Shown: one piece after another, positions 1 to 64,000 of the stretch | How the letters are laid out: every line of letters starts with the position of its first letter | Position numbering within the stretch: position 1 is the stretch's first letter | Notes under the pieces: generated by a model | The model's database searches: none | Told to the model about the DNA's origin: nothing | The model's input: the letters and a program-made list of their open reading frames with translations, nothing else | Made by a program: the position numbers and the translations under genes | Assembly (NCBI GenBank): GCA_963851265.1 | Contig: CAWKNZ010000008.1 | Coordinates: forward strand, 64,001 to 128,000 | DNA: 64,000 bases | Direction: 5' to 3' | Origin: an uncultured Gemmatimonadales bacterium | GTDB lineage: Bacteria; Gemmatimonadota; Gemmatimonadetes; Gemmatimonadales; Gemmatimonadaceae

Positions 1-149
1 GCGACTTCGCCACACTATGTCACGAATGCAGGTCGTCAAGCATCGGCGCGCCCGGGGGAGGCCGCCGCGACCGCGCCGCGCGCCGCGGTCGGCGCCGCCC
101 GGGCAACTGCGGCGCCCGCGGGTCGTCAGACGCCGGCGCCGCCGCCCGC

Positions 150-1487
150 TCACTTCACCAGCACGAGCCGCTGCGAGAGAGACAACGAATCGCCCAGCAC
201 GACGTCGGGGGTGATGTCGACGAACACCGGACCGTCCAGCAGCACGACCATCGTACCCGCCGGGTAGCCCGACGTCACCGCGGGCCCGCCCGGCGTCGCG
301 GACGGCATCTGCCACGTCTGCATGTGACCCGCGCCGTCGGTGACCAGTGCCGGCGCGCAGACGTCGCTGACGCTCTGGAAGTAGCACATGACGCGCATCT
401 GGGTCACCATCCGGACGCGCTGCGAGAACACCCCGCTCGGGTTCGGGATCGAGTCCGAGAGCGCCATGCGGGTCACCACCCCCACCGAGCCGTCGGCGTT
501 GCGGCAGGTCGCGTCGGGCGCGTTGCCGGTGCGGTTGCAGAGCTGCACGAACCCGGGCCTCGCGTACGCGAGGAGGTTGGTCGTGTCGCTCATCTGCCAG
601 ACGAACGGGTGCAGGTAGTCCCCCACGCTGGTCGAGGCTCCCGCGCAGGTCGTGCTCCCCACGGCGGCTCCGATGTACGACGCGTACGCGGAGTAGCCGG
701 CGTTCCCGAAGTTGACGGTGTGCCACGAACCGGTGTTGGGCTGGCCGGCCGAGTCCCAGTGCGCCTCACGCTGCCACGGCGGCACGAGCACGAACGTGCG
801 GTACGACGTCGGAATCCCGCGCGCCGGCGAGAGCGAGGCGATGAGCGCCTGCGTCACGCCCGGCGCATACTGGTTGTGCGAACTGTACGGCCGACTGGTC
901 AGCCCGTTCGCGTCCTCGTAAATCCGCGTGTAAGGCGGGGCGAGGGGCCGCACGCAGGCCGCGCCGTTCACGTTCGCGATCCACGCCACCGAGGACCGCG
1001 TGACCTGGGGCGGCACCAGTCCGAGGCCGCCCGCGATCACGTACCGCGCGGTCGCCCGCGCCGTCGTTTTCACGGCGTTCACGGTGCCCGAGTACGTCGT
1101 CGCCGTGGTGGTGTTCGCCGACGGGTCGTAGAAGCTCGGGACGACGTCGGCGCTCACGACGCTGCCCGCCTGACCCGCGGCGCGGTTGGGCGTTGCGAGT
1201 TGCTGCGCCCGCGCCGGCCCGGACGTCGCCGCGCCCGACGGATTGAGCTGCGAGACCGACGCCGCGGCGAGCGCGGCCGCGTCCGCCGCGGCCTGCGTCT
1301 CCGACGCCGTGACGTACACGCGCCCCATGTCGACGGCGAGCGCGAGCCCGCCGAGCAGCGCGGTCAGCATGATGCAGATGAAGGGCAGCACGGCGCCGCG
1401 TCGGGCGCCGGGTGGCCGGATGAGCGTGGGCACGGGAACGATTCGTGGGTCAGCAACCGTCGATGGACGCGGGGCGGCGTCGGGCAT
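150..1487 (-). CDS. TadG/Tad-domain Flp pilus assembly-associated protein
   Basis: N-terminal 'RRGAVLPFICIMLTALLGGLALAVDMGRVY...TQAAADAAALAAA' is the prepilin-like Tad signature; start taken at ATG 1487 (MPDAAP), true start uncertain. Confidence 0.8.
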   Translation of the reverse strand: MPDAAPRPSTVADPRIVPVPTLIRPPGARRGAVLPFICIMLTALLGGLALAVDMGRVYVTASETQAAADAAALAAASVSQLNPSGAATSGPARAQQLATPNRAAGQAGSVVSADVVPSFYDPSANTTTATTYSGTVNAVKTTARATARYVIAGGLGLVPPQVTRSSVAWIANVNGAACVRPLAPPYTRIYEDANGLTSRPYSSHNQYAPGVTQALIASLSPARGIPTSYRTFVLVPPWQREAHWDSAGQPNTGSWHTVNFGNAGYSAYASYIGAAVGSTTCAGASTSVGDYLHPFVWQMSDTTNLLAYARPGFVQLCNRTGNAPDATCRNADGSVGVVTRMALSDSIPNPSGVFSQRVRMVTQMRVMCYFQSVSDVCAPALVTDGAGHMQTWQMPSATPGGPAVTSGYPAGTMVVLLDGPVFVDITPDVVLGDSLSLSQRLVLVK

Positions 1488-1616
1488 GGCCGGCGGCAAC
1501 CCCCGATGACGAGGAGGCCGACGGTCCGGGCACAAGTTCGGTGGCAAACGGATCGCATATCGGAGACGGCCGCGGCCCGTGTAGCTTGTCGTCTCCGCAC
1601 CCCGGTCCTCCGCTCG

Positions 1617-2945
1617 ATGCGCACCGCACACCGCCGTCTACCGCCCCACGCCCTCCTCGCCGCCGCGTTAGGCGTCGCCGCGCCCGCGGCCCGCGCGCAG
1701 CCGCCCGCCCCGCCGACGGCCGTTCGTTTCGGGCGGCTGGTCGACGGCACGGGGGCCGTGATCCGCGACGCCGTCGTGGTCGTCGAGGGCGATCAGGTGC
1801 GGCGCGTCGGCACGGGCGATGCCGCGGTGCCCGCCGGGGCCCGCGTCGTCGACCTGCGCCGCTTCACCGGCATCCCGGGCCTGATCGACGCGCACACGCA
1901 CATGACGTTCTACTGGGACCGCAGCCCCGGCACGCGGCCCTGGGCGCAACTCGGCACGCTCGGCGCTGCGGTCACCGTGTTCCTCGCCCAAGAGAACGCG
2001 CGCAAGACGCTCGCGACCGGCGTGACGACGGTGCGCGACCTCGGCTCGTGGGAGTACACGGATCTGGCGATGCGCGACCTCATCGCGCGCGGCGCGATGG
2101 TCGGGCCTCGCATGTTCGTCGCGGGCTACGGCCTGCAGATCACGAGCACGCCCTACCGGCCCGGCGGCGCGCCGCCCGCGCCCGGCCAGGCCGACGGCGT
2201 CGCGGAGGTCGAGCGCGTGGCGCGCCAGCAACTCGCCGCCGGCGCCGACTGGGTGAAGATGTACGCGTCGACCGGGAGCGACCAGGACGTCACCGGGTTC
2301 CAGACGTTCGGCTACGACGAGATCAAGGCCGCGGCCGACGTCGCGCACCGCGCGGGCAAGCGCATCGCGGTGCACTCCTACGGCCCCGACGGCGCGCGCG
2401 ACGCGGTGCGCGCCGGCGTGGAGTCGGTCGAGCACGCCACCGACATGGACGACGAGACCCTGCGCGAGATGGCGCGGCGCGGCACGGTCTACGTGCCCAC
2501 CGTCGAGCACAACCGCTACTACATCGCGCACCGCGCCGAGTACGGCTACGACCAGGCCGCGGCCGACCGGCTGGAGGGATACGTGCAGCGCAACTTCGCC
2601 ACGCTCCGGCGCGCCGTGCAGGCGCGCGTACCGATCGCGATGGGCTCCGACGCCGTGTTCACCGGCTTCGGCGAGAACACGCGCGAGCTCGCGTGGTTCG
2701 TGAAGGCGGGCATGACGCCGGCGCAGGCGCTCGCGGCCGCGACCACCACCGGCGCCGCGCTGCTCGGCATGCGCGGTCGATTGGGCGTGGTCGCCCCGGG
2801 CGCGTACGCGGACCTCGTCGCCGTCGACGGCGACCCGCTCGCGAACGTCGATGCCGTGATCCGCGGCGTGCGCTGGGTGATGAAGGGCGGGGAGGTGGTG
2901 GTCGATTCGACGCGTGCCGATGCGCCGCGCGGAACGGGGCGCTGA
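1617..2945 (+). CDS. Secreted metal-dependent amidohydrolase (Xaa-Pro dipeptidase-like)
   Basis: PGLIDAHTH, GVTTVRDLG, KMYAS, VEHA, GSDA motifs; signal-peptide-like N-terminus from ATG 1617. Confidence 0.88.
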   Translation: MRTAHRRLPPHALLAAALGVAAPAARAQPPAPPTAVRFGRLVDGTGAVIRDAVVVVEGDQVRRVGTGDAAVPAGARVVDLRRFTGIPGLIDAHTHMTFYWDRSPGTRPWAQLGTLGAAVTVFLAQENARKTLATGVTTVRDLGSWEYTDLAMRDLIARGAMVGPRMFVAGYGLQITSTPYRPGGAPPAPGQADGVAEVERVARQQLAAGADWVKMYASTGSDQDVTGFQTFGYDEIKAAADVAHRAGKRIAVHSYGPDGARDAVRAGVESVEHATDMDDETLREMARRGTVYVPTVEHNRYYIAHRAEYGYDQAAADRLEGYVQRNFATLRRAVQARVPIAMGSDAVFTGFGENTRELAWFVKAGMTPAQALAAATTTGAALLGMRGRLGVVAPGAYADLVAVDGDPLANVDAVIRGVRWVMKGGEVVVDSTRADAPRGTGR

Positions 2946-2947
2946 CG

Positions 2948-4276
2948 GTGCGCCGCCGCGATTTCACCCGCCACCTCGCCTGGGCCGGCGGCGCGCTCGC
3001 GGCCGGGCGCGGACGCTTGCCTGACGTCGCGCCCGTCGCCGCCCCGGGCGCGCCCGCGCTCCGCGTCGACGCCGCGCGACTCGGCGGCTGGCTCACCGCA
3101 CTCGGCGCGTTCGGGCGCAACCCGCAGGGCGGGGTAACGCGCACGGCCTACAGTGACGCCGACCGCGACGGGCGCCAGTACGTGCGCGGGCTGATGACCG
3201 CCGCGGGCCTCGACGTCCGCGTCGACGCGGCGGGCAACATCATCGGCCGGCGCGCGGGGCGCGAGCAGGCGCGCCCGCCCATCCTCTTCGGCTCGCACGT
3301 CGACTCGGTGCCCGCGGGCGGCAACTACGACGGCCCGCTCGGCTCGCTCGGGGCGATCGAGGTCGCGCAGACGTTGCGCGACCACGGGGTCGTGACGCGG
3401 CACCCGCTCGAGGTCGTCGTCTGGCAGAACGAGGAGGGCGGTCTCGTGGGGAGCCGCATCGCGAGCGGCGAGTTCCCCGCGCGCGAGCTCGACCGCGTGG
3501 CCGTCAGCGGCAAGACGCTGCGCGACGGCATCACCTTTCTCGGCGGCACCCCCGACGCGCTCGACGGCGCGCGCCGCCGTCCCGGCGACGTCGCGGCGTA
3601 CCTGGAGCTGCACATCGAGCAGGGCGACACGCTGGAGCGCGAGCACGTGGACATCGGCGTGGTCGAGGGGATCGTCGGGATCTGGCAGTGGACCGTCACC
3701 GTGGACGGCTTCGCCAACCACGCGGGCACGACGCCGATGGACCGCCGGCACGACGCGCTGCTGAGCGCGGCGCGCTTCATCGAGATGGTCAACCGGGTGG
3801 TGCGGAGCGAGCCGGGGCGGCAGGTCGGCACGGTGGGGCAGATTCGCGCCGAGCCGGGCGCGCCCAACGTGATCCCCGGGCGCGCGGTGATGAGCCTGGA
3901 GCTACGCGACCTCGACGCGCCCAAGGTGGCCCGGCTGTACGCGCGCATCGCGGCCGAGGCGGAGGCGATCGGGCGCGCGGACGGCACCACGATCGGGTTC
4001 GCGCCGATCACCGAGCACGCACCCGCGCCGACCGACCCGCGCGTGCGCGCGGTCATCGCCGGCGCGGCGCGCGGACTCGGCCTGACGAGCCGCGTGCTCC
4101 CGAGCGGGGCGGGACACGACGCGCAGGAGATGGCGCGGCTGGCCCCGACGGGGATGATCTTCGTGCCGAGCGTGGGCGGGATCAGCCACTCGCCGCGCGA
4201 GTTCACGCGCCCGCAAGATTGCGCGAACGGCGCGAACGTGCTGCTGCAGTCGGTGCTCGCGGTCGACGCGTGGTGA
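2948..4276 (+). CDS. M20-family Zn-dependent hydrolase (N-carbamoyl-L-amino-acid/allantoate amidohydrolase-like), probable Tat substrate
   Basis: GSHVDSVPAGGNYDG, NEEG, ELHIEQG, NHAGTTPM, SGAGHDAQ, GISHSPRE; N-terminal RRRDF twin-arginine motif after GTG 2948. Confidence 0.9.
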   Translation: MRRRDFTRHLAWAGGALAAGRGRLPDVAPVAAPGAPALRVDAARLGGWLTALGAFGRNPQGGVTRTAYSDADRDGRQYVRGLMTAAGLDVRVDAAGNIIGRRAGREQARPPILFGSHVDSVPAGGNYDGPLGSLGAIEVAQTLRDHGVVTRHPLEVVVWQNEEGGLVGSRIASGEFPARELDRVAVSGKTLRDGITFLGGTPDALDGARRRPGDVAAYLELHIEQGDTLEREHVDIGVVEGIVGIWQWTVTVDGFANHAGTTPMDRRHDALLSAARFIEMVNRVVRSEPGRQVGTVGQIRAEPGAPNVIPGRAVMSLELRDLDAPKVARLYARIAAEAEAIGRADGTTIGFAPITEHAPAPTDPRVRAVIAGAARGLGLTSRVLPSGAGHDAQEMARLAPTGMIFVPSVGGISHSPREFTRPQDCANGANVLLQSVLAVDAW

Positions 4277-4695
4277 GCGTCGTGCGCGAGACGCGGGCGA
4301 TGCTCGCGGCGATGTGCCCGGCGCTCCGCGCCGGGGAGTACGTGTTCTGCTCGGTGCCGGCCGACGGCGCCGACGCCTGTCGCGGCCTCGAACCGCTGGG
4401 CTGGTTTCGCGAGGCCGAGGGCGTGTCGCTCATCCTCGAGCGCGCGGCCGCGGAGCGGGCGGGCGTCGGCGCCGGCGTGCCGCTGCGGTGCATCACGCTC
4501 GCCGTCCACTCCGCGCTGGACGGCGTGGGCCTAACGGCGGCCGTGGCCACCGCGCTCGCCGGGCGCGGGATCGCCGCGAACGTGGTGGCCGCGTTCCATC
4601 ACGACCACGTGTTCGTGCCGGCGCACGCGGCCGACGACGCCCTGGCGGTGCTGCGCGGAGTGCAGGCCGCCGCGGAGGCCGCCCCCGGCCCCTAG
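4273..4695 (+). CDS. ACT-domain protein (DUF2241/ACT_7 type)
   Basis: 'GEYVFCSV...FREAEGVSLIL...ITLAVHSALDGVGLTAAVATALAGRGIAANVVAAFHHDHVFVP'; GTGA overlap with the upstream stop. Confidence 0.85.
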   Translation: MSVVRETRAMLAAMCPALRAGEYVFCSVPADGADACRGLEPLGWFREAEGVSLILERAAAERAGVGAGVPLRCITLAVHSALDGVGLTAAVATALAGRGIAANVVAAFHHDHVFVPAHAADDALAVLRGVQAAAEAAPGP

Positions 4696-4719
4696 AATAC
4701 GCACGGCCCCGCGTCCGGC

Positions 4720-6855
4720 GTGGGGCTCCCTCACCCTCCGCGTGCCGTGAACCTCCGCCTGTCCCCTACGCTCCGGCGCGCCGCGCGCGCGCTGGCCGCC
4801 GTTCTCGCCGCCGGCGCGACCGCGCCTGCCCGGGCGCCCGCGCAACCCGCGCCCGCGCGGTCCGCCCCCGCGTCGGTCGTGCCGATCCCGCTCAAGGTCG
4901 TCGATGTCAGCTTCATCGACCGCAACGCGCGGGCGTGCACGGACTTCTTCCAGTACGCCAACGGCGCGTGGCTCGCCCGGGACACGATCCCGGCGGCGTA
5001 CTCGTTCTCGGGCGTGGCGCGCGACATGACCGACCGGAACGAGCTCGTCGTGCGCGCCGTGCTCGACGACGTCGCGGTGCAGCGCGCGACGCTCCCCGCG
5101 GGGAGCACGCAGCGCAAGCTTGCCACGTACTACGGCACGTGCATGGACTCGAGCGCGGCGGAGGCGGCCGGGCTCGCGCCCGTGCGGCCGATGCTGCAAA
5201 CGATCGACGCGCTGACGTCGCGCGCCGCGCTCGCGCGCACGGTGGCCGACCTGCAGGGTCAGGGCGTCGACGTCGCGTTCCGCTACGGCCCCGAAGGGGG
5301 GCGGCACGATCCCGCGCACTACGTCGCGACGCTCGTGCAGGGCGGGCTCGGGCTGCCGGACCGCGACTACTACTTCGAGCCCGGGCCGGCCGGCGACTCG
5401 ACGCGCCGCGCCTTCGTGGACCACGCGGCGCGGCTGTTCGTGCTCGCGGGCGCGCGGGACGCGGACGCGCGGGCGGCGGCCGCCCGCGTGCTCGCCTTCG
5501 AGACGTCGCTGGCCGCGGCGTCGCTCACGCGCGTGGCGCAGCGCGATCCGTCCGCGACCGACCACTTGATGCGGCTCGCCGAGCTGCGCGCGGTGGCGCC
5601 GCACGTCGACTGGCCCGGCTACCTGCAGGCGCGCGGCACCACCGTGCCCGTCGCCCAGGTGAACGTCGAAATGCCGGCGTTCGTCGCGCGCGTGGACAGC
5701 CTGCTGGCGGCCGCGCCGCTCGACGACTGGCGCGCGTACCTGCGCTACCACGTGCTCGCGGAGGCGGCGCCCTGGCTCAGCACGCCGTTCGTGCAGGAGC
5801 GCTTCGCGTTCACGTCGCGCTTCACCGGCGCCACCGCCATGCTGCCGCGCTGGAAGCGGTGCCTCCGTGCGGCCGACGAGCAGTTGGGCGAGGCGCTCGG
5901 CGCGGCCTACGTCGCGCGCACGTTCTCGCCGGAGGCCCGGGCGCGCGCGAAGGCGGTGATCGACGACATCCGCGCCGCCTTCGGCGAACGCCTGCGGCAC
6001 CTGGCGTGGATGTCGGACGCGACGCGCGCGCAGGCGCTCGCGAAGCTCGCGCGCATGCGCGAGAAGGTGGGCTACCCGGAGCGGTGGCGCGACTACACGG
6101 CGCTCGACGTGCGCGACGACGCGTTCGTGCTCAACGTGCTGCGCGCGAGCGCGTTCGACTGGCGGCGCGTGGCCAACCGCCCCGGCGCCGCGGTCGACAC
6201 GGCCGAGTGGGGGATGACGGTGCCGACCGTGAACGCCTACTACAACCCGTCGCTCAACGAGATGGTGTTTCCCGCGGGCGCGCTCGCGCCGCAGACGTTC
6301 GACCCCGCGGCCGACGACGGCGCCAACTACGGCGCGCTCGGCGGCAGTTGGGCGGGGCACGAGCTGACGCACGGCTTCGACGACGAGGGCCGGCACTTCG
6401 ACGCGACCGGCGCGCAGCGCGATTGGTGGACGCCCGCCGACTCGGTCCACTTCACCGAGCAGGCCGACCGCGTGGCGCGGCAGTTCTCGTCGTACGTGCA
6501 GGTCGACACGTTCCACGTGAACGGGCGCCTCACGCTGGGCGAGAACATCGCCGACTACGGCGGGGTGCTCACCGCGTACGACGCGCTGCAGCGGGCCCTC
6601 GCGCGGGACGGCCGGCCGGGCCCGATCGACGGTTACACGCCCGAACAGCGCTTCTTCCTCGCGTATGCGCAGTCGTGGCGCGGGCACACGCGCGCCGCCG
6701 CGCTCCGGACGCGCGTGACCACCGACCCGCACGCGCCCGACCGGTGGCGCACCAACGGTCCGCTCTCCAACAGTGCGGCGTTCGCGCGGGCGTTCGGCTG
6801 CGAGCCGGGCGACCCGATGGTGCGGCCGGCCGCCGACGTTCCGCACATCTGGTGA
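4720..6855 (+). CDS. M13 family (neprilysin/PepO) metallopeptidase
   Basis: CTDFFQYANGAW, VNAYY, HELTHGFDD, TLGENIAD, DPHAP; signal-peptide-like N-terminus (start may be GTG 4747). Confidence 0.93.
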   Translation: MGLPHPPRAVNLRLSPTLRRAARALAAVLAAGATAPARAPAQPAPARSAPASVVPIPLKVVDVSFIDRNARACTDFFQYANGAWLARDTIPAAYSFSGVARDMTDRNELVVRAVLDDVAVQRATLPAGSTQRKLATYYGTCMDSSAAEAAGLAPVRPMLQTIDALTSRAALARTVADLQGQGVDVAFRYGPEGGRHDPAHYVATLVQGGLGLPDRDYYFEPGPAGDSTRRAFVDHAARLFVLAGARDADARAAAARVLAFETSLAAASLTRVAQRDPSATDHLMRLAELRAVAPHVDWPGYLQARGTTVPVAQVNVEMPAFVARVDSLLAAAPLDDWRAYLRYHVLAEAAPWLSTPFVQERFAFTSRFTGATAMLPRWKRCLRAADEQLGEALGAAYVARTFSPEARARAKAVIDDIRAAFGERLRHLAWMSDATRAQALAKLARMREKVGYPERWRDYTALDVRDDAFVLNVLRASAFDWRRVANRPGAAVDTAEWGMTVPTVNAYYNPSLNEMVFPAGALAPQTFDPAADDGANYGALGGSWAGHELTHGFDDEGRHFDATGAQRDWWTPADSVHFTEQADRVARQFSSYVQVDTFHVNGRLTLGENIADYGGVLTAYDALQRALARDGRPGPIDGYTPEQRFFLAYAQSWRGHTRAAALRTRVTTDPHAPDRWRTNGPLSNSAAFARAFGCEPGDPMVRPAADVPHIW

Positions 6856-7042
6856 CAGTTCGAGGTGGCACCTGACCACGCACGAGCTCGTGACGGCGGC
6901 GGCACATGTCATAGGCGGTAATACTGCACCAGAAAGCGTTGCTCGGATCGCTTCGGACGCACATCGTGGCGCACCGGACGATACCGGCCGACCTTCACCC
7001 AGCCGGGGTGGGCGGCGGTGTCGGCGGGGAACTCCGAGGACG

Positions 7043-7495
7043 ATGGCGATGCCCGATCGTGCCGCGGCAGTACCGGTCTTCGATCATCTGGAACGCTGGC
7101 CGACCTCGGCGCCCAGCGGTGAATCGGTCGACAGCCGACGGGTGAGCGATCACCCGGTCACCCGTCGGCCGGTGTCCGACCGACCCGCGCCGCCTCGCGT
7201 GATCCGTGAGCACGGCGCCGCCTCGCGCGTCGCGCCCGACGCCGGAATCGCGACGGGGGCGCACGCGTGGGCGACGGGAGTCGACGTCGCGGAGGCGCAG
7301 TGCCTCGCCACACGGCTCGCGCCGGAGGTCCACCGGCTCGAGCAGGCGGTGCGCGCGGCGTGCCCTGCGCTCGGGGCCGAGGCCGTACGCGACCACGCAC
7401 TCAGGCTCGCGCTCGGCGAGATCGGCGTCGAGCTGTCGCGCGACACGTTCACGGTCCTGCGGTTCAACGTCGACCGCGCGCGGCCCGTGGTCTGA
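7043..7495 (+). CDS. Hypothetical protein
   Basis: GAGGA RBS just before ATG 7043; C-terminal half has plausible helical composition; no recognisable motif. Confidence 0.4.
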   Translation: MAMPDRAAAVPVFDHLERWPTSAPSGESVDSRRVSDHPVTRRPVSDRPAPPRVIREHGAASRVAPDAGIATGAHAWATGVDVAEAQCLATRLAPEVHRLEQAVRAACPALGAEAVRDHALRLALGEIGVELSRDTFTVLRFNVDRARPVV

Positions 7496-7640
7496 CGCGG
7501 GCCTCGGGCCGCGGCGGCGTGGCCCGTCGGGAACGTGGTCTGCAACGAGCGCCGGCGGCGGCCGCGTTGGGCGGACCGCGCGCTCCCGAGCCGTTCCCCG
7601 CGGCGTGGTCGGGCGAACTCTGCGGGGTGGCGACACGAGC

Positions 7641-8381
7641 ATGGAGCTGCGCGGCAACGTGGTGCTGGTCACGGGCGGCGGGTCGGGGATCGGACTCGCG
7701 CTCGCGCGGCGATTCCTCGACGCGGGGAGTGAGGTGATCGTCTGCGGTCGCCGGGACGCGCAGCTCCGGGCCGCGGCGGCGGCACATCCAGGGCTTGAGA
7801 CTCGCGTGTGCGACGTCGCGCGCGCCGACGAGCGCGCGGCGCTCGCGGCGTGGCTGGTCGAGGCGCACCCCGGATTCAACGTGCTCGTGAACAACGCGGG
7901 CATCCAGCGCCGCGTGCGGCTGCTCGAACCCGAGGACTGGGACGCGACGCGGTCCGAGATCGCGATCAACCTCGAGGCGCCCATCGACCTCACGCTGCGG
8001 CTGCTCCCGCATCTCCGGACGCGCGACAACGCGGCCGTCGTGAACGTGACGTCGGGCCTCGCGTTCTCGCCGCTCGCGACGGTGCCGGTCTACTGCGCGA
8101 CGAAGGCGGCGCTGCGCTCGTTTACGCTCTCGCTCCGCCACCAGCTCGCCGATACCGCGGTGCGGGTGGTCGAGGTGATTCCGCCCGCCGTCGATACGGA
8201 CCTCGGCGGGCCGGGGCTGCACACGTTCGGCGCGCCGCTCGACCCGTTCGCCGACGCGGTGATGGCCCGGATGGGAGCGGGGGAGCTGGAAGTCGCCTAC
8301 GGCACGGCCGACGATCGCGCCCGGGCCGCACGGGCCGCGTTCGGGGAGACGTTCGTGCGCACGAACGGCGGCACGCCCTAG
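7641..8381 (+). CDS. Short-chain dehydrogenase/reductase (DltE-like)
   Basis: VLVTGGGSGIG, VNNAG, VNVTSGLA, YCATKAA. Confidence 0.92.
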   Translation: MELRGNVVLVTGGGSGIGLALARRFLDAGSEVIVCGRRDAQLRAAAAAHPGLETRVCDVARADERAALAAWLVEAHPGFNVLVNNAGIQRRVRLLEPEDWDATRSEIAINLEAPIDLTLRLLPHLRTRDNAAVVNVTSGLAFSPLATVPVYCATKAALRSFTLSLRHQLADTAVRVVEVIPPAVDTDLGGPGLHTFGAPLDPFADAVMARMGAGELEVAYGTADDRARAARAAFGETFVRTNGGTP

Positions 8382-8393
8382 CGTTGGGCGCGG

Positions 8394-8413
8394 CCGTCCG
8401 CCGCGGCGGACGG
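8394..8413. terminator. Perfect 20-bp palindrome between convergent genes (possible bidirectional terminator hairpin)
   Basis: CCGTCCGCCG/CGGCGGACGG lies between the stops at 8381 (+) and 8422 (-); no U-tract. Confidence 0.5.
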
Positions 8414-8421
8414 TGTGTGCG

Positions 8422-9378
8422 TCAGGCGCCGCGGAAGCGCACCGCCTGCAGCCAGGCCGTGCTGCGCGGGATGGTCGCGAACGGCGCGGCGGTCTCGTCC
8501 TCGATGTAGTACCGCTCGACGCCGGCCGCGCGCGCGGCGGCGAGCACGCCGCGGTAGTCGATCTGCCCCGTGCCGACCGGTACTTCGGCCGAGTCGGGGT
8601 TGGCGCCGCCGGTCTGCACGTTGCGCACGACGCCCTGGCGCATGTCCTTGAGGTGCATGAGCGCCCACCGGCCCGGGTAGCGGCGCAGGAGCGCGACCGG
8701 GTCCTGTCCGGGCAGCGCGGTCCAGAACACGTCCATCTCGAATTTCACGGCCGCGGGGTCGGTCTCGCGCATCAGCACGTCGAACGGCACGGCTGCGTCT
8801 GCACCGGGCTGGAATTCGTAGCCGTGCGTGTGATAAAAGAACTGCACGCCGGCGGCGCGCATCGCGCGCCCCCAGCGGTTGAAGTCGTCCGCGGTCTGGC
8901 GCGCCATCGCCACCGTGAACGGCCCCGCGGGGTGCGGGATCCACGCCACGCCGACGTTGCGCACGCCGAGCGTGGCCGCCTCGGCCAGCACGGCGGGGAG
9001 GCTGTCGCGCAGGCGATCGTAGCCGACGTGCATCGAGGTCGCGCGCAGCCCCGCGCTGTCGAGCATGCGGCGGAAGTCGCCAGCGGTCAGGCCGTAGGTG
9101 CCGGCCAGCTCCACCTCGCGAAATCCGAGCGCGCGCACGCGCGCGAGGGTGCCGGGAACGTCGGTCCGGATGGGGCCGCGCACGCTGTAGAGCTGCACGC
9201 CGAGGGGCCCGCGGAAGTCGCCCGTGAAGCGGAAGTCCGTGCCCGCCGCCGGCGCGGCGTTCGATGCCGCGGGTGCGGGCGACGCGTCGGGCGCGCGCCC
9301 CGCGCCGCCCTGCGTGCCGGTGGAGCAGGCGGCGCCGAGTGCGGCCGCGAGGGGGAGGAGGTATCGGCGTGAGAACAC
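8422..9378 (-). CDS. Sugar phosphate isomerase/epimerase (AP2Ec TIM barrel), probable lipoprotein
   Basis: GVQLYSVR, GFREVELAG, YHTHGYEF, FEMDVFW, HLKD, VGTGQID, YIEDE; lipobox LGAAC; start placed at GTG 9378. Confidence 0.88.
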   Translation of the reverse strand: MFSRRYLLPLAAALGAACSTGTQGGAGRAPDASPAPAASNAAPAAGTDFRFTGDFRGPLGVQLYSVRGPIRTDVPGTLARVRALGFREVELAGTYGLTAGDFRRMLDSAGLRATSMHVGYDRLRDSLPAVLAEAATLGVRNVGVAWIPHPAGPFTVAMARQTADDFNRWGRAMRAAGVQFFYHTHGYEFQPGADAAVPFDVLMRETDPAAVKFEMDVFWTALPGQDPVALLRRYPGRWALMHLKDMRQGVVRNVQTGGANPDSAEVPVGTGQIDYRGVLAAARAAGVERYYIEDETAAPFATIPRSTAWLQAVRFRGA

Positions 9379-9455
9379 GGGCGGGGCGCGGGTGGGGGTG
9401 GGACGGCCCGGAATCGTCGCCCCCGTCCCCGCCCGCGTCAAGCCGCCGTCGAAGG

Positions 9456-9494
9456 CCGCCGCGTCAGACCGCCGCGTCAGACCGCCGCGTCAGG
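9456..9494. repeat. 13-bp tandem repeat x3 (CCGCCGCGTCAGA) at the HAD gene stop
   Basis: Units at 9456, 9469 and 9482 (last ends in G); each contains a minus-strand TGA. Confidence 0.85.
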
Positions 9495-10299
9495 CGGCGG
9501 CGAGGGTCGGTCCCGGCGGCGCGTCCTGGATCGTGAGCCAGTCCGTGCGCACGCGGTCCCACTCCTGAATCATCAGCCCGTGCCGCTCGAAGAGGCGGCG
9601 GACCGCGACGGCGTCGTAGCCCGCGACCTCCTCGAGCACGGGGACGAGCACCGAGAGCGCGTCGTCGCTGATCACGGTGCGGCGCGCGATCTCGGTGACG
9701 TGGCGCGCCTCCGAGACGGCGATGGTGAGCCCGTCGCCGCGGTTCACGTGGAGCATGACGTGGAGATCGGAGCTGCCGTCGCCCACGTAGACGACGCGGT
9801 CGCGCGGTACGCCCAACTCGGCGCGCAGCGCGTCGACTGCGGCGACCTTGCCGTAGCCGGCGGCGACGCGCTCGACCGCGGCGACCTCGCCGGACTGCGG
9901 GTCGAACTGGAGTCGCGTGCCGACGATGTGGTCGGGTGCGACGATGCCGTCGAGCGCGGCGTGCACGATCTCTTCGGGCGCGGCCGACACGACGTAGAAG
10001 TCGAACCGGTGGCCCTCGACGCCGTGCTCCAGCAGCGCGGGGAGGCGCGCGATGTTGCGCTTGAGCCGGATGTGCCGGCCGACCTCGACGAGGTCGGCGC
10101 GGCGCACGCGGCGGTACTCGGGGTCGTGTCGCAGCAGGTAGGTGAGTTCGGCGCCTTCCTGCACAAGGTTGAGCTTCGACAGGCCGGCGACGCGCGCGTC
10201 GAACTCGGGGATGCCGAGCCGCTCGCTGAGCAGGCGCCCGGAGTCGTTGAAGCTGAGGGTCTGGTCGAAATCGCTGACGAGCAGGTAGTGGCGGCTCAT
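9490..10299 (-). CDS. HAD-IB family hydrolase/phosphatase
   Basis: SDFDQTLS motif I, VVSAA motif [14 protein letters not shown] motif IV; AAGGAG RBS. Confidence 0.88.
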
Positions 10300-10733
10300 G
10301 GCGACTCCTTGCGTTGGCGCCGCGCTGGTGGGCGCAACGGGCGGGTGCGGTGCGTTCCGGGGCGTGACATCGGGACCTCCTCGTCCGGGCGTGGACCGCG
10401 CGGGGCCACGTCGCCGGAGCGGCGGCGGGCCGCGGGCGGCGGAGCCCAGGCACGTGTCTGGATCGAGAGTTAGACGGCGCGGGACGGGACGTCCAATACA
10501 TCCTGCGTGTGCCGCGATACCCGGCGGGTCTCGCGTGGAATCGCTGGAGGCGGTTGCAGGATCGGGCTTGCCGTCGGCGCGCCTGGCGAGGTTCTGCGAA
10601 GCCTACAACCAACAGAAGGAGCCCAGAACTGTAAGTCTGCGTTCCTCTCTGTCGTCGAAGGTCAAGCTGTCCGCTCACCGGAGCCGACCGTTGCGGCGCA
10701 CAGGTCGGTCCCGCTCTGCACGAGATATGACAT

Positions 10734-10772
10734 CGAATGCTCCGGACGCCCGCGCGGCGCCCGGAGCATTCG
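10734..10772 (-). terminator. Strong hairpin downstream of the chemoreceptor gene
   Basis: CGAATGCTCCGG...CCGGAGCATTCG, a 12-bp perfect outer stem about 40 nt after the MCP stop; no U-tract. Confidence 0.55.
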
Positions 10773-10809
10773 CGCAACGGACCGTGCGCTATCGCACGCC
10801 CCTTATCGA

Positions 10810-12474
10810 TCAGAACTCGCGGAGGGTCGCGCTATCCTCGGTGTCGTCGAACGGGATCAACTCGGCGGCGAGCGCGGTGACCCGGCGATCGTGCGGGACG
10901 GCCCCGGCGGCGCGTGTGCTCGTGGGACGCGTCTCCGTCGCACGCGTCGCATTGGTGGCGTGCCCCGTGGCGGCTGTCGGCGCACCGCGGCCGTTGCTGC
11001 GCGGCCGCGGGGATGCCGTCGGACGGGCGGGCGCGTCACCGCGGCGCGGGGTCGGCGCGGACCGGCGCGGCGCTCCCGCGTCCTCCAGCGTGAACGTCGC
11101 AACCGTCGTCTGGAGGTGACGCGCTTCCTCGTTGAGGTCCGCCGATCCCGCCGCGCTCTCCTCGGCGTTGGCCGCGCTCTCCTGCGTCACGCGGTTCATC
11201 GCGGCGAGGGCACCATTGATCTGGTGCACCCCGTCGGCCTGTTGCTCCGCCGCCGCCGCGATCTCGGCGACGAGTTCCGTCGTGCGCCCCACCTGACGGG
11301 TGATCTCGTCGAACTGCCGCGCGGCCTCGGCGCCGACCTGCACACCGGCGTCGACCTGCTGGATGGTGTCGCCGATGACGGTCGCGGTCTCGCGCGCCGC
11401 CTGGCTCGAGCGCAGCGCCAGCGCCCGCACCTCCTCGGCGACGACCGCGAAACCGCGCCCGGCGTCCCCGGCGCGCGCGGCTTCGACCGCCGCGTTCAGC
11501 GCCAGCAGGTTGGTTTGGAAGGCGATCTCCTCGATGGTGCGGATGATCGCCGCGGTCTGGCCGGCGCTCCCCTTGATGCCGGCGAGCGCCGTGCTCAGCG
11601 TGCGCATCTGCCCGACGCCCTGCTCGGTCGAGCCGCGCGTCTGGGCCGACAGCGCGCGCGCCTCGTTGGCGTTGGTGGCAGACTGCGCCGCCATGCTCGC
11701 CAGCTCGGTCACGCTCGCCGACACCTCCTCGAGGTTCGCCGCCTGCTCGTTCGCGCCCTGGGCGAGCGAGCGGCTCGCCGCCGTGATCTCCGCACTCGCG
11801 TCGCGGACCCGCTCCGCCGCGCCGTTCACCTGTGTAAGGGTCGCGCGGAGCGCCGCCACCGACGCGTTGAAGCTGTCGCGCAAGGCGCGCGTTTTCGGCG
11901 CGAACTCGGCGCGGATCTCGTGCGTCAAGTCGCCGGCCGCGAGCGCGCTCAGGCCTTCGGCGAGGGCGCGGAACGCCGCCTCGTCCTCCTCGGCCGCCCG
12001 GATCTCGCGCGACTTCTGCTCGTGGATGTCGGTGAGCGAGCCGCACGCACGGATCGTGAGGCCGTCGGCGGAATGGCGGCAGCCACCGGTCGCCCGGAAC
12101 CAGCGGTACGAGCCGTCGGCCACCTTGAGACGGTACGTCACGTCGTAGCGCGCCTTTCCACTCTTATCGGTCAGGTGCCCGGCGAACGCGGCAAACGTCG
12201 GCCCCGCGTCGTCGGGGTGCAAGCGGTCGGACCACGACTGGCACACGTTCGGAAAGTCGCGCTCGCTGTCGTACCCGATCAGGCGCCGGAACTCGGGCGA
12301 CCACGTCCACAGACTCTTGGGATGCAGCGCATCGGCATCGTGCAGGACCGCCTGCCAGAGCCCGACGCCGCAGGCTTCGTCCAGCACCTCGGCGCGCTCG
12401 CGCACGTCGGCGAACTCGGCCCTGAGCTTCTCGATCTGCGACGCCTCGTGGCGGCCGAACAACGATTGGAGCAT
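10810..12474 (-). CDS. Soluble methyl-accepting chemotaxis protein with N-terminal PAS_3 domain
   Basis: [11 protein letters not shown]...WSDRLHPDD...[13 protein letters not shown] (PAS/PAC); [37 protein letters not shown] (MCP hairpin); no TM helix. Confidence 0.93.
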
Positions 12475-12478
12475 ACGT

Positions 12479-12504
12479 GTCTACGGGAGAGGTCTACGGG
12501 AGAG
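12479..12504. repeat. 13-bp tandem duplication (GTCTACGGGAGAG x2) immediately upstream of the MCP start
   Basis: Units 12479-12491 and 12492-12504, read directly. Confidence 0.85.
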
Positions 12505-13087
12505 GAAACGGCCGGGGCGCCGGCCATGGGGCGGAGGACAAGCGAAGACGGTCGGCAACGGACCTTCGGTGACCGACGCTCGGGACCCGGCGGTCGGCAC
12601 CGCGATGCGCGAGCGTCAGAGCGAATAGGACGCGGGTGACGTGCGCTGGCCGGGGCGCGCCGTCGACGCACGGTCGGCATGGCGCGGGAAGCCCGGCGGA
12701 GGCCGGCGCTCGTCGACAGACGCAGGCGAGGGTGGCGACCGAAGAGGCGGTGCCAGGTGGGGACCGGTCGGGACCGACAGCAAGGGGGTGCGGAAAGGGC
12801 TCCAGTGGGGGTACGCCGCGCGGGCGCGAACGGCGACCCCGGCGATCTCACCCTGCGCTGCGCACGGCACCCCGCCGCGTCCACCTCCACCCGCCGGGCG
12901 GCCGGGGCGAACCCGGGACGCACAGGTGCGAGGCGCCGGGCACCGCGGCCCGGACCTCACGTCGGTTTGACGGATCAACCCGCCGCGCGTCACACCGCGT
13001 TCGATCGCTCCCGTCCACGGCACGCCCTCGACGACGGCATGGTGATGGCCGACGACGGGCGCCGCGCGATGGACGCCGGCCGAAGCT

Positions 13088-16000
13088 CTAGCGGGTCACC
13101 TGCCCCACGCACCCCATCCCACCCAGCCAGCCACGTTGCAGCACCGGTGCGCCACCCGGGAAGGTGAACTCGACCGCGACCGGTCCTCCCTTGCTGCCGG
13201 TCCACTCGGCGCGCCAGGTGCTGCCCGCGCCTTCCCACTTCGCGGCCCGAGCGAGGAGGTGGAAAAGCGCCCAGTCGCCGGCGGCCTGCGCTATCGTCCG
13301 CGTGCCCTTGAAGATCAGCAGGGTGGTGTGCCCAAGGTCGAGTCGCGCCTCGCGGCCCGTGGTCGACGGCCAGACGAATTGCGCCGGCGGCGCGTCCTTG
13401 CCGAAGTGCGCGACCTGGCTCCCCTGCGTGAGCGTCAGCTCCCGGTCGCCCGCCCCGCGCGCCGTGAGCAGGACGTGGGGGGCCGGCGCACCCCCGTAGA
13501 GCGCGTCGGACGCCTGCGTCGCGCGGTTGAGGAAGGCGAGAAACGGCGCCGAGAGCGCCACGGGAGCGCCGGGCTTCTGCACGTAATGATCGCCCTGGCG
13601 CTCGACGAGTCCCTCCAGCCGCTCCTGCTCGAGCGCCCAGAGTGCGCCGGTGCCGGGGGCGAACAGTGCGTTCACCTCGGCGAGCGACGCATCGACCGGC
13701 GCGTCGGGGGTGAACGGGAACTTCGCCAACACCGGCGTCATCGCCGCGCACAGCGCCCGCCCGCGCTCGTTGAGGGTAGCGACGTCCACGCGAGCCACGG
13801 GCGGGCCGGCGTGGGCGCCCGCGCCGCCTCCGCCCCCGCCCCCGCCGCCGGCCGCCACGCGCGGCGCGGGCGGCGGCCGCGTCGCTGCAATGGGGCGCAG
13901 CACGCCCTCGGCCGCCTCGATCGGTGCGACGAGCAGGGCGGCGACGGCGGGGCCCACCGGCAACGCCGCCGTGTCTGCCGCGAACTTCTGCGCGAGCTGC
14001 CGGGCGGCCACCTTGGCCTGCGTCGCCTGCGCGAGCGCCTGCTCGCCGGCATGCATTGTCTGGAGCGCACCCGCGGTGTCGGTTGCCGGGGGCAGGTTGC
14101 CGACCTGCTCCAGCGCGCTCGCGAGGGCGAGCATTCCGGTGGCGTACGCCTGGTTCGCGTCGGACACGAGCCGGTCCGGCGTCGAGGGCGGCGTCACCGC
14201 GTGCACCGGTTGGAAGGCGGCCTTCACCCCGGAGTCGACCGCGGTGTTGCGGGCCGCGAGCGAGAGCGCGCCGAGGAGTGGCGACTGCGCACCGCCGAAC
14301 GCGACGAGGCGCTGCGCAGCGTCTCGCGCGCTCCCCCCGCGCGCCACCGCCAGCCCGCGCACGTAGGCGCGCCAGTGCGCCACGTAGTCGGCGCGGTAGC
14401 GCGCGCGGAGGTCGGACAGCACCCGGTCGCGGTCCCCGGCCTGCGTGGCCGAGGCATCGCCGACGACCCAACGCTCTCCCGCGAAGAAGCGGTCGGCGTG
14501 GCGGAAGGCGTCCTGCATGTAGGTCCATCCGCGGGCGGTGTACGCGCCGGGGACTTCGCCCGCCGCGCTCACGACCCCCGCGCCCTGCGGCGCGAAGTCC
14601 GTGAGGCGCGCCGGCGGCGTCGCCTTCGACGCCTCGGCGAGCATGTACTGGTACATGCGCTCCGGGCCGGCGAAGCGGGCGAGGAACTCGCGCGTACGGC
14701 CGACGAGCGCGGCGTCGGTCGCCGTCGGCCACGGGTTCGCCGTGGGGAGCGCGCGGGCGTAGAACTCGAACTGCTTGCGGGCGAGCGCGGCCGCGTCGGC
14801 GTCGACCGGCTGACCGCGCTCCCAGTGCGTGAGGAGCACCGGGACCAGGAACTCCGGCGTGCTCCGTTCCGGCGCCGAGGTCGTCACGAGGTACGCCCGC
14901 AGGTCGGCGTAGACGCGTCCGTAGTCGTCGTCGGGGCGCGGGATGTCGGGAAGGGCGCGCAGCGAGTCGACGAGGGCGCCCCAGGCGGTCGCGTGCAGCT
15001 GCCGGCGGTAGCCGTCCCACCACACCCGGCTCGCGGCGTCGGCGAGAGCGCCGCCCTGCCACAGCCCCCAGCGCAGCCGCCCGGGGACGCCGGCGTCCTC
15101 GTAGCCCTGAACCGTGTCGAGCACCGCCCGCAGCGCGTCGAGCCGGCGGAGCGCGTCGACCGACGGGAAAGCGAGCGTTCCGGCCGGACTCCCCGGGGGC
15201 GCCATGACGGTCGGAAGTGCTGCGACGCCGCGCGCGGCCGCGCCGGTGCTCGCGGCGAGTTCGCGGTTCCCCGCCCACGAGCGAAGGACGCCCGCTGCGA
15301 CGAACACAGCGGCGACGACGCCCGCGCCGAGCAGGCCGCGGCGGAGCCGGGCGACGCGAATGCCGCCACGCGCGGCCACCGCACTCCCCCGGTCTGCGAG
15401 GACCACGTCGGGGAAGAGTCGGTCCAGGAAGGTCCACTCGGGGACGCGGCGTGGGGCCGGGGGCGCGTAGCTCCCGACCGCGGGTGCCGCCGTGGACGCG
15501 GCGCCGCGACCGAACACCCCGGTCGCGCCAGCGGCGAACGCGGCCGCCGCGGGGGCCGAGGCCGCCGCCGCGGGGAGGGCGTCGGCCATGACGACGGGGC
15601 GCGCACCGACGAAGTAGAAGCCGCGGAGCCGCGGGCTCACGCCGAGCTGGAGGGGACGGCACACCTCGAGGAGGAACCGGCGAACGGCTGGTGCGAGCTT
15701 GCCGAGCTCGCGCGGGAACTCGTACGCTCCAAGGCGCCGACGCGGGACGCTCTCGCGCCCGAGCAGCTCCAGGCGCCGCCGAGCGAGGGCGGCGACGATT
15801 CCGTCGTAGGCGGCGGCGAGCCGCGGCCCGAGCCGCTCCGCGTACCCGCCGACGTACCCGCGGCCGCCGGGGCCCGCGGGGCCCACGTCGAACGGGAGCG
15901 CGGCGCCGAGCGGGGCGCGCACTTCGTCGCGCGTGAACGGCGCGGCCCACGCCTCGAAGTGCGCGATTCGGTCGGCGCGGGTGAACGCCACGTACACGGG

Positions 16001-16705
16001 CAGGGCGACGCCCCACAGGGCCGCCGCTTCCGCCAGGCGCTCGCGTGCGAGGTGCGCGAGTTCGTCGAGCGGCGCGTCCGCGCCGGCACCGCCGGGCGCG
16101 TACAGGAGGTCGCAACTGACGCAGAGCACGACCGCGCGCGGCGCGGCCTCGCCGCGGCCGACTGCAGCCGCGAGTCGTGGCGGGCGGAGCGCGCGCACGA
16201 ACGTGCGCCACCGCTCGGCGTCGGCGAACACGGCGCCCCCCGGTTCGACCAGCACCGCATCGTCGGCCAGCCACACGTTGACCGCGCCGGTCGGGGGCGG
16301 CGCCTCCCCCGGCCCGAGCGCGGGCGCGTCCCCGGCGAGCAGTACCGGGTCGAGATCGGCGCGCGTGACGAGCGACGTCTTGCAGCTGCCGCCCGCGCCG
16401 ACCACGAGCACCACGGGCCGGGCGTCGAACGCGCCGTGTGGAAGCCGGGCGCGCGCCGCGGCCACGAGGCGGACCGCTTCGTCGTCACCGTCCTCCGAAA
16501 TGTCAGGCTCGGGTGGAGCGGCCGGCCGCAGGTACCACAGGATTGCCCCTGCGGCCGCCAGGCCGAGGACGGCGAGGCAGACGCGGAGGACGAGGCGCTC
16601 CGTGTCGCGGAGGGTGAGCACGGCCCCGAAGCCCCAGGCCGCGAGCAGGAACAGGGCGAACGCGACGCCGGCGGCGACGAAGCGCGTCTGCGGGGAGCGG
16701 GGCAT
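13088..16705 (-). CDS. tssM: T6SS membrane complex subunit TssM/IcmF
   Basis: Two N-terminal TM helices, degenerate P-loop GAGGSCKTS, 'LPVYVAFTRAD', 'LRGFYF', third TM, ImcF region (RWGLWQG, YADLRAYL, VPGAYT, YRADY..HW), C-terminal 'GDWALFHLL'; follows tssL. Confidence 0.92.
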   Translation of the reverse strand: MPRSPQTRFVAAGVAFALFLLAAWGFGAVLTLRDTERLVLRVCLAVLGLAAAGAILWYLRPAAPPEPDISEDGDDEAVRLVAAARARLPHGAFDARPVVLVVGAGGSCKTSLVTRADLDPVLLAGDAPALGPGEAPPPTGAVNVWLADDAVLVEPGGAVFADAERWRTFVRALRPPRLAAAVGRGEAAPRAVVLCVSCDLLYAPGGAGADAPLDELAHLARERLAEAAALWGVALPVYVAFTRADRIAHFEAWAAPFTRDEVRAPLGAALPFDVGPAGPGGRGYVGGYAERLGPRLAAAYDGIVAALARRRLELLGRESVPRRRLGAYEFPRELGKLAPAVRRFLLEVCRPLQLGVSPRLRGFYFVGARPVVMADALPAAAASAPAAAAFAAGATGVFGRGAASTAAPAVGSYAPPAPRRVPEWTFLDRLFPDVVLADRGSAVAARGGIRVARLRRGLLGAGVVAAVFVAAGVLRSWAGNRELAASTGAAARGVAALPTVMAPPGSPAGTLAFPSVDALRRLDALRAVLDTVQGYEDAGVPGRLRWGLWQGGALADAASRVWWDGYRRQLHATAWGALVDSLRALPDIPRPDDDYGRVYADLRAYLVTTSAPERSTPEFLVPVLLTHWERGQPVDADAAALARKQFEFYARALPTANPWPTATDAALVGRTREFLARFAGPERMYQYMLAEASKATPPARLTDFAPQGAGVVSAAGEVPGAYTARGWTYMQDAFRHADRFFAGERWVVGDASATQAGDRDRVLSDLRARYRADYVAHWRAYVRGLAVARGGSARDAAQRLVAFGGAQSPLLGALSLAARNTAVDSGVKAAFQPVHAVTPPSTPDRLVSDANQAYATGMLALASALEQVGNLPPATDTAGALQTMHAGEQALAQATQAKVAARQLAQKFAADTAALPVGPAVAALLVAPIEAAEGVLRPIAATRPPPAPRVAAGGGGGGGGGAGAHAGPPVARVDVATLNERGRALCAAMTPVLAKFPFTPDAPVDASLAEVNALFAPGTGALWALEQERLEGLVERQGDHYVQKPGAPVALSAPFLAFLNRATQASDALYGGAPAPHVLLTARGAGDRELTLTQGSQVAHFGKDAPPAQFVWPSTTGREARLDLGHTTLLIFKGTRTIAQAAGDWALFHLLARAAKWEGAGSTWRAEWTGSKGGPVAVEFTFPGGAPVLQRGWLGGMGCVGQVTR

Positions 16706-16741
16706 GGCGGGGAAGTGGGCCGAAGGCGGCGGGCGCGCCCG

Positions 16742-17425
16742 TCAGCGTGCCTGGAGCGCGGCGGCGGACGCGACCGCGCGGACGTCGGCGGCGGCCCGGC
16801 CGAGCGAGAGCGCGGCGCCGCCCCACGCCGCCGCCGCGACGACGACCGCGGCGGCGAGCGCGACGGTGAGTCGCGGCACCCACGGATCGCGGGCGGCCAC
16901 GGCGTCGTCGGGCGGCCGCCACCCAGGAGTGAGGTCGCCGGCCGGACCGCGGAGCCGTGCGACGCGCTCACCCACGCGGGCCGCGACCGCGTGCACGGCC
17001 TCGGGGCCGTGCACGCCGTACCGCCCCCGGAATCCCAGCAGGAGGCAGAGTTGGTGCACTTCGAGGACGTCGGCCAGCGCCGCCGAGTCGGGGCGCGAGA
17101 GGAGCTGGTCGACGTGCTGGTAAAACCACTCGCCCGCCATGTGGTTGCCGAAGAGCTCCTCCTGCAGCGGGCACCGCGCCCAGTCCGCGAGCGCCGGCTG
17201 CCGCGCGTTGAGCACCGATTCGTCGAGGAGTGCGACGACCGCGAACCCGGCGAGGCGGACGTCGGCGGGGTCGTAGCCCGCGCTCCGCGCGTCCTGGTCC
17301 GCGCGGGCGAAGAGCTGCAGCATCTGCTCGCGGAACGCGGCCGCGTCCTCCACGGGCTGGCGGTTGGCGCGCAGCCGGGCGACGGCGGTGAGCGGTTCCT
17401 GGAAGGCGAGGGCGAGGGCGGACAT
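16742..17425 (-). CDS. tssL: T6SS DotU/TssL (no OmpA domain)
   Basis: 'FAVVALLDESVL...W...PLQEELFGNHMAGEWFY...LEVHQLCLLLGFRGRY'; C-terminal TM. Confidence 0.93.
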   Translation of the reverse strand: MSALALAFQEPLTAVARLRANRQPVEDAAAFREQMLQLFARADQDARSAGYDPADVRLAGFAVVALLDESVLNARQPALADWARCPLQEELFGNHMAGEWFYQHVDQLLSRPDSAALADVLEVHQLCLLLGFRGRYGVHGPEAVHAVAARVGERVARLRGPAGDLTPGWRPPDDAVAARDPWVPRLTVALAAAVVVAAAAWGGAALSLGRAAADVRAVASAAALQAR

Positions 17426-17452
17426 GGGCGGCGCGCGGGGGTTGCCGGTGCA

Positions 17453-17480
17453 TACAGCAGCGCGGGCGCGCAGCTGTCAT
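17453..17480 (-). promoter_or_regulatory. Candidate ECF promoter ATGACA-N16-GCTGTA upstream of tssL-tssM
   Basis: Matches the bipartite motif shared by 10 T6SS-locus upstream regions; exact 16-nt spacer. Confidence 0.55.
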
Positions 17481-18904
17481 CACGATGGGAGCAACACCGC
17501 GAGTTCGAGTGCTGCCCCCGGCAGCGCGTCGGCCGGGACGTAGACGCCGATCTCGCGCGTGTCCTGGAGCCCCTTCGCGCACGGCCCCGCCAGCGCGAGC
17601 TCGAAGTACGCGAGCCCGGGTCGCGGCGCGAGCCCGGCCGGCGCGGCGGGCACGTGGTCGACCGCCATCCCGGGGTACGCGCGCCGCACGAGTTCGAGCA
17701 CGTACTTGCTCGCGCACGCCTTGATCAGCTGCGGCACCCGCGCGCTCAGTTCGGCGGCCGGCAGCGCGGCGCTCACGCCCAAGAACCAGCGTGCGCCCGC
17801 GGCGAAGCAGCGCGGGTCGGGCACCACCGCCGCATGCAGGATGTCGGACACGGCGCGGAGCGGGATGATCACGGCCGACGCGGCGACCACCACGTCGAGG
17901 TGCGCGCGAAGGTGACGCTCGAGCGCCCCGAAGCAGCCGGTGAGGTCGTCGTGCGCGTACGCCGGCAGCTCCCCCGCGGACGCGGTGAGCGAAAACGTGC
18001 AGAGCGCGCCGGCGAGCCGCACGAGCTCGAGCCAGAGGCGCTCGGGGTGGACGTGCCGGACGGCGGCGAGGTGCCGAAGGGGGGCCTCCGCCGACCGCAC
18101 CGCGTGAAGCAGCCACCGCGTCGCGAGTTCATTCCCCGCGTACGCCGACGGCTCGCCGCCGGTCGCGGGTGAGGACGCCGTGGGCAGCGTCGCGGCGAGC
18201 GCGGCGCCCTTGGCCTCCAGCATCCCAATCACCGTGCGGAGTAGCCCGACGAGCCGCGCGCTCGCGCTGTACGTGAGGCACGGCGGCACGTACTCGACGT
18301 CGACGACGAAGCGGCCCGCGCCGTCGCGTGCGACCCGGCCGACCGGGACCGACACCGCGCCCTCCGGCACCTCGCCGTCGAGCGCGAGGCGCAGCCGCTT
18401 GACGGCGAAGCGGACCGGCGCCGCGTCGCGCCCGGACGCCTCGTCCGCCACGTCGCGCGTCACCGCCTGGTACCGCGGGTCGGAAGCCCCGCCGTCGGGC
18501 GAGGTTCCGTTCGGCCCACTTCCGTGGAGCGCGCCCGACGCAGCCTCCACGTCGGCCACGTTCGCCGCGCCGGAGCGCCACGCGGGCAGGACCAGGTGCA
18601 CGACGTGCGCGTCCCGCACGGGGGAGAACCGCTCGGCCAGGGCCACGGGTGCGGGCGCGGGGTCGGCCTCGGGGACGTCGAACGGCGTGCCGTCGGGCAG
18701 GAGCCCGCGCGCGTGCGCGAGGGCGAGCGTTCCGTTCGCGAGCGCGCCCGGGTCCAGCGCCGCCGCGGTCACCCCCCACGCGAACGGGAAGACCGCCTCG
18801 AGCGTGCGCGCGACCGTCGCCTCGTGCTGGCGCCGCTGCGCCTGGAAGTGATGCGGGGCCAGGTACATGCCTTCGTACCAGGCCACGCGCGCGGGCGCGG
18901 TCAC
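17480..18904 (-). CDS. tssK: T6SS baseplate subunit TssK (paralog 1)
   Basis: VAWYEGMYLAPHHFQAQ, GLLPDGTPF, YVPPCL, HPERLW...LAGALCTFS, YAHDDL, GLAYF, GVYVP. Confidence 0.93.
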   Translation of the reverse strand: MTAPARVAWYEGMYLAPHHFQAQRRQHEATVARTLEAVFPFAWGVTAAALDPGALANGTLALAHARGLLPDGTPFDVPEADPAPAPVALAERFSPVRDAHVVHLVLPAWRSGAANVADVEAASGALHGSGPNGTSPDGGASDPRYQAVTRDVADEASGRDAAPVRFAVKRLRLALDGEVPEGAVSVPVGRVARDGAGRFVVDVEYVPPCLTYSASARLVGLLRTVIGMLEAKGAALAATLPTASSPATGGEPSAYAGNELATRWLLHAVRSAEAPLRHLAAVRHVHPERLWLELVRLAGALCTFSLTASAGELPAYAHDDLTGCFGALERHLRAHLDVVVAASAVIIPLRAVSDILHAAVVPDPRCFAAGARWFLGVSAALPAAELSARVPQLIKACASKYVLELVRRAYPGMAVDHVPAAPAGLAPRPGLAYFELALAGPCAKGLQDTREIGVYVPADALPGAALELAVLLPS

Positions 18905-18929
18905 GGCCTCGGCCCCCCTGACGCGGCGC

Positions 18930-18957
18930 GTGACCGCGCCCGCGCGGACAACCGGTA
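18930..18957 (+). promoter_or_regulatory. Candidate ECF promoter GTGACC-N16-CCGGTA upstream of ORF 19015
   Basis: Motif match with 16-nt spacer, about 57 nt before the ATG. Confidence 0.65.
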
Positions 18958-19014
18958 TTTCCGAGTGCAGCGCACGGCCTCCGCGGCCTCCCCGCCCTTT
19001 CTCGCCCCGCCCCG

Positions 19015-20445
19015 ATGTCCGACCACGCCTCGTCGTCCGACCACGACCTTGCCCGCCGCTACCGCCTGCTCGACATCGCCGCCGAGGGCGGCGGCGTGCG
19101 CAGCCGCCATGCGGAGGAGTTCACGACGGGGCGGACGGTGATGGTGCACGAGGTCGACGGGGTGAGGCCGGCGGTGGTCGAGCGGTTGGGAGAGCAGATC
19201 GGGCGACTGCTCCCGGCGGACAGGAGGCTGGTGCTCGAGACCGCGGCATTCCCCGCGGGCTTCGCCATAGTTACCGAATTTCTCCCCGACCTCGCGTCAT
19301 TCCCTGCGTGGCTCGACGCGCGGGTGCGGGGCGCGGACCGCGCGCGCTCGGCGGAGCCCGACGGTTCCCCCGTCGCGATGGAGTTCTACGTCGGCGCGCC
19401 GGCACCGGGCGGCGCGGCCGCGGCCCCCGCAGCCGCGGGGGCCGGCGAGTTCACCCGCCTCTTCGTGCTCGGCGGCAAGGTCTCGTTCGAGCCGGCCGCG
19501 GCCGGAGCGGCGGGGCCTGAGCGGGCGCGTCCCGCGTCCGACCCAGCACGGTCCGATTCGATCGACGCGGCCGTGGTGCCGGCACAGCCCCCTGCCCCGG
19601 CGCCGCCCGTCGCGTCGGTGCCGGCGCCGGTGGTACCAGTCACACCACCACTCGCCGCGGGCGAGTTCACCCGGCTGTTCAACGCGTCCACGCCGGCGCC
19701 GGCGGGCGTCGGGGCCGCGTCGCCGCTCGTGCCGGCGGGCCCGCCGTCACCCGCACCGCGGCCGCCCCGCGCCGACGTCGCCGATGGGCTGCCGGGTGCG
19801 CGACACGCCCCCGCGGCGGGACCGGACGCCCCGTTCGCGCCGCCGCCGTTGCAGCCGACGCCCGCGTCGCCGATGGTGCCGGCCCAGGCGCCGCGCCCGA
19901 CGACCCCGCATGCCGCGGCAGCACCGCCGTACGCGGGCGGCGGGGCGACCGGAGCGCTCGCGGCGCGTGCCGTTCCGCCGGAGGCGCTGGCCGACCCGCT
20001 CGCCGCGTTCGCCGCGTTCGTGGCCCCGCCGGCAGGGATCGCTCCGCCCGCCGCGGCGTGGCGCCCCGCGGAGGCGGTGGCGTCCGCGGAGGGACTCCCT
20101 CCGGCCGCGGTGGGGGGCGTCGCGCGCGGACCCGCGCCGTTCGCGCCCGCCGTCGCGCCGCCGTCGGCGAGCGCGGGCCCGAGCGATTACACCCGCCTGA
20201 TCCGGAACGCCGTCGCGCCACCCCCGCCCGCGCGCGCGCGGCCCGCGTCGCCCGACGCCGCCGTGTCGCCCGTGCGGTTCCCGCTCCGCCTGGTGGTCGC
20301 GGTCAACGTCGCCCTGCTGCTCGCGGCGGCGATCGTCCTCTACTTCGCGACCCGCCCGCCGCAGCCGGCGGGGAGCGGCGCCCCGGGTGCAGCGCCTAAC
20401 GGGGTGCCGAACGCCCCGCCGACCGTGGCCGCGCCCCGCCGGTAG
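19015..20445 (+). CDS. T6SS-associated membrane protein: degenerate kinase N-lobe + Pro/Ala-rich region with GEFTRLF repeats + C-terminal TM
   Basis: RYRLLDIAAEGG...GRTVMVH...IVTEFL..LASF..WL resembles Hanks subdomains I-V only; GEFTRLF x2 and SDYTRLI; TM LVVAVNVALLLAAAIVLYF. Confidence 0.7.
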   Translation: MSDHASSSDHDLARRYRLLDIAAEGGGVRSRHAEEFTTGRTVMVHEVDGVRPAVVERLGEQIGRLLPADRRLVLETAAFPAGFAIVTEFLPDLASFPAWLDARVRGADRARSAEPDGSPVAMEFYVGAPAPGGAAAAPAAAGAGEFTRLFVLGGKVSFEPAAAGAAGPERARPASDPARSDSIDAAVVPAQPPAPAPPVASVPAPVVPVTPPLAAGEFTRLFNASTPAPAGVGAASPLVPAGPPSPAPRPPRADVADGLPGARHAPAAGPDAPFAPPPLQPTPASPMVPAQAPRPTTPHAAAAPPYAGGGATGALAARAVPPEALADPLAAFAAFVAPPAGIAPPAAAWRPAEAVASAEGLPPAAVGGVARGPAPFAPAVAPPSASAGPSDYTRLIRNAVAPPPPARARPASPDAAVSPVRFPLRLVVAVNVALLLAAAIVLYFATRPPQPAGSGAPGAAPNGVPNAPPTVAAPRR

Positions 20446-20470
20446 CGCCGGCCGGCGAGCGGCGCGCCGA

Positions 20471-21877
20471 TCACCGCAGCGCGATCACGAGCTCCAGGCG
20501 CGCGTCCACCAGCTCGGCGGGCACGTACACCGCGAGCGTGCGCGCGCGTGCGACCGCGTCCCACGCCGGCCCGGCGCGCCGCAGCGCGAAGTACAGATAG
20601 TCGAGCTTGACCGGCACCGCCGGCGGCGGCTGCGGGACGTGCGCCAGCTCCATCCCGGGCAGCGCCTGGCGGATGAGCGTGTCGACCACGTCGGCCGAGC
20701 CCACCTTGCAGCCGGTCAGCACGCGCGGGACGAGCTCGGCCTGACGCAGCGGCGAGCGGACGGCGAGGTACCACTGCGGCGCCGCGAGCCACGCCTCCTG
20801 CTCGATCGCGACCGCCTGCACGGCGGGACGCACCGGGCGCAGCGGGAGCGAGACCGCGGTTTCGGGCACTGCCGCGTCGAGCAGTTCGAGCAGTCGCGCC
20901 TCGAGCTGGCCGAAGCACTCCCCGAGTCGGACGTGCTCGTAGGCCGGCAGCGCGGGGGGTTCGGGCGCGAAGGTCGAGAGCGCGCCCGCGAGCGCGACCA
21001 TCGCCTCCCAGAGCTCGGCCGGGTGCCCGCCGCGCACGTCGGCGAGGTGGCGCAGGCCGGGCAGGTGCGTGTTGAGCGTGTAGAGCAGCCAGAAGCTCGC
21101 CACGTCGGTGACGGAGAAGTCGGCGAGCCCCTGGTTGCGCTGCCGCCGCGCCCCGGCGAGCGACGCGCCCTTGGCCGCGACGCGCGCGGCGAGGCGCTGC
21201 GCGAGGGCGCCGAGGGCGTCGCTCGCCGTGAGCGTGAGGACCGGCGGGACGAACGCACGGTCGAGCGCGTACTCGCCGGCCTCGGAGCGGACGAGGCGCG
21301 CGACCGGGAGCGTGGTGTAGCCCTCGGCCGGCTCGCCCTCGAGCAGGAGGCGCAGGTTGGCGCGCGCGACCTGGATGGGGCGCTCGCCGAGCCCGGTGTT
21401 CTCGTCGCGGACGAGTTGCTCGTCGGCGCGCCAGCGGGCGGCGCTGGACGTGCCGTTGGCGCCGCCGGTGGCGTGCGGGCCGGCACCGGCGCCGTCACCG
21501 GAGGGAGCGACCGGCGCGCCCGCCACGTTGCGCGTCGCCGGGCGGTACTCCGGGACCGCGAGGTGGACGAGCAGGGCGCGCTGGTCCTGGCCCCACGCGG
21601 ACGCGAGCGGTCGAGGGGGTGGTAGCGGGTCGGCGCCGGGCGCGTCGAAGAGCAGCCCGTCGGGGAGCCGGCCGGCGACCGCGGTGACGACGAGCGTGCC
21701 GCCCGCGAGCGCGGCGCGGTCGACGGCGACTCGCGAGAAACCCCACGGGCAGAAGGTGAGGGCCGCGAGCTGGAAGCGCAGCACCTCGTCCAGGTAGCGG
21801 TCCTGGGCCTGGAGGTGCTGCGGGGTGAGGAGCGTGCCTTTGGTCCAGAGGACCGGGGCGAGCGCGGGCGTGGGCAT
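20471..21877 (-). CDS. tssK: T6SS baseplate subunit TssK (paralog 2)
   Basis: VLWTKGTLLTPQHLQAQDRY, GRLPDGLLF, DENTG, FVPPVL, HPAELW...LAGALSTF, DYLYF, AVYVP; start ATG 21877. Confidence 0.93.
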   Translation of the reverse strand: MPTPALAPVLWTKGTLLTPQHLQAQDRYLDEVLRFQLAALTFCPWGFSRVAVDRAALAGGTLVVTAVAGRLPDGLLFDAPGADPLPPPRPLASAWGQDQRALLVHLAVPEYRPATRNVAGAPVAPSGDGAGAGPHATGGANGTSSAARWRADEQLVRDENTGLGERPIQVARANLRLLLEGEPAEGYTTLPVARLVRSEAGEYALDRAFVPPVLTLTASDALGALAQRLAARVAAKGASLAGARRQRNQGLADFSVTDVASFWLLYTLNTHLPGLRHLADVRGGHPAELWEAMVALAGALSTFAPEPPALPAYEHVRLGECFGQLEARLLELLDAAVPETAVSLPLRPVRPAVQAVAIEQEAWLAAPQWYLAVRSPLRQAELVPRVLTGCKVGSADVVDTLIRQALPGMELAHVPQPPPAVPVKLDYLYFALRRAGPAWDAVARARTLAVYVPAELVDARLELVIALR

Positions 21878-21889
21878 ATGACCAGATAT

Positions 21890-21917
21890 TACCGGAGGCC
21901 CGTGGCGAGCAGATCGA
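21890..21917 (-). promoter_or_regulatory. Candidate ECF promoter TCGATC-N16-CCGGTA upstream of tssK paralog 2
   Basis: Motif match with 16-nt spacer; -10 element ends 12 nt before the ATG (near-leaderless). Confidence 0.6.
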
Positions 21918-21948
21918 GTCGACCGTAATTCATCTCGGGCACGCCCCC

Positions 21949-21976
21949 GTGATCCATCCGCCACCGTGGATCGGTA
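21949..21976 (+). promoter_or_regulatory. Candidate ECF promoter GTGATC-N16-TCGGTA upstream of the effector island
   Basis: Both hexamers identical to the copy upstream of tssB. Confidence 0.7.
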
Positions 21977-22030
21977 TCCACGGGTGAGCGCCACCGCCCG
22001 GCCTGCCGGGCCAACCGAGCGGAGCCGAAC

Positions 22031-22468
22031 GTGCGCAACAGAGCCAATCCGGTGCTCGTCGTGTTGGGACTTCTGGCGCTCGCCTGGGCGCTCACGATGT
22101 TGAAGCCGATGCCGCAAGGCGCCGTGCTCGTGGCCGTCGCTGCCGCGCTCGCCGTCGAACGCTGGGCGCCCCGACGGGCCCGGCCGGCCACCTTCGTGTC
22201 CGTCGCGTCGCTCGCGGCGCTCCTGGGGTACGTGATCGCCGGGTCGGAGCTGCTCGCGCACGCTCAACGCTGGCTGTTCCCGGCGCCCCGCCGCGTGATG
22301 CCGCTCTTCGCCCTCGTCGTCGGGGCGAGCATCGGCGCCGGGTTGTTCGTGTGGACGTTCATCTCGGTCATCCGGCCGCTGGCCCGGCTCGACGTCACGC
22401 GGCGCACCGGCCTGGTGGCGATCGGCGCCACCGGCGTCCTGGCCTGCGGGTTGGACGCGCTAGCCTGA
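22031..22468 (+). CDS. Small multi-pass membrane protein, unknown function
   Basis: 4-5 hydrophobic segments in 145 aa; first gene after the motif at 21949. Confidence 0.6.
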   Translation: MRNRANPVLVVLGLLALAWALTMLKPMPQGAVLVAVAAALAVERWAPRRARPATFVSVASLAALLGYVIAGSELLAHAQRWLFPAPRRVMPLFALVVGASIGAGLFVWTFISVIRPLARLDVTRRTGLVAIGATGVLACGLDALA

Positions 22469-22495
22469 CGCGCTCACAACTCACCAGGACCAACA

Positions 22496-23296
22496 ATGGC
22501 GTTCCCTCAGCCGCAGACTCCCGTCGCTCCGAGGGTCCCCGTCGCCCCGAGGACTGCGCAAGACTGGCTCGACGAGCTGGCGAACGGCCGGGAGCAAGCG
22601 TACCCCAATATCAGCCGTTCCGAGGTGGTGAGCGGGCTGCGCGACCGACTTGCGACACCGACGCTCATCGACCAGAAAAACACCAGCCTTTGTGGACCAG
22701 CCGCCCTGATGTACTGTCTCGCGTCGTCGAAGTCGGCGCTTTACGCACAGTACGTCGCGGAACTCTACGCGACCGGCCACAGCACGATCGGCCGGTTGAC
22801 GGTCGCGCCGGGCGCCGGTTGCAAGGCGTACAGGGCCACCGCGGCGAGCGGGATTCACCCCGTCGACTGGGTGACCCTCGCGAGCCTGCGCGACTCGGAG
22901 AACGATGCGTTCGACTACGACGCCCCGAGCTGCGAGGTCGGCGGCATCACGATGCCGGACGACCTCGTCGACTGGTTCAAGGACGTCGGCTTCAGCAAGG
23001 ACGCCAACGTCACCAATCTCGTCTTCACAAAGGACGAGGCCACGCTCACGGCCGCGGGCGTCCGGCGCAGCCATAGCCACCACGTCTGCCTGTTCATCAG
23101 CGCGAACATGCTGCAGAGCCCGCACGAGTCGTCGTGGACGCCCGACCACTGGGTGGTCCTCGCGTCGCCGGTGACGGTCGGAAGTGGGCGCGCGAAGTTC
23201 AGCGTCTTCACCTGGGGCGGCGTGCAGTCGGTCGACCAGCCGGTCGGCGATTTGTGCGAGAACTTCTACGGTTACGTCTCGAGTTCCGCAGCGTAG
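22496..23296 (+). CDS. Papain-fold cysteine protease/deamidase-like protein, candidate T6SS effector
   Basis: DQKNTSLCGPAA (Gln/Cys), DHWVVL (His), FSVFTWG; no signal peptide; AGGA RBS; lies within the T6SS locus. Confidence 0.7.
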   Translation: MAFPQPQTPVAPRVPVAPRTAQDWLDELANGREQAYPNISRSEVVSGLRDRLATPTLIDQKNTSLCGPAALMYCLASSKSALYAQYVAELYATGHSTIGRLTVAPGAGCKAYRATAASGIHPVDWVTLASLRDSENDAFDYDAPSCEVGGITMPDDLVDWFKDVGFSKDANVTNLVFTKDEATLTAAGVRRSHSHHVCLFISANMLQSPHESSWTPDHWVVLASPVTVGSGRAKFSVFTWGGVQSVDQPVGDLCENFYGYVSSSAA

Positions 23297-23327
23297 CGGG
23301 ATCCACCGCCGCGCGCGTCAGCGTCGC

Positions 23328-23355
23328 GTGATGGGTCGGGGCGCGACCCGCTGTA
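23328..23355 (+). promoter_or_regulatory. Candidate ECF promoter GTGATG-N16-GCTGTA upstream of the PG-binding protein gene
   Basis: Motif match with 16-nt spacer in the intergenic gap. Confidence 0.6.
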
Positions 23356-23442
23356 TACCGCCGTAGCGGGTGCGCGACTCTCGGGGCCGGACCCCACCCC
23401 GCCACAGCCACGCAGCAGGCAGGTAGAGCGGGGACCAACGGG

Positions 23443-24477
23443 ATGGGCGTGCGGACATTACGCGCCGGAAGCAGCGGCGGAGACGTGCGCGCCGTGCAGG
23501 CCGCGCTCAACCGGAACACCACGCTCGACACCGACGGCGTGTTCGGCCACGCCACCCGGGAAGCCGTGATCGCGTTCCAGACCGACCACGACCTGCAGGT
23601 GGACGGCGAGGTAGGGCCGGAAACGCGGCGGGCGCTCTTCCCGCTCGTCGGCCTGACGATCGAGGTCTTCGGGACGCGGATGGGACGCCGCGCGACCGGG
23701 GGGGCGGGGCCGACATTCGAGTTGCCCCCACTCATGCGCCCGTTGACGCTCCCCTCCCTCGTTCCGCCGCTCACGCTGCCCGCCGTGCCCGCGCCGTTCG
23801 CGCCGGGTCCGCCCGCCGGGCTCGGGCCGGTATCGCCGTTACCGCCGCTCTTGCCGCCGCTGCTGCCACCGCTGTCGCTGACCCCGCCTGCGGGGCGGCT
23901 CGTCAGTATTCCAGGACTCGCCGAGCCGATCATGCTTCCGCCGATCGCCACCACGCGGCCCTCGTCGAGCGGGCCGGACTGGCAGCAGGTCGCGCAGACG
24001 CAGCGGCAGTTCAAGAGCCTGTTCAAGGGGCCATTCATGGACAGCTTCGCCGTCGGCGTGCAGAGCGTCTTCCTGCACAAGGACACCGACAACCACGTCG
24101 AACTCACGACGGGGTGCCTGCTCCAGTCCCCGATCGGGTTCACCGACCACCAGGGTAACGATTTCACCCTCGCGTGCTTCGCGCAGGCCACGTGGGTCGA
24201 CCCGATCTTCCACTACGGGATGTTTCACCTCGCGAACCCGTACGCGCAGCTGCAGGCGCAAGGGAATGCGACAGGGCCAGCCCACCCCACGACACAGGTC
24301 GCCGGGTTCCCGGTCAACATCAACGTGGACCTGAACGACGACGGGCTACAACTCAACGCCAGCGCCGGCGCGGTCTGGTCGCTGGCGTTCGAGCACGACG
24401 GCGTGCACAGCACCTGGGGGACGGCGCTCGGGGTGGGGCTGGTCGGCAAGTTCCGCCTGCTCGACGGAGGGCGTTAG
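23443..24477 (+). CDS. Peptidoglycan-binding (PG_binding_1) protein with Pro-rich linker and beta-rich C-terminal domain
   Basis: LRAGSSGGDVRAVQAALN...DGVFGHATREAVIAFQ...LQVDGEVGPETRRAL; amphipathic beta-strands in the C-terminal ~180 aa; no signal peptide. Confidence 0.85.
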   Translation: MGVRTLRAGSSGGDVRAVQAALNRNTTLDTDGVFGHATREAVIAFQTDHDLQVDGEVGPETRRALFPLVGLTIEVFGTRMGRRATGGAGPTFELPPLMRPLTLPSLVPPLTLPAVPAPFAPGPPAGLGPVSPLPPLLPPLLPPLSLTPPAGRLVSIPGLAEPIMLPPIATTRPSSSGPDWQQVAQTQRQFKSLFKGPFMDSFAVGVQSVFLHKDTDNHVELTTGCLLQSPIGFTDHQGNDFTLACFAQATWVDPIFHYGMFHLANPYAQLQAQGNATGPAHPTTQVAGFPVNINVDLNDDGLQLNASAGAVWSLAFEHDGVHSTWGTALGVGLVGKFRLLDGGR

Positions 24478-24533
24478 ACGGCCGACCGCCCACGGCGCCG
24501 GGCGCACGTGATCGGCGGGCACGCAGTCGGCGC

Positions 24534-24561
24534 ATGACGCGCGCGCGGCCGGGATACGGTA
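24534..24561 (+). promoter_or_regulatory. Candidate ECF promoter ATGACG-N16-ACGGTA upstream of the CHAP gene
   Basis: Motif match with 16-nt spacer, about 53 nt before ATG 24615. Confidence 0.6.
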
Positions 24562-24614
24562 TAAACGCGTGCCCGTCCGACACCCGCGACCAGCCCTTAC
24601 CACGGACAAGTCTC

Positions 24615-25559
24615 ATGAGCCACTTCACCAAGCTCGGCGGGGCCGACGCGACCGGGTACGACGCCGGGCGCAGTTTACAAATACTGCCGGCCGGGCGGCG
24701 GACGACCTTCTATCTCGTCGCGGGCGCCAACCTCGAGGTCACAGTCGACGACGACTCGATCGCCGCCCTCAGCGTCGGGAATGACGACGACAAGTCAGCG
24801 CACGGGAGTGGCGCGTTGACCGGGTGGGAGCGATCGCAGGTTCTCCGCAAGGTGGTCCTCACCGCGAAGGCACCCGGCGGCGACACCACGCTGCGTGCGC
24901 TCCTCGGCGCCTCCGATTTCGCCAGGCCGGTCACGATCCGCGTGACAGCCGACCAGAATTGGAGGCAGTGCGGGAACGTGGCGGCCGAAGTCACGCCCGG
25001 GTTGCGGGGGGAATTGCGGCAGATGCCGCTGCGCGACGCCGTCCTTCGGATTGCGGAAGACCAGATGCACAGCACCATCGCGAGCGGATCCGGCTTCGGT
25101 ATCTACCACGCGAACAGCGAGTACAACTGGTGCGGGGCGTTCGTGCACTGGTGTTGGAGTCAGGCCGCCGCGATCAAGGGAGAGGCGAACCCGTTCGGCC
25201 CGAGTAGCGACGTGCTCCTCTCGCCGCAGAAGGCCATTCATTGGGCCATGCGGCCCGAGACGCCCGGCGTGTTGCTCCGTTACCAGGGCCCCGACCCGAT
25301 CACCGGGAAAGGCAGGCAGGAATATCGCGAGATCGGAGACGACGGATGCAGCCTGGAGCGGGGCGACGTCGTCCTGCTCCGCGACGGCAGCGCTACGGGA
25401 TGGAAGCACGTGTGCATGGTCAACCGCGTGGACGGAACGGCGGTCCAAACGATGGACGGCAACCAGGGCACCGGCCAGTGCATCAAGCTCGTGGACCGTA
25501 GCCTGGCCGACCTGCTGCCGGATAAGTCGCCGAAGCTGGCCTTCGTGCACGTGCCGTGA
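24615..25559 (+). CDS. CHAP/NlpC-P60-type cell-wall amidase/endopeptidase, candidate T6SS effector
   Basis: NWCGAFVHWCW (catalytic Cys), RGDVVLL, KHVCMV (His), TMDGNQ; beta-rich N-terminal domain; no signal peptide. Confidence 0.82.
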   Translation: MSHFTKLGGADATGYDAGRSLQILPAGRRTTFYLVAGANLEVTVDDDSIAALSVGNDDDKSAHGSGALTGWERSQVLRKVVLTAKAPGGDTTLRALLGASDFARPVTIRVTADQNWRQCGNVAAEVTPGLRGELRQMPLRDAVLRIAEDQMHSTIASGSGFGIYHANSEYNWCGAFVHWCWSQAAAIKGEANPFGPSSDVLLSPQKAIHWAMRPETPGVLLRYQGPDPITGKGRQEYREIGDDGCSLERGDVVLLRDGSATGWKHVCMVNRVDGTAVQTMDGNQGTGQCIKLVDRSLADLLPDKSPKLAFVHVP

Positions 25560-25574
25560 CGCGACCCGACGCCC

Positions 25575-25973
25575 ATGCGATCCGAACGCCTCTACCACGG
25601 GACTAACGGCGACAACGTCCTAGGCATCATTGCGGCGGGCCGGATGCGGCCGGACGCGGACGGCTGCATGTTTTTCGCCCGCCACGAGTGGAGCCACGTG
25701 CTGCAGCACGGTGGGGATCGCAAGCGGAAGGCCGCGTTCGCGCTCGCGCTCGACGTCGACATTCCGGCGTCTGCGCTCGTCGAATCGCGGGCGACGCCGG
25801 GCATCCCGGACACGTTCGTCGTCCGGACGCGCGCGCCGTTGGAGGTCAGGGCAGTGTGCCTGTTCGTCCGGAACCCCGGCGCGACCAGGGCGGAACAGAT
25901 CAGCGGCGCCGACGCCATCACCCGGTACCTGACCGCGCGGCATGGGCCCGTCACGCGGGACGCGGACGAGTAG
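25575..25973 (+). CDS. Small ADP-ribosyltransferase-fold protein, candidate toxin
   Basis: LYHGT...LGIIAAGRMRP...GCMFFA pattern matches the first strand/helix/second strand of H-class ART folds; 15 nt after the CHAP stop. Confidence 0.55.
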   Translation: MRSERLYHGTNGDNVLGIIAAGRMRPDADGCMFFARHEWSHVLQHGGDRKRKAAFALALDVDIPASALVESRATPGIPDTFVVRTRAPLEVRAVCLFVRNPGATRAEQISGADAITRYLTARHGPVTRDADE

Positions 25974-26068
25974 CGTGCGGTGTGTCGGCGGTCGTGTAAC
26001 CGCGGCCGTTCGGCGACGCCGGCAAGCCGTCGGTCATCGCCGCCCCATGACTTCGGAGGAGCCCGCCC

Positions 26069-26206
26069 ATGATCGCCGAAGTCCGCGCCGACGCCAGGGA
26101 CGTGCTGAAAGTCGTCCGTCCGCTCGACCAGGAGATCGCCTGCAACGGGGCGACCGCGGAGCTCTTCACCAAGCTCACCCGCATCAGGGGGGCGATCGCG
26201 GGGTGA
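26069..26206 (+). CDS. 45-aa small protein (not in the ORF track)
   Basis: GGAGGAG RBS at 26055-26061, ATG 26069, TGA 26204-26206; MIAEVRADARDVLKVVRPLDQEIACNGATAELFTKLTRIRGAIAG; GC-rich third positions. Confidence 0.5.
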   Translation: MIAEVRADARDVLKVVRPLDQEIACNGATAELFTKLTRIRGAIAG

Positions 26207-26311
26207 CTCGACATTAGGCGGTGACGCGCGGGTCCGCCGCGGCGTCGCCGGGGCCGGGTGAGCAGCTCAGACATTACCGCGCACTCGCGAGTGCGCTCTG
26301 GAGGGCGCGCG

Positions 26312-27388
26312 ATGGCAAATTTCACGGCCGTACCGCAAAGCGTATTGCAGCACATTCCGGGCAGTTTCACGAGCGACTGGCAGGCGATTCTCCAACGCCC
26401 GGGCACGTACTCCCTGTTCGACGAGCGCCAATGGCGCCTGGTAGTGCCTAACAACGAGGGCGACGCGGAAAAGGGTCCGCAGGCGCGCCTGATCGGCATG
26501 TGGGGTGGCCAGGACGGGGGCCAGCGGCTGGACGTTCGGCCGACGCATCCGATTCCCGGCCTGACGATCCAGCTGGTCTCCGAAACGCCGATCGCGCCCC
26601 ACCTCTGGCTCTGGTGCGTCACCGCGAACTTGCCGCAGTGCCTCGTGCGGCCGGTCCAGGCCGCGATCCTCGGGGTCACCACGGTGGCCGACGCGAACCG
26701 GCCGGCTGGCACCCCATTCGCGGGCGAGCTGCCCTTGGTGATCACACCGGAGGGCCCTTCAGGAGCCGGGGGGTACGGCAGCAATCTTCCCAACTGGGCG
26801 GGCGGGACGCGCGACGAGACGCGCGATGCCATCCTTCGCGAGTGCGAGCGGCAGGGGGTCCGACTCGATACCCAGGTCTCCTACCTGCTCGCCACCTGCG
26901 AGCACGAGTGCGGCTTTCGGCCGATCCGTGAAGGCCAGTTCGGCGGGCGCGCCGCGCAAGGAAGTGAGAACTTCCGCCGCACACTGCGCTACTACCCGTA
27001 CTTCGGTCGCGGCTACGTCCAGCTCACCCACTCGGGGAATTACAAGGCCTACGAGGACCGGCTCCGATTGGAGTTGGTCGGCGATCCCGACCTGGCGCTC
27101 CAGCCCGCGGTGGCCCTGTTCGTTCTGGTATTCGGTGTCACGAACGGGAGCTTCGGTACGGCCATGACCCATTTCGTCAACGCACAACGGACCGATTTCG
27201 TCAACGCGCGCCGGTCGGTCAATGCCCTGGACCGGGCCGAACACATCGCGACGATCGCCGAGCGCTGGCTGGTGTGGATCCGGAGCAACCACCCGGATCG
27301 ATTCGCGCGCGGGTTTCAGGCGGCGCGTGCGGGCGTACCGGGCGCGCTCGCGCCGGGCGGGCACGCGCCGCAGCAGATCCGGCAATGA
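26312..27388 (+). CDS. GH19/lysozyme-fold muramidase with N-terminal domain, candidate T6SS effector
   Basis: YLLATCEHEC...PIRE...YFGRGYVQLTHSGNY...DPDLAL...DFVNARRSVN..DRAEHIA; GGAGGG RBS; no signal peptide. Confidence 0.85.
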   Translation: MANFTAVPQSVLQHIPGSFTSDWQAILQRPGTYSLFDERQWRLVVPNNEGDAEKGPQARLIGMWGGQDGGQRLDVRPTHPIPGLTIQLVSETPIAPHLWLWCVTANLPQCLVRPVQAAILGVTTVADANRPAGTPFAGELPLVITPEGPSGAGGYGSNLPNWAGGTRDETRDAILRECERQGVRLDTQVSYLLATCEHECGFRPIREGQFGGRAAQGSENFRRTLRYYPYFGRGYVQLTHSGNYKAYEDRLRLELVGDPDLALQPAVALFVLVFGVTNGSFGTAMTHFVNAQRTDFVNARRSVNALDRAEHIATIAERWLVWIRSNHPDRFARGFQAARAGVPGALAPGGHAPQQIRQ

Positions 27389-28275
27389 GGCGCCGGCACG
27401 CGCGCGCACTGGGGCTCGCGCTGATATTGGTCGCCACGGCGGCCAAGGCGCGGACTGGCGCGCCGGGCGAGATCTGGTCCGGGACGAGCGCCGGGTTCGA
27501 CCTACGCTGGGCCGAGAACGACATCACCGTTCGACGCAGCGGTCGCCGTGTGTTCTCGGCTCGCGACTGGGCGGGCGCCGAACTCGCCCACTTCGTCGCG
27601 GCGAATGCCACCGACGAGAAGGGGCGACCGCCCGACTGCACCTACCGGCAGGCCGTTCGCATCGTCTCGCTGGTCGGGGCGATGATGAGCCTCGAAGACA
27701 GCGTCACGATCACCTGCCGAAGGGAGGCGCATCCTGCGGGTCTGACGCGCCTGATCACCGTCGACCTGTCCGCCGCGGGACCGCTCGCTGACGCGGGGCG
27801 CGACGCGATCGGGCGCGTCGACCCGCGCCGGCCGGGGCGTGCGATGCTCCTTACCGGCATATTCCCCGCGGCGGACGTTATGTCCGCCCTGGCCGGTACT
27901 ACGCCACTCCGCGACGTGCTGCGCCGTAAGGGGATTCGGCCGCGGACGCTTCCGGAGTTCGTGGGTACCGTCACCGACGCGAGCGGTGAGGGGGACGCGT
28001 GTTTCGTAGTACCGCCCGACCTGCTCGCCTCGTTCGCGTTCGACAGAATCGAGGGTGACCGCGTAGTGGTCCGCCTCGGTTTGCCCGGTGACGGGCCGTG
28101 CCGGAGCAACCTGACGACGGCGGATCTGACCTTTGCTCTACCTGCGTCGTTGGCGCCAGCGGTGCGCAGAGCAGGCACCGGGGAGGCCGGGTTTCTCGCG
28201 GACCGGGGGCGTCGCATCGCGGCCGGACGGGTCACCACGATCGACCTGCGTTCGGGTCGGGGCGGCGGGCCCTAG
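27385..28275 (+). CDS. Exported protein, candidate immunity protein for the GH19 effector
   Basis: ATGA overlap with the effector stop; signal peptide MRRRHARALGLALILVATAAKA; two probable Cys pairs. Confidence 0.65.
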   Translation: MRRRHARALGLALILVATAAKARTGAPGEIWSGTSAGFDLRWAENDITVRRSGRRVFSARDWAGAELAHFVAANATDEKGRPPDCTYRQAVRIVSLVGAMMSLEDSVTITCRREAHPAGLTRLITVDLSAAGPLADAGRDAIGRVDPRRPGRAMLLTGIFPAADVMSALAGTTPLRDVLRRKGIRPRTLPEFVGTVTDASGEGDACFVVPPDLLASFAFDRIEGDRVVVRLGLPGDGPCRSNLTTADLTFALPASLAPAVRRAGTGEAGFLADRGRRIAAGRVTTIDLRSGRGGGP

Positions 28276-28338
28276 CCCGTCGCCCTCGGTCGAACACTCA
28301 CCTTCGTTTCGTCCGGGGCCACGTGTCTGAAGCCGGCT

Positions 28339-29439
28339 TCACACCGCCAAGGCGCCCGCGATCACGAGTCCCGTGCACTGCACGAGGCAGTACCCCGGCG
28401 GCGCACACACCCCGCGCTCCACCGCCGGACCGAACGCCGTGCCTAAAGATCCAGCCACCGGCCACGTCGCCGCCGGTACGTTCGACACGTCCACCGCCCC
28501 CTGCCGCGACCGCTCCACCTCCGCCGCGCCCACGTACCCCACCCGCCGCCCGGGCTCCAGGAAGCGCGCCCACGTCTCGGGATACCAGTAGCGATCCGCC
28601 CGCCCCATCCGCCCCGTCAGCTCCGCCCACCGCGCGCGCGTCTCGGCGCTCATCCCGCGCACCGCCACGTCGTCGGGCAGGAGCGTCGGCCCGACAAACC
28701 AGCGCTCGCGCGGCGCGACGAGCGGCCACGCGCCGCCTGCCCGAGCGCCGCCGAACGCTGCGGCTGCCGTCGCGTCGATCGCCACCGCCGACGGCACGCC
28801 CCCGTCCGCACCCGCGAGCACCGTTAGGCAGTACGGCACCTCCGCCGCGAACCGCGGACGCCCGTACGACCCGCCCTCGCGCGCCCCGCCCGTCCCGCCT
28901 CCCCCGGCCGCCGAGACCCGCAGCGGACCCTCGTACAGCGCGACCGCGACGCGCCCCGCCCGCCCGACGGGGAACGTCCCCGCCGCGTCGTGCGCGGCGA
29001 GCCACCCGTGCGCGAGCGTCGCCTCGTACGCCGCGCGCCCGTCCGCCGGCCACGCCGCCGTCGCGCCCCGCGGCGCGGCCGGCCACGGCGCCGCCGGCAG
29101 TCCCACGAACGCCGCGCGCACGAGCCCGCGCACGAGCGCCACGTCCTCGCGCGCGAGCGTGGCCGCGGGCGCGTGGGTCGCCACGGTCAGCCGGCCCGTG
29201 AGCGCGCTCACGAGCCGCACGAGCGCGGCCGGCGCCGGGAGCTCGGGCGAGAGCGCGTGCCGGGCGTACGACTCCGCGACGAACGCCGGCAGCCGGTACG
29301 TGCGCCGCGCGAAGCGCGTCGCCTGCGCGAGGGCCCTCCGGTGGTCCCCGGCGTCGCCGGCGAGCCACTCGGTGTGCGCGACGCGCCGCCACGCGGGCGC
29401 GAGCGGGCCGGGGGCGGGCGAAACAGCGGGGTCGGCCAT
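28339..29439 (-). CDS. Hypothetical protein divergent from tssB
   Basis: Open frame with normal aromatic/acidic content filling the gap; ATG 29439; no motif recognised. Confidence 0.55.
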   Translation of the reverse strand: MADPAVSPAPGPLAPAWRRVAHTEWLAGDAGDHRRALAQATRFARRTYRLPAFVAESYARHALSPELPAPAALVRLVSALTGRLTVATHAPAATLAREDVALVRGLVRAAFVGLPAAPWPAAPRGATAAWPADGRAAYEATLAHGWLAAHDAAGTFPVGRAGRVAVALYEGPLRVSAAGGGGTGGAREGGSYGRPRFAAEVPYCLTVLAGADGGVPSAVAIDATAAAAFGGARAGGAWPLVAPRERWFVGPTLLPDDVAVRGMSAETRARWAELTGRMGRADRYWYPETWARFLEPGRRVGYVGAAEVERSRQGAVDVSNVPAATWPVAGSLGTAFGPAVERGVCAPPGYCLVQCTGLVIAGALAV

Positions 29440-29482
29440 GATACGCCGGAGTGGTGCCAGAACCGCGCCCCGCCGCGCCGCG

Positions 29483-29510
29483 GTGATCGGATCGGGCGCG
29501 GCTTTCGGTA
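29483..29510 (+). promoter_or_regulatory. Candidate ECF promoter GTGATC-N16-TCGGTA upstream of the tssB operon
   Basis: Motif match about 70 nt before the tssB ATG. Confidence 0.7.
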
Positions 29511-29579
29511 CCCACCCGTGCACTCCCACGCACGCCACCGCAGGCCGCGCCGCGGCCGCCCACCCGCCGGAGTCGTCGC

Positions 29580-30131
29580 ATGCCCCCCAGTACGCAGCAA
29601 CAGCTCGGACGCGTCCGCCCGCCCCGCGTCCAGATCACCTACGAAGTCGAGACCGGCGGCGCGATCGAGATGAAGGAGCTTCCCTTCCTCATGGGAGTGC
29701 TCGGCGACTTCACCGGGCACGCCACCGAGCCGCTCCCGCGGCTCAAGGAGCGCAAGTTCGTCGAGGTCACGCCCGACAACTTCGACGACGTGCTGGCGAG
29801 CATGAAGCCGCACCTCGCCCTCACGGTCGAGAACAAGTTGAGCGAGAACTCGGACGCGCCGAGGCTGGCCGTCGACCTCACGTTCCGCTCGATGGACGAC
29901 TTCGCGCCGGACGCGGTGGCGCGGCAGGTCAAGCCGCTCCGCGAACTGCTCGAGCTGCGCACGCAGCTCGCCGACCTGCGCGGCACGCTCCAGACCAACG
30001 AGAAGCTCGACGAGGTGCTCCAGAGCACGCTCGGCGACCAGGACAAGATGGCGCGGCTCCGCGGCGAGCTCGGCCTGGGCGACGCGCCGGCCGGCGGCGC
30101 GCCTAACGGTGGGGGGCCGGCCGATGGCTGA
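29580..30131 (+). CDS. tssB: T6SS contractile sheath small subunit
   Basis: RVRPPRVQITYEVETGGA...ELPFLMGVLGDF...ERKFV...DNFD...FRSMDDFAPD. Confidence 0.97.
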   Translation: MPPSTQQQLGRVRPPRVQITYEVETGGAIEMKELPFLMGVLGDFTGHATEPLPRLKERKFVEVTPDNFDDVLASMKPHLALTVENKLSENSDAPRLAVDLTFRSMDDFAPDAVARQVKPLRELLELRTQLADLRGTLQTNEKLDEVLQSTLGDQDKMARLRGELGLGDAPAGGAPNGGGPADG

Positions 30132-31608
30132 GACGCAGACCTCCCCCGCGGCCGGCGCCGCCTACACCGCCGAGCCGACCGGCTCGCTCCTCGACCAGAT
30201 CGTCGACCAGGGGCGCGTCGGGCGCGACGCCGAGGCCAAGGCGCGCGGCCGCGACCTCGTGAAGCAGTTCGTCGCGCAGGTGCTCGAGGGGTCGATGACC
30301 GTCGCCCGCGACACCGAGGCGATGATCAACGCCAGGATCGCGCAGATCGACCACCTGCTCTCGCTGCAGCTGACCGAGATCCTGCACCACCCCGAGTACC
30401 AGCGGCTCGAGGCGAGCTGGCGCGGGCTCCGGTACCTCATGGCGCAGAGCGAGACGGGCAGCTCGCTCAAGGTCAAGGTGCTCAACGTCTCGAAGAAGGA
30501 CCTGCTCCGGGACCTGCAGCGCGCGCCCGAGTTCGACCAGAGCGCGCTGTTCAAGAAGGTCTACGAGGAGGAGTACGGCGTCTTCGGCGGCACGCCCTTC
30601 GGCGCGCTCGTCGGGGACTACTACTTCGACAAGAGCGGGCAGGACCTGGAGCTTCTCGAGAAGGTCTCGAACGTGGCGGCGGCGGCGCACGCGCCGTTCT
30701 TCAGCGGCGTCGACGCATCGATGTTCAACCTCGAGAGCTTCACCGAGCTCGACCAGCCGCGCGACCTCGCGAAGATCTTCGACAACACCGAGTACGCGAA
30801 GTGGAAGACCTTCCGCGGCACCGAGGACGCGCGCTACGTCGCGCTCGGCGCGCCCCGGATCCTCCTGCGCGAGCCTTACGGCTCCCAGACCGTGCCCGTC
30901 GAGGCGTTCAACTACGAGGAGCGCGTCGACGGCACCGACCACTCGGCCTACCTGTGGGGCAACTCGGCGTGGGCACTGGCCGCCAACGTCAACAAGGCGT
31001 TCGCGCTGTACGGCTGGTGCGCGGCGATCCGCGGCGTCGAGAGCGGCGGGATGGTCGAGGGGCTGCCCGTGCACACCTTCCGCACCGAGGCGGGCGAGCT
31101 GGCGATGAAGTGCCCCACCGAGGTGCAGATCACCGACCGGCGCGAGAAGGAGCTGGCCGACCTCGGGTTCGCCGCGCTCGTGCACCAGAAGGGGACGGCC
31201 AACGCGGCGTACTTCTCGGTGCAGAGTGCACAAAAGCCCAAGGCGTACGACACCCCGAGCGCGACGGCGAGCGCGCGCATGTCAGCGCAGCTCCCATACA
31301 TCATGGCGACGTCGCGCTTCGCGCACTACCTGAAGGCGATGATGCGCGACAAGATCGGCGGCTTCATGACGCGCGGCGAGGCCGACGCGTTCCTCAACCG
31401 CTGGATCCAGAGCTACGTCGCGCCGCTCAACGCGTCGGCGTCGACCAAGGCGAGCAAGCCGCTCGCGGAGGCGCGGGTCGACGTGGTCGAGGTGCCCGGC
31501 AAGCCGGGGGCCTACCGCGCCGTCGCCTTCCTGCGCCCGCACTTCCAGCTCGAAGAGCTGAGCGTCGCGATGCGGCTCGTCGCCGACCTCCCGGCGCCAG
31601 CCACCTAA
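30124..31608 (+). CDS. tssC: T6SS contractile sheath large subunit
   Basis: ILHHPEYQRLEASWRGL, LFKKVYEEEYGVFGG, AAHAPF, KCPTEVQITDRREKEL, SRFAHYLK, LRPHFQLEEL. Confidence 0.98.
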   Translation: MAETQTSPAAGAAYTAEPTGSLLDQIVDQGRVGRDAEAKARGRDLVKQFVAQVLEGSMTVARDTEAMINARIAQIDHLLSLQLTEILHHPEYQRLEASWRGLRYLMAQSETGSSLKVKVLNVSKKDLLRDLQRAPEFDQSALFKKVYEEEYGVFGGTPFGALVGDYYFDKSGQDLELLEKVSNVAAAAHAPFFSGVDASMFNLESFTELDQPRDLAKIFDNTEYAKWKTFRGTEDARYVALGAPRILLREPYGSQTVPVEAFNYEERVDGTDHSAYLWGNSAWALAANVNKAFALYGWCAAIRGVESGGMVEGLPVHTFRTEAGELAMKCPTEVQITDRREKELADLGFAALVHQKGTANAAYFSVQSAQKPKAYDTPSATASARMSAQLPYIMATSRFAHYLKAMMRDKIGGFMTRGEADAFLNRWIQSYVAPLNASASTKASKPLAEARVDVVEVPGKPGAYRAVAFLRPHFQLEELSVAMRLVADLPAPAT

Positions 31609-31668
31609 CGGCCACCCTGGCCGCCTCACTCCAGCAGCACCCCACCAACACCACCGGAGCACACTACC

Positions 31669-32187
31669 ATGGCGTTCGACGCATATCTGTTCCTGGACAA
31701 GATCGACGGCGAGTCGCTCTCGACGCTCGACACGAAGCCCGCCGGCCTGAGCAAGAAACCCACGGACATCTACAGCTTCAGCTTCGGGGCGTCGAACCCG
31801 ACGACCGTCGGCTCGGCGAGCGGCGGCTCGGGCGCGGGCAAGGTGTCGGTCAGCTCCTTCCACATCATGAAGAAGACCGACAACGCCAGCCCGATGCTCT
31901 TCCAGGCCTGCTGCACCGGCGACCACTACGAGAAGGCGGCGGTCGCACTCCGTAAGGCGGGCGGCAAGGACAACAAGCAGCAGATCTTCCTGCTCTACGA
32001 GTTCGAGCAGGTGTTCGTCGACAACATCCAGTGGTCGGGCTCGTCGGGCGGCGACGACACGCCCACGGAGTCGGTGTCCTTCTCGTTCGGCAAGGTCAAG
32101 GTCACCAATTACGCGCAGGACAAGGCCGGCAAGGTGGGCAACGGCGTCGAGGGCAAGTGGGACCTGCGCACGCTCACGGCGACCTGA
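31669..32187 (+). CDS. hcp: T6SS tube protein Hcp
   Basis: MAFDAYL...IDGES...SFSFG...DNASP.L...C.G...LRKAGG...PTESVSFSFGKV. Confidence 0.95.
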   Translation: MAFDAYLFLDKIDGESLSTLDTKPAGLSKKPTDIYSFSFGASNPTTVGSASGGSGAGKVSVSSFHIMKKTDNASPMLFQACCTGDHYEKAAVALRKAGGKDNKQQIFLLYEFEQVFVDNIQWSGSSGGDDTPTESVSFSFGKVKVTNYAQDKAGKVGNGVEGKWDLRTLTAT

Positions 32188-32228
32188 GCCCGAGCGTGTC
32201 CGCCGCCCCCGCCTCGGCCGCGCGTCCG

Positions 32229-32930
32229 ATGTCCGCGCGTGCACTCTACGACGCCGGCCAGCTCGAGGCGGCGGCGGCCCTGCTCGGCGCCGAGCTCCGG
32301 CACCACCCGCTCGACGCCGGGCGCCGCACCTTCCTCTTCGAGCTGCTCGCCTTCGCCGGCGAGTACGACCGCGCCGGCAGGCAGCTCGACGTCCTCGCCT
32401 CCGCCGGCGGTCCGGCGGAGGCGGGGACGCTGGTCTACCGCGCCGCGCTCGAGGCCGAGCGCGTGCGTGAGCACATGTTCGCGACCGGCGACTTTCCCGC
32501 GGGCGAGGCGCCCGGGCCGGTGGCCGGCACGCTCAACGGCCGGGCGTTCGCCGAGATCGCCGACGCCGACCCGCGGGTCGGCGCCCGGCTCGAGGTGTTC
32601 GCGGGCGGGCGCTACCTGTGGCTTCCGTTCGCCCACCTCGCGTCCCTCCGCGTGGACGCGCCCGCGCGCCTGCGCGACCTGCGCTGGGCGCCCGCGCGCC
32701 TGGCCACCGGGCCCAGCGTGCGCGACCTCGAGCTCGGCGAGGTGCTGCTCCCCGCGCTCACGCCCGCGGCGTGGCGCCACGCCGACGCCGAAGTGCGGCT
32801 GGGGCGCGCGACCGACTGGGACGAGCTCCCGGGCGGCGAATGGGCGCCCGCGGGGCAGAAGCTCCTGCGCGTCGACGGCGAGCTGGTGCCGCTCGTCGAC
32901 GTGCGCGAGCTGACGGTCGCGACCGCCTAA
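32229..32930 (+). CDS. tagJ: TagJ/ImpE (SciE) accessory protein
   Basis: RTFLFELLAFAGEYDRAGRQL, ADADPRVGARLEV, YLWLPF, LRDLRWAP, RLGRATDW, GQKL. Confidence 0.92.
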   Translation: MSARALYDAGQLEAAAALLGAELRHHPLDAGRRTFLFELLAFAGEYDRAGRQLDVLASAGGPAEAGTLVYRAALEAERVREHMFATGDFPAGEAPGPVAGTLNGRAFAEIADADPRVGARLEVFAGGRYLWLPFAHLASLRVDAPARLRDLRWAPARLATGPSVRDLELGEVLLPALTPAAWRHADAEVRLGRATDWDELPGGEWAPAGQKLLRVDGELVPLVDVRELTVATA

Positions 32931-32954
32931 CGTCCGCCGAACGGCTCCACCCAC

Positions 32955-34910
32955 GTGGCCGACGCCGAGCTGCTCGCCGCGGTCCTCGCGCCCGTCCCCG
33001 GCCCCGCGCCGGCCGGGCGCGACCTGCGCTACGACCCGCGCTACGACGCCCTGCGCGAGGCGAGGCGCGAGGACGCCGACCTGCCCCAGGGCGGGCTCGC
33101 CGTCGAGCGCAAGCTCGCCGACTGGCCGCGCGTCGCGAAGGACGCCGCGACGCTCCTCGCGACCGCGTCCAAGGACCTCCAGATCGCCGCGTGGCTCACC
33201 GAGGCGCTGCTGCGGCGCGACGGGCTGCGCGGGCTCGAGACGGGCCTTATCGCGTTAGGCGGGCTACTCGACGCGTTCTGGGACGGGCTGTACCCCGAGC
33301 TGGACGACGGCGACGCGGAGCTGCGGCTCGGGCCGCTCGACTGGGTCGGGGCGCGGCTCGACCTCGCCGTGCGGCAGAGCGCGGTGGCGCGCGACGGCCT
33401 CTCGCTGCTCGCCCACGAGGTGTCGCGCAGCGTGCCCACCGAGGAGGCCGCGCGGGACGACAAGGAGAAGGCCACCGCGCGCGAGGCGGCGCTCGCCGAA
33501 GGAAAGCCCTCCCCCGAGGCGGCGGACGCCTCGGTCGCGGCGACGCCCAAGGCGTTCTACAAGGAGCTGGTCGCGGCGGGTGGGGGCGTCACGGCCGCGC
33601 TCGACACACTGGAGCGCGCGGGCGAGGCCCGATTCGGCGGCGACCCGCCGAGCTACCGCGGGCTGCGTCTGGCGCTGGCGGACCTGCAGCGCTTTGCGGC
33701 GGCGACGCTCGCGCGCAAGCTCGAGCAGGACCCCGATCCGGTCGAGCCGCTCGCGCCGGTGGACGTCGGTACCTACGCGCCCCCCTCCGCAGCCGACGCG
33801 AGCGGGACGCTGGCCGCCGAGCCCGCGAGCGCCGCGGACGCGGCGGCGCGCGTGGCGGGGGCGGCCCGCTTCCTCCGCCAGCAGGACCCGACCGCGCCCG
33901 CCTCGTACCTGCTGCTGCGCGGGCTGCGCTGGGGCGAGCTGCGCGGCAACGACGGCGCCGGCGCGAACGGCGCCGGCGCGAACGGCGCCGGCGCCCCCGA
34001 CCCGCGGCTTCTCGAGGCGCCGCCGACGGCGGTGCGGACGCGGCTCAAGGGACTGCTGCTCGACGCGCGGTGGCCCGAGCTGCTGGAGCAGGGCGAACTC
34101 GTGATGGCCACCCCGGCCGGGCGCGGCTGGCTCGACCTGCAACGCTACGCGCTCACCGCCTGCGCCCGGCTCGGCGCGCCGTACGACGCGGTGGCCACGG
34201 CCGTGAGCAGCGAACTCGCCACCCTCCTCACCGCCGTGCCGGGGCTGCCGGCGATGACCCTCATGGACGACACGCCGACGGCCAACGACGAGACGCGACG
34301 CTGGCTGGACGCGCTGCTGGACGGCGGCGCGGCACAGCACGGCGCCGAACACCCGGACGCCGACGGGGGGGAGGACGCCCGCCTCCCGGACGGCAGCGAC
34401 GCACTCCTTATCGCGCTCGACGCGGAGATGGACGGCGACGCGCTCGCCGCCACGGCCCGCGGTGGCGCGGCGCGGCGCTCGACGGGGGGCCACGCCGCCC
34501 ACCACGTCGGCGCGCAGGGCGACGCGCGCGTCGCGGCCGACGCGTTCGCGCTCGCGCGCCTCGAACTCGCCCGCGGGCGCCCCAACCGCGCCGTCGAACT
34601 CCTCGTGGCGGAGCTCGACCGCGAGCGCTCGGCGCGGGGGCGCTTCGTGCGGCAGACGCAGGTCGCGCAGGTGATGGTCGAGGCGGGATTCGAGGCGGTC
34701 GCGCGCCCGATCCTCCAGCGCCTCGTGCAGACGATCGACGAGCGCACACTCGAGGACTGGGAGTCCGGGCCGCTCGTCGCGCAGCCGATGGTGCTCATGT
34801 GCCGCGTGATCGACCGGCTCGAGCTCGACGCGGACGAGCGCGAACAGCTCTACCTGCGGGTGTGCCGGCTCGACCCGCTGCAGGCGCTCGCGCTGCGGCG
34901 CGACGCCTAA
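32955..34910 (+). CDS. tssA: T6SS TssA (ImpA_N + VasJ-type domains)
   Basis: PAGRDLRYDP...SKDLQIAAWL...FWDGLYP; YLLLRGLRWG; GWLDLQRY; PTANDETRRWL; C-terminal LEDWE. Confidence 0.93.
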   Translation: MADAELLAAVLAPVPGPAPAGRDLRYDPRYDALREARREDADLPQGGLAVERKLADWPRVAKDAATLLATASKDLQIAAWLTEALLRRDGLRGLETGLIALGGLLDAFWDGLYPELDDGDAELRLGPLDWVGARLDLAVRQSAVARDGLSLLAHEVSRSVPTEEAARDDKEKATAREAALAEGKPSPEAADASVAATPKAFYKELVAAGGGVTAALDTLERAGEARFGGDPPSYRGLRLALADLQRFAAATLARKLEQDPDPVEPLAPVDVGTYAPPSAADASGTLAAEPASAADAAARVAGAARFLRQQDPTAPASYLLLRGLRWGELRGNDGAGANGAGANGAGAPDPRLLEAPPTAVRTRLKGLLLDARWPELLEQGELVMATPAGRGWLDLQRYALTACARLGAPYDAVATAVSSELATLLTAVPGLPAMTLMDDTPTANDETRRWLDALLDGGAAQHGAEHPDADGGEDARLPDGSDALLIALDAEMDGDALAATARGGAARRSTGGHAAHHVGAQGDARVAADAFALARLELARGRPNRAVELLVAELDRERSARGRFVRQTQVAQVMVEAGFEAVARPILQRLVQTIDERTLEDWESGPLVAQPMVLMCRVIDRLELDADEREQLYLRVCRLDPLQALALRRDA

Positions 34911-34930
34911 CGCCTGACCTCCCGCGCCCC

Positions 34931-35449
34931 GTGCCCCGCACCGAGCTCGAGCGCGCCGTCCGGCAGTCGCTCCTGGACCGGCTGACCGACGACGAGCCGC
35001 GCACGCCGGCCGACCCGCCGGAGACGCGCGAGGGGTCGGCCGCGCGCTACCGCGCGTCGGTGCTGCGCGACGTCGAGTGGCTGCTGAACACGCGCCGGAC
35101 GCCGGTGCCGGTGGCGCCCGCGCTGGCCGAACTCGGGCGTTCGGTGTTCGCCTACGGGCTGCCCGACACCACCGGCGCCGCGCTCGGGACCCCGCAGGGG
35201 CGCGAGCGGCTGGTCCGCTGGGTGGAGGAGACGGTCACCACGTTCGAGCCACGGCTCTCGGGCGCGCGCGTGACCCTCGCGGCGGCGGACCAGCTCCGGT
35301 CGCCGCAGGTGCACTTCGTCCTGACCGCGACGCTGCGCATGGATCCGAGCCCCGAGCGGGTCGTCTTCGACACGGTGCTGGACCTGGCGAGCGGCGGGTA
35401 CGCGGTGCGCGACGCGGTGACCCGCGACGCAGCGGAGGCGTCGCCGTGA
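34931..35449 (+). CDS. tssE: T6SS baseplate subunit TssE (gp25-like)
   Basis: SLLDRLTDDEP...RDVEWLLNTR...YGLPD...FEPRL...FDTVLD; GTG start 34931. Confidence 0.95.
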   Translation: MPRTELERAVRQSLLDRLTDDEPRTPADPPETREGSAARYRASVLRDVEWLLNTRRTPVPVAPALAELGRSVFAYGLPDTTGAALGTPQGRERLVRWVEETVTTFEPRLSGARVTLAAADQLRSPQVHFVLTATLRMDPSPERVVFDTVLDLASGGYAVRDAVTRDAAEASP

Positions 35450-37320
35450 GCACGGACGCGGCGGGCGGCGGCGGGGCGCAGGGCGACCTGCTGCTCTACT
35501 ACGAGCGCGAGCTGACCTACCTGCGCCGGCTCGGCGCGGAATTCGGGGCGAAGTACCCCAAGATCGCGGCGCGCCTCCAGCTCGAGCCCGGCAAGTGCGA
35601 CGACCCGCACGTCGAGCGGCTCCTCGAAGGCGTCGCGTTCCTCAACGCGCGGTTGCACCACCGGCTCGACGACGACCTGCCCGAGCTCTCGGGCGCGCTG
35701 CTCGACGCGCTGTACCCGCTCCACGTGCGGCCCGTGCCGTCGCTGTCGGTGGTCGAGTTGGCGCTCGACCCGGAGCTCGGCGCCCTGCCCGGCGGGCACC
35801 GCGTGCCGCGCGGTGCGGAGCTACGCTCGCGCCCCGCGCACGCGGTACCGTGCCGCTTTCGCACGTGCTACGACACCGTACTCTGGCCGGCCGCCGTCGC
35901 CGCGGCCGAGTGGACGGGCCCCGAGCGCGCCGGCCCCGGGGTGCCGCTCGCCGACGCGGTCGGCGCGCTCCGCATCGAGTTGCGCGCCTTCGCGGGGCTG
36001 CGGCTGGCGCAGGTGGAGCTCGACAGCCTGCGACTGCACCTGGCCGGCGACCCGGCGGTGGCCGACACGCTCTACGAGCTGCTGTCGAGCAACGTGGCGC
36101 GCGTCGCGGTGCGCGACCCCGACCAGCCGGCACGCACGCCGACGTTGTTAGGCCCCGACGCGGTGCGCCCCGTGGGGTTCGCCGACGACGAGGCCCTGCT
36201 GCCGCTGCCGCGGCGCACGCTCGCCGCGCACCGGCTCCTGCAGGAGCTGTTCGTACTGCCACAGAAGTTCCACTTCATCGATCTCGCCGGCGTCGGCGCG
36301 GCGTTGCGCGCGCTCGGGTGCGGCCCGCGGGCGGAGCTCGTCGTGCTCGTCACGCCGTTCGAGCGGGCCGAGCGGCGCGCGGCGCTCGAGCTCGGGGTCG
36401 ACGCGGGTGCGGTCCGCCTCGGCTGCACGCCGGTGGTCAACCTGTTCGCCCAGACGGCCGAGCCGATCTTGCTGACCGAGCGGCAGCTCGAGTACCCGGT
36501 GGTCCCCGACGCGCGGCGCCGGCTCGAGATCGAGGCGTGGTCGATCGACGAGGTGGTCTCGCTGACGCCCGGCGAGGGCGACGCGCGGCCCGTGGCGCCG
36601 CTCTACGGCGTACACCGCGGCGGCGCGGCCGACCGGGGGATGGTCTACTGGCACGCCGCGCGGCGGCCGAGCGGGTGGCGTACTGACCGGTCGAGCGAGC
36701 TGTTCCTCTCGTTCGCCGACGCGGGCGGCGCGGCGCGCGCGCCCGACGCGGAGGTGGTCTCGTGCACGCTCACCTGCTGCAACGGCGACCTGCCGAGTCG
36801 GCTGCCGTTCGGGGCGGACGAGCGCGGCGACTTCGAGCTCGCGGCCGGCGGGCCGGTGCGCAGCGTGCGGTGCCTGGTGAAGCCGACCGCCGTGATCGAG
36901 CCACCGTTAGGCACGTCGCTACTCTGGCGCCTCACGTCCGCGCTCACGCTCAACCACCTCTCGCTCGTCGAGGGCGGGCGCGACGCGCTGCGCGAGCTGC
37001 TGCGGCTACACAACGCGGGCGACCGCCCCGCGGGCGAGCGGCAGATCCGGGGGCTGGCGGACGTGCGCAGCGCGCCGGCCTACGCGCGGGTGGCGAGCGA
37101 GTACGGCGTCGCCTTCGCGCGCGGGCGGCGGGTCGAGCTGGAGTTCGACGAGGAGCACTTCCCGGGCGGCGGGGCGTTCCTCTTCGCGAGCGTGCTCGAG
37201 CGCTTCCTCGCGCTCTCGGCGTCGATGAACAGCTTCACGCAGGTTGAGGCGCGGAGCCGGCAGCGGCGGCGTCCGGTAGGCGCGTGGGCGCCGAGGGCGG
37301 GGTGGCGGCCGCTGGTGTAG
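35446..37320 (+). CDS. tssF: T6SS baseplate subunit TssF
   Basis: YYERELTYLR, KYPKIAARL, DPHVERLLEG, RLLQELF..PQKF, LGCTPVVNLF, WRL.S.L.LNHLSL, LFASVLERFL...NSFTQ. Confidence 0.96.
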   Translation: MSTDAAGGGGAQGDLLLYYERELTYLRRLGAEFGAKYPKIAARLQLEPGKCDDPHVERLLEGVAFLNARLHHRLDDDLPELSGALLDALYPLHVRPVPSLSVVELALDPELGALPGGHRVPRGAELRSRPAHAVPCRFRTCYDTVLWPAAVAAAEWTGPERAGPGVPLADAVGALRIELRAFAGLRLAQVELDSLRLHLAGDPAVADTLYELLSSNVARVAVRDPDQPARTPTLLGPDAVRPVGFADDEALLPLPRRTLAAHRLLQELFVLPQKFHFIDLAGVGAALRALGCGPRAELVVLVTPFERAERRAALELGVDAGAVRLGCTPVVNLFAQTAEPILLTERQLEYPVVPDARRRLEIEAWSIDEVVSLTPGEGDARPVAPLYGVHRGGAADRGMVYWHAARRPSGWRTDRSSELFLSFADAGGAARAPDAEVVSCTLTCCNGDLPSRLPFGADERGDFELAAGGPVRSVRCLVKPTAVIEPPLGTSLLWRLTSALTLNHLSLVEGGRDALRELLRLHNAGDRPAGERQIRGLADVRSAPAYARVASEYGVAFARGRRVELEFDEEHFPGGGAFLFASVLERFLALSASMNSFTQVEARSRQRRRPVGAWAPRAGWRPLV

Positions 37321-38399
37321 AGGCGCGCGAGGACGCGCGCGTGGGTGCGTTGGACCCTGCCCCGCCGGCGGCACCGCCGGCCGAGGCGCGCGGCGCGGCG
37401 CCGCCGCACCGCCTCTGGGCGGAGCCGACGGGCTTCGCCGCGTTCCAGGCCGTGCGGCTGTTAGGCCGCATGCAGCCCGGACGGGCCCCGGTGGGCGGCT
37501 GGGCCGACCCGGCGCGCGAGGTGGTGCGCTTCGCCGTGCCGCCCACGCTCGCCTTCCCGAGCGCGGAGGTGCTCGCGCTCGACCCGGGTGCGCCTAACTC
37601 GGACGGCGGCGACGGGCCGCCGCGGCTCGCGGTCGCGTTCTTCGGGCTGGTGGGGCCGCAAGGCGTGCTGCCGCAGGCGTACACGCAGCACGCCGGGGCG
37701 CGGGCCCGCGCACGCGACCCGGCGTTCCGCGACTTCGTCGACCTCTTCCAGCACCGGGCGCTCTCGCTCTTCTACCGCACGTGGACGCAGTCCAAGCCGG
37801 TGTTGGGGCACGAGGCGGGCGCGCGCGACTGGCTCCTCGACCACCTGCTCGACGTCGCGGGGCTGGGCACCGCGGGGTTGCGCGGCCGGCTCGCGGTCCC
37901 CGACGCGGCGCTCGGCTACTACGCGGGGCTCCTCGCGACGGCGGGCCGCCCCGCGGAAGGCCTCGCGCGGCTCGTCGGCGACTACTTCGGCGTGCCGGCC
38001 GCGGTCGAGCAGTTCGTCGGCGAGTGGCGGCCGGTAGGCGGCGACGGGCAGTGCGCGCTCGGCACGGACGACGACGGGGCTCGGCTCGGGCTCGGGGTGT
38101 TGGGCGACGAGGCATGGGACCCCGAGGCGCGCGTTCGGCTGCGACTCGGGCCGCTGTCGCGCGCCGATTTCGACGGGTTCCTGCCCGGCGGGGCGGCGCA
38201 CGCGGCCCTGCGGGACCTTGCGGGCGTGTACGCGGACGCGCAGGTAGGCGTCGACGCGCAGCTGGTTCTCGACCGTGCGGCGGTGGCGCCGGTGGTGCTG
38301 GGCGACGACGCGGAGCCGCCTACGTTAGGCCGCGGAATGTGGCTGGTCAGCCGGCCGCTGAGGCGGGACCCGGATGAGACGACGTTCGCGCTGTGTTAG
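37284..38399 (+). CDS. tssG: T6SS baseplate subunit TssG
   Basis: FQAVRLL, LAFPSAEV, FFGLVGPQGVLP, DFVDLFQHR..SLFYR.W, VEQFVGEW, LGPLS...FLPGG; start overlaps the tssF end. Confidence 0.94.
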   Translation: MGAEGGVAAAGVEAREDARVGALDPAPPAAPPAEARGAAPPHRLWAEPTGFAAFQAVRLLGRMQPGRAPVGGWADPAREVVRFAVPPTLAFPSAEVLALDPGAPNSDGGDGPPRLAVAFFGLVGPQGVLPQAYTQHAGARARARDPAFRDFVDLFQHRALSLFYRTWTQSKPVLGHEAGARDWLLDHLLDVAGLGTAGLRGRLAVPDAALGYYAGLLATAGRPAEGLARLVGDYFGVPAAVEQFVGEWRPVGGDGQCALGTDDDGARLGLGVLGDEAWDPEARVRLRLGPLSRADFDGFLPGGAAHAALRDLAGVYADAQVGVDAQLVLDRAAVAPVVLGDDAEPPTLGRGMWLVSRPLRRDPDETTFALC

Positions 38400-38434
38400 C
38401 GACACTCCTTTAGGACCGGCCTGGTTCTTAGCAG

Positions 38435-38917
38435 TCAGCGAACGAACAGTGGATTGTCCGTGAGGGTCTGGGTCAGCTGGCCGAGGTACGTGTCGAATGG
38501 GTACGCGGTCGGCGCGACGGAGGTGAGCGGGTCGTCGACGAAGAGGGTTCCGGCGTCGGTATCGATGCCCACCACGATCACGACGTGGCCGTTGAACGAG
38601 TTACCCCACGTGCCGGAGTAGACGATCGGCCCGCGCTGCGACAGCGTGCTGTACACGCCTGCGGCAGTGGGCGTCATCTCGATCGACTTGAAGCCACACC
38701 GCGCGGCCCACAGGGGCCACTCGGCCCACGATGGGTTACCGCCGCCAGTGAACCGTGTCTGCATGTCAGGGAACGTCTCGGGTCCACGCAGATCCGCTAA
38801 CGACCCCCCGGCGCGGTTTTCGAAGTACCGTACTTCCATCTGCAGGCCCGTGTACCAGCATGCTCGGGGGTTGAGCTGATGTTGGTGAGTCACTCCGGAA
38901 ATTCGGATGCTTGGCAT
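38435..38917 (-). CDS. Papain-like cysteine protease (Peptidase C70/AvrRpt2- or C39-like)
   Basis: Q....ACWY (Cys), RGPIV, GHVVIVVGID (His), VDDP (Asp); AGGAG RBS; visibly lower GC than its neighbours. Confidence 0.8.
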   Translation of the reverse strand: MPSIRISGVTHQHQLNPRACWYTGLQMEVRYFENRAGGSLADLRGPETFPDMQTRFTGGGNPSWAEWPLWAARCGFKSIEMTPTAAGVYSTLSQRGPIVYSGTWGNSFNGHVVIVVGIDTDAGTLFVDDPLTSVAPTAYPFDTYLGQLTQTLTDNPLFVR

Positions 38918-39032
38918 GCCGTGTTCTCCTGATTTGTCCGTATTGTGTGGTCGTATCGCTACCTGCCACGGCCCTGACTCACGTAGTTGCCCGCGCCGGC
39001 GGGAAGCACGGTGGATCCATTCCTTGCCTCGT

Positions 39033-40046
39033 CTACGGGCTGCTCACGGATTGGAGTGGGGCCACCCACTCGCCCCGCCCTACCTCTCCCTCTTCGACGA
39101 CCGCCAGGAACGCCCGCCGCAGCGGCCGCCCATGCGCCGCCCGCTCCGCGTACGCCTCGCGCAGCTCCGTTAGGCCGTCGCACTCGTAACGGTTGCACGT
39201 GTCCGACCGCAGCGCGCGCGGCAGCGCGCACCCTCCCGGGGTGTGGTACACGCACGACCCGTCCAGCGACGCCGCGGGCAGGTGCGCCGCGTACGCCGCC
39301 GCGGCCGCGCGCACCCCCGCCCCCGGGTGCTCGGCGAACCACCGCCGCAGTGTGTCCGCCGTGAGGTAGGCCCGCTCGCCGCCCATGCGGCAGCAGCGGC
39401 CGCCGCACGCCGCGCAGGCCGCGCCGACGAACGGCGCCTCGCCGGCGGCTGGGGGCGCCGGAGGCGCGCCCGGCGGGGATGCGCCCGGCGGGGGTGCGGA
39501 GGCGCGGGTGTCGAACGCGAGGCGCGCGACCCGGCGCACGTGCGCGCGGAACGCGCGCCCCCGACGCCGCGGCAGGCGCACCGGCGGCGGCGGGCGCGGC
39601 GGGATGAACATCGGAAAGCCGCACGGGTCGGCCGACGGCAGCAGCACCACCGGCGCCTCCGCACGCGCGTCGGGCCCGACGCGCGCGTCCGCGTCGCGGA
39701 GCGCCCGCGCCGCCGCGCCGAGCCGCACGGATGCCTCCGCGGCGATCGCGGCGCGCTGGCGGGCGTGCTCGCGCCCGAGTGTGGCGGCGCGGCACTCCGG
39801 CGTGCCGCAACGCCCCGCGGCGCGCGCCGATGGCGTGTCGACCGCCCGGCCGCACTCGGCGCACGTGACGAGGGCCGGGGCCGTCATGGCGCGGCGTCGG
39901 CACGCCGAGCGGCCGCAGACCGCCACCGCGCACCGCTCCCCCCGCAGGCTGGCGGGCATGGAGAGCGGCGGGGCGCCCGGGGGCACCGGCGCGGCGCAGA
40001 CCGCGCAGGGGGCGCTGCGGGGCGGCGCGTGCGGGGCAGCAAACAT
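39033..40046 (-). CDS. Cys-rich metal-binding protein with C-terminal CxxCxxxCC (YkgJ-like) cluster
   Basis: CAVC, CAVAVCGRSAC, CAECG, CGTPEC, then CAACGGRCC...CVYHTPGGCAL...RSDTCNRYEC; start ATG 40046. Confidence 0.7.
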   Translation of the reverse strand: MFAAPHAPPRSAPCAVCAAPVPPGAPPLSMPASLRGERCAVAVCGRSACRRRAMTAPALVTCAECGRAVDTPSARAAGRCGTPECRAATLGREHARQRAAIAAEASVRLGAAARALRDADARVGPDARAEAPVVLLPSADPCGFPMFIPPRPPPPVRLPRRRGRAFRAHVRRVARLAFDTRASAPPPGASPPGAPPAPPAAGEAPFVGAACAACGGRCCRMGGERAYLTADTLRRWFAEHPGAGVRAAAAAYAAHLPAASLDGSCVYHTPGGCALPRALRSDTCNRYECDGLTELREAYAERAAHGRPLRRAFLAVVEEGEVGRGEWVAPLQSVSSP

Positions 40047-40100
40047 GGGCCTCCTCGGAAAGGGCACGTCCCGCGGCACGGCCGGCCGGGGAGCACGCGC

Positions 40101-40126
40101 CGTCTCGCTATCTCGTCTCGCTATAC
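40101..40126. repeat. 13-bp tandem duplication (CGTCTCGCTAT core x2)
   Basis: CGTCTCGCTATCT 40101-40113 and CGTCTCGCTATAC 40114-40126. Confidence 0.7.
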
Positions 40127-40151
40127 CGATTCGCGACGCCGGGCGCGTCGC
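40124..40151 (-). promoter_or_regulatory. Candidate ECF promoter GCGACG-N16-TCGGTA upstream of the Cys-cluster gene
   Basis: Motif match with 16-nt spacer. Confidence 0.6.
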
Positions 40152-40183
40152 CCGCGATCCGCCCTTCCGGGGCCCACGGCGCC

Positions 40184-40474
40184 GTGATGCCGCCCGTACA
40201 GGGGCTCGGGCGCTTCCACCACTCGGTGTTCGCGCGATTCCGCTTCGCGCAGAACCTGGTGCCAGCCTCGAAGATCCTCGGCGCGCAGGTCGGCGTGCAG
40301 CTGTCGCTGGATCTCATCAAGCACCACCTGACGGGATTCCGCAAACACGCGGTGGGCGGGTGCACAACGCTGCACGACAGCGCGGGCCCGGCCGGCCAGT
40401 CCGTGTTCGGCCAGCAGGGCACGCTGGAGTTGACGTACCGGTTCGAGCTCTGGCAGCCGGGCCAGGGACGCTGA
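40184..40474 (+). pseudogene. Short beta-rich ORF, probable remnant homologous to the C-terminus of the 23443 PG-binding protein
   Basis: By-eye alignment (G.FH, [YF]A, V.[IL].[VL]DL, S.[WF]G, L..[KR]F.L...GR-stop); no clear RBS. Confidence 0.45.
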
Positions 40475-40498
40475 GCGCGGGCGGCACCGGCGGGGGGT

Positions 40499-40526
40499 GT
40501 GATCGGCGCCGCCCCGCTCTCCGGAA
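40499..40526 (+). promoter_or_regulatory. Candidate ECF promoter GTGATC-N16-CCGGAA upstream of the tssH operon
   Basis: Motif match (one mismatch in the -10 element), 16-nt spacer, about 50 nt before the ATG. Confidence 0.6.
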
Positions 40527-40577
40527 TTAGCTCACGCCCGCCGCACGCGCCCCCGCTCCCGCCGCACCCCACGCCGC

Positions 40578-43364
40578 ATGCCGGTCACCCTCCGCGCCCT
40601 CATCGGCAAGCTCAACGCCCCGACCCGCTCGACCATCGAAGCGGCGGCCGGACTCTGCCTCTCGCGCACGCACTACGACGTCGAGGTCGAGCACTTTCTG
40701 CTCAAGGCGCTCGACGCCACCGACGGCGACCTCGCGCAGATCCTGCGGCACTACGGGGTGAACCGCGCGCGGCTCGCCGACGACCTCGCGCGCGGGCTGG
40801 ACCGGCTCAAGAGCGGGAACGCACGCACGCCGGCCCTCGGCCCGCACCTCGTCCAGATGCTCGTCGAAGCCTGGACGATCGGCTCGATCGAGTTCGGGGC
40901 GCCGCAGGCGCGCATCGGGCACTGCGTGCTCGCCCTCGTCTCGCACGACGAGCTGCGCCGCATGGCCGGCGAGATCAGCCGCGAGCTGGAGAAGATCCCC
41001 GCCGACGCGCTGCGCAAGGACTTCGTCGCGGTCACCGCGCCGTCGGCCGAGGCGGCCGCGGAGCTGCGCGGCTCGGACGGCGCAGCGTTAGGCACGGGCG
41101 CGGCGGCGGACGGCGCCCCCCGCCCGCCCGCGGCCGGTGGCCGCACGCCCAACCTCGACCAGTACACCGTCGACCTCACCGCCCGCGCCCGCGCCGGCAA
41201 GCTCGACCCGGTGTTGGGCCGCGACGCGGAGGTGCGGCAGGTGGTCGACATCCTCACCCGCCGCCGCCAGAACAACCCGATCCTCGTCGGCGAGGCGGGC
41301 GTGGGCAAGACGGCCGTCGTCGAGGGCTTCGCGTGCCGCATCGCGGAGGGGGACGTGCCCGAGCCGCTCCGGCACGTCACCCTCCGCACGCTCGACCTCG
41401 CCCTGCTGCAGGCCGGCGCGGGGGTCAAGGGCGAGTTCGAGAACCGCCTCAAGGGACTCATCGAGGAGGTCAAGAACTCGCCGACGCCGGTCATCCTCTT
41501 CGTCGACGAGGCGCACACGATGATCGGCGCCGGCGGGCAGGCGGGGCAGAACGACGCCGCCAACCTGCTCAAGCCGGCCCTCGCCCGCGGCGAGCTGCGG
41601 ACGATCGCCGCGACCACGTGGGCGGAGTACAAGAAGTACTTCGAGAAGGACCCCGCGCTCTCACGCCGCTTCCAGCTGGTCAAGGTCGAGGAGCCGGGGG
41701 AGGAGCAGTGCCTCGTGATGCTGCGCGGCGTGGTCCCGGCGCTCGAGGCGCACCACCGGGTCCGCATCACCGACGACGGGCTCGACGCGGCCGTGCGCCT
41801 CTCGCACCGCTTCCTGCCCGACCGCCAGCTCCCCGACAAGGCGGTGAGCGTGCTCGACACCGCGTGCGCGCGGCTCGCGTTAGGCCAGCAGGCGACGCCG
41901 GCCTCGGTCGAGGCCGCGCGGCGCGAGCTCGACGACCTCGCCGTGCAGGCCCGTGTGCTCGGCCGCGAGGCCGCGCTCGGCGCCGACCACGGCGAGCGCC
42001 TCGGGGCGATCGCGGCGCGGCGCGCGGAGCTGGACGCGCACCTCGCCGCGCTGACCGAACGCTGGAACGCGGAGAGCGCCCTCGTCGGCAAGGTGCGCGC
42101 GCTGCGCGCCCGGATCGAGGACGGGGCGGACGACCTCCCCGCCTTACGGGCAGAGCTCGCGGCGCGGCAGACGGCGCTCGAGGCGCTCCAGGGCGAGACC
42201 CCGCTCGTGCGCGTCGCGGTCGACGCGTCGATCGTCGGCGAGGTGATCTCGGGGTGGACCGGCGTCCCCGTCGGCAAGATGCTCCGCGACCAGCTCGGCC
42301 TCATGCTGCAGCTCGAGCGCCGCCTCGGCGAGCGCATCATCGGGCAGGACCACGCGTTGGGCGCGGTCAGTCGCCGCGTGCGCACCTCGGCGGCCAAGAT
42401 CGAGGACCCCAACAAGCCCAAGGGCGTCTTCATGCTCGTCGGCCCCTCGGGCGTCGGCAAGACCGAGACGGCGCTCGCGCTGAGCGACCTGCTCTACGGC
42501 GGCGAGCAGAACCTCGTCACCGTCAACATGAGCGAGTTCCAGGAGGCGCACACCGTCTCCACGCTCAAGGGCTCGCCGCCCGGCTACGTGGGCTACGGCG
42601 AGGGCGGCGTGCTCACCGAGGCCGTCCGGCGCCGCCCGTACTCGGTGGTGCTCCTCGACGAGGTCGAGAAGGCGCACCCCGACGTGCTCGAGCTGTTCTT
42701 CCAGGTGTTCGACAAGGGCGTGCTGGAGGACGGCGAGGGGCGGCAGGTCGACTTCCGCAACACGCTCATCCTGCTCACGACCAACGCGGGCACGGACACG
42801 ATCATGAAGCTGACGGCGGACCCCGAGACCGCGCCCGCGCCCGACGCGCTCGCCGCCGCGCTCAAGCCCGAACTCGACCGCGCGTTCAAGCCGGCCTTCC
42901 TCGGCCGCATGGTCGTGGTGCCCTACCTCCCGGTGCGCGACGAGCACCTCCGGCGCATCGTCCGCCTCAAGCTCGGGCGGATCGCGCGCCGGCTGCGCGA
43001 GACGCACGCCGTCACGCTCGCCTACGACGACGCGCTCGTCGACGCCGTGGCCGCGCGCTGCACCGAGGTGGAGAGCGGCGCGCGCAACGTCGACCACATC
43101 CTGACCAACACCATGCTCCCCGAGCTGTCGCGCCTGCTGCTCGAGGCGGCCGGCGCGGGCACGCGGCCGGGTGCGTTGCGCGTCGGCGTGGACACGACCG
43201 GCGAGCTGACCTACGCGGCGGGCGACGGCGCACCGTCCGCCGGGGCGACGCCAGACGGGGCGACGAACGACCCCGCGTCCGAAGCGGCCGACGTCCGCGC
43301 GGCGGTGCGCGACCCCGGGTACTCGGTCGCGCCGCCCGAGGCCGCGCCGCTGGCGGCCCGGTGA
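40578..43364 (+). CDS. tssH: T6SS AAA+ ATPase ClpV/TssH
   Basis: ClpV N-terminus (LIGKLN...AAAGLCLSRTHYDVEVEH), RRRQNNPILVGEAGVGKT, GPSGVGKTETA, NMSEFQEAHTVS. Confidence 0.97.
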   Translation: MPVTLRALIGKLNAPTRSTIEAAAGLCLSRTHYDVEVEHFLLKALDATDGDLAQILRHYGVNRARLADDLARGLDRLKSGNARTPALGPHLVQMLVEAWTIGSIEFGAPQARIGHCVLALVSHDELRRMAGEISRELEKIPADALRKDFVAVTAPSAEAAAELRGSDGAALGTGAAADGAPRPPAAGGRTPNLDQYTVDLTARARAGKLDPVLGRDAEVRQVVDILTRRRQNNPILVGEAGVGKTAVVEGFACRIAEGDVPEPLRHVTLRTLDLALLQAGAGVKGEFENRLKGLIEEVKNSPTPVILFVDEAHTMIGAGGQAGQNDAANLLKPALARGELRTIAATTWAEYKKYFEKDPALSRRFQLVKVEEPGEEQCLVMLRGVVPALEAHHRVRITDDGLDAAVRLSHRFLPDRQLPDKAVSVLDTACARLALGQQATPASVEAARRELDDLAVQARVLGREAALGADHGERLGAIAARRAELDAHLAALTERWNAESALVGKVRALRARIEDGADDLPALRAELAARQTALEALQGETPLVRVAVDASIVGEVISGWTGVPVGKMLRDQLGLMLQLERRLGERIIGQDHALGAVSRRVRTSAAKIEDPNKPKGVFMLVGPSGVGKTETALALSDLLYGGEQNLVTVNMSEFQEAHTVSTLKGSPPGYVGYGEGGVLTEAVRRRPYSVVLLDEVEKAHPDVLELFFQVFDKGVLEDGEGRQVDFRNTLILLTTNAGTDTIMKLTADPETAPAPDALAAALKPELDRAFKPAFLGRMVVVPYLPVRDEHLRRIVRLKLGRIARRLRETHAVTLAYDDALVDAVAARCTEVESGARNVDHILTNTMLPELSRLLLEAAGAGTRPGALRVGVDTTGELTYAAGDGAPSAGATPDGATNDPASEAADVRAAVRDPGYSVAPPEAAPLAAR

Positions 43365-43398
43365 ACGGTCGGCGCCCGACCCGCCGGGTGCGGACCCG

Positions 43399-45360
43399 AT
43401 GAGCACCGCGGCGGGCGCGGTCGCGCAGGCGGGGCGCCCGGCCACGGCGGCGACCCCCTTAGGCGGTGACGCGCTCGTCGTGGTGCGCGTCGCCGGCACG
43501 GAAGAGCTGAGCCGCCCGTTCCTGTTCACCGTGGACTTCGTGTCGCGCGAGGGCGGCGTCGCGCCCGCGGCCCTGCTCGGCAAGCCGATGGCCCTGTCGT
43601 TCGAGCTGCCCGAGGGGGGCGCGCGGCCGGTGCACGGCCTCGTGCGCCGGTGGACGGCGCTCGGGTCCGCGGGGCCCGCCGGGCTGTTCCGCTACCGCGC
43701 GGAGCTGGTGCCGTGGGTCTGGATGCTCTCGCTCTCGAGCGACTGCCGCACCTTCGAGCGCCAGTCGCCGCTCGACGTGATCGAGGCGGTGTTCACGCAG
43801 GCGGGCTACCACGACTTCCGCCGCCGGGTCGCGTCGCCGCCGCCGGTCGCGCCCTACGTCGTGCAGTACGACGAGACCGACCTCGCCTTCGTCTCGCGCC
43901 TGCTCGAGGACGCCGGGCTGTACTACACGTTCGAGCATTCGGCGGACAAGCACACGCTCGTGCTCACCGACGCGCGCGGCGGGGCGGTGCCGGCCGGGCA
44001 GGTCGCGTCGGTGCCGATCGTCGGCCCCGAGCCGCACGGCGGGAACGCCGGCGACGTGGCGAGCGTGCCCAACGCGATCACCGGCTTCGAGCGCGACTAC
44101 GTGGTGCACGCCCGCGCCGTCGCGTTAGGCGACGCGCACCTGCTGCGCGCCGCGGACCGCGGTTCGTCGACCAGCGACCGCCCGGGTGCCGCGGGAGAAC
44201 GCTTCGCCTTCCTGGGCGACCTGGACGGCACGCCCGAGGCGGGGGTCGCTGCCGCGCGGGCGCGCCGCCGGATCGAGGCCGAGGAGGCGCTCGGGGACGT
44301 GGCGCACGGCACGTCGAGCTGCCCCGGGCTCGCGGCGGGCACGCGCGTCACCGTCACCGGCGGCCCGCACGGCGCCGCGGGCGCGGACTACCAGATCGTG
44401 CGCGTCACGCACGCGCTCGAGATCGGCGACGTGGCCGCGGGCGGCGGCCTCACGTCCAAGTACGAGAACACGTTCACCGCGATGCCGGCGGCCACGCTCT
44501 ACCGCCCCGCGAGCGTGACGCCGCGCCCCGCGGTGCGCGGCACGCAGACCGCGCTCGTCGTCGGCGCGGGGGGCGCCGGACAGATCGACGTCGACGCGCA
44601 CGGCTGCATCCTGCTGCAGTTCCCCTGGGACCGCGGCGCGGGCAAGGACGGCCGCTCGCAGCACCGCGTGCACGTGGCGTCGGTCTGGTCGGGCACGGGC
44701 TGGGGCGCGGTCCAGCTGCCGCGCCTCGGGCAGCGCGTGCTGGTCGAGTACCTCGGCGGCGACCCCGAGCGGCCGATCGTCACGGGCCGGGTGTACACGA
44801 GCGACAACGCGCACCCGTACGGCCTGCCCGGGAGTAAGACGCAGAGCGGCATCAAGACCCGGTCGGTCGGCGGCGGGGCCGACAACTGCAACGAACTGCG
44901 CTTCGAGGACAAGCAGGGCGACGAGCACGTCTACCTGCAGGCCGAGAAGGACCTGCAGGTCCACGTCAAGCACGACGAGACGCGCGAGGTGCTCAACGAC
45001 CGCACGGCCACGATCACCAACAACGAGACGCTGACCGTCAAGCAGGGCGACCGCACCGCGACCGTGGAGATGGGCAACGACGCGCTCGCGGTCAAGATGG
45101 GCAACCTCACGATCGGCGTGTCGCTCGGGAACGTCTCGATCAAGGCCGACGTCGGCAGCATCACGCTGGAGGCGTTGCAGGGGGTGACGCTCAAGTCGGG
45201 CCCGATGAGCTCGCTGCAGGTCACGCCCGCCGGGATCACGGTCAAGGGCGCGATGGTGAGCCTGGAGGGCCAGGTGACGGCGCAGATCAAGGCGCCGATG
45301 GTGCAGGCCAGCGCCGACGCCATGCTCATGGCCAAGGGCGCGATCACGATGATCGGCTGA
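43399..45360 (+). CDS. vgrG: T6SS spike protein VgrG (no toxin extension)
   Basis: EELSRPF, VQYDETDLAFVSRLLE..G.YY.F, GTQTALVVG, FPWDR, LPRLGQ.V.VEY..GDPERP, SGIKTRS, NELRFEDK, QAEKD, gp5-like C-terminal repeats. Confidence 0.97.
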   Translation: MSTAAGAVAQAGRPATAATPLGGDALVVVRVAGTEELSRPFLFTVDFVSREGGVAPAALLGKPMALSFELPEGGARPVHGLVRRWTALGSAGPAGLFRYRAELVPWVWMLSLSSDCRTFERQSPLDVIEAVFTQAGYHDFRRRVASPPPVAPYVVQYDETDLAFVSRLLEDAGLYYTFEHSADKHTLVLTDARGGAVPAGQVASVPIVGPEPHGGNAGDVASVPNAITGFERDYVVHARAVALGDAHLLRAADRGSSTSDRPGAAGERFAFLGDLDGTPEAGVAAARARRRIEAEEALGDVAHGTSSCPGLAAGTRVTVTGGPHGAAGADYQIVRVTHALEIGDVAAGGGLTSKYENTFTAMPAATLYRPASVTPRPAVRGTQTALVVGAGGAGQIDVDAHGCILLQFPWDRGAGKDGRSQHRVHVASVWSGTGWGAVQLPRLGQRVLVEYLGGDPERPIVTGRVYTSDNAHPYGLPGSKTQSGIKTRSVGGGADNCNELRFEDKQGDEHVYLQAEKDLQVHVKHDETREVLNDRTATITNNETLTVKQGDRTATVEMGNDALAVKMGNLTIGVSLGNVSIKADVGSITLEALQGVTLKSGPMSSLQVTPAGITVKGAMVSLEGQVTAQIKAPMVQASADAMLMAKGAITMIG

Positions 45361-45379
45361 GCCGGGGGAGCCCCTCCGC

Positions 45380-46063
45380 ATGCCCGCCCTCACCTGGCTC
45401 CGCGAGCGCGCCGCGCTCGACGCCGCCGTCCCCGACGCCGCCGACCCGGGGCGCCTCGCCGAGGCGCTGGTCGCGGGCGGAGAGCTGGCGGCCGCGCTCC
45501 GGCTCACGGCGTGCGCGCTCCCCCCGCGCGAGGGGGTGTGGTGGGCGCTCGTGGCGGCGCGCCGCGCGCAGCGGACGGCCGCGCGCGTGGGGGCCGCGGG
45601 CGACGCCGGCGCGCTGGCGGGCGCGGCGCGGGAGGCCGCAGCGCTCAAGGCCGCCGAGCGCTGGATCGCGGAGCCCACCGACGCGCACCGGCGCCAGGCG
45701 TGGGACGCCGCGCAGGCCGCGGGGCTCGAGACGCCGGCGGGCGGGGCGGCGGCCGCCGCGTTCTTCGCGACCGGCAGCCTCGCGCCGGCGACGAGCCCGA
45801 TGGCCGTGGCCCCCCCGCCCGGCGCGCACGCGACGCTGGCCGCCGGCGCGGTCCTGCTCGCCGCCGCGCGCACCAGCCCGGCACGTCTCGCCGAGGCCGT
45901 CGGCGAGTCCGTGGCCCAGGGCGCCGAGATCGCGCGCCGCCTGGGCGGCTGGGACGCCGCGGCGGCCGCCGCGCGCCGGCACTTCGAGGCGCAGGCCGAG
46001 GCGCACGCCGAGGCCGCGCGGCCGCCAGCCCCGCCCGGGGTGCCGGCCGCCGGGGGGGCCTGA
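45380..46063 (+). CDS. DUF6931-type T6SS-associated protein
   Basis: ACALPPREGVWWA...AERWIAEPTDAHRRQA...AAFFATGSLAP...AGAVLLA; located between vgrG and PAAR. Confidence 0.75.
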   Translation: MPALTWLRERAALDAAVPDAADPGRLAEALVAGGELAAALRLTACALPPREGVWWALVAARRAQRTAARVGAAGDAGALAGAAREAAALKAAERWIAEPTDAHRRQAWDAAQAAGLETPAGGAAAAAFFATGSLAPATSPMAVAPPPGAHATLAAGAVLLAAARTSPARLAEAVGESVAQGAEIARRLGGWDAAAAAARRHFEAQAEAHAEAARPPAPPGVPAAGGA

Positions 46064-46065
46064 GC

Positions 46066-46359
46066 ATGGGCCTCCCCGCGGCGCGGATCACCGACATGCA
46101 CGTCTGCCCGATGATCACCGTGCTCGTGCCGCACGTCGGCGGCCCGATCGCGGTCCCGGGCGCGCCGATGGTGCTCGTCGCGGGCCTGCCCGCGGCCACG
46201 GTCACGAGCATGTGCGTCTGCGTCGGCCCACCCGACCTGATCGTGATGGGCTCGACCTCCGTGCTCATGGGCGGGATGCCCGCCGCCCGGCTCACGAGCC
46301 TGACGGCGCACGGCGGCACCGTGGTGTTCGGCGCGCCCACGGTGCTCGTCGGGCCGTAA
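46066..46359 (+). CDS. PAAR-domain spike tip protein
   Basis: MGLPAARITDMHVCP...PHVGGPI...PAATV..CVCVGPPD...PAARL...TAHGG. Confidence 0.95.
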   Translation: MGLPAARITDMHVCPMITVLVPHVGGPIAVPGAPMVLVAGLPAATVTSMCVCVGPPDLIVMGSTSVLMGGMPAARLTSLTAHGGTVVFGAPTVLVGP

Positions 46360-46383
46360 CCCCCGCCCCGCCCCCTTCCCCCG

Positions 46384-46411
46384 GCGATCGGTTCGAGCGC
46401 GTCCGCCGGTA
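46384..46411 (+). promoter_or_regulatory. Candidate ECF promoter GCGATC-N16-CCGGTA upstream of the T6SS kinase
   Basis: Motif match; -10 element ends 9 nt before ATG 46421 (near-leaderless). Confidence 0.6.
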
Positions 46412-46420
46412 TCTCCTGGC

Positions 46421-48881
46421 ATGCGCAGCCTCACCCCGTCCACGTTCTGCCCGTCGTGCGGCTTCACCGCGGCCGCCGACGCGCGCTTCTGCCCCAACTG
46501 CGCGACGCCCGTCGTCGTGCCCGGCGGCGACCCGCTCTTCACCCGCGTGCGGACCGCGGTCGCGCACGAGTACGAGGTGCTGCGCGAGATCGGCCGCGGC
46601 GGGATGGCCGCGGTCTTCCTCGCGCGCGAGCTGAATCCGCGGCGCATGGTCGCCCTCAAGGTGATGCTCCCCGAGCTCGCCTACTCCGAGTCGATGCCGC
46701 AGCGCTTCCTCGCCGAGGCGCAGACCGCGGCGTCGCTCGAGCATCCCAACATCGTCACGGTCTTCAGCAGCGGCGAGGCCGGTGGCGTGCGCTACTTCGC
46801 GATGCGCTACATCGACGGCGCCTCGCTCGAGCAGCTGCTCCTGGTCGGCGGGCGGCTGCCGGTGCGGCTCGCCTGCTACGTGCTCGCGGAAGTCACGCGC
46901 GCGCTCGACTTCGCCCACGCCGAGGAGGTCGTGCACCGCGACGTGAAGCCCGGCAACGTCATGCTCGACCGGCGCTGGGGCCGCGCGATCGTGACCGACT
47001 TCGGCATCGCCAAGGTCGCCGACGGCGAGAACCTCACGCGCACCGGGCTGGCGATCGGCACGCCGGCCTACATGAGCCCCGAGCTCTGCAGCGGCCTTCA
47101 GCCGACCAGCGCGTCCGACCAGTACGCGCTCGGCGTCGTCGCCTACCAGCTGCTCACGGGAGCGCCGCCTTTCGTCGGCAACGCGCTGGAGGTGCAGAAC
47201 GCGCACGTGCGCGGCGCCCCGCGGCCGCTGCGCGAGGGGTGCCCCGATTGCTCGCCCGCGCTCGAGGCGGCAATCCTGCGCATGCTCGAGAAGTCGCCCG
47301 ACGCGCGCTGGCCCCGGCTCGCCGACGCGATGCCAGCCCTGCTCGCGCACGTCGGCCCCGAAGCCGAGTGCCAGGACGAGCTGCGGGCGAGGCTCGCGCG
47401 GCTCGCCCACTCGCCGGATTTCCCCGGGCAGGACCGCCGCGAGCACGAGCGGCGGTCGGGGCAGAATGGCACCGCGCCCGCCGCGACCCCGGTCGTCCTG
47501 ACACCGACCGGGACACCGGCCGGGACGCCGGCCGCGTACCCCGTCCTGACACCAGCGGCGCTGCCAGCCGCGATGCCCGCCGCGATCCCAGCGGCACCCG
47601 CCGTCGTACCCCTCCCAATCGCGATCCCCGCGGCAGCGGCCCAGCCTGTGGCCATGCCGCCTGTCGTGATCCCGCCGTTCGTGATCCCGCCGGTCGCGAT
47701 GCCGTCGGTCATGGCGACGTCCGTGATGGAGTCGCCGGTTATGGCCCCGCCGTCCACGGCCCCCGCGGTCATCCCGCCGCCCATCACCCCGGCGCCCATC
47801 ACCCCGGCGCCCATCACCGGCGCCCATCACCCCGGCGTTCATCGAGCCAGCGCCCATTGCCCCGGCGCCTCCCGCGCCGGCCACCGCGATCACGCTGCTA
47901 CCGCGCACCCTGCAGCTCGTCGCGGGCGAGACCGCGTCGCTGTGCGCAATCGCGACGACGGCCGACGGCAGTCCGGCGCGCGACGCGACGCTCACGTGGT
48001 CGGCGAGCGACGCCGGCGTGGTCACGGTCGACGCGATGGGGACGGTCTACGCGGTCGGACCGGGCTACGCCGGCGTCTGGGTGGCGGCGGGACTGGTCAG
48101 CGCGAGCGCCAGCGTGGTCGTCGTTGCTGCCGTGCCGGCGCCGGTGCCCGCCGTGGCCGGCGCGCCGCCGGCGACCGAGCCGGCCCGCGTCGCGGAGCTC
48201 GTGGAGGCCGCGCCGTTCGACGACGTCCCGGCATACGAGCACGCCGGCCGGTCGGGCGCGGGAGGTCGCCGGGTGCGCCCCGGCGTCGCACTCGCGGTGA
48301 CCACCTTCACCGCGCTGCTCCTCGGCACGACGGTCTACCGGCTGCAGAGCCACGCGCCAGTCCCACCCACGCGTGTTGCGGTCGGCGGTGCCGCCGCCCA
48401 CCAGCCCGAGGTGGCCCTCCCCCGGGACCCGGTGCCAACGCCCAACGTCGTGTCTCCCCCGACCGTTGCCACCGGCGATTCGGTCCCCAAGGCGGACAGC
48501 ACACACGTTCGCCAGCCGAAGGTGCGGACACCGAAGGACCCGCTCGCGGCCGGGCACGTCCTCATCGAGCGGCACGTCGGCGTTCCGACGCTCCACGTGG
48601 GCGAGACCATGCCGCTCGTCGCGTGGCTGGTCGACAACACCGGCCACGTGCTCGCCGACGGGGCCGTGCGCTGGTCGTCGAGTCAGCCCTCGGCGCTCGA
48701 CGTCACTGGCGGGGTCGCGCGCGCCCGGCACGCCGTCGACGAGCCGTTGATCGTGACGGCGCGCATCGGCAACAAGCGTGGGGAGTTGCGCGTGCGTGTT
48801 GTCTCGGCCTCCGCCGACGCGACCTCGGCGTCGGCTCCTCCGCCGAGCACCCCGGCGATCCCGCCGCCGGGCGCGCCGTAG
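46421..48881 (+). pseudogene. Frameshifted membrane Ser/Thr kinase (Zn ribbon-kinase-Pro linker-Ig-like-TM-Ig-like), PpkA-like position
   Basis: CPSCG/CPNC; IGRGGMA, VALK, HRDVKPGN, DFG, YMSPE; 2-bp deletion in the third 15-bp repeat near 47818; downstream frame (includes ORF 48018-48881) encodes Big_2-like, TM and a second Big_2-like segment; sequencing error not excluded. Confidence 0.8.
47780..47837 (+). repeat. 15-bp tandem repeat CCCATCACCCCGGCG (PITPA) x4, third copy only 13 bp
   Basis: Units 47780-47794, 47795-47809, 47810-47822 (lacks CC), 47823-47837. Confidence 0.92.
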
Positions 48882-48910
48882 CGCCGCGCCGTAGCGCCGC
48901 GCCTTAGCGG
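48872..48910. repeat. 13-bp tandem repeat x3 (CGCGCCGTAGCGC) at the convergent kinase gene ends
   Basis: Units 48872, 48885 and 48898 (imperfect); TAG at 48879, 48892 and 48905. Confidence 0.8.
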
Positions 48911-50775
48911 TGCACCCGGCGGCGGAGGGCCGCGGCTTCGACCGCCGCGGAGTCCGCCACGGCGAGCCGCGCGGCCGTCACCGTCCTCGGCACCCGCTCT
49001 CCTTCGTCCACGGCGGACGGGTCGCCGTGGTCGAGGTGCCAGCGAATGGTCGCCGCCCGTCCCGCCACGCGCCGCGCCGCTGCCGAATCGCCGACCTGGT
49101 CCCACGCGCTCGCGATCGTGGTGAGCAGCTCGGCCTCCGCCTCGGGGCGCCCGGCAAGCGCGGCGGCCGCGCGTTCGCCGTGGGCCAGCATGCGGACGGC
49201 GAGGGAGTCCGGCCTTCCGCCGCGGAACGCGTGCGCGTCTACCAGATCTCGCACGGCCGAGCGCAGGCGCGCGGCACTCGCGACGGCGCGCTGCGTCTGG
49301 CGCGCCGCCTCTTGCTGGCGCGCGTACGCGCCGGCGGCGGCGCCCGCCAGGCCGGCGGCGACGAGCGCGACGCCGAGCGCGAGCCGGTGCCGCTGCACGG
49401 CGCGCAGCATCCGGAACGCCAGGCGCGCCCCGCTGCCTGCCGCGCGGGCCTCGACCGCCTCGCGCGCGAGCACACGCAGCACGTCGGCCCGGAGCGCGTC
49501 CGCCGTCGCATAGCGGTCACCCGGGTCGGGCGCGAGGGCACGCCGGACCACCGCGTCGAGGTCGCCGCGGAGGGCACGGCGCAGCGCGCGGGGCCGCGTG
49601 GCGCGCACGGCGGCGCGCACGGCGGCCTCGGGGTCCGCCGTCACGACCGCGGACGGCGGCACGAAGCGGGCCGCGAGCACGGTCTGCACCGCCTCGCGCC
49701 GCGTCCGGCCCCGCACCTCGTACGCGCGCCGCCCGGTGAGCAGCTCGTAGAGCATCAGGCCGAGCGCATACACGTCGCCGGCCGTGGAAGGCGGCTCGTC
49801 GCGGACCTGCTCGGGCGCGGCATATTGGGGGGTGAGCGGCCCCGGAGCGGCCGCCTCAAGCGTCCCGCCCGCGGCACCCGTGGCCGGGTCGAGCACCGCG
49901 GCGACCCCGAAATCGAGCAGCATCGGGCGCCCGTCGTCGGTGACGAGCACGTTGGACGGCTTGAGGTCCCGGTGGACGACGCGCCGGCGGTGCACGGCCT
50001 CGACCGCGCCGCACACCTCCGCGAACACGGCGAGGCGCTCGCGGACCCCGAGCCGACGACGGTCGCAGGCCTCGTCGAGGGGGAGCCCGTCCACGTACTC
50101 CATGGCGACCCAGGGCGCACCCTGCAGTGGTCCGTCGGCGATGATCCCGGCGTCCAGCAGGCGGGCGATGTTGGGGTGGGAAAAGCGCGCCATGGCTCGC
50201 CGCTCAGCGAGGAATCGGGCGCGCGCGCGCGCGCTGTGGGCGAGCGTCGCCCGCACCACCTTGAGCGCCACCGTCGCGCCGACGTCCTCGCGCTCGGCCA
50301 GGTACACGGTCCCCATCCCGCCCTGGCCGAGCAGCCGGACGATCCGGTAGACACCGACCGCATCGCCCGGCGCGAGCCGCACGGGCGCGGGGCGCGCGCG
50401 TCGCGCGCCCGACGTCAGGATGTCGGGGTCTCGCGTGCCCGCGGTGCGGTCCGTCCCGGTGTCGGCGTCGGGGACCAGGTCGGCCAGGAAGCCCACGGGC
50501 TGGCTGAGTGGCCCATCCGGGCGGACCGCGGCCGCGTCGGCCGCGAGCAACGCGAGCACGTCGCGGACGAGTTCGGGGCGGTCGGCGCACTGCGCGCGGA
50601 GCCACGAGGCGCGGTGCCGGGGCTCGCGCGCGAGCGCACCATGAAACAGGTTCTCGGTGCGTTCGAGCGCCTCGCGCTCGGCGGCCAGGTCGGCGTCGGG
50701 CTGGCGCGGCGGAGCCGCGTGCGGCCGCGCCGCGCCGGGCGCAGCGTGGTCCGGGAGGCGCGAATGGAGGCGCAT
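48904..50775 (-). CDS. ECF-associated membrane Ser/Thr kinase (PknS-like)
   Basis: N-terminal 'LFHGALA...WLRAQC...LVRDVLALLAA' helix block; LGQGGMGTVY, VALK, HRDLKPSN, DFG, TPQYAAPEQ, LRGDLDAVV; TM, then a short TPR-like tail. Confidence 0.92.
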   Translation of the reverse strand: MRLHSRLPDHAAPGAARPHAAPPRQPDADLAAEREALERTENLFHGALAREPRHRASWLRAQCADRPELVRDVLALLAADAAAVRPDGPLSQPVGFLADLVPDADTGTDRTAGTRDPDILTSGARRARPAPVRLAPGDAVGVYRIVRLLGQGGMGTVYLAEREDVGATVALKVVRATLAHSARARARFLAERRAMARFSHPNIARLLDAGIIADGPLQGAPWVAMEYVDGLPLDEACDRRRLGVRERLAVFAEVCGAVEAVHRRRVVHRDLKPSNVLVTDDGRPMLLDFGVAAVLDPATGAAGGTLEAAAPGPLTPQYAAPEQVRDEPPSTAGDVYALGLMLYELLTGRRAYEVRGRTRREAVQTVLAARFVPPSAVVTADPEAAVRAAVRATRPRALRRALRGDLDAVVRRALAPDPGDRYATADALRADVLRVLAREAVEARAAGSGARLAFRMLRAVQRHRLALGVALVAAGLAGAAAGAYARQQEAARQTQRAVASAARLRSAVRDLVDAHAFRGGRPDSLAVRMLAHGERAAAALAGRPEAEAELLTTIASAWDQVGDSAAARRVAGRAATIRWHLDHGDPSAVDEGERVPRTVTAARLAVADSAAVEAAALRRRVHR

Positions 50776-50884
50776 TGCATGGGCGATCGGTCCACGTCGC
50801 GACGGCGCCGCCGTCGCGTGGCCGACCGTCAGTTGCCACTACCGGGGGGCGCCGGCGTTCCGATCACGGGTGCGCCGGCCATGC

Positions 50885-51490
50885 TCAGGCCGCCCGCGTC
50901 GCGCACGGCCGGGGGGCACCCGCCCGTTCCGCGCCGGCGGGGTCCTCCTCGAGCGCCCGCTGCAGCCAGGCGCGCGCGAACCGCCAGTCGCGCTGCACCG
51001 TCGCCGTGCCGACGCCGAGCGCGGCGGCGGTCTCCTCGACCGAGAGGCCGGCGAAGTATCGGCACTCGACGACGCGCGCCTGGCGCGGGTTGAGCTGCCC
51101 GAGGCGGGCGAGCGCCTCGTCGAGCGCCAGCACCTGCTCGGGGCGCGCGGGCGCCGTCGCGCCGAGTTCGTCGTCGAGCGTCACCGCCCACGCCCCGCCG
51201 CCGCGTTTGGCCGCGACGCGGGCCTCGGCGGCGTTGACCAGCAGCTGCCGCATCGCGCGCGCCGCCGTGTTGAGGAAGTGCTCGCGGCTCATCCATCCGC
51301 CGCTCCCGCGCAGCTTGAGGTATGCCTCGTGGACGAGGCCCGTCGTGCTCAGGGTGCGCGGCGCGCCCTGGCGGCGCACGCCGTGCGCGCGGCGGTGGAG
51401 TTCTGCGTAACAGGCGACGAAAAGCGCGTCTGCCGACGACGGGGCCGAGTACTCGACGGCCTGGTGTTGGGCGATGGCCACGGGATTCAT
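50885..51490 (-). CDS. ECF sigma factor, kinase-associated type (TIGR02999/ECF43, EcfK-like)
   Basis: YAELHRRA...TLSTTGLVHEAYLKL...HFLNTAARAMRQLLV...KRGGG...LDEAL..L....PRQARVVECRYFAGLSVEE.A..LGV...TV.RDW.FARAWL. Confidence 0.93.
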   Translation of the reverse strand: MNPVAIAQHQAVEYSAPSSADALFVACYAELHRRAHGVRRQGAPRTLSTTGLVHEAYLKLRGSGGWMSREHFLNTAARAMRQLLVNAAEARVAAKRGGGAWAVTLDDELGATAPARPEQVLALDEALARLGQLNPRQARVVECRYFAGLSVEETAAALGVGTATVQRDWRFARAWLQRALEEDPAGAERAGAPRPCATRAA

Positions 51491-52074
51491 AGGCGCGGCG
51501 GGGAACGCAGCAGAACGGGCGGGGGGGGGACGGGGCTGCTACAGTACGACCTGTCGCGGGGGCGCGCCATACGTGGCAGGGCGCGTCATCGCGGTGTGCG
51601 ACATCGCCGGCGCCCCAGCCGGCGGGCGCGCGGCCGTTGCGCACGCTCGCCGGTGCAGCCGGCTCTCCTCTACTATGCGGAATCGGGCCGCAAACCGGCT
51701 CACGAGTGGGTCCGCGACGTGCCGCCGGGTTCCTCGCGCAACGATCCGATTTGCCGTGCCGACGCCCGATAACGTGCGATGTGACAAGAACACGACGCTG
51801 CCGCGTTCCGGCGGGCGGAGCGGCGCGTCCGGCGCGCAGACTCGCCGCATTCGACCGCGGCCCGTGCGTGCCCACGACCGGCCGCGGGCGCGACGCTCCT
51901 CACGACGTCGAGGGTCTTCCCCGCCCCACGACGCGGCTGCCCGACCACGCCCGGGCGCGCGCCGGGCCCGACGCCGGGCCGGCCGGTCGAGCGCCGCCGC
52001 TAGCTTCGACCGCGCGCGATGCACACCGGACATCACGCCGCGCACGCGCCGCACGCCCCCCCGCCGCCCCCGAC

Positions 52075-54222
52075 ATGCTCCGATCGATCACCGCGGCCCG
52101 CGCGGCCGCACGCCGCGCCGCGCCGTTGCTCGCCGCGATGACGCTCGTGGCCCTCCGAACCGCAGGTGCGCAGTCGCTGCACCCGTCGACGTCGCCCGCA
52201 CCGGCGGCGGCCGGCCCGGCGGGTGACTGGCCCGTGTATGGCGGCGGCGACGATCACTCGCACTACACCACGCTCGACCAGATCTCGCCGGCGAACGTGC
52301 GGCACCTGAAGGTCGCGTGGACCTACGCGACGCACGACGAGTTCTCCGGCTCGGAGATGCAGGCGAATCCCGTCGTCGTCGACGGGGTGCTGTACGCGAC
52401 CACGCCCAAGCTGCAGGTGTTCGCGCTCGACGCCGCGACCGGGAAGGAGCGCTGGCGCTTCGACCCGAACAACGGCGTCCCGCCGACGTCACGCATCCGC
52501 CACCGCGGCGTCGTCGTCACCGGCGACCGCGTGCTCTTCAACTACCGCAACCGCCTGTACGCCCTCGACCGTGCGACCGGACGGCCGATCCGCACCTTCG
52601 GCGACAGCGGATGGGTGGACCTGCGCGCCGGGCTCGGGCGCCCCGTCGAGGGCCTGTCGGTCTCGGCGAGCACGCCGGGGGTCGTGTTCGAGGACCTGCT
52701 CATCATGGGGAGCACCGTCCCCGAAGTCCTGCCCAGCGCGCCCGGCGACATCCGCGCGTACGACATCCACACCGGCGCGCTGCGCTGGAGCTTCCACACC
52801 ATCCCACACCCGGGCGAGTTCGGGTACGAGACGTGGCCGCCTAACGCCTGGACGATCAGCGGCGGCGTCAACGCCTGGGCGGGCGTGACGCTCGACCGCC
52901 GGCGCGGCGTGGTGTACGCCGCGACCGGCTCGGCGTCGTACGACTTCTACGGCGCGAACCGCGTCGGCGACGACCTGTTCGCCAACACGGTTCTCGCGCT
53001 CGACGCGCGTACCGGCAAGCGCATCTGGCACTACCAGGTGCTGCGGCACGACCTGTGGGACCGCGACCTGCCGGCCGCGCCGGTGCTCGTGACCGTGCGG
53101 CGCGACGGCCGGCCGGTCGACGCCGTCGCGCAGATCACCAAGACGGGGCACGTCTACGTGCTGGACCGCGACACGGGCGCGCCGCTCTTCCCCGTCGAGG
53201 AGCGCCCGATGCCGCCGGCCGTCCTCCCGGGCGAGCGCACGGCCGCGACGCAGCACTTCCCCCTGCGGCCGCCGCCGTTCACGCGCCAGCGGCTGACGCG
53301 CGCCGACCTCACCACGCGCACGCCGGCGGCGCACGCGGCCGCGCTCAAGCTGTTCGACGCGTACGGCACGCGGCACCCCTACGACCCGCCCAACCTGCAC
53401 GGCACGATCATCTTCCCGGGCGTCGACGGCGGCGGCGAGTGGGGCGGGCCGGCGTTCGACCCGACGACGGGACTGCTCTACGTGAACGCGAACGAGATGG
53501 CGTGGCTGCTCAAGCTCGTGCCGCGGAGCGACCGGTCGCTCTACGCGGCGAACTGCGCCAACTGCCACGGCGCCGACCGGCAGGGGACGGCGATGGCGCC
53601 GTCGCTCGTCGCCGTCGGCGGCCGACGGACGCCGGCGCAGATCACGCAGATCATCCGCGAGGGCACGGGGCGCATGCCGGCGTTCGGCAGCGCGCTCGAG
53701 GGGCGCGCCGTGGCCGACATCGTGAACTACCTGCGCACCGGCCACGACGCGTCGGTGGCGGCGGGCCCCGACCCGTTCGGCGTGCCGTACCGCACGGCGT
53801 ACTTCGACATCTTCTCCGACCCGGACGGCTACCCGGCGATCAAGCCGCCGTGGGGCACCCTCTCGGCGATCGACCTGAACGGCGGGACCATCCGCTGGTC
53901 GGTCCCGTTCGGCGAGTACCCCGCGCTCGCCGCGCGCGGCCTGCGCAACACCGGCAGCGACAACTACGGGGGCGCGATCGTCACCGAGAACGGCCTGCTC
54001 CTCATCGGCGCGACGACGCACGACAACACCTTCCGCGCGTTCGACAAACGCACGGGACGCCTGCTCTGGTCCGCCCCGCTCCCCGCCGCCGGCAACGCCA
54101 CGCCGGCCACCTACATGGCCGGCGGCCGGCAGTACGTCGTGATCGCCTGCGGCGGCGGCAAGAACGGCGCGCCGAGCGGCGGGACCTACGTCGCGTTCGC
54201 GCTGCCCGACGGCGCGCGTTAG
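52075..54222 (+). CDS. PQQ-dependent dehydrogenase (glucose/quinate type) with embedded c-type haem domain
   Basis: DWPVYGG, QISPANV..LKVAW, ALDAATGKERW, HDLWDRD, GGGEWGG, CANCHG haem motif, KPPWG.L.AIDL, FRAFD..TG.LLW; signal peptide. Confidence 0.9.
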   Translation: MLRSITAARAAARRAAPLLAAMTLVALRTAGAQSLHPSTSPAPAAAGPAGDWPVYGGGDDHSHYTTLDQISPANVRHLKVAWTYATHDEFSGSEMQANPVVVDGVLYATTPKLQVFALDAATGKERWRFDPNNGVPPTSRIRHRGVVVTGDRVLFNYRNRLYALDRATGRPIRTFGDSGWVDLRAGLGRPVEGLSVSASTPGVVFEDLLIMGSTVPEVLPSAPGDIRAYDIHTGALRWSFHTIPHPGEFGYETWPPNAWTISGGVNAWAGVTLDRRRGVVYAATGSASYDFYGANRVGDDLFANTVLALDARTGKRIWHYQVLRHDLWDRDLPAAPVLVTVRRDGRPVDAVAQITKTGHVYVLDRDTGAPLFPVEERPMPPAVLPGERTAATQHFPLRPPPFTRQRLTRADLTTRTPAAHAAALKLFDAYGTRHPYDPPNLHGTIIFPGVDGGGEWGGPAFDPTTGLLYVNANEMAWLLKLVPRSDRSLYAANCANCHGADRQGTAMAPSLVAVGGRRTPAQITQIIREGTGRMPAFGSALEGRAVADIVNYLRTGHDASVAAGPDPFGVPYRTAYFDIFSDPDGYPAIKPPWGTLSAIDLNGGTIRWSVPFGEYPALAARGLRNTGSDNYGGAIVTENGLLLIGATTHDNTFRAFDKRTGRLLWSAPLPAAGNATPATYMAGGRQYVVIACGGGKNGAPSGGTYVAFALPDGAR

Positions 54223-57200
54223 GCGCCGGGCGCCGGCCGGGCGTCGACGGCCGGCACGTCGAGTTCCCGGAGGAGCCGGTTGAACGCGGCGACGTCGCCG
54301 GCCTCGAGCGCGCGCAGGCGGCCGAGCTGCGCGTCGACCTTCCCGGCCAGCTCCGCGTAGACCTGCAGCGACTGCGCGGTCGGCCCGCGGTCGAAGCTGT
54401 GGACGTTGCGGTTGGCGGTGAGCAATTGGTTGTACAGCGCGACCGGGTAGTGCAGGGTGATCTGGTCGGCGTGCGAGTTCACGTCGGCGAGCGCGCTCCG
54501 CACCGCCTCGAGTTGCGCCCGCAGCGGCTGCGCGGCCGCGGCGACCCGCGCCGCGTACGGCCGCGCGTGCGTCTGCTCGACGCGCGCCCCGAGTTGCGCC
54601 TGCATGGCCTCGATGCGGCGCACCGCGTCGGCGAGCTCGTTCACCTTGTCGACGGTGCGCCGCGTGAGGTCGAACGTCGCCGCGTGCTCGGCGGCGGAGG
54701 CGCCCACGCGCGGGTCGTCGACGACGCGCAGCGGCTGCGTCTGCGGCCGGCCGTCGACCGTCAGGCGCACGGCGTACGCCCCGGGTACCGCCGTCGCGCC
54801 GGCGTACGTTCCCTCGTCGTTCACCACGTCCTTGAGCGCCCGCACGCCGGCGTAGCGCAGGTCCCACACGAAGCGGTTGAGCCCCGCCCGCGCGGGCACG
54901 ACCGAGTCCGCCGGGGCGTAGCTCGCGCTGTCCGACTCGACGCGGCGCCGCTGCGACGACTGCCCCGTGGTATCGTAGGCGGTAAGGCGCGCGAGCGAGT
55001 CGGCCGCCGTGTACGCCCTGGCCGACGTGCCCGACGAGTCGCGGCCGCCCCCGCGCGTCGTCGCGGCCCGGCCGGCCGAGTCGTGGCTCGTGTAGGTCCG
55101 AATCACCGCGCCCGCGGCGTCGAGGAACTCGAGCCGGATGGGGGTCTTCGGCCGTTCGCGCAGCCAGTAGTCGACGTACGCGCCGGCGGGCGGGTTCTCC
55201 CCCGCGTCGCCCTCGGCGCGCCGCGACCGGCCGGCCGCGAAGCGCACCGCCGTGGCCGGGGCGAACAGGTGCGCCGGCTCGGCACGCACGGCGTCGGTCA
55301 TCTGGCGCAGCGGCGCGATGTCGTCCATCACCCAGAAGGCGCGCCCGTGCGTCGCCGCGATGAGGTCGTTGTCCTTGACCGCCAGGTCGCGCACGCTCAC
55401 GCGCGGCAGGTTGAGCTGCAGCGGCCGCCAGCGCGCGCCGTCGTCGAACGACACGAAGACGCCGGTCTCGGTGCCCGCGAAGAGCAGCCCGCGCCGCCGC
55501 GGGTCCTCGCGCACGGCGCGCGCATAGCTGCCGGCCGGGATGCCGGCGTCGATGCGCGTCCAGCTGCGGCCGTAGTCGGTCGTGCGCAGCAGGTACGGGC
55601 GGAAGTCGTCCTGCTGGTAGCGGTTGGCCGCGATGTACGCGGTGCCCGGGTCGAAGTGGCTCGGCTCGACGACGCTCATCTTCGTGAACGGGCCCAGGCC
55701 GGGCGGGGTGACGTCCTGCCAGGTCACGCCGCCGTCGCGCGTGAGGTGCACGAGCCCGTCGTCGCTCCCCGCCCAGATCAGCCCCTTCGTCAGCGGCGAC
55801 TCGGCCACGGCGAACGCCATCGCGTACCACTCCGTGCCGGTCATGTCGCCGTGAATCGGGCCGCCCGAGCGCCCGAGCGTGCGCGGGTCGGCGCGCGCGA
55901 GGTCGGGCGAGATCCGCTCCCACGAGTTGCCCCCGTTGGTCGAGCGGAAGAGGTACTGGGCCGCGGCGTAGAGCGTCTTGGGGTCGTGCGGCGAGAAGAA
56001 GAGCGGGAAGGTCCACGCGAACCGGTAGGGCACGTCCTTCGCCGCCCACCCGTCGTAGTTGTCGAGCCAGACCGCGACGTTGCGCGACTGGTTGGTGCGG
56101 CGGTCGTGGCGCCAGATCTCGCCCATGTAGCCGCCGCCGTAGGTGACGTTCGGGTCGGTCGGGTCGACGGCGATGTACGCGCTCTCGCCGCCGGCCACGG
56201 GCCACCAGTCCTGCCGCGTGATCGCGCCGTTGTCCGACCGGCTGGCGATCGACACGGTGGTGTTGTCCTGCTGCGCGCCGTAGATGCGGTAGGGGAACTG
56301 GTCGTCGGTGGTGACGTGGTAGAACTGCGACGTCGGCTGATTGTAGATGCTCGACCAACTCGCGCCGCCGTCGTAGCTGACCGTCGCGCCGCCGTCGTTG
56401 CCGTGGACGAGGCGCCGCGGGTCGCTCGGGTCGACCCAGAGCACGTGCGTGTCGCCGTGCGGCACGGCGACGCGCGCCCACGTGCGCCCGCCGTCGACCG
56501 AATGCCAGGTGCCTAACGTGTTGACGTACACGCCGTTCTCGTCGCGCGGGTCGGCCGTGACGCCCGAGTAGTACCACGCGCGCACCTGCCAGCGCTGGTC
56601 GCCGTTGACGCGCTGCCAGGTCGCGCCGGCGTCGTCGGAGCGGAAGATGCCGCCGCGCGGCTGCCCGGCGGAGTCGGGCGCCTCGACCGCGGCGTACACG
56701 CGGCGCGGGTTGGCCGGCGAGACCGCGACGCCGATGCGGCCGAGCGCCGTGTTGGGCAGGCCCGGGTTGGCGCTGACGTCGGCCCACGTGTCGCCGCCGT
56801 CGGTCGACTTCCAGAGGCCGCTCCGCCCGCCGCCGGCGCGCATCCCCCACGGCAGGCGCTGGACCCGCCACATCGCCGCGAACAGCACGCGCGGGTTGCT
56901 CGGGTCCATCGCGAGGTCGACCGCGCCCGTCGAGTCGTCGACGAACAACACCTGCTTCCACGTCCTGCCGCCGTCGGTGGTGCGGTAGACGCCGCGCTCG
57001 CGGTTGGGCCCGAAGGCGTGCCCGATCGCGGCCACGTAGGCCACGTCGGGGTCGCGCGGGTGGACGCGCACCGCGCCGATCTGCTGCGTGCCCGCCAGCC
57101 CGAGGTGCTGCCACGTCTCGCCGCCGTCCGTCGTGCGATACACGCCGGTACCGTAGGTCACGTCCTCGCGCAGCCCCGACTCGCCCGTGCCCACCCAGAT

Positions 57201-57581
57201 CACGTTCGGGTCGCTCGGCGCCACCGCGATCGCGCCGACCGACGCGATCTCGGGTGCGTTGCCGCGCACCCGGAAGTCGGAGACGTTCTGCCACGACTGC
57301 CCGCCGTTCGTGGTCTTCCACACGCCGCCGTCGACCGCGCCGAAGTAGAACACGCGCGGGTCGGTGTACGAGCCCGACACGGCGACGACGCGCCCGCCGC
57401 GGAACGGCCCGATGTTGCGCCAGCGCAGCGAGCGGAACTCCGACGCGCCCGGGCGCCGTGCGCTGTCGTCGGGGGCGGACGCGGACGCGCGGACGCGCTG
57501 CGCCCCCGCGTCGGCGGCTGGGACGGCGAGCAGGGCGCACAGCCCGGCGATGCCGGCGAGCGGACGGAGCATGACGGGCAT
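54219..57581 (-). CDS. Secreted BNR/VPS10-repeat glycosyl hydrolase-like protein
   Basis: WRNIGPFRGGR, repeated S/T-x-DGG-x-TW Asp boxes, PHGDTH, GAQQDN, ATHGR, GLNRFVWDLRY. Confidence 0.88.
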   Translation of the reverse strand: MPVMLRPLAGIAGLCALLAVPAADAGAQRVRASASAPDDSARRPGASEFRSLRWRNIGPFRGGRVVAVSGSYTDPRVFYFGAVDGGVWKTTNGGQSWQNVSDFRVRGNAPEIASVGAIAVAPSDPNVIWVGTGESGLREDVTYGTGVYRTTDGGETWQHLGLAGTQQIGAVRVHPRDPDVAYVAAIGHAFGPNRERGVYRTTDGGRTWKQVLFVDDSTGAVDLAMDPSNPRVLFAAMWRVQRLPWGMRAGGGRSGLWKSTDGGDTWADVSANPGLPNTALGRIGVAVSPANPRRVYAAVEAPDSAGQPRGGIFRSDDAGATWQRVNGDQRWQVRAWYYSGVTADPRDENGVYVNTLGTWHSVDGGRTWARVAVPHGDTHVLWVDPSDPRRLVHGNDGGATVSYDGGASWSSIYNQPTSQFYHVTTDDQFPYRIYGAQQDNTTVSIASRSDNGAITRQDWWPVAGGESAYIAVDPTDPNVTYGGGYMGEIWRHDRRTNQSRNVAVWLDNYDGWAAKDVPYRFAWTFPLFFSPHDPKTLYAAAQYLFRSTNGGNSWERISPDLARADPRTLGRSGGPIHGDMTGTEWYAMAFAVAESPLTKGLIWAGSDDGLVHLTRDGGVTWQDVTPPGLGPFTKMSVVEPSHFDPGTAYIAANRYQQDDFRPYLLRTTDYGRSWTRIDAGIPAGSYARAVREDPRRRGLLFAGTETGVFVSFDDGARWRPLQLNLPRVSVRDLAVKDNDLIAATHGRAFWVMDDIAPLRQMTDAVRAEPAHLFAPATAVRFAAGRSRRAEGDAGENPPAGAYVDYWLRERPKTPIRLEFLDAAGAVIRTYTSHDSAGRAATTRGGGRDSSGTSARAYTAADSLARLTAYDTTGQSSQRRRVESDSASYAPADSVVPARAGLNRFVWDLRYAGVRALKDVVNDEGTYAGATAVPGAYAVRLTVDGRPQTQPLRVVDDPRVGASAAEHAATFDLTRRTVDKVNELADAVRRIEAMQAQLGARVEQTHARPYAARVAAAAQPLRAQLEAVRSALADVNSHADQITLHYPVALYNQLLTANRNVHSFDRGPTAQSLQVYAELAGKVDAQLGRLRALEAGDVAAFNRLLRELDVPAVDARPAPGA

Positions 57582-57647
57582 CGGCGATTCGTTGGCGGGA
57601 GAGGGGCCGGAGCTTCGGTACGAACGGGACCGACGGGACGGACGCGA

Positions 57648-58949
57648 CTAACGGACCGGGGCGGGATCGCGCCGCACCACGCGCCCGTCCTTCATCACGA
57701 ACGCGACGCGCTCGGCGGCCTCGATCGTCTCCGACGGGTCGCCCGCGGTCGCGACGAGATCGGCCGCGAAGCCGGGCCGCACCTGACCGATCCGGTCCCC
57801 GAGTCCGAGCGAGCGCGCCGCGCGCGAGGTGGCGCTCACGACCGCGTCCATCGCGGGCTCGCCGCCGCGGCGCACGCGGCACACCAGCTCCTCCGCGTTG
57901 CGCCCGTGCGCGCCGGCGACGGCATCGGTGCCGAACACCAGCTGCAGCCCCGGCGTCGCGACCGCGTCGCGAATCCCGCGCTCGGCCAGCGGGAGCGCGC
58001 GCTCCATCGCCGCGAACCCGGCCGCGTTGTAGTTGCCGATCCCGTCGAACACCGGCCGGTTGTCGAGGTAGTTGCGGAAGACGAGCCCGCACTGCGGGTC
58101 GAAGTACGTCCCGCGGTCGGCCATCAGCCGCCGCGCGGCGTCGTCGGCGAACACGCCGTGCTCCACCTGCGTGCACCCCGCGCGGGCGGCCCGCGTCACG
58201 GCCTCGGCCGAGTGCGCGTGCACGAGGGCGCGCAGGCCCGACGCCCGCGCCTCGCCGCACGCGGCCGCGAGCTGCGCGTCGGACATCGTCGCGGTGCCGC
58301 CCTCGCGGATGCTCTTCGAGGCGAAGATCTTGATCAGGTCCGCGCCGTCGGCCTTGAAGCGGCGCACCGCCGCGCGCAGCGAGTCGGGGCTGCCGCCGCC
58401 GGTGCGTTCGTTGAGCGAGCCGAGCGAGGTGAGCACGCGCGGGCCCGGGATCGCGCCGCGGGCGATCGCGTCGCGCAGGGCGCGGTTCTCGGGCTCGCCG
58501 ACACTCTGCACGGTCGTGAAGCCCGCGCGCAGCGTGGCCCACGCGTTCGCCGCGCCGGCGAGCGCCTGGACGTCGGCGGGGTCGCCGTCGTCGGGCGTGT
58601 GCAGGCGACCGTGCGCGTTCACGTACCACGACAGGTGCACGTGCGTGTCGATGAGCCCCGGGAGGAGCGTGAGCGGCCCGAGGTCGACGCCGCCCGCGGG
58701 GAGCGGCCCGCGCGCCGGGCGTACCGCGGCGATGTCGCCGCCGACGACCACGACGTCCACGTTCTGCTGCCGCCCGCCGGTGCCGTCGAGCACGCGCGCG
58801 GCGCGCAGCACGACCGTGTCGCCGTCCGCGGCGAGCGGCGCGGGCCGCTGCGCGTGCAGCGCGGCGGCGCCCAGCGTGAGGCCTAACGCGGCGCCTATGG
58901 CGGCGCGGACGCGGGCCCCGGCGGCGCGCGCGAACCGCGGCACGCTCAA
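57648..58949 (-). CDS. Secreted metal-dependent amidohydrolase
   Basis: PGLIDTHVH, GFTTVQS, KIFAS, VHAH, VEHG, FGTDA, ADLV..GDP; GTGA-type overlap with the upstream gene. Confidence 0.88.
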   Translation of the reverse strand: MSVPRFARAAGARVRAAIGAALGLTLGAAALHAQRPAPLAADGDTVVLRAARVLDGTGGRQQNVDVVVVGGDIAAVRPARGPLPAGGVDLGPLTLLPGLIDTHVHLSWYVNAHGRLHTPDDGDPADVQALAGAANAWATLRAGFTTVQSVGEPENRALRDAIARGAIPGPRVLTSLGSLNERTGGGSPDSLRAAVRRFKADGADLIKIFASKSIREGGTATMSDAQLAAACGEARASGLRALVHAHSAEAVTRAARAGCTQVEHGVFADDAARRLMADRGTYFDPQCGLVFRNYLDNRPVFDGIGNYNAAGFAAMERALPLAERGIRDAVATPGLQLVFGTDAVAGAHGRNAEELVCRVRRGGEPAMDAVVSATSRAARSLGLGDRIGQVRPGFAADLVATAGDPSETIEAAERVAFVMKDGRVVRRDPAPVR

Positions 58950-61900
58950 CGCTCCGCGCCGGTGACCGGCGGCAGGCCGTGCGAGACGACGGCGAGGTTG
59001 AGCGCGGCCACGTCGCCCGCGACGACCTGGTCGAGCGCGCGCAGCTCGCGGTCGAGTTCGGCGGAGAGCTCGCGGTAGACGACGTAGGCCGCGGCCGTCG
59101 GGCGCGCGTCGCCGGTCTCGACGCTGCGGCCGAGGGCGGCGAGTCGGTTGTTGAGCTTGATCGGGAAGTTGAGCGGGTCCTGGCCGCTCCGATTGCGGAC
59201 CTGGTAGAGGTGCTCCTCGACCGTCGCGAGGCGCGCCGCCGCGGCGCTCGCCGCGCGGGCGACGTCGGGCGCGTTCGCGCGCGCGGCGCGGTCGGCCGCC
59301 TGGCTGCGCAGGCGCCGGATGCGGAGGACGGCGTCGTTCGCCGCGGACACGCGGTCACGGATCTGCCGCGCGAGCGCGAACTGCGCCTGCAGGTCGGCCG
59401 CGGTCACGCCGGTGAGCCGCGGGTCGGCACGCACCGCGAGCGGGCGCGTTTCGGTGGCGCCGCCCGCCGTGACGCGCACCTGGTACGCGCCGGGCACGGC
59501 GAGCGGCCCCTCCTCGGGCGAGGCGCTCCAGAGCACCATGCATTCGAACTTCGTCGCGCCCGGGTAGCGCAGGTCCCACGTGAAGCGGTTGAGCCCCGCG
59601 CGGCCGGTCGGGCGCGCCACCGCGGGGCGGCGGCGCGGCGTCTCGCACCCGCTCGGCTGCATGATCGTGTCGCGCGTGGCGGCGCTCGAGGGCTCAGCCG
59701 CGGGGCGTCGGGCGAGGCTCGCGCTGTCGCGCTCGGCGGCCGCGCGCGACTCGGCGGAATCGCTGGCGTACTGCCCGCCGCCGGTGTACGCGCGGACGAC
59801 CTTCCCCGCGCGGTCGAGGATCTCGACGCGCACCGTGTCGGCGGGGCGCGCGAGCGCGTACTGGATGCTCGCCTCGGTCACGCCGCGCGTGGCGACGCCG
59901 GGCGTGAAGAGCTGGAGCGCGGCGGCCGGCGCCGACGCCGCGCGCGCCTCGCGGATCGGCGTCACGTCGTCGAGCACGTAGAGCGAGCGGCCGTGCGTCG
60001 CGACGACGAGGTCGCGCCCCTCGACCACGACGTCCGACACCTGCGTGTCGGGCAGCTTGAGCGAGAGCGACCGCCAGTTCGCCCCGTCGTCCCACGACAC
60101 GTAGATCCCGTGTTCCGTGCCGGCGTAGAGCAGCCCGGCGCGCACGGGGTCCTCGCGCACCGCGTGCACATAGTCATCGGCGCGGATCCCGCCGACGATC
60201 TTGGTCCACGTTCGGCCGAAGTCGTGCGTCCGGTACAGGTACGGCGCGCGGTCGTCCAGCAAGTAGTTCTTCGCGGCGAGGTACGCCGTGCCGGGCGCGT
60301 GGGGCGACGCGTCGATCAGGCTGACGCGCGCGAACTTGGGCAGGCCCGCGGGCGTCACGTCGGTCCACGTCCGCCCGCCGTCGCGCGTGACGTGCGCGAG
60401 GCCGTCGTCCGATCCCGTCCAGATCACGTTCGCGTCGCGCGGCGACGGCGCCACGGTGAAGATGGTGCCGTAGATCTCGGGGCCGTTCATGTCCTGCGTG
60501 ATCGGCCCGCCCGTCGGGCCGAGCGTCGCGGGGTCGGCGCGCGTGAGGTCGGGCGACATGCGCGTCCACGTCTGCCCCTCGTCGCGCGTGCGCCAGAGGT
60601 GCTGCGACGCGGTGTAGAGCGTGCGCGGGTCGACGGGCGAGAAGACGATCGGGTACGTCCACTGCCAGCGCTCGGGGAGCGCACTCGCCGGCTCGCCGGA
60701 GAAGAAGCGCGGGTACACCTGCACGTCGCGGATCTGCCCGTTGGACCGGTCGTAGCGCGTCAGCAGCGCGCCCTGGCTGCCGGCGTAGAAGACGTCGGGG
60801 TCGCGCGGGTCCGGCGCGATGTACCCGCTCTCGCCGCCGCCGACGTCGTACAGCCAGTCGCCGAGCGTGCGCGAGCGCGCGCCGCGCAGGTTGGCCCAGT
60901 CGTTGGAGGGCAGACAGAGCGTCGTGTTGTCCTGCTGGGCGCCGCACACGTGGTAGGGGAAGTGGCGCGTGGTCGCCACGTGGTAGAGCTGCGCGGTCGG
61001 GAAGGTCTGGTCCGTCCACGTCGCGCCGGCGTTCACGCTCACCGTGCCGCCGCCGTCGTTCGCCTCGATCATGCGCCGGTTGTCGTTAGGCGCGATCCAG
61101 AGGTCGTGGTTGTCGCCGTGCGGCACCGCGAGCGTGCTGTCGAAGTGCAGGCCGCCGTCGTCGGAGCGGAAGAAGTTCACGTTGAGCACGTACACGCGGT
61201 CCTTCACCTGCGGGTCCGCGGTGACGTGCGTGTAGTAGAAGGCGCGCTGCCGCAGCTTGCGCTCCTCGCTCGTGCGCCGCCACGACGCGCCCGCGTCGTC
61301 GGAGCGGTACACGCCGCCGTCGGCCGCTTCGACCACCGCGTACACGCGCCGGCCGTCGACCGGGGACACCGACACGCCGATGCGGCCGACCACCCCCGTC
61401 GGCATTCCCGGCGCGCGCGTGAGCTCCGTCCAGTGCTCGCCGCCGTCGGTGCTCTTGAACAGCCCGCTCCCGGGCCCCCCGCTCTCCATCTTGTAGCTGA
61501 TGCGGTACGCCTGCCAGAGGGCGGCGTAGAGCACGTTCGGGTCGCGCGCGTCCATCGAGAGGTCGATCGCGCCCGTCCGGTCGTCGCGGTAGAGCACCCT
61601 GCGCCAGTGCTGCCCGCCGTCGGTGCTCTTGAACACGCCGCGCTCGGCGTTGCGGCCGGCGGGGTGGCCGAAGGCGGCCACGTACACCACGTCCGGGTTG
61701 CGCGGGTCGACGCGGATCTTCGAAATGGCCTGCGTCTCGGCGAGGCCGACGTGCGTCCAGGTCTTGCCGCCGTCGGCGGAGCGGTACACGCCGTCGCCCT
61801 GCATGATGTTGCCGCGGATGCACGTCTCGCCCATCCCGATGTAGACCACGTCGGGGTTGGATTCCGACACCGCGACCGCGCCCACCGAACTCGATCGCAA

Positions 61901-62173
61901 TTGGCCGTCGGTGACCGGCTTCCACGTCTGGCCGCCGTCGGTGGTCTTCCACAGCCCGCCGCCGACCGCGCCGAAGTAGTACTCGAGCGGGCGCTGCACG
62001 CTGCCGGCGGCCGCGATCGAGCGCCCGCCGCGGTTGGGACCGATGGAGCGCCACTGCATCCCGCGAAACTGGACGGAGTCGACCGCCGCGGGGAGCGGCG
62101 CGCGTTGGGCGAGGACCGGTCGCGCGAGGGTCGGGAGCGCGACGAGCAGGCAGGCGATCGCGGGGAGGCGCAT
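58946..62173 (-). CDS. Secreted BNR/VPS10-repeat glycosyl hydrolase-like protein (paralog of 54219-57581)
   Basis: WRSIGPNRGGR, Asp boxes, PHGDNHDLW, GAQQDN, ATHGR, GLNRFTWDLRY; signal peptide from ATG 62173 (alternative start 62209). Confidence 0.88.
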   Translation of the reverse strand: MRLPAIACLLVALPTLARPVLAQRAPLPAAVDSVQFRGMQWRSIGPNRGGRSIAAAGSVQRPLEYYFGAVGGGLWKTTDGGQTWKPVTDGQLRSSSVGAVAVSESNPDVVYIGMGETCIRGNIMQGDGVYRSADGGKTWTHVGLAETQAISKIRVDPRNPDVVYVAAFGHPAGRNAERGVFKSTDGGQHWRRVLYRDDRTGAIDLSMDARDPNVLYAALWQAYRISYKMESGGPGSGLFKSTDGGEHWTELTRAPGMPTGVVGRIGVSVSPVDGRRVYAVVEAADGGVYRSDDAGASWRRTSEERKLRQRAFYYTHVTADPQVKDRVYVLNVNFFRSDDGGLHFDSTLAVPHGDNHDLWIAPNDNRRMIEANDGGGTVSVNAGATWTDQTFPTAQLYHVATTRHFPYHVCGAQQDNTTLCLPSNDWANLRGARSRTLGDWLYDVGGGESGYIAPDPRDPDVFYAGSQGALLTRYDRSNGQIRDVQVYPRFFSGEPASALPERWQWTYPIVFSPVDPRTLYTASQHLWRTRDEGQTWTRMSPDLTRADPATLGPTGGPITQDMNGPEIYGTIFTVAPSPRDANVIWTGSDDGLAHVTRDGGRTWTDVTPAGLPKFARVSLIDASPHAPGTAYLAAKNYLLDDRAPYLYRTHDFGRTWTKIVGGIRADDYVHAVREDPVRAGLLYAGTEHGIYVSWDDGANWRSLSLKLPDTQVSDVVVEGRDLVVATHGRSLYVLDDVTPIREARAASAPAAALQLFTPGVATRGVTEASIQYALARPADTVRVEILDRAGKVVRAYTGGGQYASDSAESRAAAERDSASLARRPAAEPSSAATRDTIMQPSGCETPRRRPAVARPTGRAGLNRFTWDLRYPGATKFECMVLWSASPEEGPLAVPGAYQVRVTAGGATETRPLAVRADPRLTGVTAADLQAQFALARQIRDRVSAANDAVLRIRRLRSQAADRAARANAPDVARAASAAAARLATVEEHLYQVRNRSGQDPLNFPIKLNNRLAALGRSVETGDARPTAAAYVVYRELSAELDRELRALDQVVAGDVAALNLAVVSHGLPPVTGAER

Positions 62174-62403
62174 GCGGGGCGTGGGCGGGCGGTGGGCGGT
62201 GCTGCGCATTGTAGCGCCCCGTTCGCGGCGTGCACGCGCCGGAGACTCCGCGGGGAGGCGCCCTGCACACCCGAGATGCACACGGCGCGCATGCCGCCCC
62301 GGCTCGAGGCACCACCGGGATGCGCGCAGCGCGGGCAACGCCTGGCGACCGTGGATCCCGTCTCGAGAAACCTCTCAACGCATCGTTCGGCGGCACGTCC
62401 GCG

Positions 62404-62808
62404 TCAGATCGCCCTGGACGCCTGAAGCAGCATCCATGACGTGCCGAAGCGATCCCGCAGCATCGCGAAGCGATTCGCGAACGGCGTCCGCTCGAGCTTC
62501 ATGAATACTTCGCCACCGTCCGCGAGCACGGCGTACGTGCGATCCGCGTCCGCCTCGCTGTCGACGGACAGGGCGAGGTAGGCACTTCGCATCGGCTCGG
62601 CCGCCGGGATGTCCGCCCCCATCAGCACCGTCGTGCCGATTTCGAGCCGCGCGTGAAGGATCTTCTCGCCCCACTCGGCCGGGATCGCGGGGTTCGGCGT
62701 CTCCCCATGACGGACGAGACCGGTGATCCTGCCGCCAAGGTGTTGCTCGTAGAAGCGGAACGCCTCCTCACAGCAACCCCGATAGTTCACGTAGACGTCC
62801 AATCGCAT
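62404..62808 (-). CDS. VOC/PhnB-family protein
   Basis: YVNYRGCCEEAFRFYEQHLGG...ILHARL.IG...LMGAD...LADGGEVFM.LE.T.FA.RF.ML.DRFG.SW. Confidence 0.9.
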   Translation of the reverse strand: MRLDVYVNYRGCCEEAFRFYEQHLGGRITGLVRHGETPNPAIPAEWGEKILHARLEIGTTVLMGADIPAAEPMRSAYLALSVDSEADADRTYAVLADGGEVFMKLERTPFANRFAMLRDRFGTSWMLLQASRAI

Positions 62809-63013
62809 TTCGGCAGTTCGTGCGTGCGCGCGGTTCGAGGCCGTCGCGCCGTGCGTCCGATCGAGCGACAGCGGGCGGGGGTGCCGCCGACCCTCCAACC
62901 TCAGTTGCGAGCTTTCGGTGCGCAACCCCGGTTGCTCGTGATGCCGCCAAGGGCCGCGCTGCGGCGTCCCCGCATAAGCGACAGCTGCAGCGACTCGTGC
63001 GACGTCGAGCGCC

Positions 63014-63640
63014 TCATCGCCGGCCGGCGACGGCCAGCCGCACGCCGAGCCCCACGAACAGCGCGCCCGTCGCGCGCTCCATCAGCCGCGCCGCTCGGCC
63101 GCTCCGCCGCAATCGGGCTGACGCGCGGCTGGCGCCGAGGGCGACGACCAGGTTGACGAGCGTGCCCGACGTGTCGAAGAGGAGCCCGAGCGCGAGAACC
63201 TGCAGAGCGGGGCTGCCACGGGCTGGGTCGACGAACTGCGGCAAAAAGGCCAGGAAGAACAGCGCGACCTTGGGGTTGAGTACGTTGGTCACCACCCCCT
63301 GCCGGAACACCGCCCAGCGCGACGCGGGCGCGAGCGCGCGCTCGGCGAGCCCCGACGGCCGTAGGAGTGCGCGCCCCCCGAGGTACACGAGGTAAGCCGC
63401 GCCGGCGAGCCGCACTGCGGCGTAGGCGACCGGCACCGCGGCGAGCAGCGCGACCAGGCCGCCCGCGACGAGCGCGATGTGCACGAGGGTGCCCATCGCG
63501 ATCCCAAGCGCCGAGGCGACGCCGGCCGGCCGGCCCTCCGACGCGCTCCGGGCGGCGACGTAGAGCATGTCGGGCCCGGGTGTCACGTTGAGCGCCAGCC
63601 CGGCCGCGAGAAACGGGAGTAGCGAGTGGAGTGGTAACAT
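63014..63640 (-). CDS. LysE/RhtB family translocator
   Basis: TPGPDMLYV...GRPAG..SALG...GAAYLVYLG...QGVVTNVLNPKVALFFLAFLPQFV. Confidence 0.93.
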   Translation of the reverse strand: MLPLHSLLPFLAAGLALNVTPGPDMLYVAARSASEGRPAGVASALGIAMGTLVHIALVAGGLVALLAAVPVAYAAVRLAGAAYLVYLGGRALLRPSGLAERALAPASRWAVFRQGVVTNVLNPKVALFFLAFLPQFVDPARGSPALQVLALGLLFDTSGTLVNLVVALGASRASARLRRSGRAARLMERATGALFVGLGVRLAVAGRR

Positions 63641-64000
63641 TGGGACCGCGACTTGTGGTGACGCCGAACGCCCGAGGTCGGTTTCCGGCTGTGGGCGGGC
63701 GACGAAGGCAGCGTGCGTCACCGCCGAGGGCGGGGCCGGAGCGTCCCTGCATACCCGGACAGCTTCAGCGCCTCGTTGGGCGGCGGCGCGCCGATCCCGG
63801 GTTACGCCCCCGTGCAGTCCTCCGCCAACGCCGGACGAACTTCCAGCACCTCGCGAACGTCCAGCGCCCAAGCGCCTGGATGCGGGCCGAGTTGGATGTC
63901 GCCGTCCTGCGCGCGCGCCGCGCGCCAACGGACGTACAGGGGAGCACCCGGCGCAACCCCGTGCGCCGCCCGCGCGCTGTCGAGTTGCGGCCCGGCCCGA

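Follow-up and report, generated by a model that had tools for sequence, protein, structure and literature searches.

YGTTAGGC, a hyper-abundant strand-symmetric DNA word of some Gemmatimonadaceae, as a putative DNA-uptake-type self tag

Copies of the word in the window

The window, the entire 64-kb stretch of the genome under study (G000) that was analysed, contains 23 copies of GTTAGGC on both strands (13 on +, 10 on -). They lie within genes or at their ends, including those coding for TssA-type, TssF, TssG, ClpV-type and VgrG-type proteins:

1667-1673, +: copy, CGTTAGGCG, sense GCG-TTA-GGC (Ala-Leu-Gly) in amidohydrolase gene 1617-2945
4529-4535, -: copy, antisense GGC-CTA-ACG (Gly-Leu-Thr) in ACT-domain gene 4270-4695
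20394-20400, -: copy, antisense GCG-CCT-AAC-GGG (Ala-Pro-Asn-Gly) in gene 19015-20445
26446-26452, -: copy with T at -1, antisense GTG-CCT-AAC in gene 26345-27388
28823-28829, +: copy, antisense TGC-CTA-ACG in - strand gene 28339-29439
30101-30107, -: copy, antisense GCG-CCT-AAC-GGT close to the end of VipA/TssB-type gene 29580-30131
32925-32931, -: copy, GCC-TAA-C as stop codon of ImpE/TagJ-type gene 32229-32930
33254-33260, +: copy, sense GCG-TTA-GGC in TssA-type gene 32955-34910
34905-34911, -: copy, GCC-TAA-C as stop codon of TssA-type gene 32955-34910
36147-36153, +: copy with T at -1, sense TTG-TTA-GGC in TssF gene 35446-37320
36906-36912, +: copy, sense CCG-TTA-GGC in TssF gene 35446-37320
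37460-37466, +: copy with T at -1, sense CTG-TTA-GGC in TssG gene 37284-38399
37592-37598, -: copy with A at -1, antisense GCG-CCT-AAC-TCG in TssG gene 37284-38399
38324-38330, +: copy, sense ACG-TTA-GGC in TssG gene 37284-38399
39169-39175, +: copy, antisense GGC-CTA-ACG in - strand gene 39033-39887
41087-41093, +: copy, sense GCG-TTA-GGC in ClpV-type AAA gene 40578-43364
41879-41885, +: copy, sense GCG-TTA-GGC in ClpV-type AAA gene 40578-43364
44124-44130, +: copy, sense GCG-TTA-GGC in VgrG-type gene 43399-45360
52839-52845, -: copy, antisense CCG-CCT-AAC-GCC in PQQ dehydrogenase gene 52075-54222
54218-54224, +: copy, TAG stop of + gene 52075-54222 and TAA stop (GCC-TAA) of convergent - gene 54219-57581
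56511-56517, -: copy, sense ACG-TTA-GGC in - strand BNR/sortilin-type gene 54219-57581
58881-58887, -: copy, sense GCG-TTA-GGC in - strand amidohydrolase gene 57648-58943
61085-61091, +: copy, antisense GCG-CCT-AAC-GAC in - strand gene 58946-62209

Each of the 23 GTTAGGC/GCCTAAC copies in the original prediction was recovered at its coordinates, with none missing and none extra. The expectation of about 5 copies that accompanied them was too high: 100 dinucleotide-preserving shuffles of the window average 2.23 copies (sd 1.52) with a maximum of 6, and none of the 100 reached 23. Because this expected count (2.2) is the lower one, the excess in the window is about 10-fold. Eleven copies are read as xxG-TTA-GGC (Leu-Gly, sense), six as xxG-CCT-AAC (Pro-Asn, antisense) and three as xGC-CTA-ACG, while three overlap stop codons; the earlier statements on several reading phases and rare codons (TTA-GGC, CCT-AAC, CTA and stops) hold in the window, including the GCC-TAA stops then attributed to tagJ and tssA, which are the copies at 32925 (ImpE/TagJ-type) and 34905 (TssA-type). 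The noted concentration of 14 copies within 28.8-44.1 kb is likewise borne out (0.92 copies per kb vs a genome mean of 0.38 per kb), but, as density varies between genes with GC3, it is a local peak rather than a distinct cluster.

Genome-wide excess against codon preference

The excess is not confined to the window. G000, a soil bacterium with a 4.6-Mb genome of 73% GC, has 1762 copies (885 on + and 877 on -), present on all 12 of its 12 contigs at 0.33-0.55 per kb, vs 160, 96 and 126 expected under Markov models of orders 1, 2 and 3, under each of which GTTAGGC ranks first among over-represented 7-mers. Words that differ from it by one letter at the G, GG or C positions are scarce, with only 8-64 copies. 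Our literature search found no paper describing this word.

With gene coordinates from our own crude caller (3470 genes, 86% of G000), 1276 copies fall in coding sequence, 1011 sense and 265 antisense. Synonymous codon shuffling within genes gives 44 sense and 27 antisense copies (maxima 54 and 37 in 20 replicates), and resampling from word-free codon usage gives 9 and 23 (10 replicates). A codon-aware null, which had been named as a possible refutation, does not refute the signal, as these nulls yield about 70 copies or fewer and fall more than 15-fold short. The word contains 78% of all TTA codons (987/1265) and 116 of the 403 TAA stops, and in genes of 350 codons or more TTA is the leucine codon in 584 of 1982 NCG-Leu-GGC contexts. 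GTTAGGC is written against the host's own codon preferences.

The base preceding the word in G000 is C in 79% and T in 14% of copies; the functional unit is an 8-bp core, YGTTAGGC, and not the 7-mer. This preference at -1 (C >> T > A,G) is seen independently in the sense and antisense frames. Their occupancies are alike: [SPTA]-Leu-Gly is spelled NCG-TTA-GGC in 775/4635 cases (16.7%, sense frame) and Pro-Asn-[VADEG] with the word on the other strand in 166/964 (17.2%), and Ala-stop is spelled GCC-TAA-C in 116/813. The description of both orientations as intermixed was correct in that both occur, but it overlooked a 79% sense bias within genes, which is fully explained because Leu-Gly is commoner than Pro-Asn. 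Intergenic DNA holds 292 copies vs 28-36 expected, an 8-10 times enrichment, and by a separate count 304 of the 1762 copies (17%) are intergenic; in tandem spacers 84 run along transcription and 77 against it, showing no preference, and convergent spacers reach 0.85 per kb vs 0.32 per kb in coding DNA. YGTTAGGC is a strand-symmetric DNA-level signal. The original claim of such a signal imposed on coding sequence is upheld by the failure of protein- and codon-preserving nulls, the agreement of both strands and the intergenic excess.

Relation to the integron core

The same seven letters, with Y at -1, occur in the attC sites of the phylum's integrons (attC/attI core GTTRRRY). In word-poor Gemmatimonadota, cassette arrays at 9 loci contain 44 pairs of attC outer boxes that read exactly GTTAGGC/GCCTAAC, with C in 43 and T in 41 of these 88 boxes at -1; G000 itself carries a split IntI gene along with a few attC-like sites. 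It is nonetheless most improbable that the integrase core spread through the genome as secondary recombination sites or cassette remnants. G000 has only 9 attC-like pairs, about 1% of copies; the remaining 99% are solitary, lack the attC hairpin and lie in frame within conserved core genes in synonymous-codon spelling, and their flanks show neither the attC palindrome nor its +2 G/+3 C. An integron origin is thereby largely excluded. Abundance is also independent of IntI, which scored above cut-off in 7/13 word-rich and 12/15 word-poor members of a 28-genome comparison panel.

Maintenance, spacing and distribution

Between G000 and its congener G004, 238 reciprocal-best orthologues (median amino-acid identity 87%) were compared: of 68 sites occupied in G000, 50 are also occupied in G004, vs 35 of 200 unoccupied ones (odds ratio 13, p=7e-17); a tblastn re-run gave 54/73 (74%) vs 36/205. 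TTA within the word is kept in 53/75 cases, and rare codons outside it in 0-17% (TTG 46/272, CTA 3/41, CCT 2/64). The comparison indicates that copies are actively maintained site by site over evolutionary time. Copies also avoid one another below about 500 bp. When the 941 realised sites of G000 were dealt among 5599 opportunity sites in 500 permutations, gaps of <100, <200 and <500 bp numbered 2, 4 and 49 vs 23.2, 45.2 and 105.3 expected, with 0/500 permutations as low; gaps <200 bp number 8 vs 31 in G004 and 14 vs 30 in G012, with the exponential as reference. This amounts to diminishing returns at the scale of DNA fragments.

Across 201 Gemmatimonadota genomes enrichment is patchy and lineage-restricted. 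All 5 of 5 genomes in the genus of G000 are word-rich, and G012, of another genus (63% GC), has 6360 copies of the 8-mer with a slightly shifted core, CGTTAGG(C), while most sister genera have 6-40 copies. Density ranges from 0.16 to 1.25 per kb across genera. This lineage pattern resembles the 'dialects' of uptake sequences.

A functionless product of sequence-specific repair or gene-conversion bias, such as methyltransferase-linked very-short-patch-type repair (as proposed for HIP1) or a nicking enzyme converting near-matches, could account for the extreme excess, the depleted neighbours at the G, GG and C positions and the maintenance between congeners. It would also suit the one-step TTG-GGC partner found at 8 of 47 tabulated unshared Leu-Gly pairs of G000 and G004. 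We consider this improbable. Canonical Vsr (PF03852) occurs in 0/13 word-rich and 7/15 word-poor genomes; a purely mutational or conversion process gives no reason for copies to keep about 500 bp apart; changing CTC or CTG to TTA would mean converting towards A/T in a genome of 73% GC; and target words of restriction-modification systems are usually avoided rather than enriched. HIP1 (GCGATCGC) of cyanobacteria is likewise an octamer that is hyper-abundant throughout a lineage and imposed on its coding sequences, but it is a palindrome linked to a cognate methyltransferase, whereas GTTAGGC is non-palindromic.

GC3, chromosome layout and polarity

Genes of higher GC3 have 3-5 fold higher occupancy: in the long genes of G000 it goes from 7.2% in the lowest quintile to 29.3% in the top one, in G004 from 16% in the lowest tercile to 34% in the highest, and the trend persists with flanks conditioned (13.8% to 40.3%). 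As general background, GC3 reflects recombination through GC-biased gene conversion, and for the uptake reading the trend would link the word to native or recombining DNA; it fits any recombination- or heteroduplex-dependent process, repair bias included.

Within 40 kb of parB the density is 0.3-0.8 times the genome mean in 6/6 genomes examined. In G000 the longest stretch free of the word spans 45 kb and contains mnmG-parA-parB...mnmE, with dnaA in a separate 15-kb void. These features hint at a link with chromosome layout and would suit an abundant chromosomal protein unrelated to uptake (nucleoid-associated, condensin-loading, nucleoid-occlusion-like or a replication/transcription-conflict factor), with selection on density keeping one site per few kb; strand-symmetric, spaced-out sites maintained individually at similar density on 12/12 contigs point the same way. 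We regard this as rather unlikely: the parB void is not shared by G004, G001 and G012, which have copies 2-6 kb from parB, a candidate protein was not found, and such a protein predicts neither the GC3 dependence nor the range of densities between genera. Per-site selection would moreover have to outweigh the cost of the rarest codon about 1000 times over, the argument that led to drive models for uptake sequences.

The density is close to that of E. coli Chi, an 8-mer found about once per 4.5 kb: GTTAGGC is an over-represented 7-8-mer at about one per 2.6 kb with a raw strand skew of 62-73% to the majority or leading strand. G000 has an AddA/AddB-like operon, and one local test gave 124/700 vs 39/352 (p=0.005). 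That the word is Chi-like, switching RecBCD, AddAB or AdnAB from degradation to recombination and so marking self DNA, is nevertheless very improbable. Under two further definitions the difference in G000 had p=0.23 and p=0.50. With the replichore defined in G004, leading and lagging occupancies are 99/357 (27.7%) and 36/163 (22.1%; p=0.20) and 15/32 intergenic copies lie on the leading strand, so that we found no polarity beyond gene orientation, in agreement with the earlier argument from strand skew against Chi and KOPS. KOPS and architecture-imparting sequences are also abundant oligomers of whole chromosomes, but KOPS is skewed >85% by replichore. RecC (PF04257) occurs in 2/28 genomes and is absent from G000, alpha-type AddB is absent, and the AddB-like protein of G000 is accessory (E<=1e-20 in only 3/27 other genomes, 0/3 congeners). 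Chi is made of common codons and GTTAGGC of rare ones, and a sampled word-poor relative (G005) has no comparable word. None of RecC, Vsr, ComP, the AddB-like gene and IntI tracks the presence of the word.

A putative DNA-uptake-type self tag

We tentatively propose that YGTTAGGC is a DNA-uptake-type self tag; to our knowledge, tags of the Neisseria/Haemophilus kind are unknown in Gemmatimonadota. G000 encodes ComEC, DprA, a ComEA-type protein immediately upstream of pilB-pilT-pilC, and a pilA...pilMNOPQ-like cluster with secretin. Against the proposal, these competence genes are near-universal and also occur in non-transformable bacteria used as control genomes, and ComP (PF16732), the one known receptor, scored above cut-off in 0/28 genomes. 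Three proteins from two minor-pilin clusters of G000, used as queries, also turn up in word-poor genomes: the first is found in 23/28 genomes, the second in 12/13 word-rich vs 7-8/15 word-poor and the third in 13/13 vs 9/15. No paper addressing transformation in any Gemmatimonadota was found, and the far lower use of two synonymous frames (xGC-CTA-ACx 3.8%, GTT-AGG-C 0.7%) than of the rest also counts against an uptake tag.

Like the DUS of Neisseriaceae, YGTTAGGC is short, non-palindromic, present in thousands of copies on both strands and lineage-specific, with core variants between genera and copies conserved between species. Unlike DUS, it coincides with the integron core, and its host phylum is not known to be transformable. 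Its 7-8 bp are fewer than the 9-12 bp of DUS or USS cores (DUS 10-12 bp), which counts against the uptake reading. Like the USS of Pasteurellaceae, for which we know of no receptor, it is mostly intragenic and spaced more evenly than random; unlike USS, its flanks show codon periodicity only, with no AT-rich segments, and the shorter core requires the rarest codon in a 73% GC host. Known uptake sequences show orientation bias in reading frames and bias to gene ends, according to PMC2346458, and bias to particular frames, according to bioRxiv 10.1101/2025.10.24.684340; YGTTAGGC resembles DUS in favouring certain frames and USS in favouring one orientation in frame and gene ends (116 stop overlaps, and the density of convergent spacers given above). 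The latter source places about half of DUES in terminators, from which YGTTAGGC differs in its few inverted pairs (6 within 60 bp in G000) and its intergenic share of 17%, and this counts against the uptake reading.

All the evidence for an uptake tag would equally fit another word-binding protein with sites under selection, and sequence alone does not settle the choice among uptake sequence, methyltransferase site and nucleoid-protein site. For the uptake tag we infer transformability, word-biased uptake and a receptor. YGTTAGGC would then be a lineage-specific recognition word on double-stranded DNA, read alike from either strand and actively held at about one copy per 0.7-3 kb chromosome-wide in some Gemmatimonadaceae. 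A surface or periplasmic part of the type IV pilus/ComEA/ComEC transformation machine would preferentially bind word-carrying fragments, so that those with CGTTAGGC would be favoured for uptake over matched fragments without CGTTAGGC, and word-bearing alleles would therefore be taken up and recombined in more often than word-free ones. Molecular drive of this kind would spread and maintain the word wherever the protein permits a synonymous spelling.

Abundance and form of the word

The original prediction listed 23 copies of the heptamer GTTAGGC/GCCTAAC (hereafter the word) in the window and exactly these were found, while 100 dinucleotide-preserving shuffles of the window gave a mean of 2.2 copies and never more than 6. 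The window corresponds to G000:C8:64001-128000, and the excess extends to the whole genome (G000), as that prediction demanded: the 4.60-Mb assembly (12 contigs, 73% GC) contains 1762 copies, 885 on the + strand and 877 on the - strand, against 160, 96 and 126 expected under Markov models of order 1, 2 and 3 respectively, and every contig has the word at 0.33-0.55 copies per kb. GTTAGGC is the most over-represented 7-mer of G000 under all three of these orders, and models of maximal order miss it only because its sub-words are almost private to it; G precedes TTAGGC in 1762 of 1794 cases. With the maximal-order model a second word family of the form AGC..GCT was seen in G000, among them AGCGCCT/AGGCGCT (2075 vs 1040), AAGCGCT and AGCCGCT.

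Position -1 of GTTAGGC is dominated by C (1396 copies), followed by T (243), G (69) and A (54), and the same preference for C, then T, recurs separately in the sense and antisense coding frames. As this is the sole informative position of the flanks, which otherwise show just codon periodicity, the unit is YGTTAGGC and is no part of a longer repeat; a repeat element or MITE is ruled out on the same grounds. GTTAGGC differs from its own reverse complement and is thus non-palindromic, unlike the HIP-type words.

The word in coding and intergenic DNA

With a gene set obtained by a simple codon-score caller (3470 genes, 86% of the genome), 1276 copies lie within genes, 304 are intergenic and 182 span a gene boundary. 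The intragenic copies are distributed over the sense frames xxG-TTA-GGC (987) and GTT-AGG-C (24) and the antisense frames xxG-CCT-AAC (196) and xGC-CTA-ACx (69), so that one preferred frame accounts for 987 of the 1276. The test to which the original prediction had tied its survival, a null model aware of protein and codon usage, leaves the excess intact: synonymous shuffling of codons within genes yielded 44 sense and 27 antisense copies, and resampling of codons from the usage outside the word yielded 9 and 23, as against 1011 and 265 in the real genes. Both coding nulls rule out an artefact of codons or dipeptides. The word takes up 987 of the 1265 TTA codons of G000 (78%), with 278 TTA remaining elsewhere, and 116 of its 403 TAA stops (29%); in NCG-Leu-GGC contexts of genes with at least 350 codons the leucine is TTA in 584 of 1982 cases.

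Within genes 79% of the copies are in the sense orientation. This bias vanishes once opportunity is counted, an opportunity site being a protein context in which synonymous spelling could give the word, and occupancy the share so spelled. [Ser/Pro/Thr/Ala]-Leu-Gly is written as the word in 775 of 4635 cases (16.7%), and for Pro-Asn-[Val/Ala/Asp/Glu/Gly] the opposite strand has the word at 166 of 964 occurrences (17.2%); Ala-stop is written GCC-TAA-C in 116 of 813. Leu-Gly is filled at 14.5-21.6% after NCG codons, 4-8% after NTG and at most 3.5% after others, and Pro-Asn at 14-25% before G-initial codons, 5% before Thr (the sole A-initial residue with enough cases to list) and 1-3% before C-initial codons. 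The two remaining frames are weakly used, with 69/1824 (3.8%) for xGC-CTA-ACx and 24/3291 (0.7%) for GTT-AGG-C, compared to about 17% for the TTA and CCT frames. The CTA frame is little used even though CTA exceeds TTA outside the word and tRNA-Leu(UAG) is encoded. Intergenic DNA has 292 copies vs 28-36 expected from its own composition, and in co-directional spacers 84 copies run with transcription and 77 against it. Because both strands are filled equally and the intergenic copies are unoriented, the findings indicate that the word is recognised as double-stranded DNA and not as RNA or peptide, and an RNA-level or translational signal of the bldA TTA type is ruled out.

Genes of the window include a type VI secretion (T6SS) cluster and others for ordinary enzymes, and copies occur in both kinds. 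Two local features were observed (window positions):

54218-54224, single copy of the word giving both convergent stops, TAG of the + strand gene 52075-54222 and TAA of the - strand gene 54219-57581
17483-18904 and 20474-21877, - strand, two TssK (VasE) paralogues of the T6SS cluster, with a + strand gene of 476 aa between them

Spacing, gene composition and chromosomal layout

Copies of the word avoid close neighbors. Compared to an exponential distribution, gaps below 100 bp number 29 vs 67 expected in G000 and those below 200 bp 49 vs 132. A stricter null, in which 941 realised sites were dealt among the 5599 opportunities that the two main frames offer in 500 permutations, gave 2 observed vs 23.2 expected below 100 bp, 4 vs 45.2 below 200 bp, 49 vs 105.3 below 500 bp and 154 vs 188.8 below 1000 bp, with none of the 500 permutations as low at the first three thresholds. 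Gaps under 200 bp are also depleted in the congener G004 (8 vs 31 in 400 kb) and in G012, a word-rich genome of another genus (14 vs 30 in 80 kb). Copies per gene do not deviate from expectation, with 1681 vs 1698 genes having none and 130 vs 133 having two or more. Evidently, a second nearby copy adds little benefit.

Occupancy in G000 genes of at least 350 codons rises through the quintiles of GC3, measured on the rest of the gene, from 7.2 through 11.9, 17.4 and 24.2 to 29.3%, and through the terciles of G004 from 16 through 26.5 to 34%; after conditioning on the flanking codons the trend is from 13.8% to 40.3%. As occupancy climbs with GC3, the genes most under the GC pressure of the lineage have the most copies of this AT-containing, rare-codon word. 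In general GC3 has been linked to recombination, and the trend would suit a process whose effect builds up in DNA that is long resident or often recombines. Toward gene starts occupancy drops somewhat, with 12-14% in the first fifth compared to 16-20% elsewhere.

Two word-free stretches were observed on contig C1 of G000:

C1:182876-227962, longest word-free stretch, 45 kb, with mnmG, parA, parB and mnmE
C1:2107-17073, another word-free stretch, 15 kb, with dnaA

The flanks of parB (40 kb each way) are not void in five further word-rich genomes, having 0.3-0.8x the mean density of the genome; a word-free zone at the origin is hence not conserved across word-rich genomes, which show mild depletion only.

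The orientation of the word tracks gene orientation in 50-kb bins of G000. Neither GC skew nor GC3 skew gave a usable replichore signal in this genome, and when the dominant local gene strand served as a proxy, three definitions led to different p values for polarity (0.23, 0.005 and 0.50). In G004, contig C1 (2.99 Mb) has parB at 1.52 Mb, and its genes switch orientation convergently at about 50 kb; from these two landmarks the - strand was inferred to be leading over 50-400 kb. With this assignment the leading strand has an occupancy of 99/357 and the lagging strand of 36/163, which is no significant difference (p=0.20); of the 32 intergenic copies, 15 fall on the leading strand. The 103 + and 155 - copies in 400 kb of G004 are in line with gene strand, and the raw skew of 62% agrees with the co-orientation of 74% of coding bases; strong one-strand runs in this genome are not real, as counts follow gene strand. 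No polarity of the Chi or KOPS type beyond gene strand was seen over 50-400 kb of G004, which bears out the separation of the word from both signals in the original prediction.

A Chi-like signal would further be read by a recombination nuclease. G000 does have an AddAB-like operon (C3:244577-249942), and RecC was detected in 2 of the 28 genomes that we used for all tests of protein families (1/13 word-rich, 1/15 word-poor). The AddB-like protein of G000 recurs in 3 of 27 other genomes, including 1 of 12 other word-rich genomes and no congener. Thus, the cognate RecBCD or AddAB enzymes are not conserved where the word is enriched and do not co-occur with it, and with no orientation bias by replication seen in G004 we consider a Chi-like role highly improbable.

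Conservation between genomes

Among 238 reciprocal-best orthologue pairs between G000 and G004:C1:1-400000 (median amino-acid identity 87%) we obtained 268 protein-conserved opportunity sites, of which 50 are occupied in both genomes, 18 in G000 alone, 35 in G004 alone and 165 in neither. G004 is occupied at 73.5% of the sites occupied in G000 vs 17.5% of those unoccupied (odds ratio 13, p=7e-17); a separate tblastn version gave 54/73 vs 36/205. Where sites are unshared the partner mostly has CTC-GGC (25) or TTG-GGC (8). Rare codons outside the word are kept in both genomes at 0-17% of conserved residues (TTG 46/272, CTA 3/41, CCT 2/64, GGT 20/367), compared to 53/75 for TTA and 4/9 for CCT inside it. 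Synonymous sites are effectively saturated between G000 and G004, yet the word is held, and this rare-codon control is decisive for maintenance at individual sites. G012 has the word at 10 of the 19 opportunity sites that are conserved there. The T6SS region of the window compared to three congeners shares 6 of 30 sites, which had suggested high turnover; this estimate misled, since DNA identity between congeners is just 69-84% in that region, and was overturned by the genome-scale orthologues with their retention of about 74%.

Phylogenetic spread

The 8-mer CGTTAGGC has 1396 copies in G000 and 2137, 727 (in a 1.7-Mb assembly), 1645 and 2415 in its congeners, so that all five genomes of the genus are word-rich. 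In the same family it reaches 6360 copies in G012 (5.1 Mb, 63% GC) and 605 in G008, with 6-38 copies in the other six genera of our first sample of the family. A survey of 201 Gemmatimonadota genomes, G000 included, recovered eight with at least 450 copies:

Genomes with at least 450 copies of the 8-mer
G000, G107, G117, G152 and G181: family f1
G160, G199 and G206: genus g61 of family f2

Four more are intermediate (173-337) and the other 189 have 0-96 copies, usually fewer than the control word; the unpublished genomes G011, G071, G110 and G191 are at background level and carry no statement. Beyond the genus of G000 word-rich genomes are found in seven genera of two families, and most other genera are at background. 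The core is slightly shifted in G012 to CGTTAGG(C), where 80 kb contain CCTAACG 133 times and GCCTAAC 118 times. In 120 kb of the word-poor relative G005 no hyper-abundant word, and with it no alternative dialect of this sister genus, was seen; the 25-kb sample of G006, another word-poor relative, is too small in this regard. Among named T6SS loci, 2 of 14 from Gemmatimonadota have 3-7 copies, and 66 from other phyla together have 13 copies in 469 kb.

Coincidence with the integron core

Word-poor genomes have short one-strand runs of the word at contig ends, with one copy per 500-700 bp. These islands proved to be ordinary integron cassette arrays, and are neither contamination nor the same phenomenon.

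Integron arrays with attC sites of the form GCCTAAC...GTTAGGC (loci L047-L055)
G015:C95:1-24000
G015:C43
G015:C80
G013:C3:1-8000
G082:C12:90891-94306
G082:C23
G086:C55
G133:C89

In their attC sites GCCTAAC and GTTAGGC flank imperfect palindromes, with box starts 50-140 nt apart; 44 such box pairs were found across nine loci, 84 of the 88 boxes having Y at -1, and integron integrase genes adjoin two of the arrays. The word is therefore the attC core of Gemmatimonadota integrons in all seven letters plus the Y at -1. This identity is the attraction of a reading in which the genomic copies are tied to integrons. However, unlike attC sites these copies are rarely paired (9 attC-like pairs in G000, about 1% of copies), and they lack attC flanks, with no preference for G at +2 or C at +3. 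IntI does not track the word either, being over the cut-off in 7/13 word-rich genomes compared to 12/15 word-poor ones (TIGR02249 in 19 of 28 overall). An integron origin of the genomic copies is thus ruled out, and a tie of the word to integrons is the least probable of the explanations considered here. G000 has the following integron-related loci:

C6:3005-6044, integrase gene in two pieces about 2 kb apart
C6:1591-1701, attC-like site alongside
C10:188935-203785, small array with four attC-like sites

From the sequence match one might also imagine that the word is a putative uptake or self-recognition signal which coincides, by descent or selection, with the integron core (Y)GTTAGGC, a reading to which we attach very little probability. 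A candidate competence receptor keyed to the word would then import the organism's own DNA and, because each cassette has the word twice, would also favor import of integron cassettes shed in soil. Natural transformation would thereby be coupled to cassette capture, with the spread of the word through the genome as a by-product of the uptake bias.

Candidate machinery

G000 encodes ComEC and DprA, two secretins, one of them in a pilA...pilMNOPQ-like cluster, three PilT-family ATPases, and a ComEA-type protein whose gene is directly upstream of pilB-pilT-pilC:

G000:C7:759615-766960 (L067:7615-14960), comEA-like-pilB-pilT-pilC

Directly after this cluster are type I restriction fragments, namely a T1RH-like C-terminal domain and a 67-aa SWI2/SNF2 stub. 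The machinery of G000 is compatible with transformation, but judging from control genomes it is common in bacteria generally. A ComP-like receptor was not found, as ComP_DUS (PF16732) was over the cut-off in none of the 28 genomes. Three proteins from two minor-pilin clusters, examined by phyletic profiling, are present in word-rich and word-poor genomes alike and are not specific. Nine candidate families or proteins were tried one by one, and among those compared between the 13 word-rich and 15 word-poor genomes none was found to be the determinant of the word. Vsr is present in 7 of 15 word-poor and 0 of 13 word-rich genomes, which rejects Vsr-driven repair; that the word is the product of some repair or conversion drive appears improbable.

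The word as a putative DNA-uptake signal

The process behind the word is required to recognise an 8-bp word on duplex DNA in either strand and to favor it over the rarest codon of the genome; its sites are held for long, little is gained by another site only a few hundred bp away, and sister lineages differ in whether it operates at all. The only known mechanism with all these properties is transformation with biased uptake and recombination, as with the DUS of Neisseriaceae and the USS of Pasteurellaceae. By analogy we tentatively propose it as a reading of the word in G000, one that is quite possible although short of probable. In the main rival the word is the site of a chromosomal binding protein and its density is selected; this we regard as unlikely but not negligible.

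In favor of tagged uptake, the word resembles DUS and USS in being short, non-palindromic, about equally frequent on both strands and far above compositional expectation, in an excess beyond protein and codon usage with preferred coding frames, and in the company of genes for a type IV pilus, secretin, ComEA, ComEC and DprA, which are not specific to transformable bacteria. Unlike DUS and USS, it is not typically located in terminators or inverted pairs: only 6 inverted pairs within 60 bp were found and 304 of 1762 copies are intergenic, with convergent spacers having 0.85 copies per kb vs 0.32 per kb in genes. A further difference from the DUS of Neisseriaceae is the ComP-type minor pilin, found in 0 of 28 genomes. 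Tagged uptake therefore stays an analogy, as the known receptor is absent and the association with terminators weak.

Our literature searches found no relevant paper on natural transformation in Gemmatimonadota and no published description of the word in Gemmatimonads; the word and its 8-mers returned only primers and an integron paper. The uptake-sequence families named in the abstract of a 2025 survey are those of Neisseriaceae and Pasteurellaceae only (bioRxiv 10.1101/2025.10.24.684340). If our reading is true, the word would be a third, independent case of tagged uptake beyond the two proteobacterial families, and self-biased transformation would have evolved repeatedly. Gemmatimonadota are an abundant, rarely cultured phylum of soil, and the word would then provide a handle on gene flow in soil and could be used to trace native and foreign DNA in metagenomes. 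Should it serve another purpose, it would still be an unusually clean constraint at the level of DNA, claiming 78% of TTA codons and 29% of TAA stops. The statistics of codon usage, gene finding and horizontal transfer in word-rich genomes are distorted by the word.

Follow-up and report, generated by a model that had tools for sequence, protein, structure and literature searches.

The window analysed here, a stretch of 64,000 nucleotides from an uncultured Gemmatimonadales soil bacterium (genome G000), carries a T6SS gene cluster at 13088-46359. Pfam matches in this cluster comprise tssM, tssL, two tssK genes, tssB, tssC, hcp, tagJ/ImpE, tssA, tssE, tssF and tssG, together with tssH, vgrG, a DUF6931 gene and a PAAR gene, with an effector-like island at 22-28 kb. 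Beyond the cluster lie two kinase genes and a sigma factor gene. The Ser/Thr kinase STK1 (46421-48907) begins at the first start codon of its open frame, its zinc-ribbon domain extending from residue 9. The Hanks-type Ser/Thr kinase STK2 (48904-50775, minus strand; Pkinase, 1.2e-39) is encoded directly downstream (+1) of the sigma gene at 50885-51490 (minus strand), whose product is an ECF43-like ECF sigma of TIGR02999/PF07638 (PF07638, 2e-41; TIGR02999, 182.6 bits, cut-off 126.15). In this protein, STTG takes the place of the usual acidic residues of sigma region 2.2, and the corresponding S/T patch, LSTTGLVHEAYLKL, matches by eye the QTTA/STTA consensus quoted in PMC13147305 and PMC8999054.

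Throughout this locus we found a bipartite motif, nTGATCGG-N13-TyCGGTAT, with 16 nt between its hexamers. The original prediction had listed ten such two-box strings on the sense strand with an invariant 16-nt spacer, and all ten are present at their coordinates and on their strands, each with N16. Sites were scored with a matrix trained only on 13 sites from two congeners, G001 and G003, and applied to G000. The best copy, GTGATC-N16-TCGGTA at 29483-29510 (+), lies 69 nt before tssB and is followed by the tssBC-hcp-tagJ-tssAEFG operon; its score of 26.6 bits ranks first in the whole-genome scan. GTGATC-N16-CCGGAA at 40499-40526 (+) precedes tssH/clpV (start at 40578; 20.6 bits), and ATGACA-N16-GCTGTA at 17453-17480 (-), whose -35 box lies directly against the stop codon of tssK1, precedes tssL (start at 17425; 16.6 bits), as do copies in G001 and G003. 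Upstream of orf19015, which encodes a membrane-anchored, Pro/Ala-rich protein, GTGACC-N16-CCGGTA at 18930-18957 (+) scores 17.7 bits and has a counterpart before the G003 ortholog. Three further sites precede orf22031 (GTGATC-N16-TCGGTA, 21949-21976 (+), 15.9 bits), a PG_binding_1 gene at 23443-24477 (GTGATG-N16-GCTGTA, 23328-23355 (+), 16.9 bits) and a CHAP-domain gene at 24615-25559 (ATGACG-N16-ACGGTA, 24534-24561 (+), 16.2 bits). GCGATC-N16-CCGGTA at 46384-46411 (+; 17.9 bits) ends 9 nt before the STK1 ATG, a gap that implies a leaderless or near-leaderless mRNA.

Eight of the ten listed sites thus score 15.9-26.6 bits with the cross-genome matrix, and two are weak. TCGATC-N16-CCGGTA at 21890-21917 (-), 12 nt before the tssK2 ATG (21877), reaches 9.8 bits, and in G001 a search with the loose pattern shows tssK2 without an upstream copy. 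GCGACG-N16-TCGGTA at 40124-40151 (-), before orf39033 (39033-40079), combines a good -10 box with a poor -35 box and is doubtful at less than 9 bits. We also found an eleventh copy outside the earlier list, GTGATC-N16-CCGGTA at 50840-50867 (-; 18.1 bits), between the stop of the ECF sigma gene (50885) and the start of STK2 (50775). An orientation check showed that each of the 11 window sites has the next gene as its target, with a gap of 9-87 nt from GTA to start codon. The regions upstream of tssK1, orf28339 and the sigma gene carry no copy.

We scanned both strands of the 4,601,510-base genome, defining the T6SS locus as window positions 12900-51600 (0.84% of the genome, 0.53% of its intergenic DNA). 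The strict pattern GTGAYC-N16-YCGGTA has seven matches genome-wide, four of them intergenic, and all four, including the orf22031 site, fall in the locus. For TGAY-N18-CGGTA there are 17 matches, 11 intergenic and 5 in the locus. Within the window, GAY-N18-CKGTA was observed 13 times against 3.27 +/- 1.72 in dinucleotide shuffles, none of 100 reaching 13, and TGAY-N18-CGGTA five times against 0.35 +/- 0.64, no shuffle reaching five. When the spacer was varied from 10 to 26 nt, the sole enriched spacing in the locus was 16 nt (11 loose and 5 tight matches), every other spacing yielding 0-4 loose and 0-1 tight matches. A blind enumeration of 786,432 dyads placed GATC-N18-GGTA second (Bonferroni 0.011), with 5 occurrences in intergenic DNA of the locus versus 12 elsewhere; the top dyad, CTTC-N23-GAAG, was rejected as chance, its sites being unrelated and the palindrome being counted on both strands. 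Finally, 11 intergenic positions of G000 reach 15 bits or more with the G001/G003-trained matrix, and the locus holds nine of them (binomial 1.8e-19). Chance thus does not account for the motif, which is nearly restricted to the T6SS locus. Among the matches outside the locus, C1:35959(+) lies before a 301-aa ORF with weak metallopeptidase-like similarity only and C3:188643(-) before a 210-aa ORF with weak nuclease-like similarity, both possible targets; the remaining ones lie upstream of ordinary enzyme genes.

The motif recurs in the two congeners, which both possess an orthologous sigma and carry it at the same gene positions as G000. All three genomes have copies at orthologous positions before tssB, before tssL and between the sigma and kinase genes, and two genomes each have them before tssM and before orf19015, with divergent spacers. 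Sigma orthologs (72-76% identity) were found in G001 and G003 only, where the pairing with a kinase is kept and where the sigma-motif-kinase order is also seen (L002 16056 in G001, L049 866 in G003). The tally of pattern matches over 41 genomes is noisy and usable for G001, G003 and G004 only: four of 17 tight-pattern matches in G001 lie inside its own T6SS locus, and five of 20 in G003 lie on three small T6SS contigs. In the alignment of the three tssB upstream regions the spacer varies and the boxes are invariant, and the same holds for the 24 sites from the three genomes, boxes being conserved and spacers not. Conservation extends to columns left free by the search pattern (T2 in 20, C6 in 19, G7 in 18, T22 in 17, T29 in 17 and G36 in 18 of the 24 sites, over a background of about 13% T), and the -10 box occurs in two flavours, CGGTA and CTGTA.

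Conservation in orthologous clusters, which the original prediction set as a test, thus holds for G001 and G003 and breaks down further out: before tssB, the motif was absent from all 34 other Gemmatimonadota genomes searched and from all 71 metagenome loci (those of the 80 fetched with at least 150 nt upstream). Beyond the three motif genomes, 38 genomes had no motif before tssB and 39 had no sigma ortholog at 72% identity or more; in G004, the T6SS locus lacks the motif and, in the region examined, the sigma gene. A promoter common to all TIGR02999 sigmas was rejected, as 10 of 80 related loci contained any match of at least 13 bits; among these 80 loci the motif stands at the sigma-kinase junction in G003 alone, indicating that the specificity is not family-wide. 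The slot upstream of tssB is instead occupied in relatives by TTGAC-type sigma-70 promoters: the 300 nt before tssB contain TTGAC in 34/34 other Gemmatimonadota genomes and 57/71 metagenome loci, versus 0/3 motif genomes.

What kind of element is it? In five cases, STK1 in G000, tssM in G001 and G003, tssL in G003 and one unnamed G001 gene, the ATG follows the GTA box by 9-10 nt, too short a distance to fit another core promoter, and the core promoter must therefore be the motif. Canonical promoters are used elsewhere in G000 (TTGAC-N18-TAnnnT has 43 matches, 40 intergenic), with none in the locus; likewise, none of the 56 intergenic matches to TTGAC-N(17-19)-TAnnnT falls in the locus, and a consensus search for TTGACA and TAnnnT at 17 +/- 1 nt returned nothing in window positions 16500-30000 and 38000-52200. 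A housekeeping sigma-70 reading of the boxes was rejected, since by eye the GTA box misplaces the A (-11) and T (-7) at every spacer of 16-18 nt, and so was a sigma-54 reading, TGATCGG and CGGTAT being 13-16 nt apart with no GG-N10-GC register conserved. Taken together, geometry, box conservation, orientation, locus restriction and the tssB slot support well, by computation, that the motif is a promoter. The original interpretation, a T6SS-regulon promoter read by the adjacent sigma, is partly supported, two of the ten sites being weak.

Several traits of an ECF promoter are present: two conserved boxes, a spacer of fixed length, sense orientation and a short distance to the start codon. The regulon is small and locus-bound; a motif copy lies before the co-encoded kinase and none before the sigma gene. 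We favour, with a probability of roughly 65%, the reading in which an alternative sigma uses the motif as core promoter for a small regulon, essentially the T6SS locus itself, the most likely reader being the ECF43-like sigma at 50885-51490. The assignment of this sigma as the reader is plausible and derives from the co-occurrence of sigma and motif, which is confined to one clade of three genomes and so amounts to effectively one evolutionary event. Counting against the reading are the motif-free tssK1 and orf28339 and the two weak sites.

The same promoter could be read by another sigma, a TIGR02999-type paralog or another ECF, with the locus pair acting elsewhere or upstream in a cascade. 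We regard this as unlikely. G000 has three strong PF07638 matches, two of them beyond the locus sigma, and four weak ones, and these other sigmas or weaker ECF-like matches could read the motif. The locus sigma gene has no upstream copy, hence no signature of autoregulation, an uncommon situation among ECF sigmas; the G001 locus contains two sigma/kinase pairs, making the assignment not one-to-one; and the two flavours of the -10 box point the same way. Against these stand the restriction of the motif to genomes with a locus-sigma ortholog (at least 72% identity), the junction copy in 3/3 genomes, and G004, whose T6SS locus is motif-free despite 16 sigma paralogs at E<=1e-25.

It is improbable that the two boxes form a transcription-factor site, for instance for a TagK-like activator downstream of the sigma, next to a weak housekeeping promoter. 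This idea draws on Xanthomonas citri, where, according to the review PMC13584744, EcfK induces the AraC-type regulator TagK, which binds and activates the T6SS structural genes, an arrangement that also counts against direct control by the sigma. Here, by contrast, the motif sits directly on the operons, and Pfam searches found no HTH/AraC-type protein among the 32 + 8 locus ORFs scanned (E<=0.1 for unannotated ORFs). Moreover, the boxes are not repeats of each other, the five gaps of 9-10 nt could not accommodate an additional -10 element with its start site, and the scans of the locus detected no sigma-70-like promoter. Chance or composition, such as AT-containing words that gather where genes end when GC content is 75%, or a dispersed repeat, is next to negligible as an explanation. 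The pattern is short, and some -35 boxes have their TGA in a stop codon (that of tssK1 and, in G001 and G003, possibly that of the sigma gene), but shuffles, spacer scan, blind dyad search and cross-genome matrix reject it, two further genomes have copies at orthologous sites, and a search for longer repeats around the sites found none.

Under control by the locus sigma, the favoured reading, the core promoter would consist of -35 TGATCGG and -10 yCGGTAT, with 16 nt between hexamers. By analogy with EcfP/PknT and EcfK/PknS, the sigma would be inactive until phosphorylated by STK2, the kinase encoded alongside it, and the active sigma would then fire at least nine promoters simultaneously, those of tssL(-tssM), orf19015, orf22031, the PG-binding and CHAP effector-like genes, tssB-G, tssH-vgrG-PAAR and both kinases. 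With the kinase promoters among them, positive feedback would result. Transcription is predicted to start about 8 nt past the A of GTA, which would leave some messages leaderless. Both the phospho-activation and these start sites we infer, the former from the analogous systems. Evenly balanced, in our judgement, is the broader proposal that this Gemmatimonadota clade swapped ancestral housekeeping T6SS promoters for promoters of a phosphorylation-gated, locus-encoded ECF43-type sigma, such that a Ser/Thr-kinase signal would directly and simultaneously switch on the secretion machine together with its effector island and the two kinases, no transcription factor acting in between and some of the mRNAs being leaderless.

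Canonical ECF promoters, of the sigma-E or sigma-W type, combine an AAC-containing -35 with a CGT-containing -10 element over a 16-17 nt spacer. The motif resembles them in its two short boxes, its rigid spacer of about 16 nt, its G/C-rich -10 box with CG(G)T and its very few sites per genome, and differs from them in its -35 box, TGATC(GG) rather than GGAAC-like, and in that the sigma gene lacks its own copy. EcfP is said to have been described by Iyer 2020, and the X. citri primary papers are reportedly those of Bayer-Santos 2018 and of Lima 2022 (TagK). For ECF43, the promoter prediction of Casas-Pastor (PMC7826278, supplement) gives GTC at -35 and CAG at -10, unlike TGATC/CGGTA here; this difference counts against the locus sigma as reader. 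A literature search covering sources other than the X. citri primary papers found no further ECF43 promoter motif, and a search for descriptions of T6SS or ECF sigmas in Gemmatimonadota found nothing relevant.

PMC13147305, PMC6653060, PMC7777525 and PMC13584744 report that T6SS transcription in X. citri requires an ECF43-type sigma and a Hanks-type kinase encoded in the cluster. This PknS-EcfK-TagK system (i3* T6SS) resembles the present locus, as far as the descriptions go, in pairing a sigma of ECF43 type with a Hanks-type Ser/Thr kinase at the T6SS cluster; it belongs to a gammaproteobacterium rather than to Gemmatimonadota. In Vibrio parahaemolyticus, EcfP, an ECF43 sigma activated by phosphorylation, is described in the review PMC8999054 as having STTA instead of the acidic DAED patch in region 2.2, with its kinase PknT encoded adjacently. 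Judged by eye, the sigma studied here likewise has S/T residues (STTG) in place of the patch, and it too has a neighbouring kinase; the EcfP/PknT regulon is a polymyxin response rather than a T6SS. In Vibrio and Pseudomonas, an alternative sigma likewise coordinates T6SS operons and auxiliary clusters, namely sigma-54 with VasH(Sfa2) (PMC13584744). Sigma-54 T6SS promoters have -24/-12 elements and need an enhancer-binding protein, whereas the 16-nt spacing here fits -35/-10 geometry.

With X. citri as precedent for control of a T6SS by an ECF sigma and a kinase, these results add incrementally rather than conceptually. The motif offers a specific promoter consensus that can be put to the test for a sigma of ECF43 type, a group whose sole prediction found is vague and different, and, if the assignment is true, it would supply a kinase-associated ECF sigma with a natural consensus built on many sites. 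The shared promoter links orf19015, orf22031, the PG-binding and CHAP genes and both kinases to the T6SS. G000, G001 and G003, set against G004 and the distant relatives with TTGAC-type promoters, constitute a natural experiment in secretion-system rewiring, and the locus points to a simple circuit, from kinase to sigma to T6SS, in a soil phylum that has hardly been studied.

A two-box signal, in which two hexamers stand 16 nt apart (for example GTGATC-N16-CCGGTA), had been proposed to precede ten transcription units of the T6SS locus. All ten strings are present, at 17453, 18930, 21890, 21949, 23328, 24534, 29483, 40124, 40499 and 46384, always with the hexamers 16 nt apart and facing the downstream gene. 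They are commoner than in shuffled DNA: the loose pattern GAY-N18-CKGTA has 13 matches in the window versus 3.27 +/- 1.72, a count reached by none of 100 window shuffles, and the tight pattern TGAY-N18-CGGTA has 5 versus 0.35 +/- 0.64. Genome-wide counts were made with the T6SS locus set at window 12900-51600 (0.84% of the genome) and with intergenic masks from a codon-bias gene caller (3670 genes, 87% coding), which is imperfect and missed most of the kinase gene STK1, entered by hand in later masks. GTGAYC-N16-YCGGTA occurs 7 times, 4 times in intergenic DNA, and has 4 matches in the locus, all intergenic; the tight pattern occurs 17 times (11 intergenic, 5 in the locus), and the loose one 283 times (51 intergenic; 11 in the locus, 10 of these intergenic). 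When spacings of k=10-26 were scanned, the locus was enriched solely at the predicted one, with 11 loose and 5 tight matches, all others giving 0-4 loose and 0-1 tight matches. An eleventh copy, GTGATC-N16-CCGGTA, was found at 50840-50867 (- strand), between the stop codon of the ECF sigma gene and the start of the kinase gene STK2. No longer repeat was found around the motif sites, and no motif copy upstream of tssK1, orf28339 or the sigma gene. Upstream of orf28339, TGGCAC-N7-GC stands in a sigma-54-like register just before the ATG (29440-29462, - strand), too near the start codon to be convincing as a sigma-54 site.

Two alignment-independent approaches recovered the same signal. The locus has 15 intergenic segments, 3,017 nt in all; every 4-mer/spacer/4-mer dyad with a spacer of 12-23 was counted in them and, as background, in the other 635,972 intergenic nt of the source genome. 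GATC-N18-GGTA ranked second, with 5 occurrences in the locus versus 12 in the background (binomial 1.4e-8, Bonferroni 0.011); first place went to CTTC-N23-GAAG, which was discarded: being palindromic, it had been counted on both strands, and its sites are unrelated. A matrix trained on 13 sites of the congeners G001 and G003 alone, without sites of the source genome, gave its top score in the whole source genome to the tssB site (26.6 bits). With a threshold of 15 bits, it returned 33 matches, 11 of them intergenic. Of these 11, 9 fall in the locus, whose share of the intergenic DNA is 0.53% (binomial 1.8e-19). Eight of the predicted sites score 15.9-26.6 bits and the eleventh copy 18.1; site 21890 (9.8 bits) and site 40124 (below 9 bits) are doubtful because of their low scores. 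We conclude that the motif is almost entirely confined to the T6SS locus. The best motif-like intergenic sites elsewhere are C1:35959-35994 (+ strand), before a 301-aa ORF with weak metallopeptidase-like matches, and C3:188643-188669 (- strand), before a 210-aa ORF with weak nuclease/HNH-like matches and then a 123-aa ORF; the genes behind these sites may belong to the same regulon as orphan effector/immunity genes.

The source genome (4.6 Mb, 12 contigs, about 75% G+C) carries a complete T6SS cluster at about 13.1-46.4 kb of the window, where Pfam identifies tssM, tssL, two tssK, tssB, tssC, hcp, tagJ/ImpE, tssA, tssE, tssF, tssG, tssH, vgrG, DUF6931 and PAAR. Pfam also identifies the Hanks-type kinases STK1 (46421-48907, + strand) and STK2 (48904-50775, - strand) and the ECF sigma factor (50885-51490, - strand; PF07638, E 2e-41). 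Named relatives of the window proteins are Gemmatimonadota, the closest being a Gemmatirosa sp. MAG. The cluster contains an inserted island of lower G+C at 22-28 kb, with PG-binding, CHAP and GH19-like genes. Window 22000-28300, at G+C 0.68-0.71 versus about 0.75-0.78 in its flanks, also holds small ORFs and has a motif copy of its own at several genes. The stretch has the appearance of an effector island placed between tssK2 and tssB, and nothing with this content corresponds to it in G001. The tssK paralogs (17480-18904 and 20471-21877, both - strand) are divergent, with about 35% mutual identity, and both are retained in all related loci examined (G001, G004, G014 and G016).

TssB is present in 7 of the 41 nearest genomes, the source genome included, and in 37 of 401 in a phylum-wide sample. 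Conservation of the motif in orthologous clusters held for G001 and G003 but not for the T6SS region of G004, all three of the same genus. In G001, the pattern precedes tssM, tssL, an STK1-like kinase gene, tssB, STK2 and three unnamed genes, and 4 of 17 tight matches fall in the T6SS locus; in the fragmented G003 assembly, copies precede tssB, the orf19015 ortholog, tssL, tssM and STK2, and 5 of 20 tight matches lie on three small T6SS contigs. The order sigma gene, motif, kinase gene is common to all three motif-bearing genomes. Their 24 aligned sites give the consensus nTGATCGG-N13-T-y-CGGTAT, in which unforced positions are conserved (T2 20/24, C6 19/24, G7 18/24, G8, T22, T29 and C33 17/24 each), as is a G at 8 nt past the A of GTA (18/24), the spacers between the boxes being unconserved. 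The T6SS locus of G004 is syntenic; no sigma gene was found in the 47.5 kb examined there, and none of 28 tight matches falls in this region, the nearest lying 2.8 kb past its end. G004 as a whole has 28 tight-pattern matches versus 4 for a reversed-pattern control, at scattered positions; some matches are identical word for word in G001 and are probably coding sequence. The protein encoded by orf19015 (19015-20445, + strand), like the sigma/kinase pair, is restricted to motif-bearing loci: no ortholog was found in the G004 T6SS locus. Its conserved N-terminal domain spans about 160 aa (identity 47-49% to G001 and G003); next come a long stretch rich in Pro and Ala, with GEFTRLF repeats, and a C-terminal hydrophobic helix. 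The protein is membrane-anchored, not a DNA binder, and has no family match.

That the motif is simply a housekeeping promoter can be rejected, as the source genome uses canonical promoters elsewhere (TTGAC-N18-TAnnnT, 43 matches, 40 intergenic, with a sharp peak at N18) and none in the locus, where none of 56 intergenic TTGAC-N17-19-TAnnnT matches falls and where a sigma-70-like consensus scan of windows 16500-30000 and 38000-52200 found no site. Within 300 nt upstream of tssB, TTGAC is present in 34/34 other Gemmatimonadota genomes and in 57/71 metagenome loci (those of 80 with 150 nt or more of upstream sequence), mostly, in the relatives, as GCTTGACA followed 17-18 nt on by a TA-containing box; the motif is present in 0/34 and 0/71. 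The source genome, G001 and G003 show the reverse, TTGAC in 0/3 and the motif in 3/3. Promoter type has therefore been exchanged at the orthologous tssB position in one small clade, the housekeeping-type promoter being demonstrably replaced by the motif. G005 is of a different genus and likewise has an ECF sigma and a kinase close to its T6SS. In its divergent tssB-tssK2 intergenic region (L013:579-881), tssB has a sigma-70-like TTGACA-N17-TAAGCT promoter; ahead of this promoter, the 8-mer AAGTGATC is tandemly repeated at least 6 times, and several CTGATC words follow. GTGATC, the motif's -35 box, occurs there, yet no GGTA box at the right distance.

Another rival is that the motif is an activator site beside a separate promoter. 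At five sites, however, the ATG lies 9-10 nt past the GTA box: STK1 in the source genome, tssM in G001 and G003, tssL in G003 and an unnamed G001 gene. The STK1 open frame has no start codon before 46421, and the zinc ribbon of the kinase starts at residue 9; for G003 tssL, the ATG is in frame with homology. At tssK2 of the source genome, the distance is 12 nt. Such gaps leave no space for a second -10 element and a start, so the boxes themselves position RNA polymerase; moreover, they are not repeats of one another. Together with restriction to the locus and the exchange at tssB, these short gaps strongly support the original reading of the motif as a candidate core promoter. Transcription would start near the conserved G, giving leaderless or near-leaderless mRNAs.

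Which sigma factor reads this promoter is less certain. The locus sigma is the best available candidate, with a probability of about two in three. In its favor, a motif copy always lies behind the sigma gene in the source genome, G001 and G003, and the T6SS locus ORFs yielded no HTH or AraC-type protein. Among 41 T6SS-bearing genomes, orthologs at 72-76% identity were found solely in G001 and G003, the next tier being at most 65% identical; in G004, the best match (61%) lies 1.4 Mb away from the T6SS. Eleven more orthologs of the locus sigma (P0002-P0012) show 77-87% identity. Against it, the association amounts to one clade and one event, the source genome has two more strong PF07638 genes (TIGR02999 paralogs at C8:50824-51369 and C2:479980-480522), tssK1, orf28339 and the sigma gene itself stand without a copy, and no motif was found at the sigma-kinase junction of 79 other TIGR02999 loci. 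The G001:C3 T6SS locus has two ECF sigma/kinase pairs (L001 14747-15205 and L002 15530-16129), whose sigmas are 64% and 72% identical to the locus sigma; the junction motif is found at the closer one alone.

The locus sigma belongs to TIGR02999 (182.6 bits, cut-off 126.15), and its translation has LSTTGLVHEAYLKL at region 2.2 in place of the usual acidic residues. ECF43-type sigmas without the acidic 2.2 patch become active when phosphorylated by an adjacent kinase, as for EcfP/PknT (review, PMC8999054) and, as a second example, EcfK/PknS (PMC13147305); in X. citri, the EcfK and PknS genes lie inside the T6SS cluster and are needed for its expression (PMC6653060, PMC7777525), EcfK working via the AraC regulator TagK, which binds T6SS genes (2026 review, PMC13584744). 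The locus studied here differs from that described arrangement, no HTH/AraC protein being detected in it. The TGATC/CGGTA boxes also differ from the GTC (-35) and CAG (-10) predicted for ECF43 (supplement of PMC7826278), the sole ECF43 promoter prediction found in a comparison that covered sources other than the primary EcfK, TagK and EcfP papers. A search for literature on Gemmatimonadota, T6SS and ECF found nothing relevant. The ten-copy observation is thus upheld and extended, by the eleventh copy and by copies in G001 and G003. An ECF-type promoter and regulon, and kinase-gated ECF control of a T6SS, are already known in kind; notable features of this T6SS locus are that it is without housekeeping-type promoters and that some of its genes have a predicted leaderless geometry.

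Follow-up and report, generated by a model that had tools for sequence, protein, structure and literature searches.

A gene lying between the two tssK genes of a type VI secretion system (T6SS) cluster encodes what we take, with a probability of about 85%, to be a dedicated T6SS accessory membrane protein whose head is a dead kinase N-lobe. The gene occupies positions 19,015 to 20,445 (+ strand, stop codon included) of the window, by which we mean the whole 64,000-nucleotide stretch of DNA that was analyzed. Its product, counted from the first start codon of the open reading frame (ORF), is 476 amino acids long. This "half-kinase" is predicted to be a tail-anchored inner-membrane protein with a cytoplasmic N-lobe head and a Pro/Ala linker carrying threonine motifs. 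Accessory (Tag) proteins determine when and where the T6SS assembles, and to our knowledge their known repertoire is almost wholly proteobacterial. On the best reading, the half-kinase is probably a lineage-specific T6SS accessory scaffold that is phospho-regulated and works in the manner of Fha/TagH.

Is the ORF a gene at all? Long open frames are abundant on both strands of high-GC DNA, and this one might have arisen by chance in a sequence that is 78% G+C. That explanation can be regarded as already refuted because of the GC periodicity, the homologs, and the AlphaFold2 (AF2) model. Third-position GC is 0.84 to 0.98 in this frame, its phase switches at both gene borders, and codon-position GC is compatible with this frame alone. 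A further 141 homologous representatives share the conserved domain, the motifs, and the transmembrane (TM) helix, and the fold of the N-terminal domain is modeled with confidence. ORF 19,015 to 20,445 (+) is a genuine gene.

A kinase N-lobe with no C-lobe

A sequence-only reading of the window had proposed that the N terminus follows the N-lobe of a Hanks kinase. The kinase-like strings quoted for it are all in place in the translation (RYRLL at residues 15 to 19, GRTVMVH at 39 to 45, IVTEFL at 85 to 90, and SF..WL at 95 to 100). The "degenerate Gly loop AEGGG" is likewise present, at residues 23 to 27, but it proved peculiar to this protein and unconserved in its family, where the loop consensus is VAxxGxRT, as opposed to the GxGxxG of the kinase ATP-binding loop. 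Sequence searches gave little: there was no Pfam match to the protein at E≤1, no match better than E 0.1 in a PDB sequence search, and no significant BLASTP alignment of the N terminus to the window's two kinases, and none of 102 homologs matched Pkinase at E≤0.01. Profile alignment by hhalign of the N-lobe against the cluster kinases was colinear but weak (E 1.3e-3, probability 18.6%), placing Thr87 on the gatekeeper and His45 on the invariant VAIK lysine.

A single-sequence AF2 model was poor (pLDDT 50.5) and was replaced by one built on an alignment of 142 sequences, with a mean pLDDT of 87.2 and values of 94 to 98 across residues 11 to 110. In this model, the N-lobe-like domain (residues ~7 to 112; 19,033 to 19,350, +) comprises a helix (7 to 15), β1 (16 to 25), β2 (28 to 35), β3 (41 to 48), αC (52 to 63), β4 (73 to 79), β5 (82 to 88), and a final helix (96 to 112). 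Among the best 50 matches listed by Foldseek there were only kinases, and the best 50 entries listed by VIA-align were all kinases or pseudokinases, headed by a match with a Z score of 10.6 and a root mean square deviation of 2.2 over 85 residues; PknB scored a Z of 8.5. The proposal of a kinase N-lobe fold was thus borne out by the model and by both structure searches.

The domain shares with Hanks kinases such as PknB and PpkA/TagE the topology β1-β2-β3-αC-β4-β5-hinge, but it parts from them in nearly everything that makes a kinase active. The structured part of the protein ends near residue 112 of the AF2 model, leaving no C-lobe, and a regular-expression scan of the whole protein for H.D, D[FL]G, and [AS]PE found none of them, as had been claimed for the HRD, DFG, and APE motifs. 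The Gly-rich loop is unconserved and, as mentioned, Pfam finds no Pkinase domain. The catalytic lysine of VAIK is replaced by His45 (codon 19,147 to 19,149, +; placed by the family alignment and hhalign), the sole invariant column in the alignment of 142 sequences; in the 41 orthologs from the phylum, it is invariant together with Ala33 and Trp99. The missing C-lobe and the invariant histidine fit the earlier description of the protein as catalytically dead, and the half-kinase cannot be a kinase. A split kinase, with its C-lobe on a separate protein, was considered and set aside: the unannotated ORFs at 28,298 to 29,638 (−) and 39,033 to 40,313 (−) are without kinase features. The first of these reads as an out-of-frame Arg/Gly-rich sequence.

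How widespread is this architecture? A word-indexed homolog search with residues 1 to 125 returned only the protein itself, and an exhaustive HMMER search was needed to recover its relatives, a set that at E≤1e-3 comprises 142 representatives, the query among them. Some 60 of these share less than 50% identity with every copy in the sampled genomes. Full-length homologs have the same architecture, while their domains have diverged to ~30 to 35% identity. NCBIfam holds no family for the half-kinase or for three homologs, and a Pfam match of one homolog (P0140) to the RIN4 "AvrRpt-cleavage" motif, at 20.7 bits against a cutoff of 20.3, was put down to chance, being 1 in 102 proteins. Two loci from a contig scan, in Streptomyces and in an alphaproteobacterial metagenome-assembled genome, gave short partial matches and were taken as spurious. 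Read from its sequences, the architecture defines an unannotated family for which neither Pfam nor NCBIfam has a model. The literature is similarly quiet. The motif strings described below (GEFTRMF, GEFTRLF, GEFTQMF, and GEFTQLF) had no occurrence in a literature search; "pseudokinase" with "type VI secretion" brought up no such protein among the matches listed; and "T6SS" with "N-lobe" brought up nothing relevant among the matches listed, as far as their titles and the beginnings of their abstracts tell. From the main text of a 2026 review of T6SS accessory factors (PMC13584744), the terms "pseudokinase," "disordered," and "Gemmatimon" are absent.

Threonine motifs on a predicted membrane tether

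Past residue 112, the pLDDT drops, and the composition turns to proline and alanine, which make up 42% of the protein. This linker of about 310 residues (113 to 423; 19,351 to 20,283, +) is presumably disordered. It carries the motif GEFTRLF twice, at residues 144 to 150 (Thr147; 19,444 to 19,464, +) and 216 to 222 (Thr219; 19,660 to 19,680, +), and once, closer to the membrane, the variant SDYTRLI, at residues 390 to 396 (Thr393; 20,182 to 20,202, +), 31 residues before the TM helix. All three were found in the translation where the sequence-only reading had put them. Across the family, the F-type motif, to which the first two copies belong, has the consensus P-G-[ED]-F-T-[RQ]-[LM]-F (176 instances), and the I-type, represented by the juxtamembrane copy, G-P-S-[ED]-[FY]-T-R-[IVL]-[IL] (58 instances). 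Are the motifs conserved? In the homologs they are: the linkers of the 142 representatives contain 303 of them, against 0.85 in shuffled linkers.

The membrane anchor had been described as one C-terminal TM helix, and hydropathy agrees: by the Kyte-Doolittle window alone, the protein has a single hydrophobic stretch at its C terminus and none at its N terminus. The helix spans residues ~424 to 445 (20,284 to 20,349, +; score 2.24 in a 19-residue window) and is followed by a Pro-rich tail of 31 residues (20,350 to 20,442, +). Of the 142 representatives, 94 end in a hydrophobic helix of this kind, the remainder being mostly fragments, and 89 of those 94 carry at least one motif. In 50 of these 89, the last motif lies 24 to 45 residues from the helix, as it does in 23 of 32 orthologs from the phylum; the juxtamembrane variant is placed at a fixed ~30 residues from the predicted single C-terminal TM helix. 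With a cytoplasmic head, a Pro-rich juxtamembrane linker, and one TM helix, the protein is predicted to be laid out like a Hanks receptor kinase, although its extracellular part is just the 31-residue tail.

What could such motifs be for? One answer is that they are simple docking sites in an adaptor that works independently of phosphorylation, its N-lobe binding a protein and its motifs helping to tether the TssK pair to TssL/TssM, with the kinase playing no direct part. This is a real possibility, if a minority one. A fixed distance between motif and membrane is what would be expected if the partner were itself membrane-anchored. The chemistry of the motif is less accommodating. It is acidic at position −2 and hydrophobic at +2 and +3, and its center is threonine in 220 of 227 matches (serine in 5), a near-exclusive choice that simple hydrophobic docking does not need. 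In this, the motif appears close to what Hanks kinases and FHA domains of mycobacteria are described as preferring.

A resident of two-tssK clusters

The half-kinase gene sits in T6SS company on both sides. Its neighbors, claimed from the outset to be tssK genes, are just that: the divergent tssK1 (17,480 to 18,904, −) matches PF05936 at E 2.6e-118 as well as TIGR03353, and the convergent tssK2 (20,471 to 21,877, −) matches the same models at E 2.8e-132 and 1.6e-114. Downstream of tssK1 lie tssL/dotU (16,742 to 17,425, −) and tssM (13,088 to 16,741, −), recognized by Pfam as DotU and through IcmF-related families. At 46,421 to 47,920 (+), a gene here called STK1 encodes the Ser/Thr kinase of the cluster. 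It has an N-terminal zinc ribbon (Zn_Ribbon_1) and an intact Hanks domain at residues 51 to 297 (Pkinase, E 2.9e-42), and all of 17 orthologs keep the Lys, HRD, and DFG unchanged. STK1, one of 23 Pkinase genes in the 4.6-Mb genome, is a candidate partner of the half-kinase or a candidate kinase for its motifs.

Several components went undetected. The cluster contains no gene for a PP2C phosphatase. The absence of Fha noted in the sequence-only reading stands: the FHA domain (PF00498) matches at two places in the genome, on other contigs (C5 and C2), and Pfam finds none in the half-kinase itself. A genome-wide search for TssJ (PF12790) gave nothing at E≤0.1. A cluster with neither FHA domain nor phosphatase, in a genome in which TssJ goes undetected, speaks for the phosphorylation-independent adaptor; that a kinase-derived head should turn up near a conserved cluster kinase would, for such an adaptor, be a coincidence.

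Less came of the upstream region. The intergenic region shared divergently with tssK1 (18,905 to 19,014) contains an AT-rich box, AACCGGTATTTCCG, at 18,950 to 18,963, which had been called a regulon motif. The claim could not be upheld, since the box does not recur in the window more than chance would allow: a search that tolerated up to 3 mismatches gave 3 matches, a number equaled by 16 of 100 shuffles. The string CCGGTAWT, with 2 matches in the window, upstream of the half-kinase gene and of tssK2, was equaled by 15 of 100 shuffles. A scan of 18,700 to 20,700 for sigma70 consensus promoters and terminators found nothing; by eye, the upstream regions of orthologs show a sigma70-like TTGCG, a spacer of ~17 to 19 nucleotides, and TAnAnT at a similar distance.

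Does the association with the T6SS extend beyond this genome? Among 401 sampled genomes of the phylum, 41 carry a member of the family. It was found in 40 of the 45 genomes that have a TssK match and in 1 of the 356 that have none. All 40 of the TssK-positive carriers have at least 2 TssK matches, and the family is missing from all 5 sampled genomes with a single match. The gene adjoins tssK, in the same orientation, in 38 of 40 other family-bearing genomes. Metagenome contigs that carry a member agree, with the same neighborhood in 13 of 14, and the suspected linkage of the homologs to T6SS loci is thereby confirmed; in 25 of 28 genomes whose flanks were examined, the gene has a tssK on either side. 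Within the phylum (probably Gemmatimonadota), the family resides almost without exception in one type of T6SS cluster, that with two tssK genes. Being conserved in T6SS clusters across species and nearly absent from genomes without a TssK match, it answers to the operational definition of a Tag gene. In a domain tree, the sequences largely group by the sampled taxonomic families, which is consistent with inheritance together with the T6SS cluster, and the synteny within one phylum largely represents a single inherited event rather than many independent ones.

Not every copy is in a T6SS cluster. Three lie outside: a paralog in the same genome (on contig C7), a copy in genome G244, and a copy in G116, the one family-bearing genome with no TssK match. 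The C7 paralog adjoins cyanophycin synthetase genes, and the roughly 10 kb around it hold no kinase; the other two have a Hanks kinase within 10 kb. A gene for an FHA-GAF-cyclase lies a few kilobases from the G116 copy. These copies would be expected if the half-kinase were a general signaling or envelope protein that merely hitchhikes in the cluster and plays no part in secretion. We consider this very unlikely in view of the distribution and the tssK adjacency just described, the latter preserved despite domains that are only ~30 to 35% identical. Moreover, the non-T6SS copies nest among the T6SS-linked sequences in the domain tree and look secondary. Their motifs are present in the G244 copy and degenerate in the G116 copy and the C7 paralog, from which it follows that the motif could be read by something other than a T6SS core protein. 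It also counts against the adaptor that merely docks TssK to TssL/TssM that G244 and, in degenerate form, the TssK-less G116 keep motif-bearing copies remote from T6SS genes.

That adaptor gains, on the other hand, from the gene order. The tightest and most conserved neighbors of the half-kinase gene are tssK1 and tssK2, whereas the position of the kinase varies, and the family tracks clusters with two tssK genes as described. The kinase is nevertheless a frequent companion. An STK1-like kinase borders the T6SS cluster in 22 of 28 genomes; it is partial or weak in 2 and was not seen in the DNA examined near the cluster in 4. Could the half-kinase be foremost a regulator of this kinase? Its orphan N-lobe would then pair with the N-lobe of the Hanks kinase as an allosteric activator or decoy, and the Thr motifs would serve as pseudosubstrates or substrate sinks that adjust how strongly the kinase acts on its other targets. 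The nature of the head favors such a role, as kinases of the PknB type are activated through N-lobe-mediated dimerization, and so do the kinase at the cluster edge and the Hanks kinases near the G244 and G116 copies. We nonetheless think it unlikely, as the constant site of the gene is between the tssK genes rather than next to the kinase, no kinase was seen in the DNA examined for 4 of 28 clusters, and the C7 paralog has none nearby.

If the motifs are phosphorylated, what might read them? The FHA-GAF-cyclase, the commoner of the two FHA proteins, was tried as a reader and rejected. Its distribution (240 of 401 genomes, a tally that takes in G157, G182, and G057, three genomes flagged as unpublished) does not follow that of the half-kinase family; with the query used, it is missing from several family-bearing genomes, among them G287, G350, and most of those in taxonomic family f7.

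A proposed tether between kinase, baseplate, and membrane complex

How, then, might the half-kinase work as a phospho-regulated, Fha/TagH-like scaffold? Its kinase-derived head would dock a partner, most plausibly the zinc-ribbon Hanks kinase at the cluster edge, by means of N-lobe contacts such as kinases use for dimerizing. The kinase would phosphorylate the threonines of the motifs, and the membrane-tethered, multivalent array of (phospho)motifs would recruit or concentrate TssK1/TssK2 and TssL/TssM at the site of assembly. The sequence-only reading had thought along similar lines, with motifs that are phosphosites of the cluster kinase or docking sites for TssK/TssM and a protein that possibly replaces Fha/TagH; these functions stay hypothetical. 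As a whole, this mechanism is tentative, and we put it somewhat short of an even bet. Counting against it are the absence of an FHA domain and of a PP2C phosphatase from the cluster, the failure of the FHA-GAF-cyclase to track the family, the clusters in which the kinase is weak or was not seen, the degenerate motifs of copies outside T6SS clusters, and the weak sequence match of the head to kinases. It has a counterpart in known systems: in a study of Agrobacterium, PpkA acts at the membrane on the tail-anchored TssL, which it phosphorylates on threonine, and Fha binds the resulting phosphothreonine (PMC3953482), while a second report describes Fha as a condensate-forming scaffold that joins the membrane complex and the baseplate (PMC13389060).

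A bolder version can be imagined in which the orphan N-lobe acts in trans on the Hanks kinase, the Thr array is a phospho-switchable tether that nucleates docking of a baseplate with two TssKs, the module replaces the Fha/PppA branch and perhaps TssJ, and the invariant histidine forms a new pocket for a peptide or ligand. We regard this combination as doubtful.

The resemblance of the half-kinase to Fha/TagH is one of layout. Both are encoded in T6SS clusters and have a small N-terminal domain of a signaling type and, after it, a long low-complexity region that is rich in proline and contains threonines, and both are proposed to be scaffolds between membrane complex and baseplate under the control of a kinase (PMC3953482, PMC13389060, PMC13584744). 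The half-kinase differs in having a kinase N-lobe in place of the FHA domain, a predicted membrane anchor, and a repeated, sharply defined linear motif, and there is no evidence of homology. TssL (DotU) is similar in another respect: its topology, with a cytoplasmic N-terminal part and a C-terminal TM anchor, is the one predicted for the half-kinase, and it is encoded in the same gene neighborhood. Its fold is unrelated, however, it lacks a motif array and a long linker, and the cluster has a TssL of its own.

Dead kinase folds have been put to use elsewhere. In the type VIIb secretion system, EssB/YukC is, according to a preprint, a single-pass protein with a cytoplasmic dead kinase-fold domain that acts as a hub for assembly of the machine (bioRxiv 10.1101/2020.05.09.085852). 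The half-kinase belongs to a different secretion system and phylum, and it has no Pfam match. It also consists of the N-lobe alone, with a long, presumably disordered linker and a 31-residue tail, whereas the pseudokinase domain of YukC is complete, with both lobes, and is accompanied by a sizeable extracellular domain. Mycobacterial MviN, of the MurJ family, is a bacterial precedent for a pseudokinase as phospho-scaffold: it is a membrane protein bearing a dead kinase domain that, once PknB has phosphorylated it, recruits an FHA protein. Its pseudokinase has the full bilobal fold, is fused to a polytopic transporter, and operates outside secretion systems.

Overall, the half-kinase family seems to be a constant component of the T6SS in a poorly studied soil phylum. 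It represents a rare case in which a stable, conserved kinase N-lobe exists with no C-lobe, joined instead to a linear motif of sharp definition, PGEFT[RQ][LM]F, that is easily mutated and usable as bait. Since its host clusters have a kinase and lack Fha, the phosphatase, and a detectable TssJ, the family is a candidate for the wiring of T6SS kinase control in the absence of an FHA protein, and it may also supply a partner for the duplicated TssK, whose doubling is unexplained. Should the N-lobe indeed act in trans on the kinase, the half-kinase would be a new module for the posttranslational control of contractile secretion machines.

The Half-Kinase Gene and Its Product

The half-kinase gene (19015-20445, +) encodes a 476-aa protein and sits in a T6SS cluster between tssK1 (17480-18904, -) and tssK2 (20471-21877, -), both identified by profile match. 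The window has a G+C content of 73-78%, so long open frames are frequent on both strands. Could the gene be one of them? Codon-position GC picks the plus frame from 19015, with third-position GC at 0.84-0.98 over the ORF, and at both borders of the gene the GC phase passes to that of the flanking minus-strand tssK genes. The half-kinase gene is genuine, and the reading as a spurious ORF is ruled out. The regulon motif that the sequence-only reading had placed upstream of it was not reproduced. In a comparison of the 160 nt before the start codon (loci L032-L067; judged by eye, with no score), most orthologs display a sigma70-like element, (A/T)TTGCG followed after ~17-19 nt by TAnAnT (TATACT, TAGACT, or TATAAT, for example), 60-110 nt before the start codon. 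All that the window copy shows is a weaker AT-rich box, GGTATTTCC. Such an element is compatible with a separate promoter for the gene, pointing away from tssK1.

Every string quoted in the sequence-only reading occurs in the translated product, at the correct coordinates. GEFTRLF is encoded at nt 19444 and nt 19660 (+) and SDYTRLI at nt 20182 (+); GRTVMVH occupies aa 39-45 and IVTEFL aa 85-90. Pro and Ala make up 42% of the protein. A hydropathy window, the one method used for TM helices and topology here and across the family, places a single hydrophobic helix at aa ~424-445 and leaves a tail of 31 aa after it. The kinase signatures HRD, DFG, and APE had been described as missing, and a regex scan for H.D, D[FL]G, and [AS]PE likewise returned nothing from the protein.

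What is the N-terminal head? Searches with the protein gave no match in Pfam at E<=1, none in NCBIfam, and none among PDB sequences, and BLASTP against the window's own kinases was insignificant. An AF2 model from the single sequence was poor (pLDDT 50.5), yet the strand and helix order of an N-lobe was present. With a 142-sequence alignment, aa 1-135 were modeled at a mean pLDDT of 87.2 (94-98 for residues 11-110), with β1 at 16-25, β2 at 28-35, β3 at 41-48, αC at 52-63, β4 at 73-79, β5 at 82-88, and a closing helix at 96-112. All 50 matches listed by Foldseek against the PDB are protein kinases (E ~1e-3, query TM ~0.5), as are, pseudokinases included, all 50 entries listed by VIA-align against structure representatives. 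The top among those entries is titin kinase (Z 10.6, rmsd 2.2 Å, 85 residues); Mycobacterium tuberculosis PknB scores Z 8.5, and the matches span model residues ~8-100. The kinase N-lobe that had been proposed is therefore borne out by model and structure searches alike. A profile-profile alignment of the head with 17 orthologs of STK1, the cluster Ser/Thr kinase with a Zn ribbon and a Hanks domain (from 46421, +), was weak and colinear (probability 18.6%, E 1.3e-3); in this weak match RYRLL falls at the start of β1, and the VAIK lysine and the gatekeeper align with His45 and Thr87, respectively.

His45 is the sole invariant column of the 142-sequence alignment. Conservation is 90% or higher at Y16, A33, G39, V42, L65, T87, and W99, and H45, A33, and W99 are invariant in the 41 genome-derived orthologs. 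The conserved residues lie mostly in β2, β3, β5, and the closing helix, positions that by kinase equivalence would border the former ATP cleft. Neither a Gly-rich loop nor the αC Glu is conserved across the family; the “degenerate Gly loop” noted earlier is present as a string in this protein but is not a family feature. As modeled, the head is a kinase-derived N-lobe alone, incapable of acting as a kinase. The protein does not belong to Pkinase, since it lacks a match to the profile, the catalytic Lys, a Gly loop, and any C-lobe. Nor is it Fha, as it has no FHA domain, or a pseudokinase of the EssB/YukC type, with half the fold present and the ectodomain missing.

When aa 1-135 served as the query of an exhaustive HMMER search, 142 representatives reached E<=1e-3 and 40 reached E<=1e-10, and in all 142 the domain is N-terminal or nearly so, inside the first 75 residues. 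A Pfam scan of 102 of the 141 other representatives (the 39 shortest, mostly fragments, were left out) found no above-threshold family save one borderline, chance-level match, that of homolog P0140 to the RIN4 “AvrRpt-cleavage” motif, which is probably due to chance. A C-terminal TM helix is found in 94 of the 142. Between domain and helix, 89 of these 94 carry the motif in a relaxed form, [GS]x[FYW]Tx[LMIVFA][FILMVY], one to seven times, so the motifs first read from one protein are conserved in its homologs; linkers hold 303 matches versus a mean of 0.85 when shuffled. An internal F type, P-G-[ED]-F-T-[RQ]-[LM]-F, accounts for 176 instances, and an I type that tends to be the last copy, G-P-S-[ED]-[FY]-T-R-[IVL]-[IL], for 58. 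Where present, the juxtamembrane motif lies about 30-45 residues ahead of the helix; the distance from last motif to helix is 24-45 aa in 50/89 representatives and 23/32 genome orthologs, and 31 aa here. When any residue was allowed at the motif center, 220 of 227 matches had Thr there, 5 had Ser, and 2 had something else. A near-exclusive Thr with an acidic residue at -2 and hydrophobic ones at +2/+3 resembles bacterial Hanks-kinase sites and FHA ligands. The tail past the membrane is short (family median, 10-16 aa), and there is therefore no plausible sensory ectodomain. Judging from these sequences, the succession of head, motif linker, and predicted TM helix is a family-wide trait.

The T6SS Neighborhood

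The neighbors are as the sequence-only reading had them, with tssK1 and tssK2 on either side and the kinase at 46421. Downstream of tssK1 lie tssL and tssM; the rest of the cluster includes tssB, tssC, hcp, impE/tagJ, tssA, tssF, tssG, clpV, vgrG, and a DUF6931 gene, then the Zn-ribbon Ser/Thr kinase. The cluster (window 13088-46063) encodes two full-length TssK paralogs, ~33-35% identical in relatives. A TssE (gp25, PF04965) match at 35045-35347 (+) shares an open frame with TssF (34918-37320, +), whose Pfam match covers aa 190-797; as this is one open frame, tssE and tssF look fused, or at least lack an intervening stop. Relatives' tblastn matches to this ORF start near residue 1-8, and the arrangement may be conserved. 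The window's genome, 94% complete, has no TssJ (PF12790) match at E<=0.1.

Two stretches of the cluster differ from relatives. An island at 22031-29400, between tssK2 and tssB, is missing in the relatives examined, where tssB lies within ~300 bp of tssK2. It holds genes for a 145-aa membrane protein, a 266-aa protein without annotation, and a PG_binding_1 protein (23332-24477), plus weak CHAP-like (24174-25559) and GH19-like (26258-27388) ORFs; together they have the look of effector and immunity cargo directed at the cell wall. Between tssG and clpV, within 38435-40313 (-), are a papain-like peptidase (38435-38917; Peptidase_C70/AvrRpt2-like, E 4.7e-10, also C39-like) and a Cys-rich protein with no family match (39033-40079), a pair taken as an insertion because tssG and clpV adjoin directly in the 8 relatives examined. 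Just beyond the cluster, a Hanks kinase gene (48904-50838) lies directly downstream of one for a Sigma70_ECF factor (50885-51538), both on the minus strand; this pair might control cluster transcription. Farther on are two 1142-aa paralogous Sortilin/BNR-repeat proteins, at 54219-57647 (-) and 58946-62374 (-), with an amidohydrolase gene between them.

How widespread is the half-kinase? A domain-profile search of 401 genomes sampled across the phylum found the family in 41, the window's included, with a single copy in each but two in the window's genome. That phylum is probably Gemmatimonadota, a lead taken from ESM-Atlas neighbor clusters. The TssK profile matched in 45 of the 401. Of the 41 family-positive genomes, 40 are TssK positive, all 40 with at least two TssK matches, and every sampled genome with two TssK matches carries the half-kinase gene. 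The five genomes with a single TssK match (G001, G011, G020, G085, and G370) lack the family. One 96%-complete genome, G116, has a family member and no TssK match.

The window's T6SS proteins were used to search ~19 kb around the gene in 28 other genomes. In 25 of them it is flanked by two tssK genes and, as in the window, runs on the strand opposite to both, in the order tssM-tssL-tssK1-[gene]-tssK2-tssB-tssC-hcp-tssA-tssF. In G283 it adjoins one tssK, with the second 30 kb off; in G244 the tssK pair is directly adjacent and the half-kinase gene is on a separate contig; and no T6SS genes lie within the ~19 kb searched in G116. In the remaining 12 genomes, on short contigs, a TssK match lies within a few hundred bases of the domain match. 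Overall, linkage of homologs to T6SS holds: the gene adjoins tssK in 38/40 other genomes. Among 79 metagenome loci retrieved with a degenerate DNA pattern for TGRxVMVH, 14 hold a true member, and in 13 of these tssK is likewise next door, arranged as in the window. The half-kinase gene thus falls within the operational definition of a T6SS-associated accessory gene.

Might it simply be a hitch-hiker? Since the genomes are relatives, the synteny is largely a single inherited arrangement. It has been retained while the domain diverged to about 30-35% identity, and a hitch-hiking gene is unlikely. The maximum likelihood tree of the domain mostly groups by the sampled taxonomic families, with 16 of 38 inner branches lacking resolution. 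The three non-T6SS copies do not cluster together, and the two copies of the window's genome are sisters (support 98/95; branch length 0.91 for the T6SS copy versus 0.43). From this pattern, the ancestral state looks T6SS linked, with occasional escape or duplication.

The outlying copies are varied. The paralog in the window's genome (G000 C7:276707-277075; L002 916-2046, -; L054 9123-10253, -), is shorter, 317 aa from its likely start, and carries a single degenerate motif, GGFTRLY, as well as a C-terminal TM helix. Its neighbors are cyanophycin synthetase-like genes; neither T6SS genes nor a kinase occur within ~10 kb. In G244 (L039, G244:C3; L068, G244:C151) the copy has several motifs, 3 strict and others looser, and is divergent from an operon for an RCC1/Big_2 protein, two CsgG-like lipoproteins, and a Hanks kinase. 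In G116 (L055, G116:C8) the motifs are all degenerate, PGVYTRLL and PGAFTMVF, with a 1130-aa Hanks kinase and an FHA-GAF-adenylate/guanylate cyclase within ~9 kb. One ortholog, in G257 (L005/L033), looks Arg-rich and out of frame past residue ~290 and has no TM helix; it may be a frameshift or pseudogene, and that of the close relative G092 is intact.

Kinases and FHA Proteins

The catalytic residues of STK1 are intact, with Lys, HRD, and DFG invariant in 17 orthologs. In 22 of 28 genomes, one edge of the cluster carries an STK1-like gene (beside tssM in 17, past vgrG/DUF6931 in 5, the window included); 2 genomes gave a partial or weak match, and none was seen in the other 4. With 23 Pkinase genes in the 4.6 Mb of the window's genome, the chance expectation for a kinase in a ~45-kb stretch is about one in five. 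Of the three non-T6SS copies, two also have a Hanks kinase within 10 kb. The STK1 ORF itself (46421-48907, +) is sensible for ~500 aa, then looks Arg/Gly-rich and out of frame, and a Big_2 domain lies over its end in a different plus frame (47727-48881). This could be either a frameshift, real or from assembly, in one Zn-ribbon-kinase-linker-Big_2 gene or two genes.

The absence of Fha reported earlier holds up. There is no FHA gene in the cluster, and the genome's only two PF00498 matches lie on other contigs: an FHA-GAF-cyclase and a 263-aa FHA protein beside an RCC1-repeat kinase. With the query used, the FHA-GAF-cyclase is present in 240/401 genomes and missing from several family-positive ones, so it does not qualify as a dedicated motif reader. 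PP2C (PF13672) matches in only two places in the genome, both on contig C2 and none in the T6SS cluster.

A Possible Scaffold for an Fha-Less T6SS

The half-kinase gene has a near-obligate seat between the two tssK genes of a T6SS that lacks Fha and usually has its own Hanks kinase. Its product combines a topology compatible with a tail-anchored membrane protein, a predicted dead N-lobe, a low-complexity linker with a multivalent, tightly constrained Thr-centered motif, and a juxtamembrane motif copy held at a fixed distance from the membrane. In the known threonine phosphorylation pathway, the target of PpkA is Fha in Pseudomonas or tail-anchored TssL in Agrobacterium, and the phospho-Thr interaction that results sets off assembly (PMC3953482; PMC13584744). 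Vibrio Fha links the baseplate to the membrane complex and forms condensates (PMC13389060). By analogy, we infer that the half-kinase protein is a T6SS accessory scaffold working in an Fha/TagH-like mode. (i) The N-lobe would dock the cluster kinase or a baseplate subunit. (ii) The motif Thr would be phosphorylated by the cluster kinase. (iii) The membrane-tethered array would gather TssK1/TssK2 and TssL/TssM.

Several observations count against this mechanism. No phospho-Thr reader was found for the motifs and no phosphatase gene in the cluster, and the protein may instead be a phosphorylation-independent adaptor from TssK to the membrane complex. A kinase was not seen beside every cluster, and degenerate motifs persist in copies remote from T6SS genes. 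The protein may also be a regulator or decoy of the cluster kinase itself, a reading that the kinase-derived head and the usual STK1-like neighbor would suit and the clusters with no such kinase seen would not.

Has such a protein been described? The motif strings do not occur in the literature searched, nor was a prior description of the protein found there, subscription journals and supplements being outside its scope. No relevant T6SS report of an “N-lobe” or “pseudokinase” appeared among the titles and abstracts listed, and none of the terms “pseudokinase,” “disordered,” and “Gemmatimon” turns up in the main text of a 2026 review on accessory factors of the T6SS. On the scaffold reading, the half-kinase protein is a putative lineage-specific T6SS accessory scaffold and pseudokinase of unusual build, a stand-alone N-lobe joined to an array of linear motifs.
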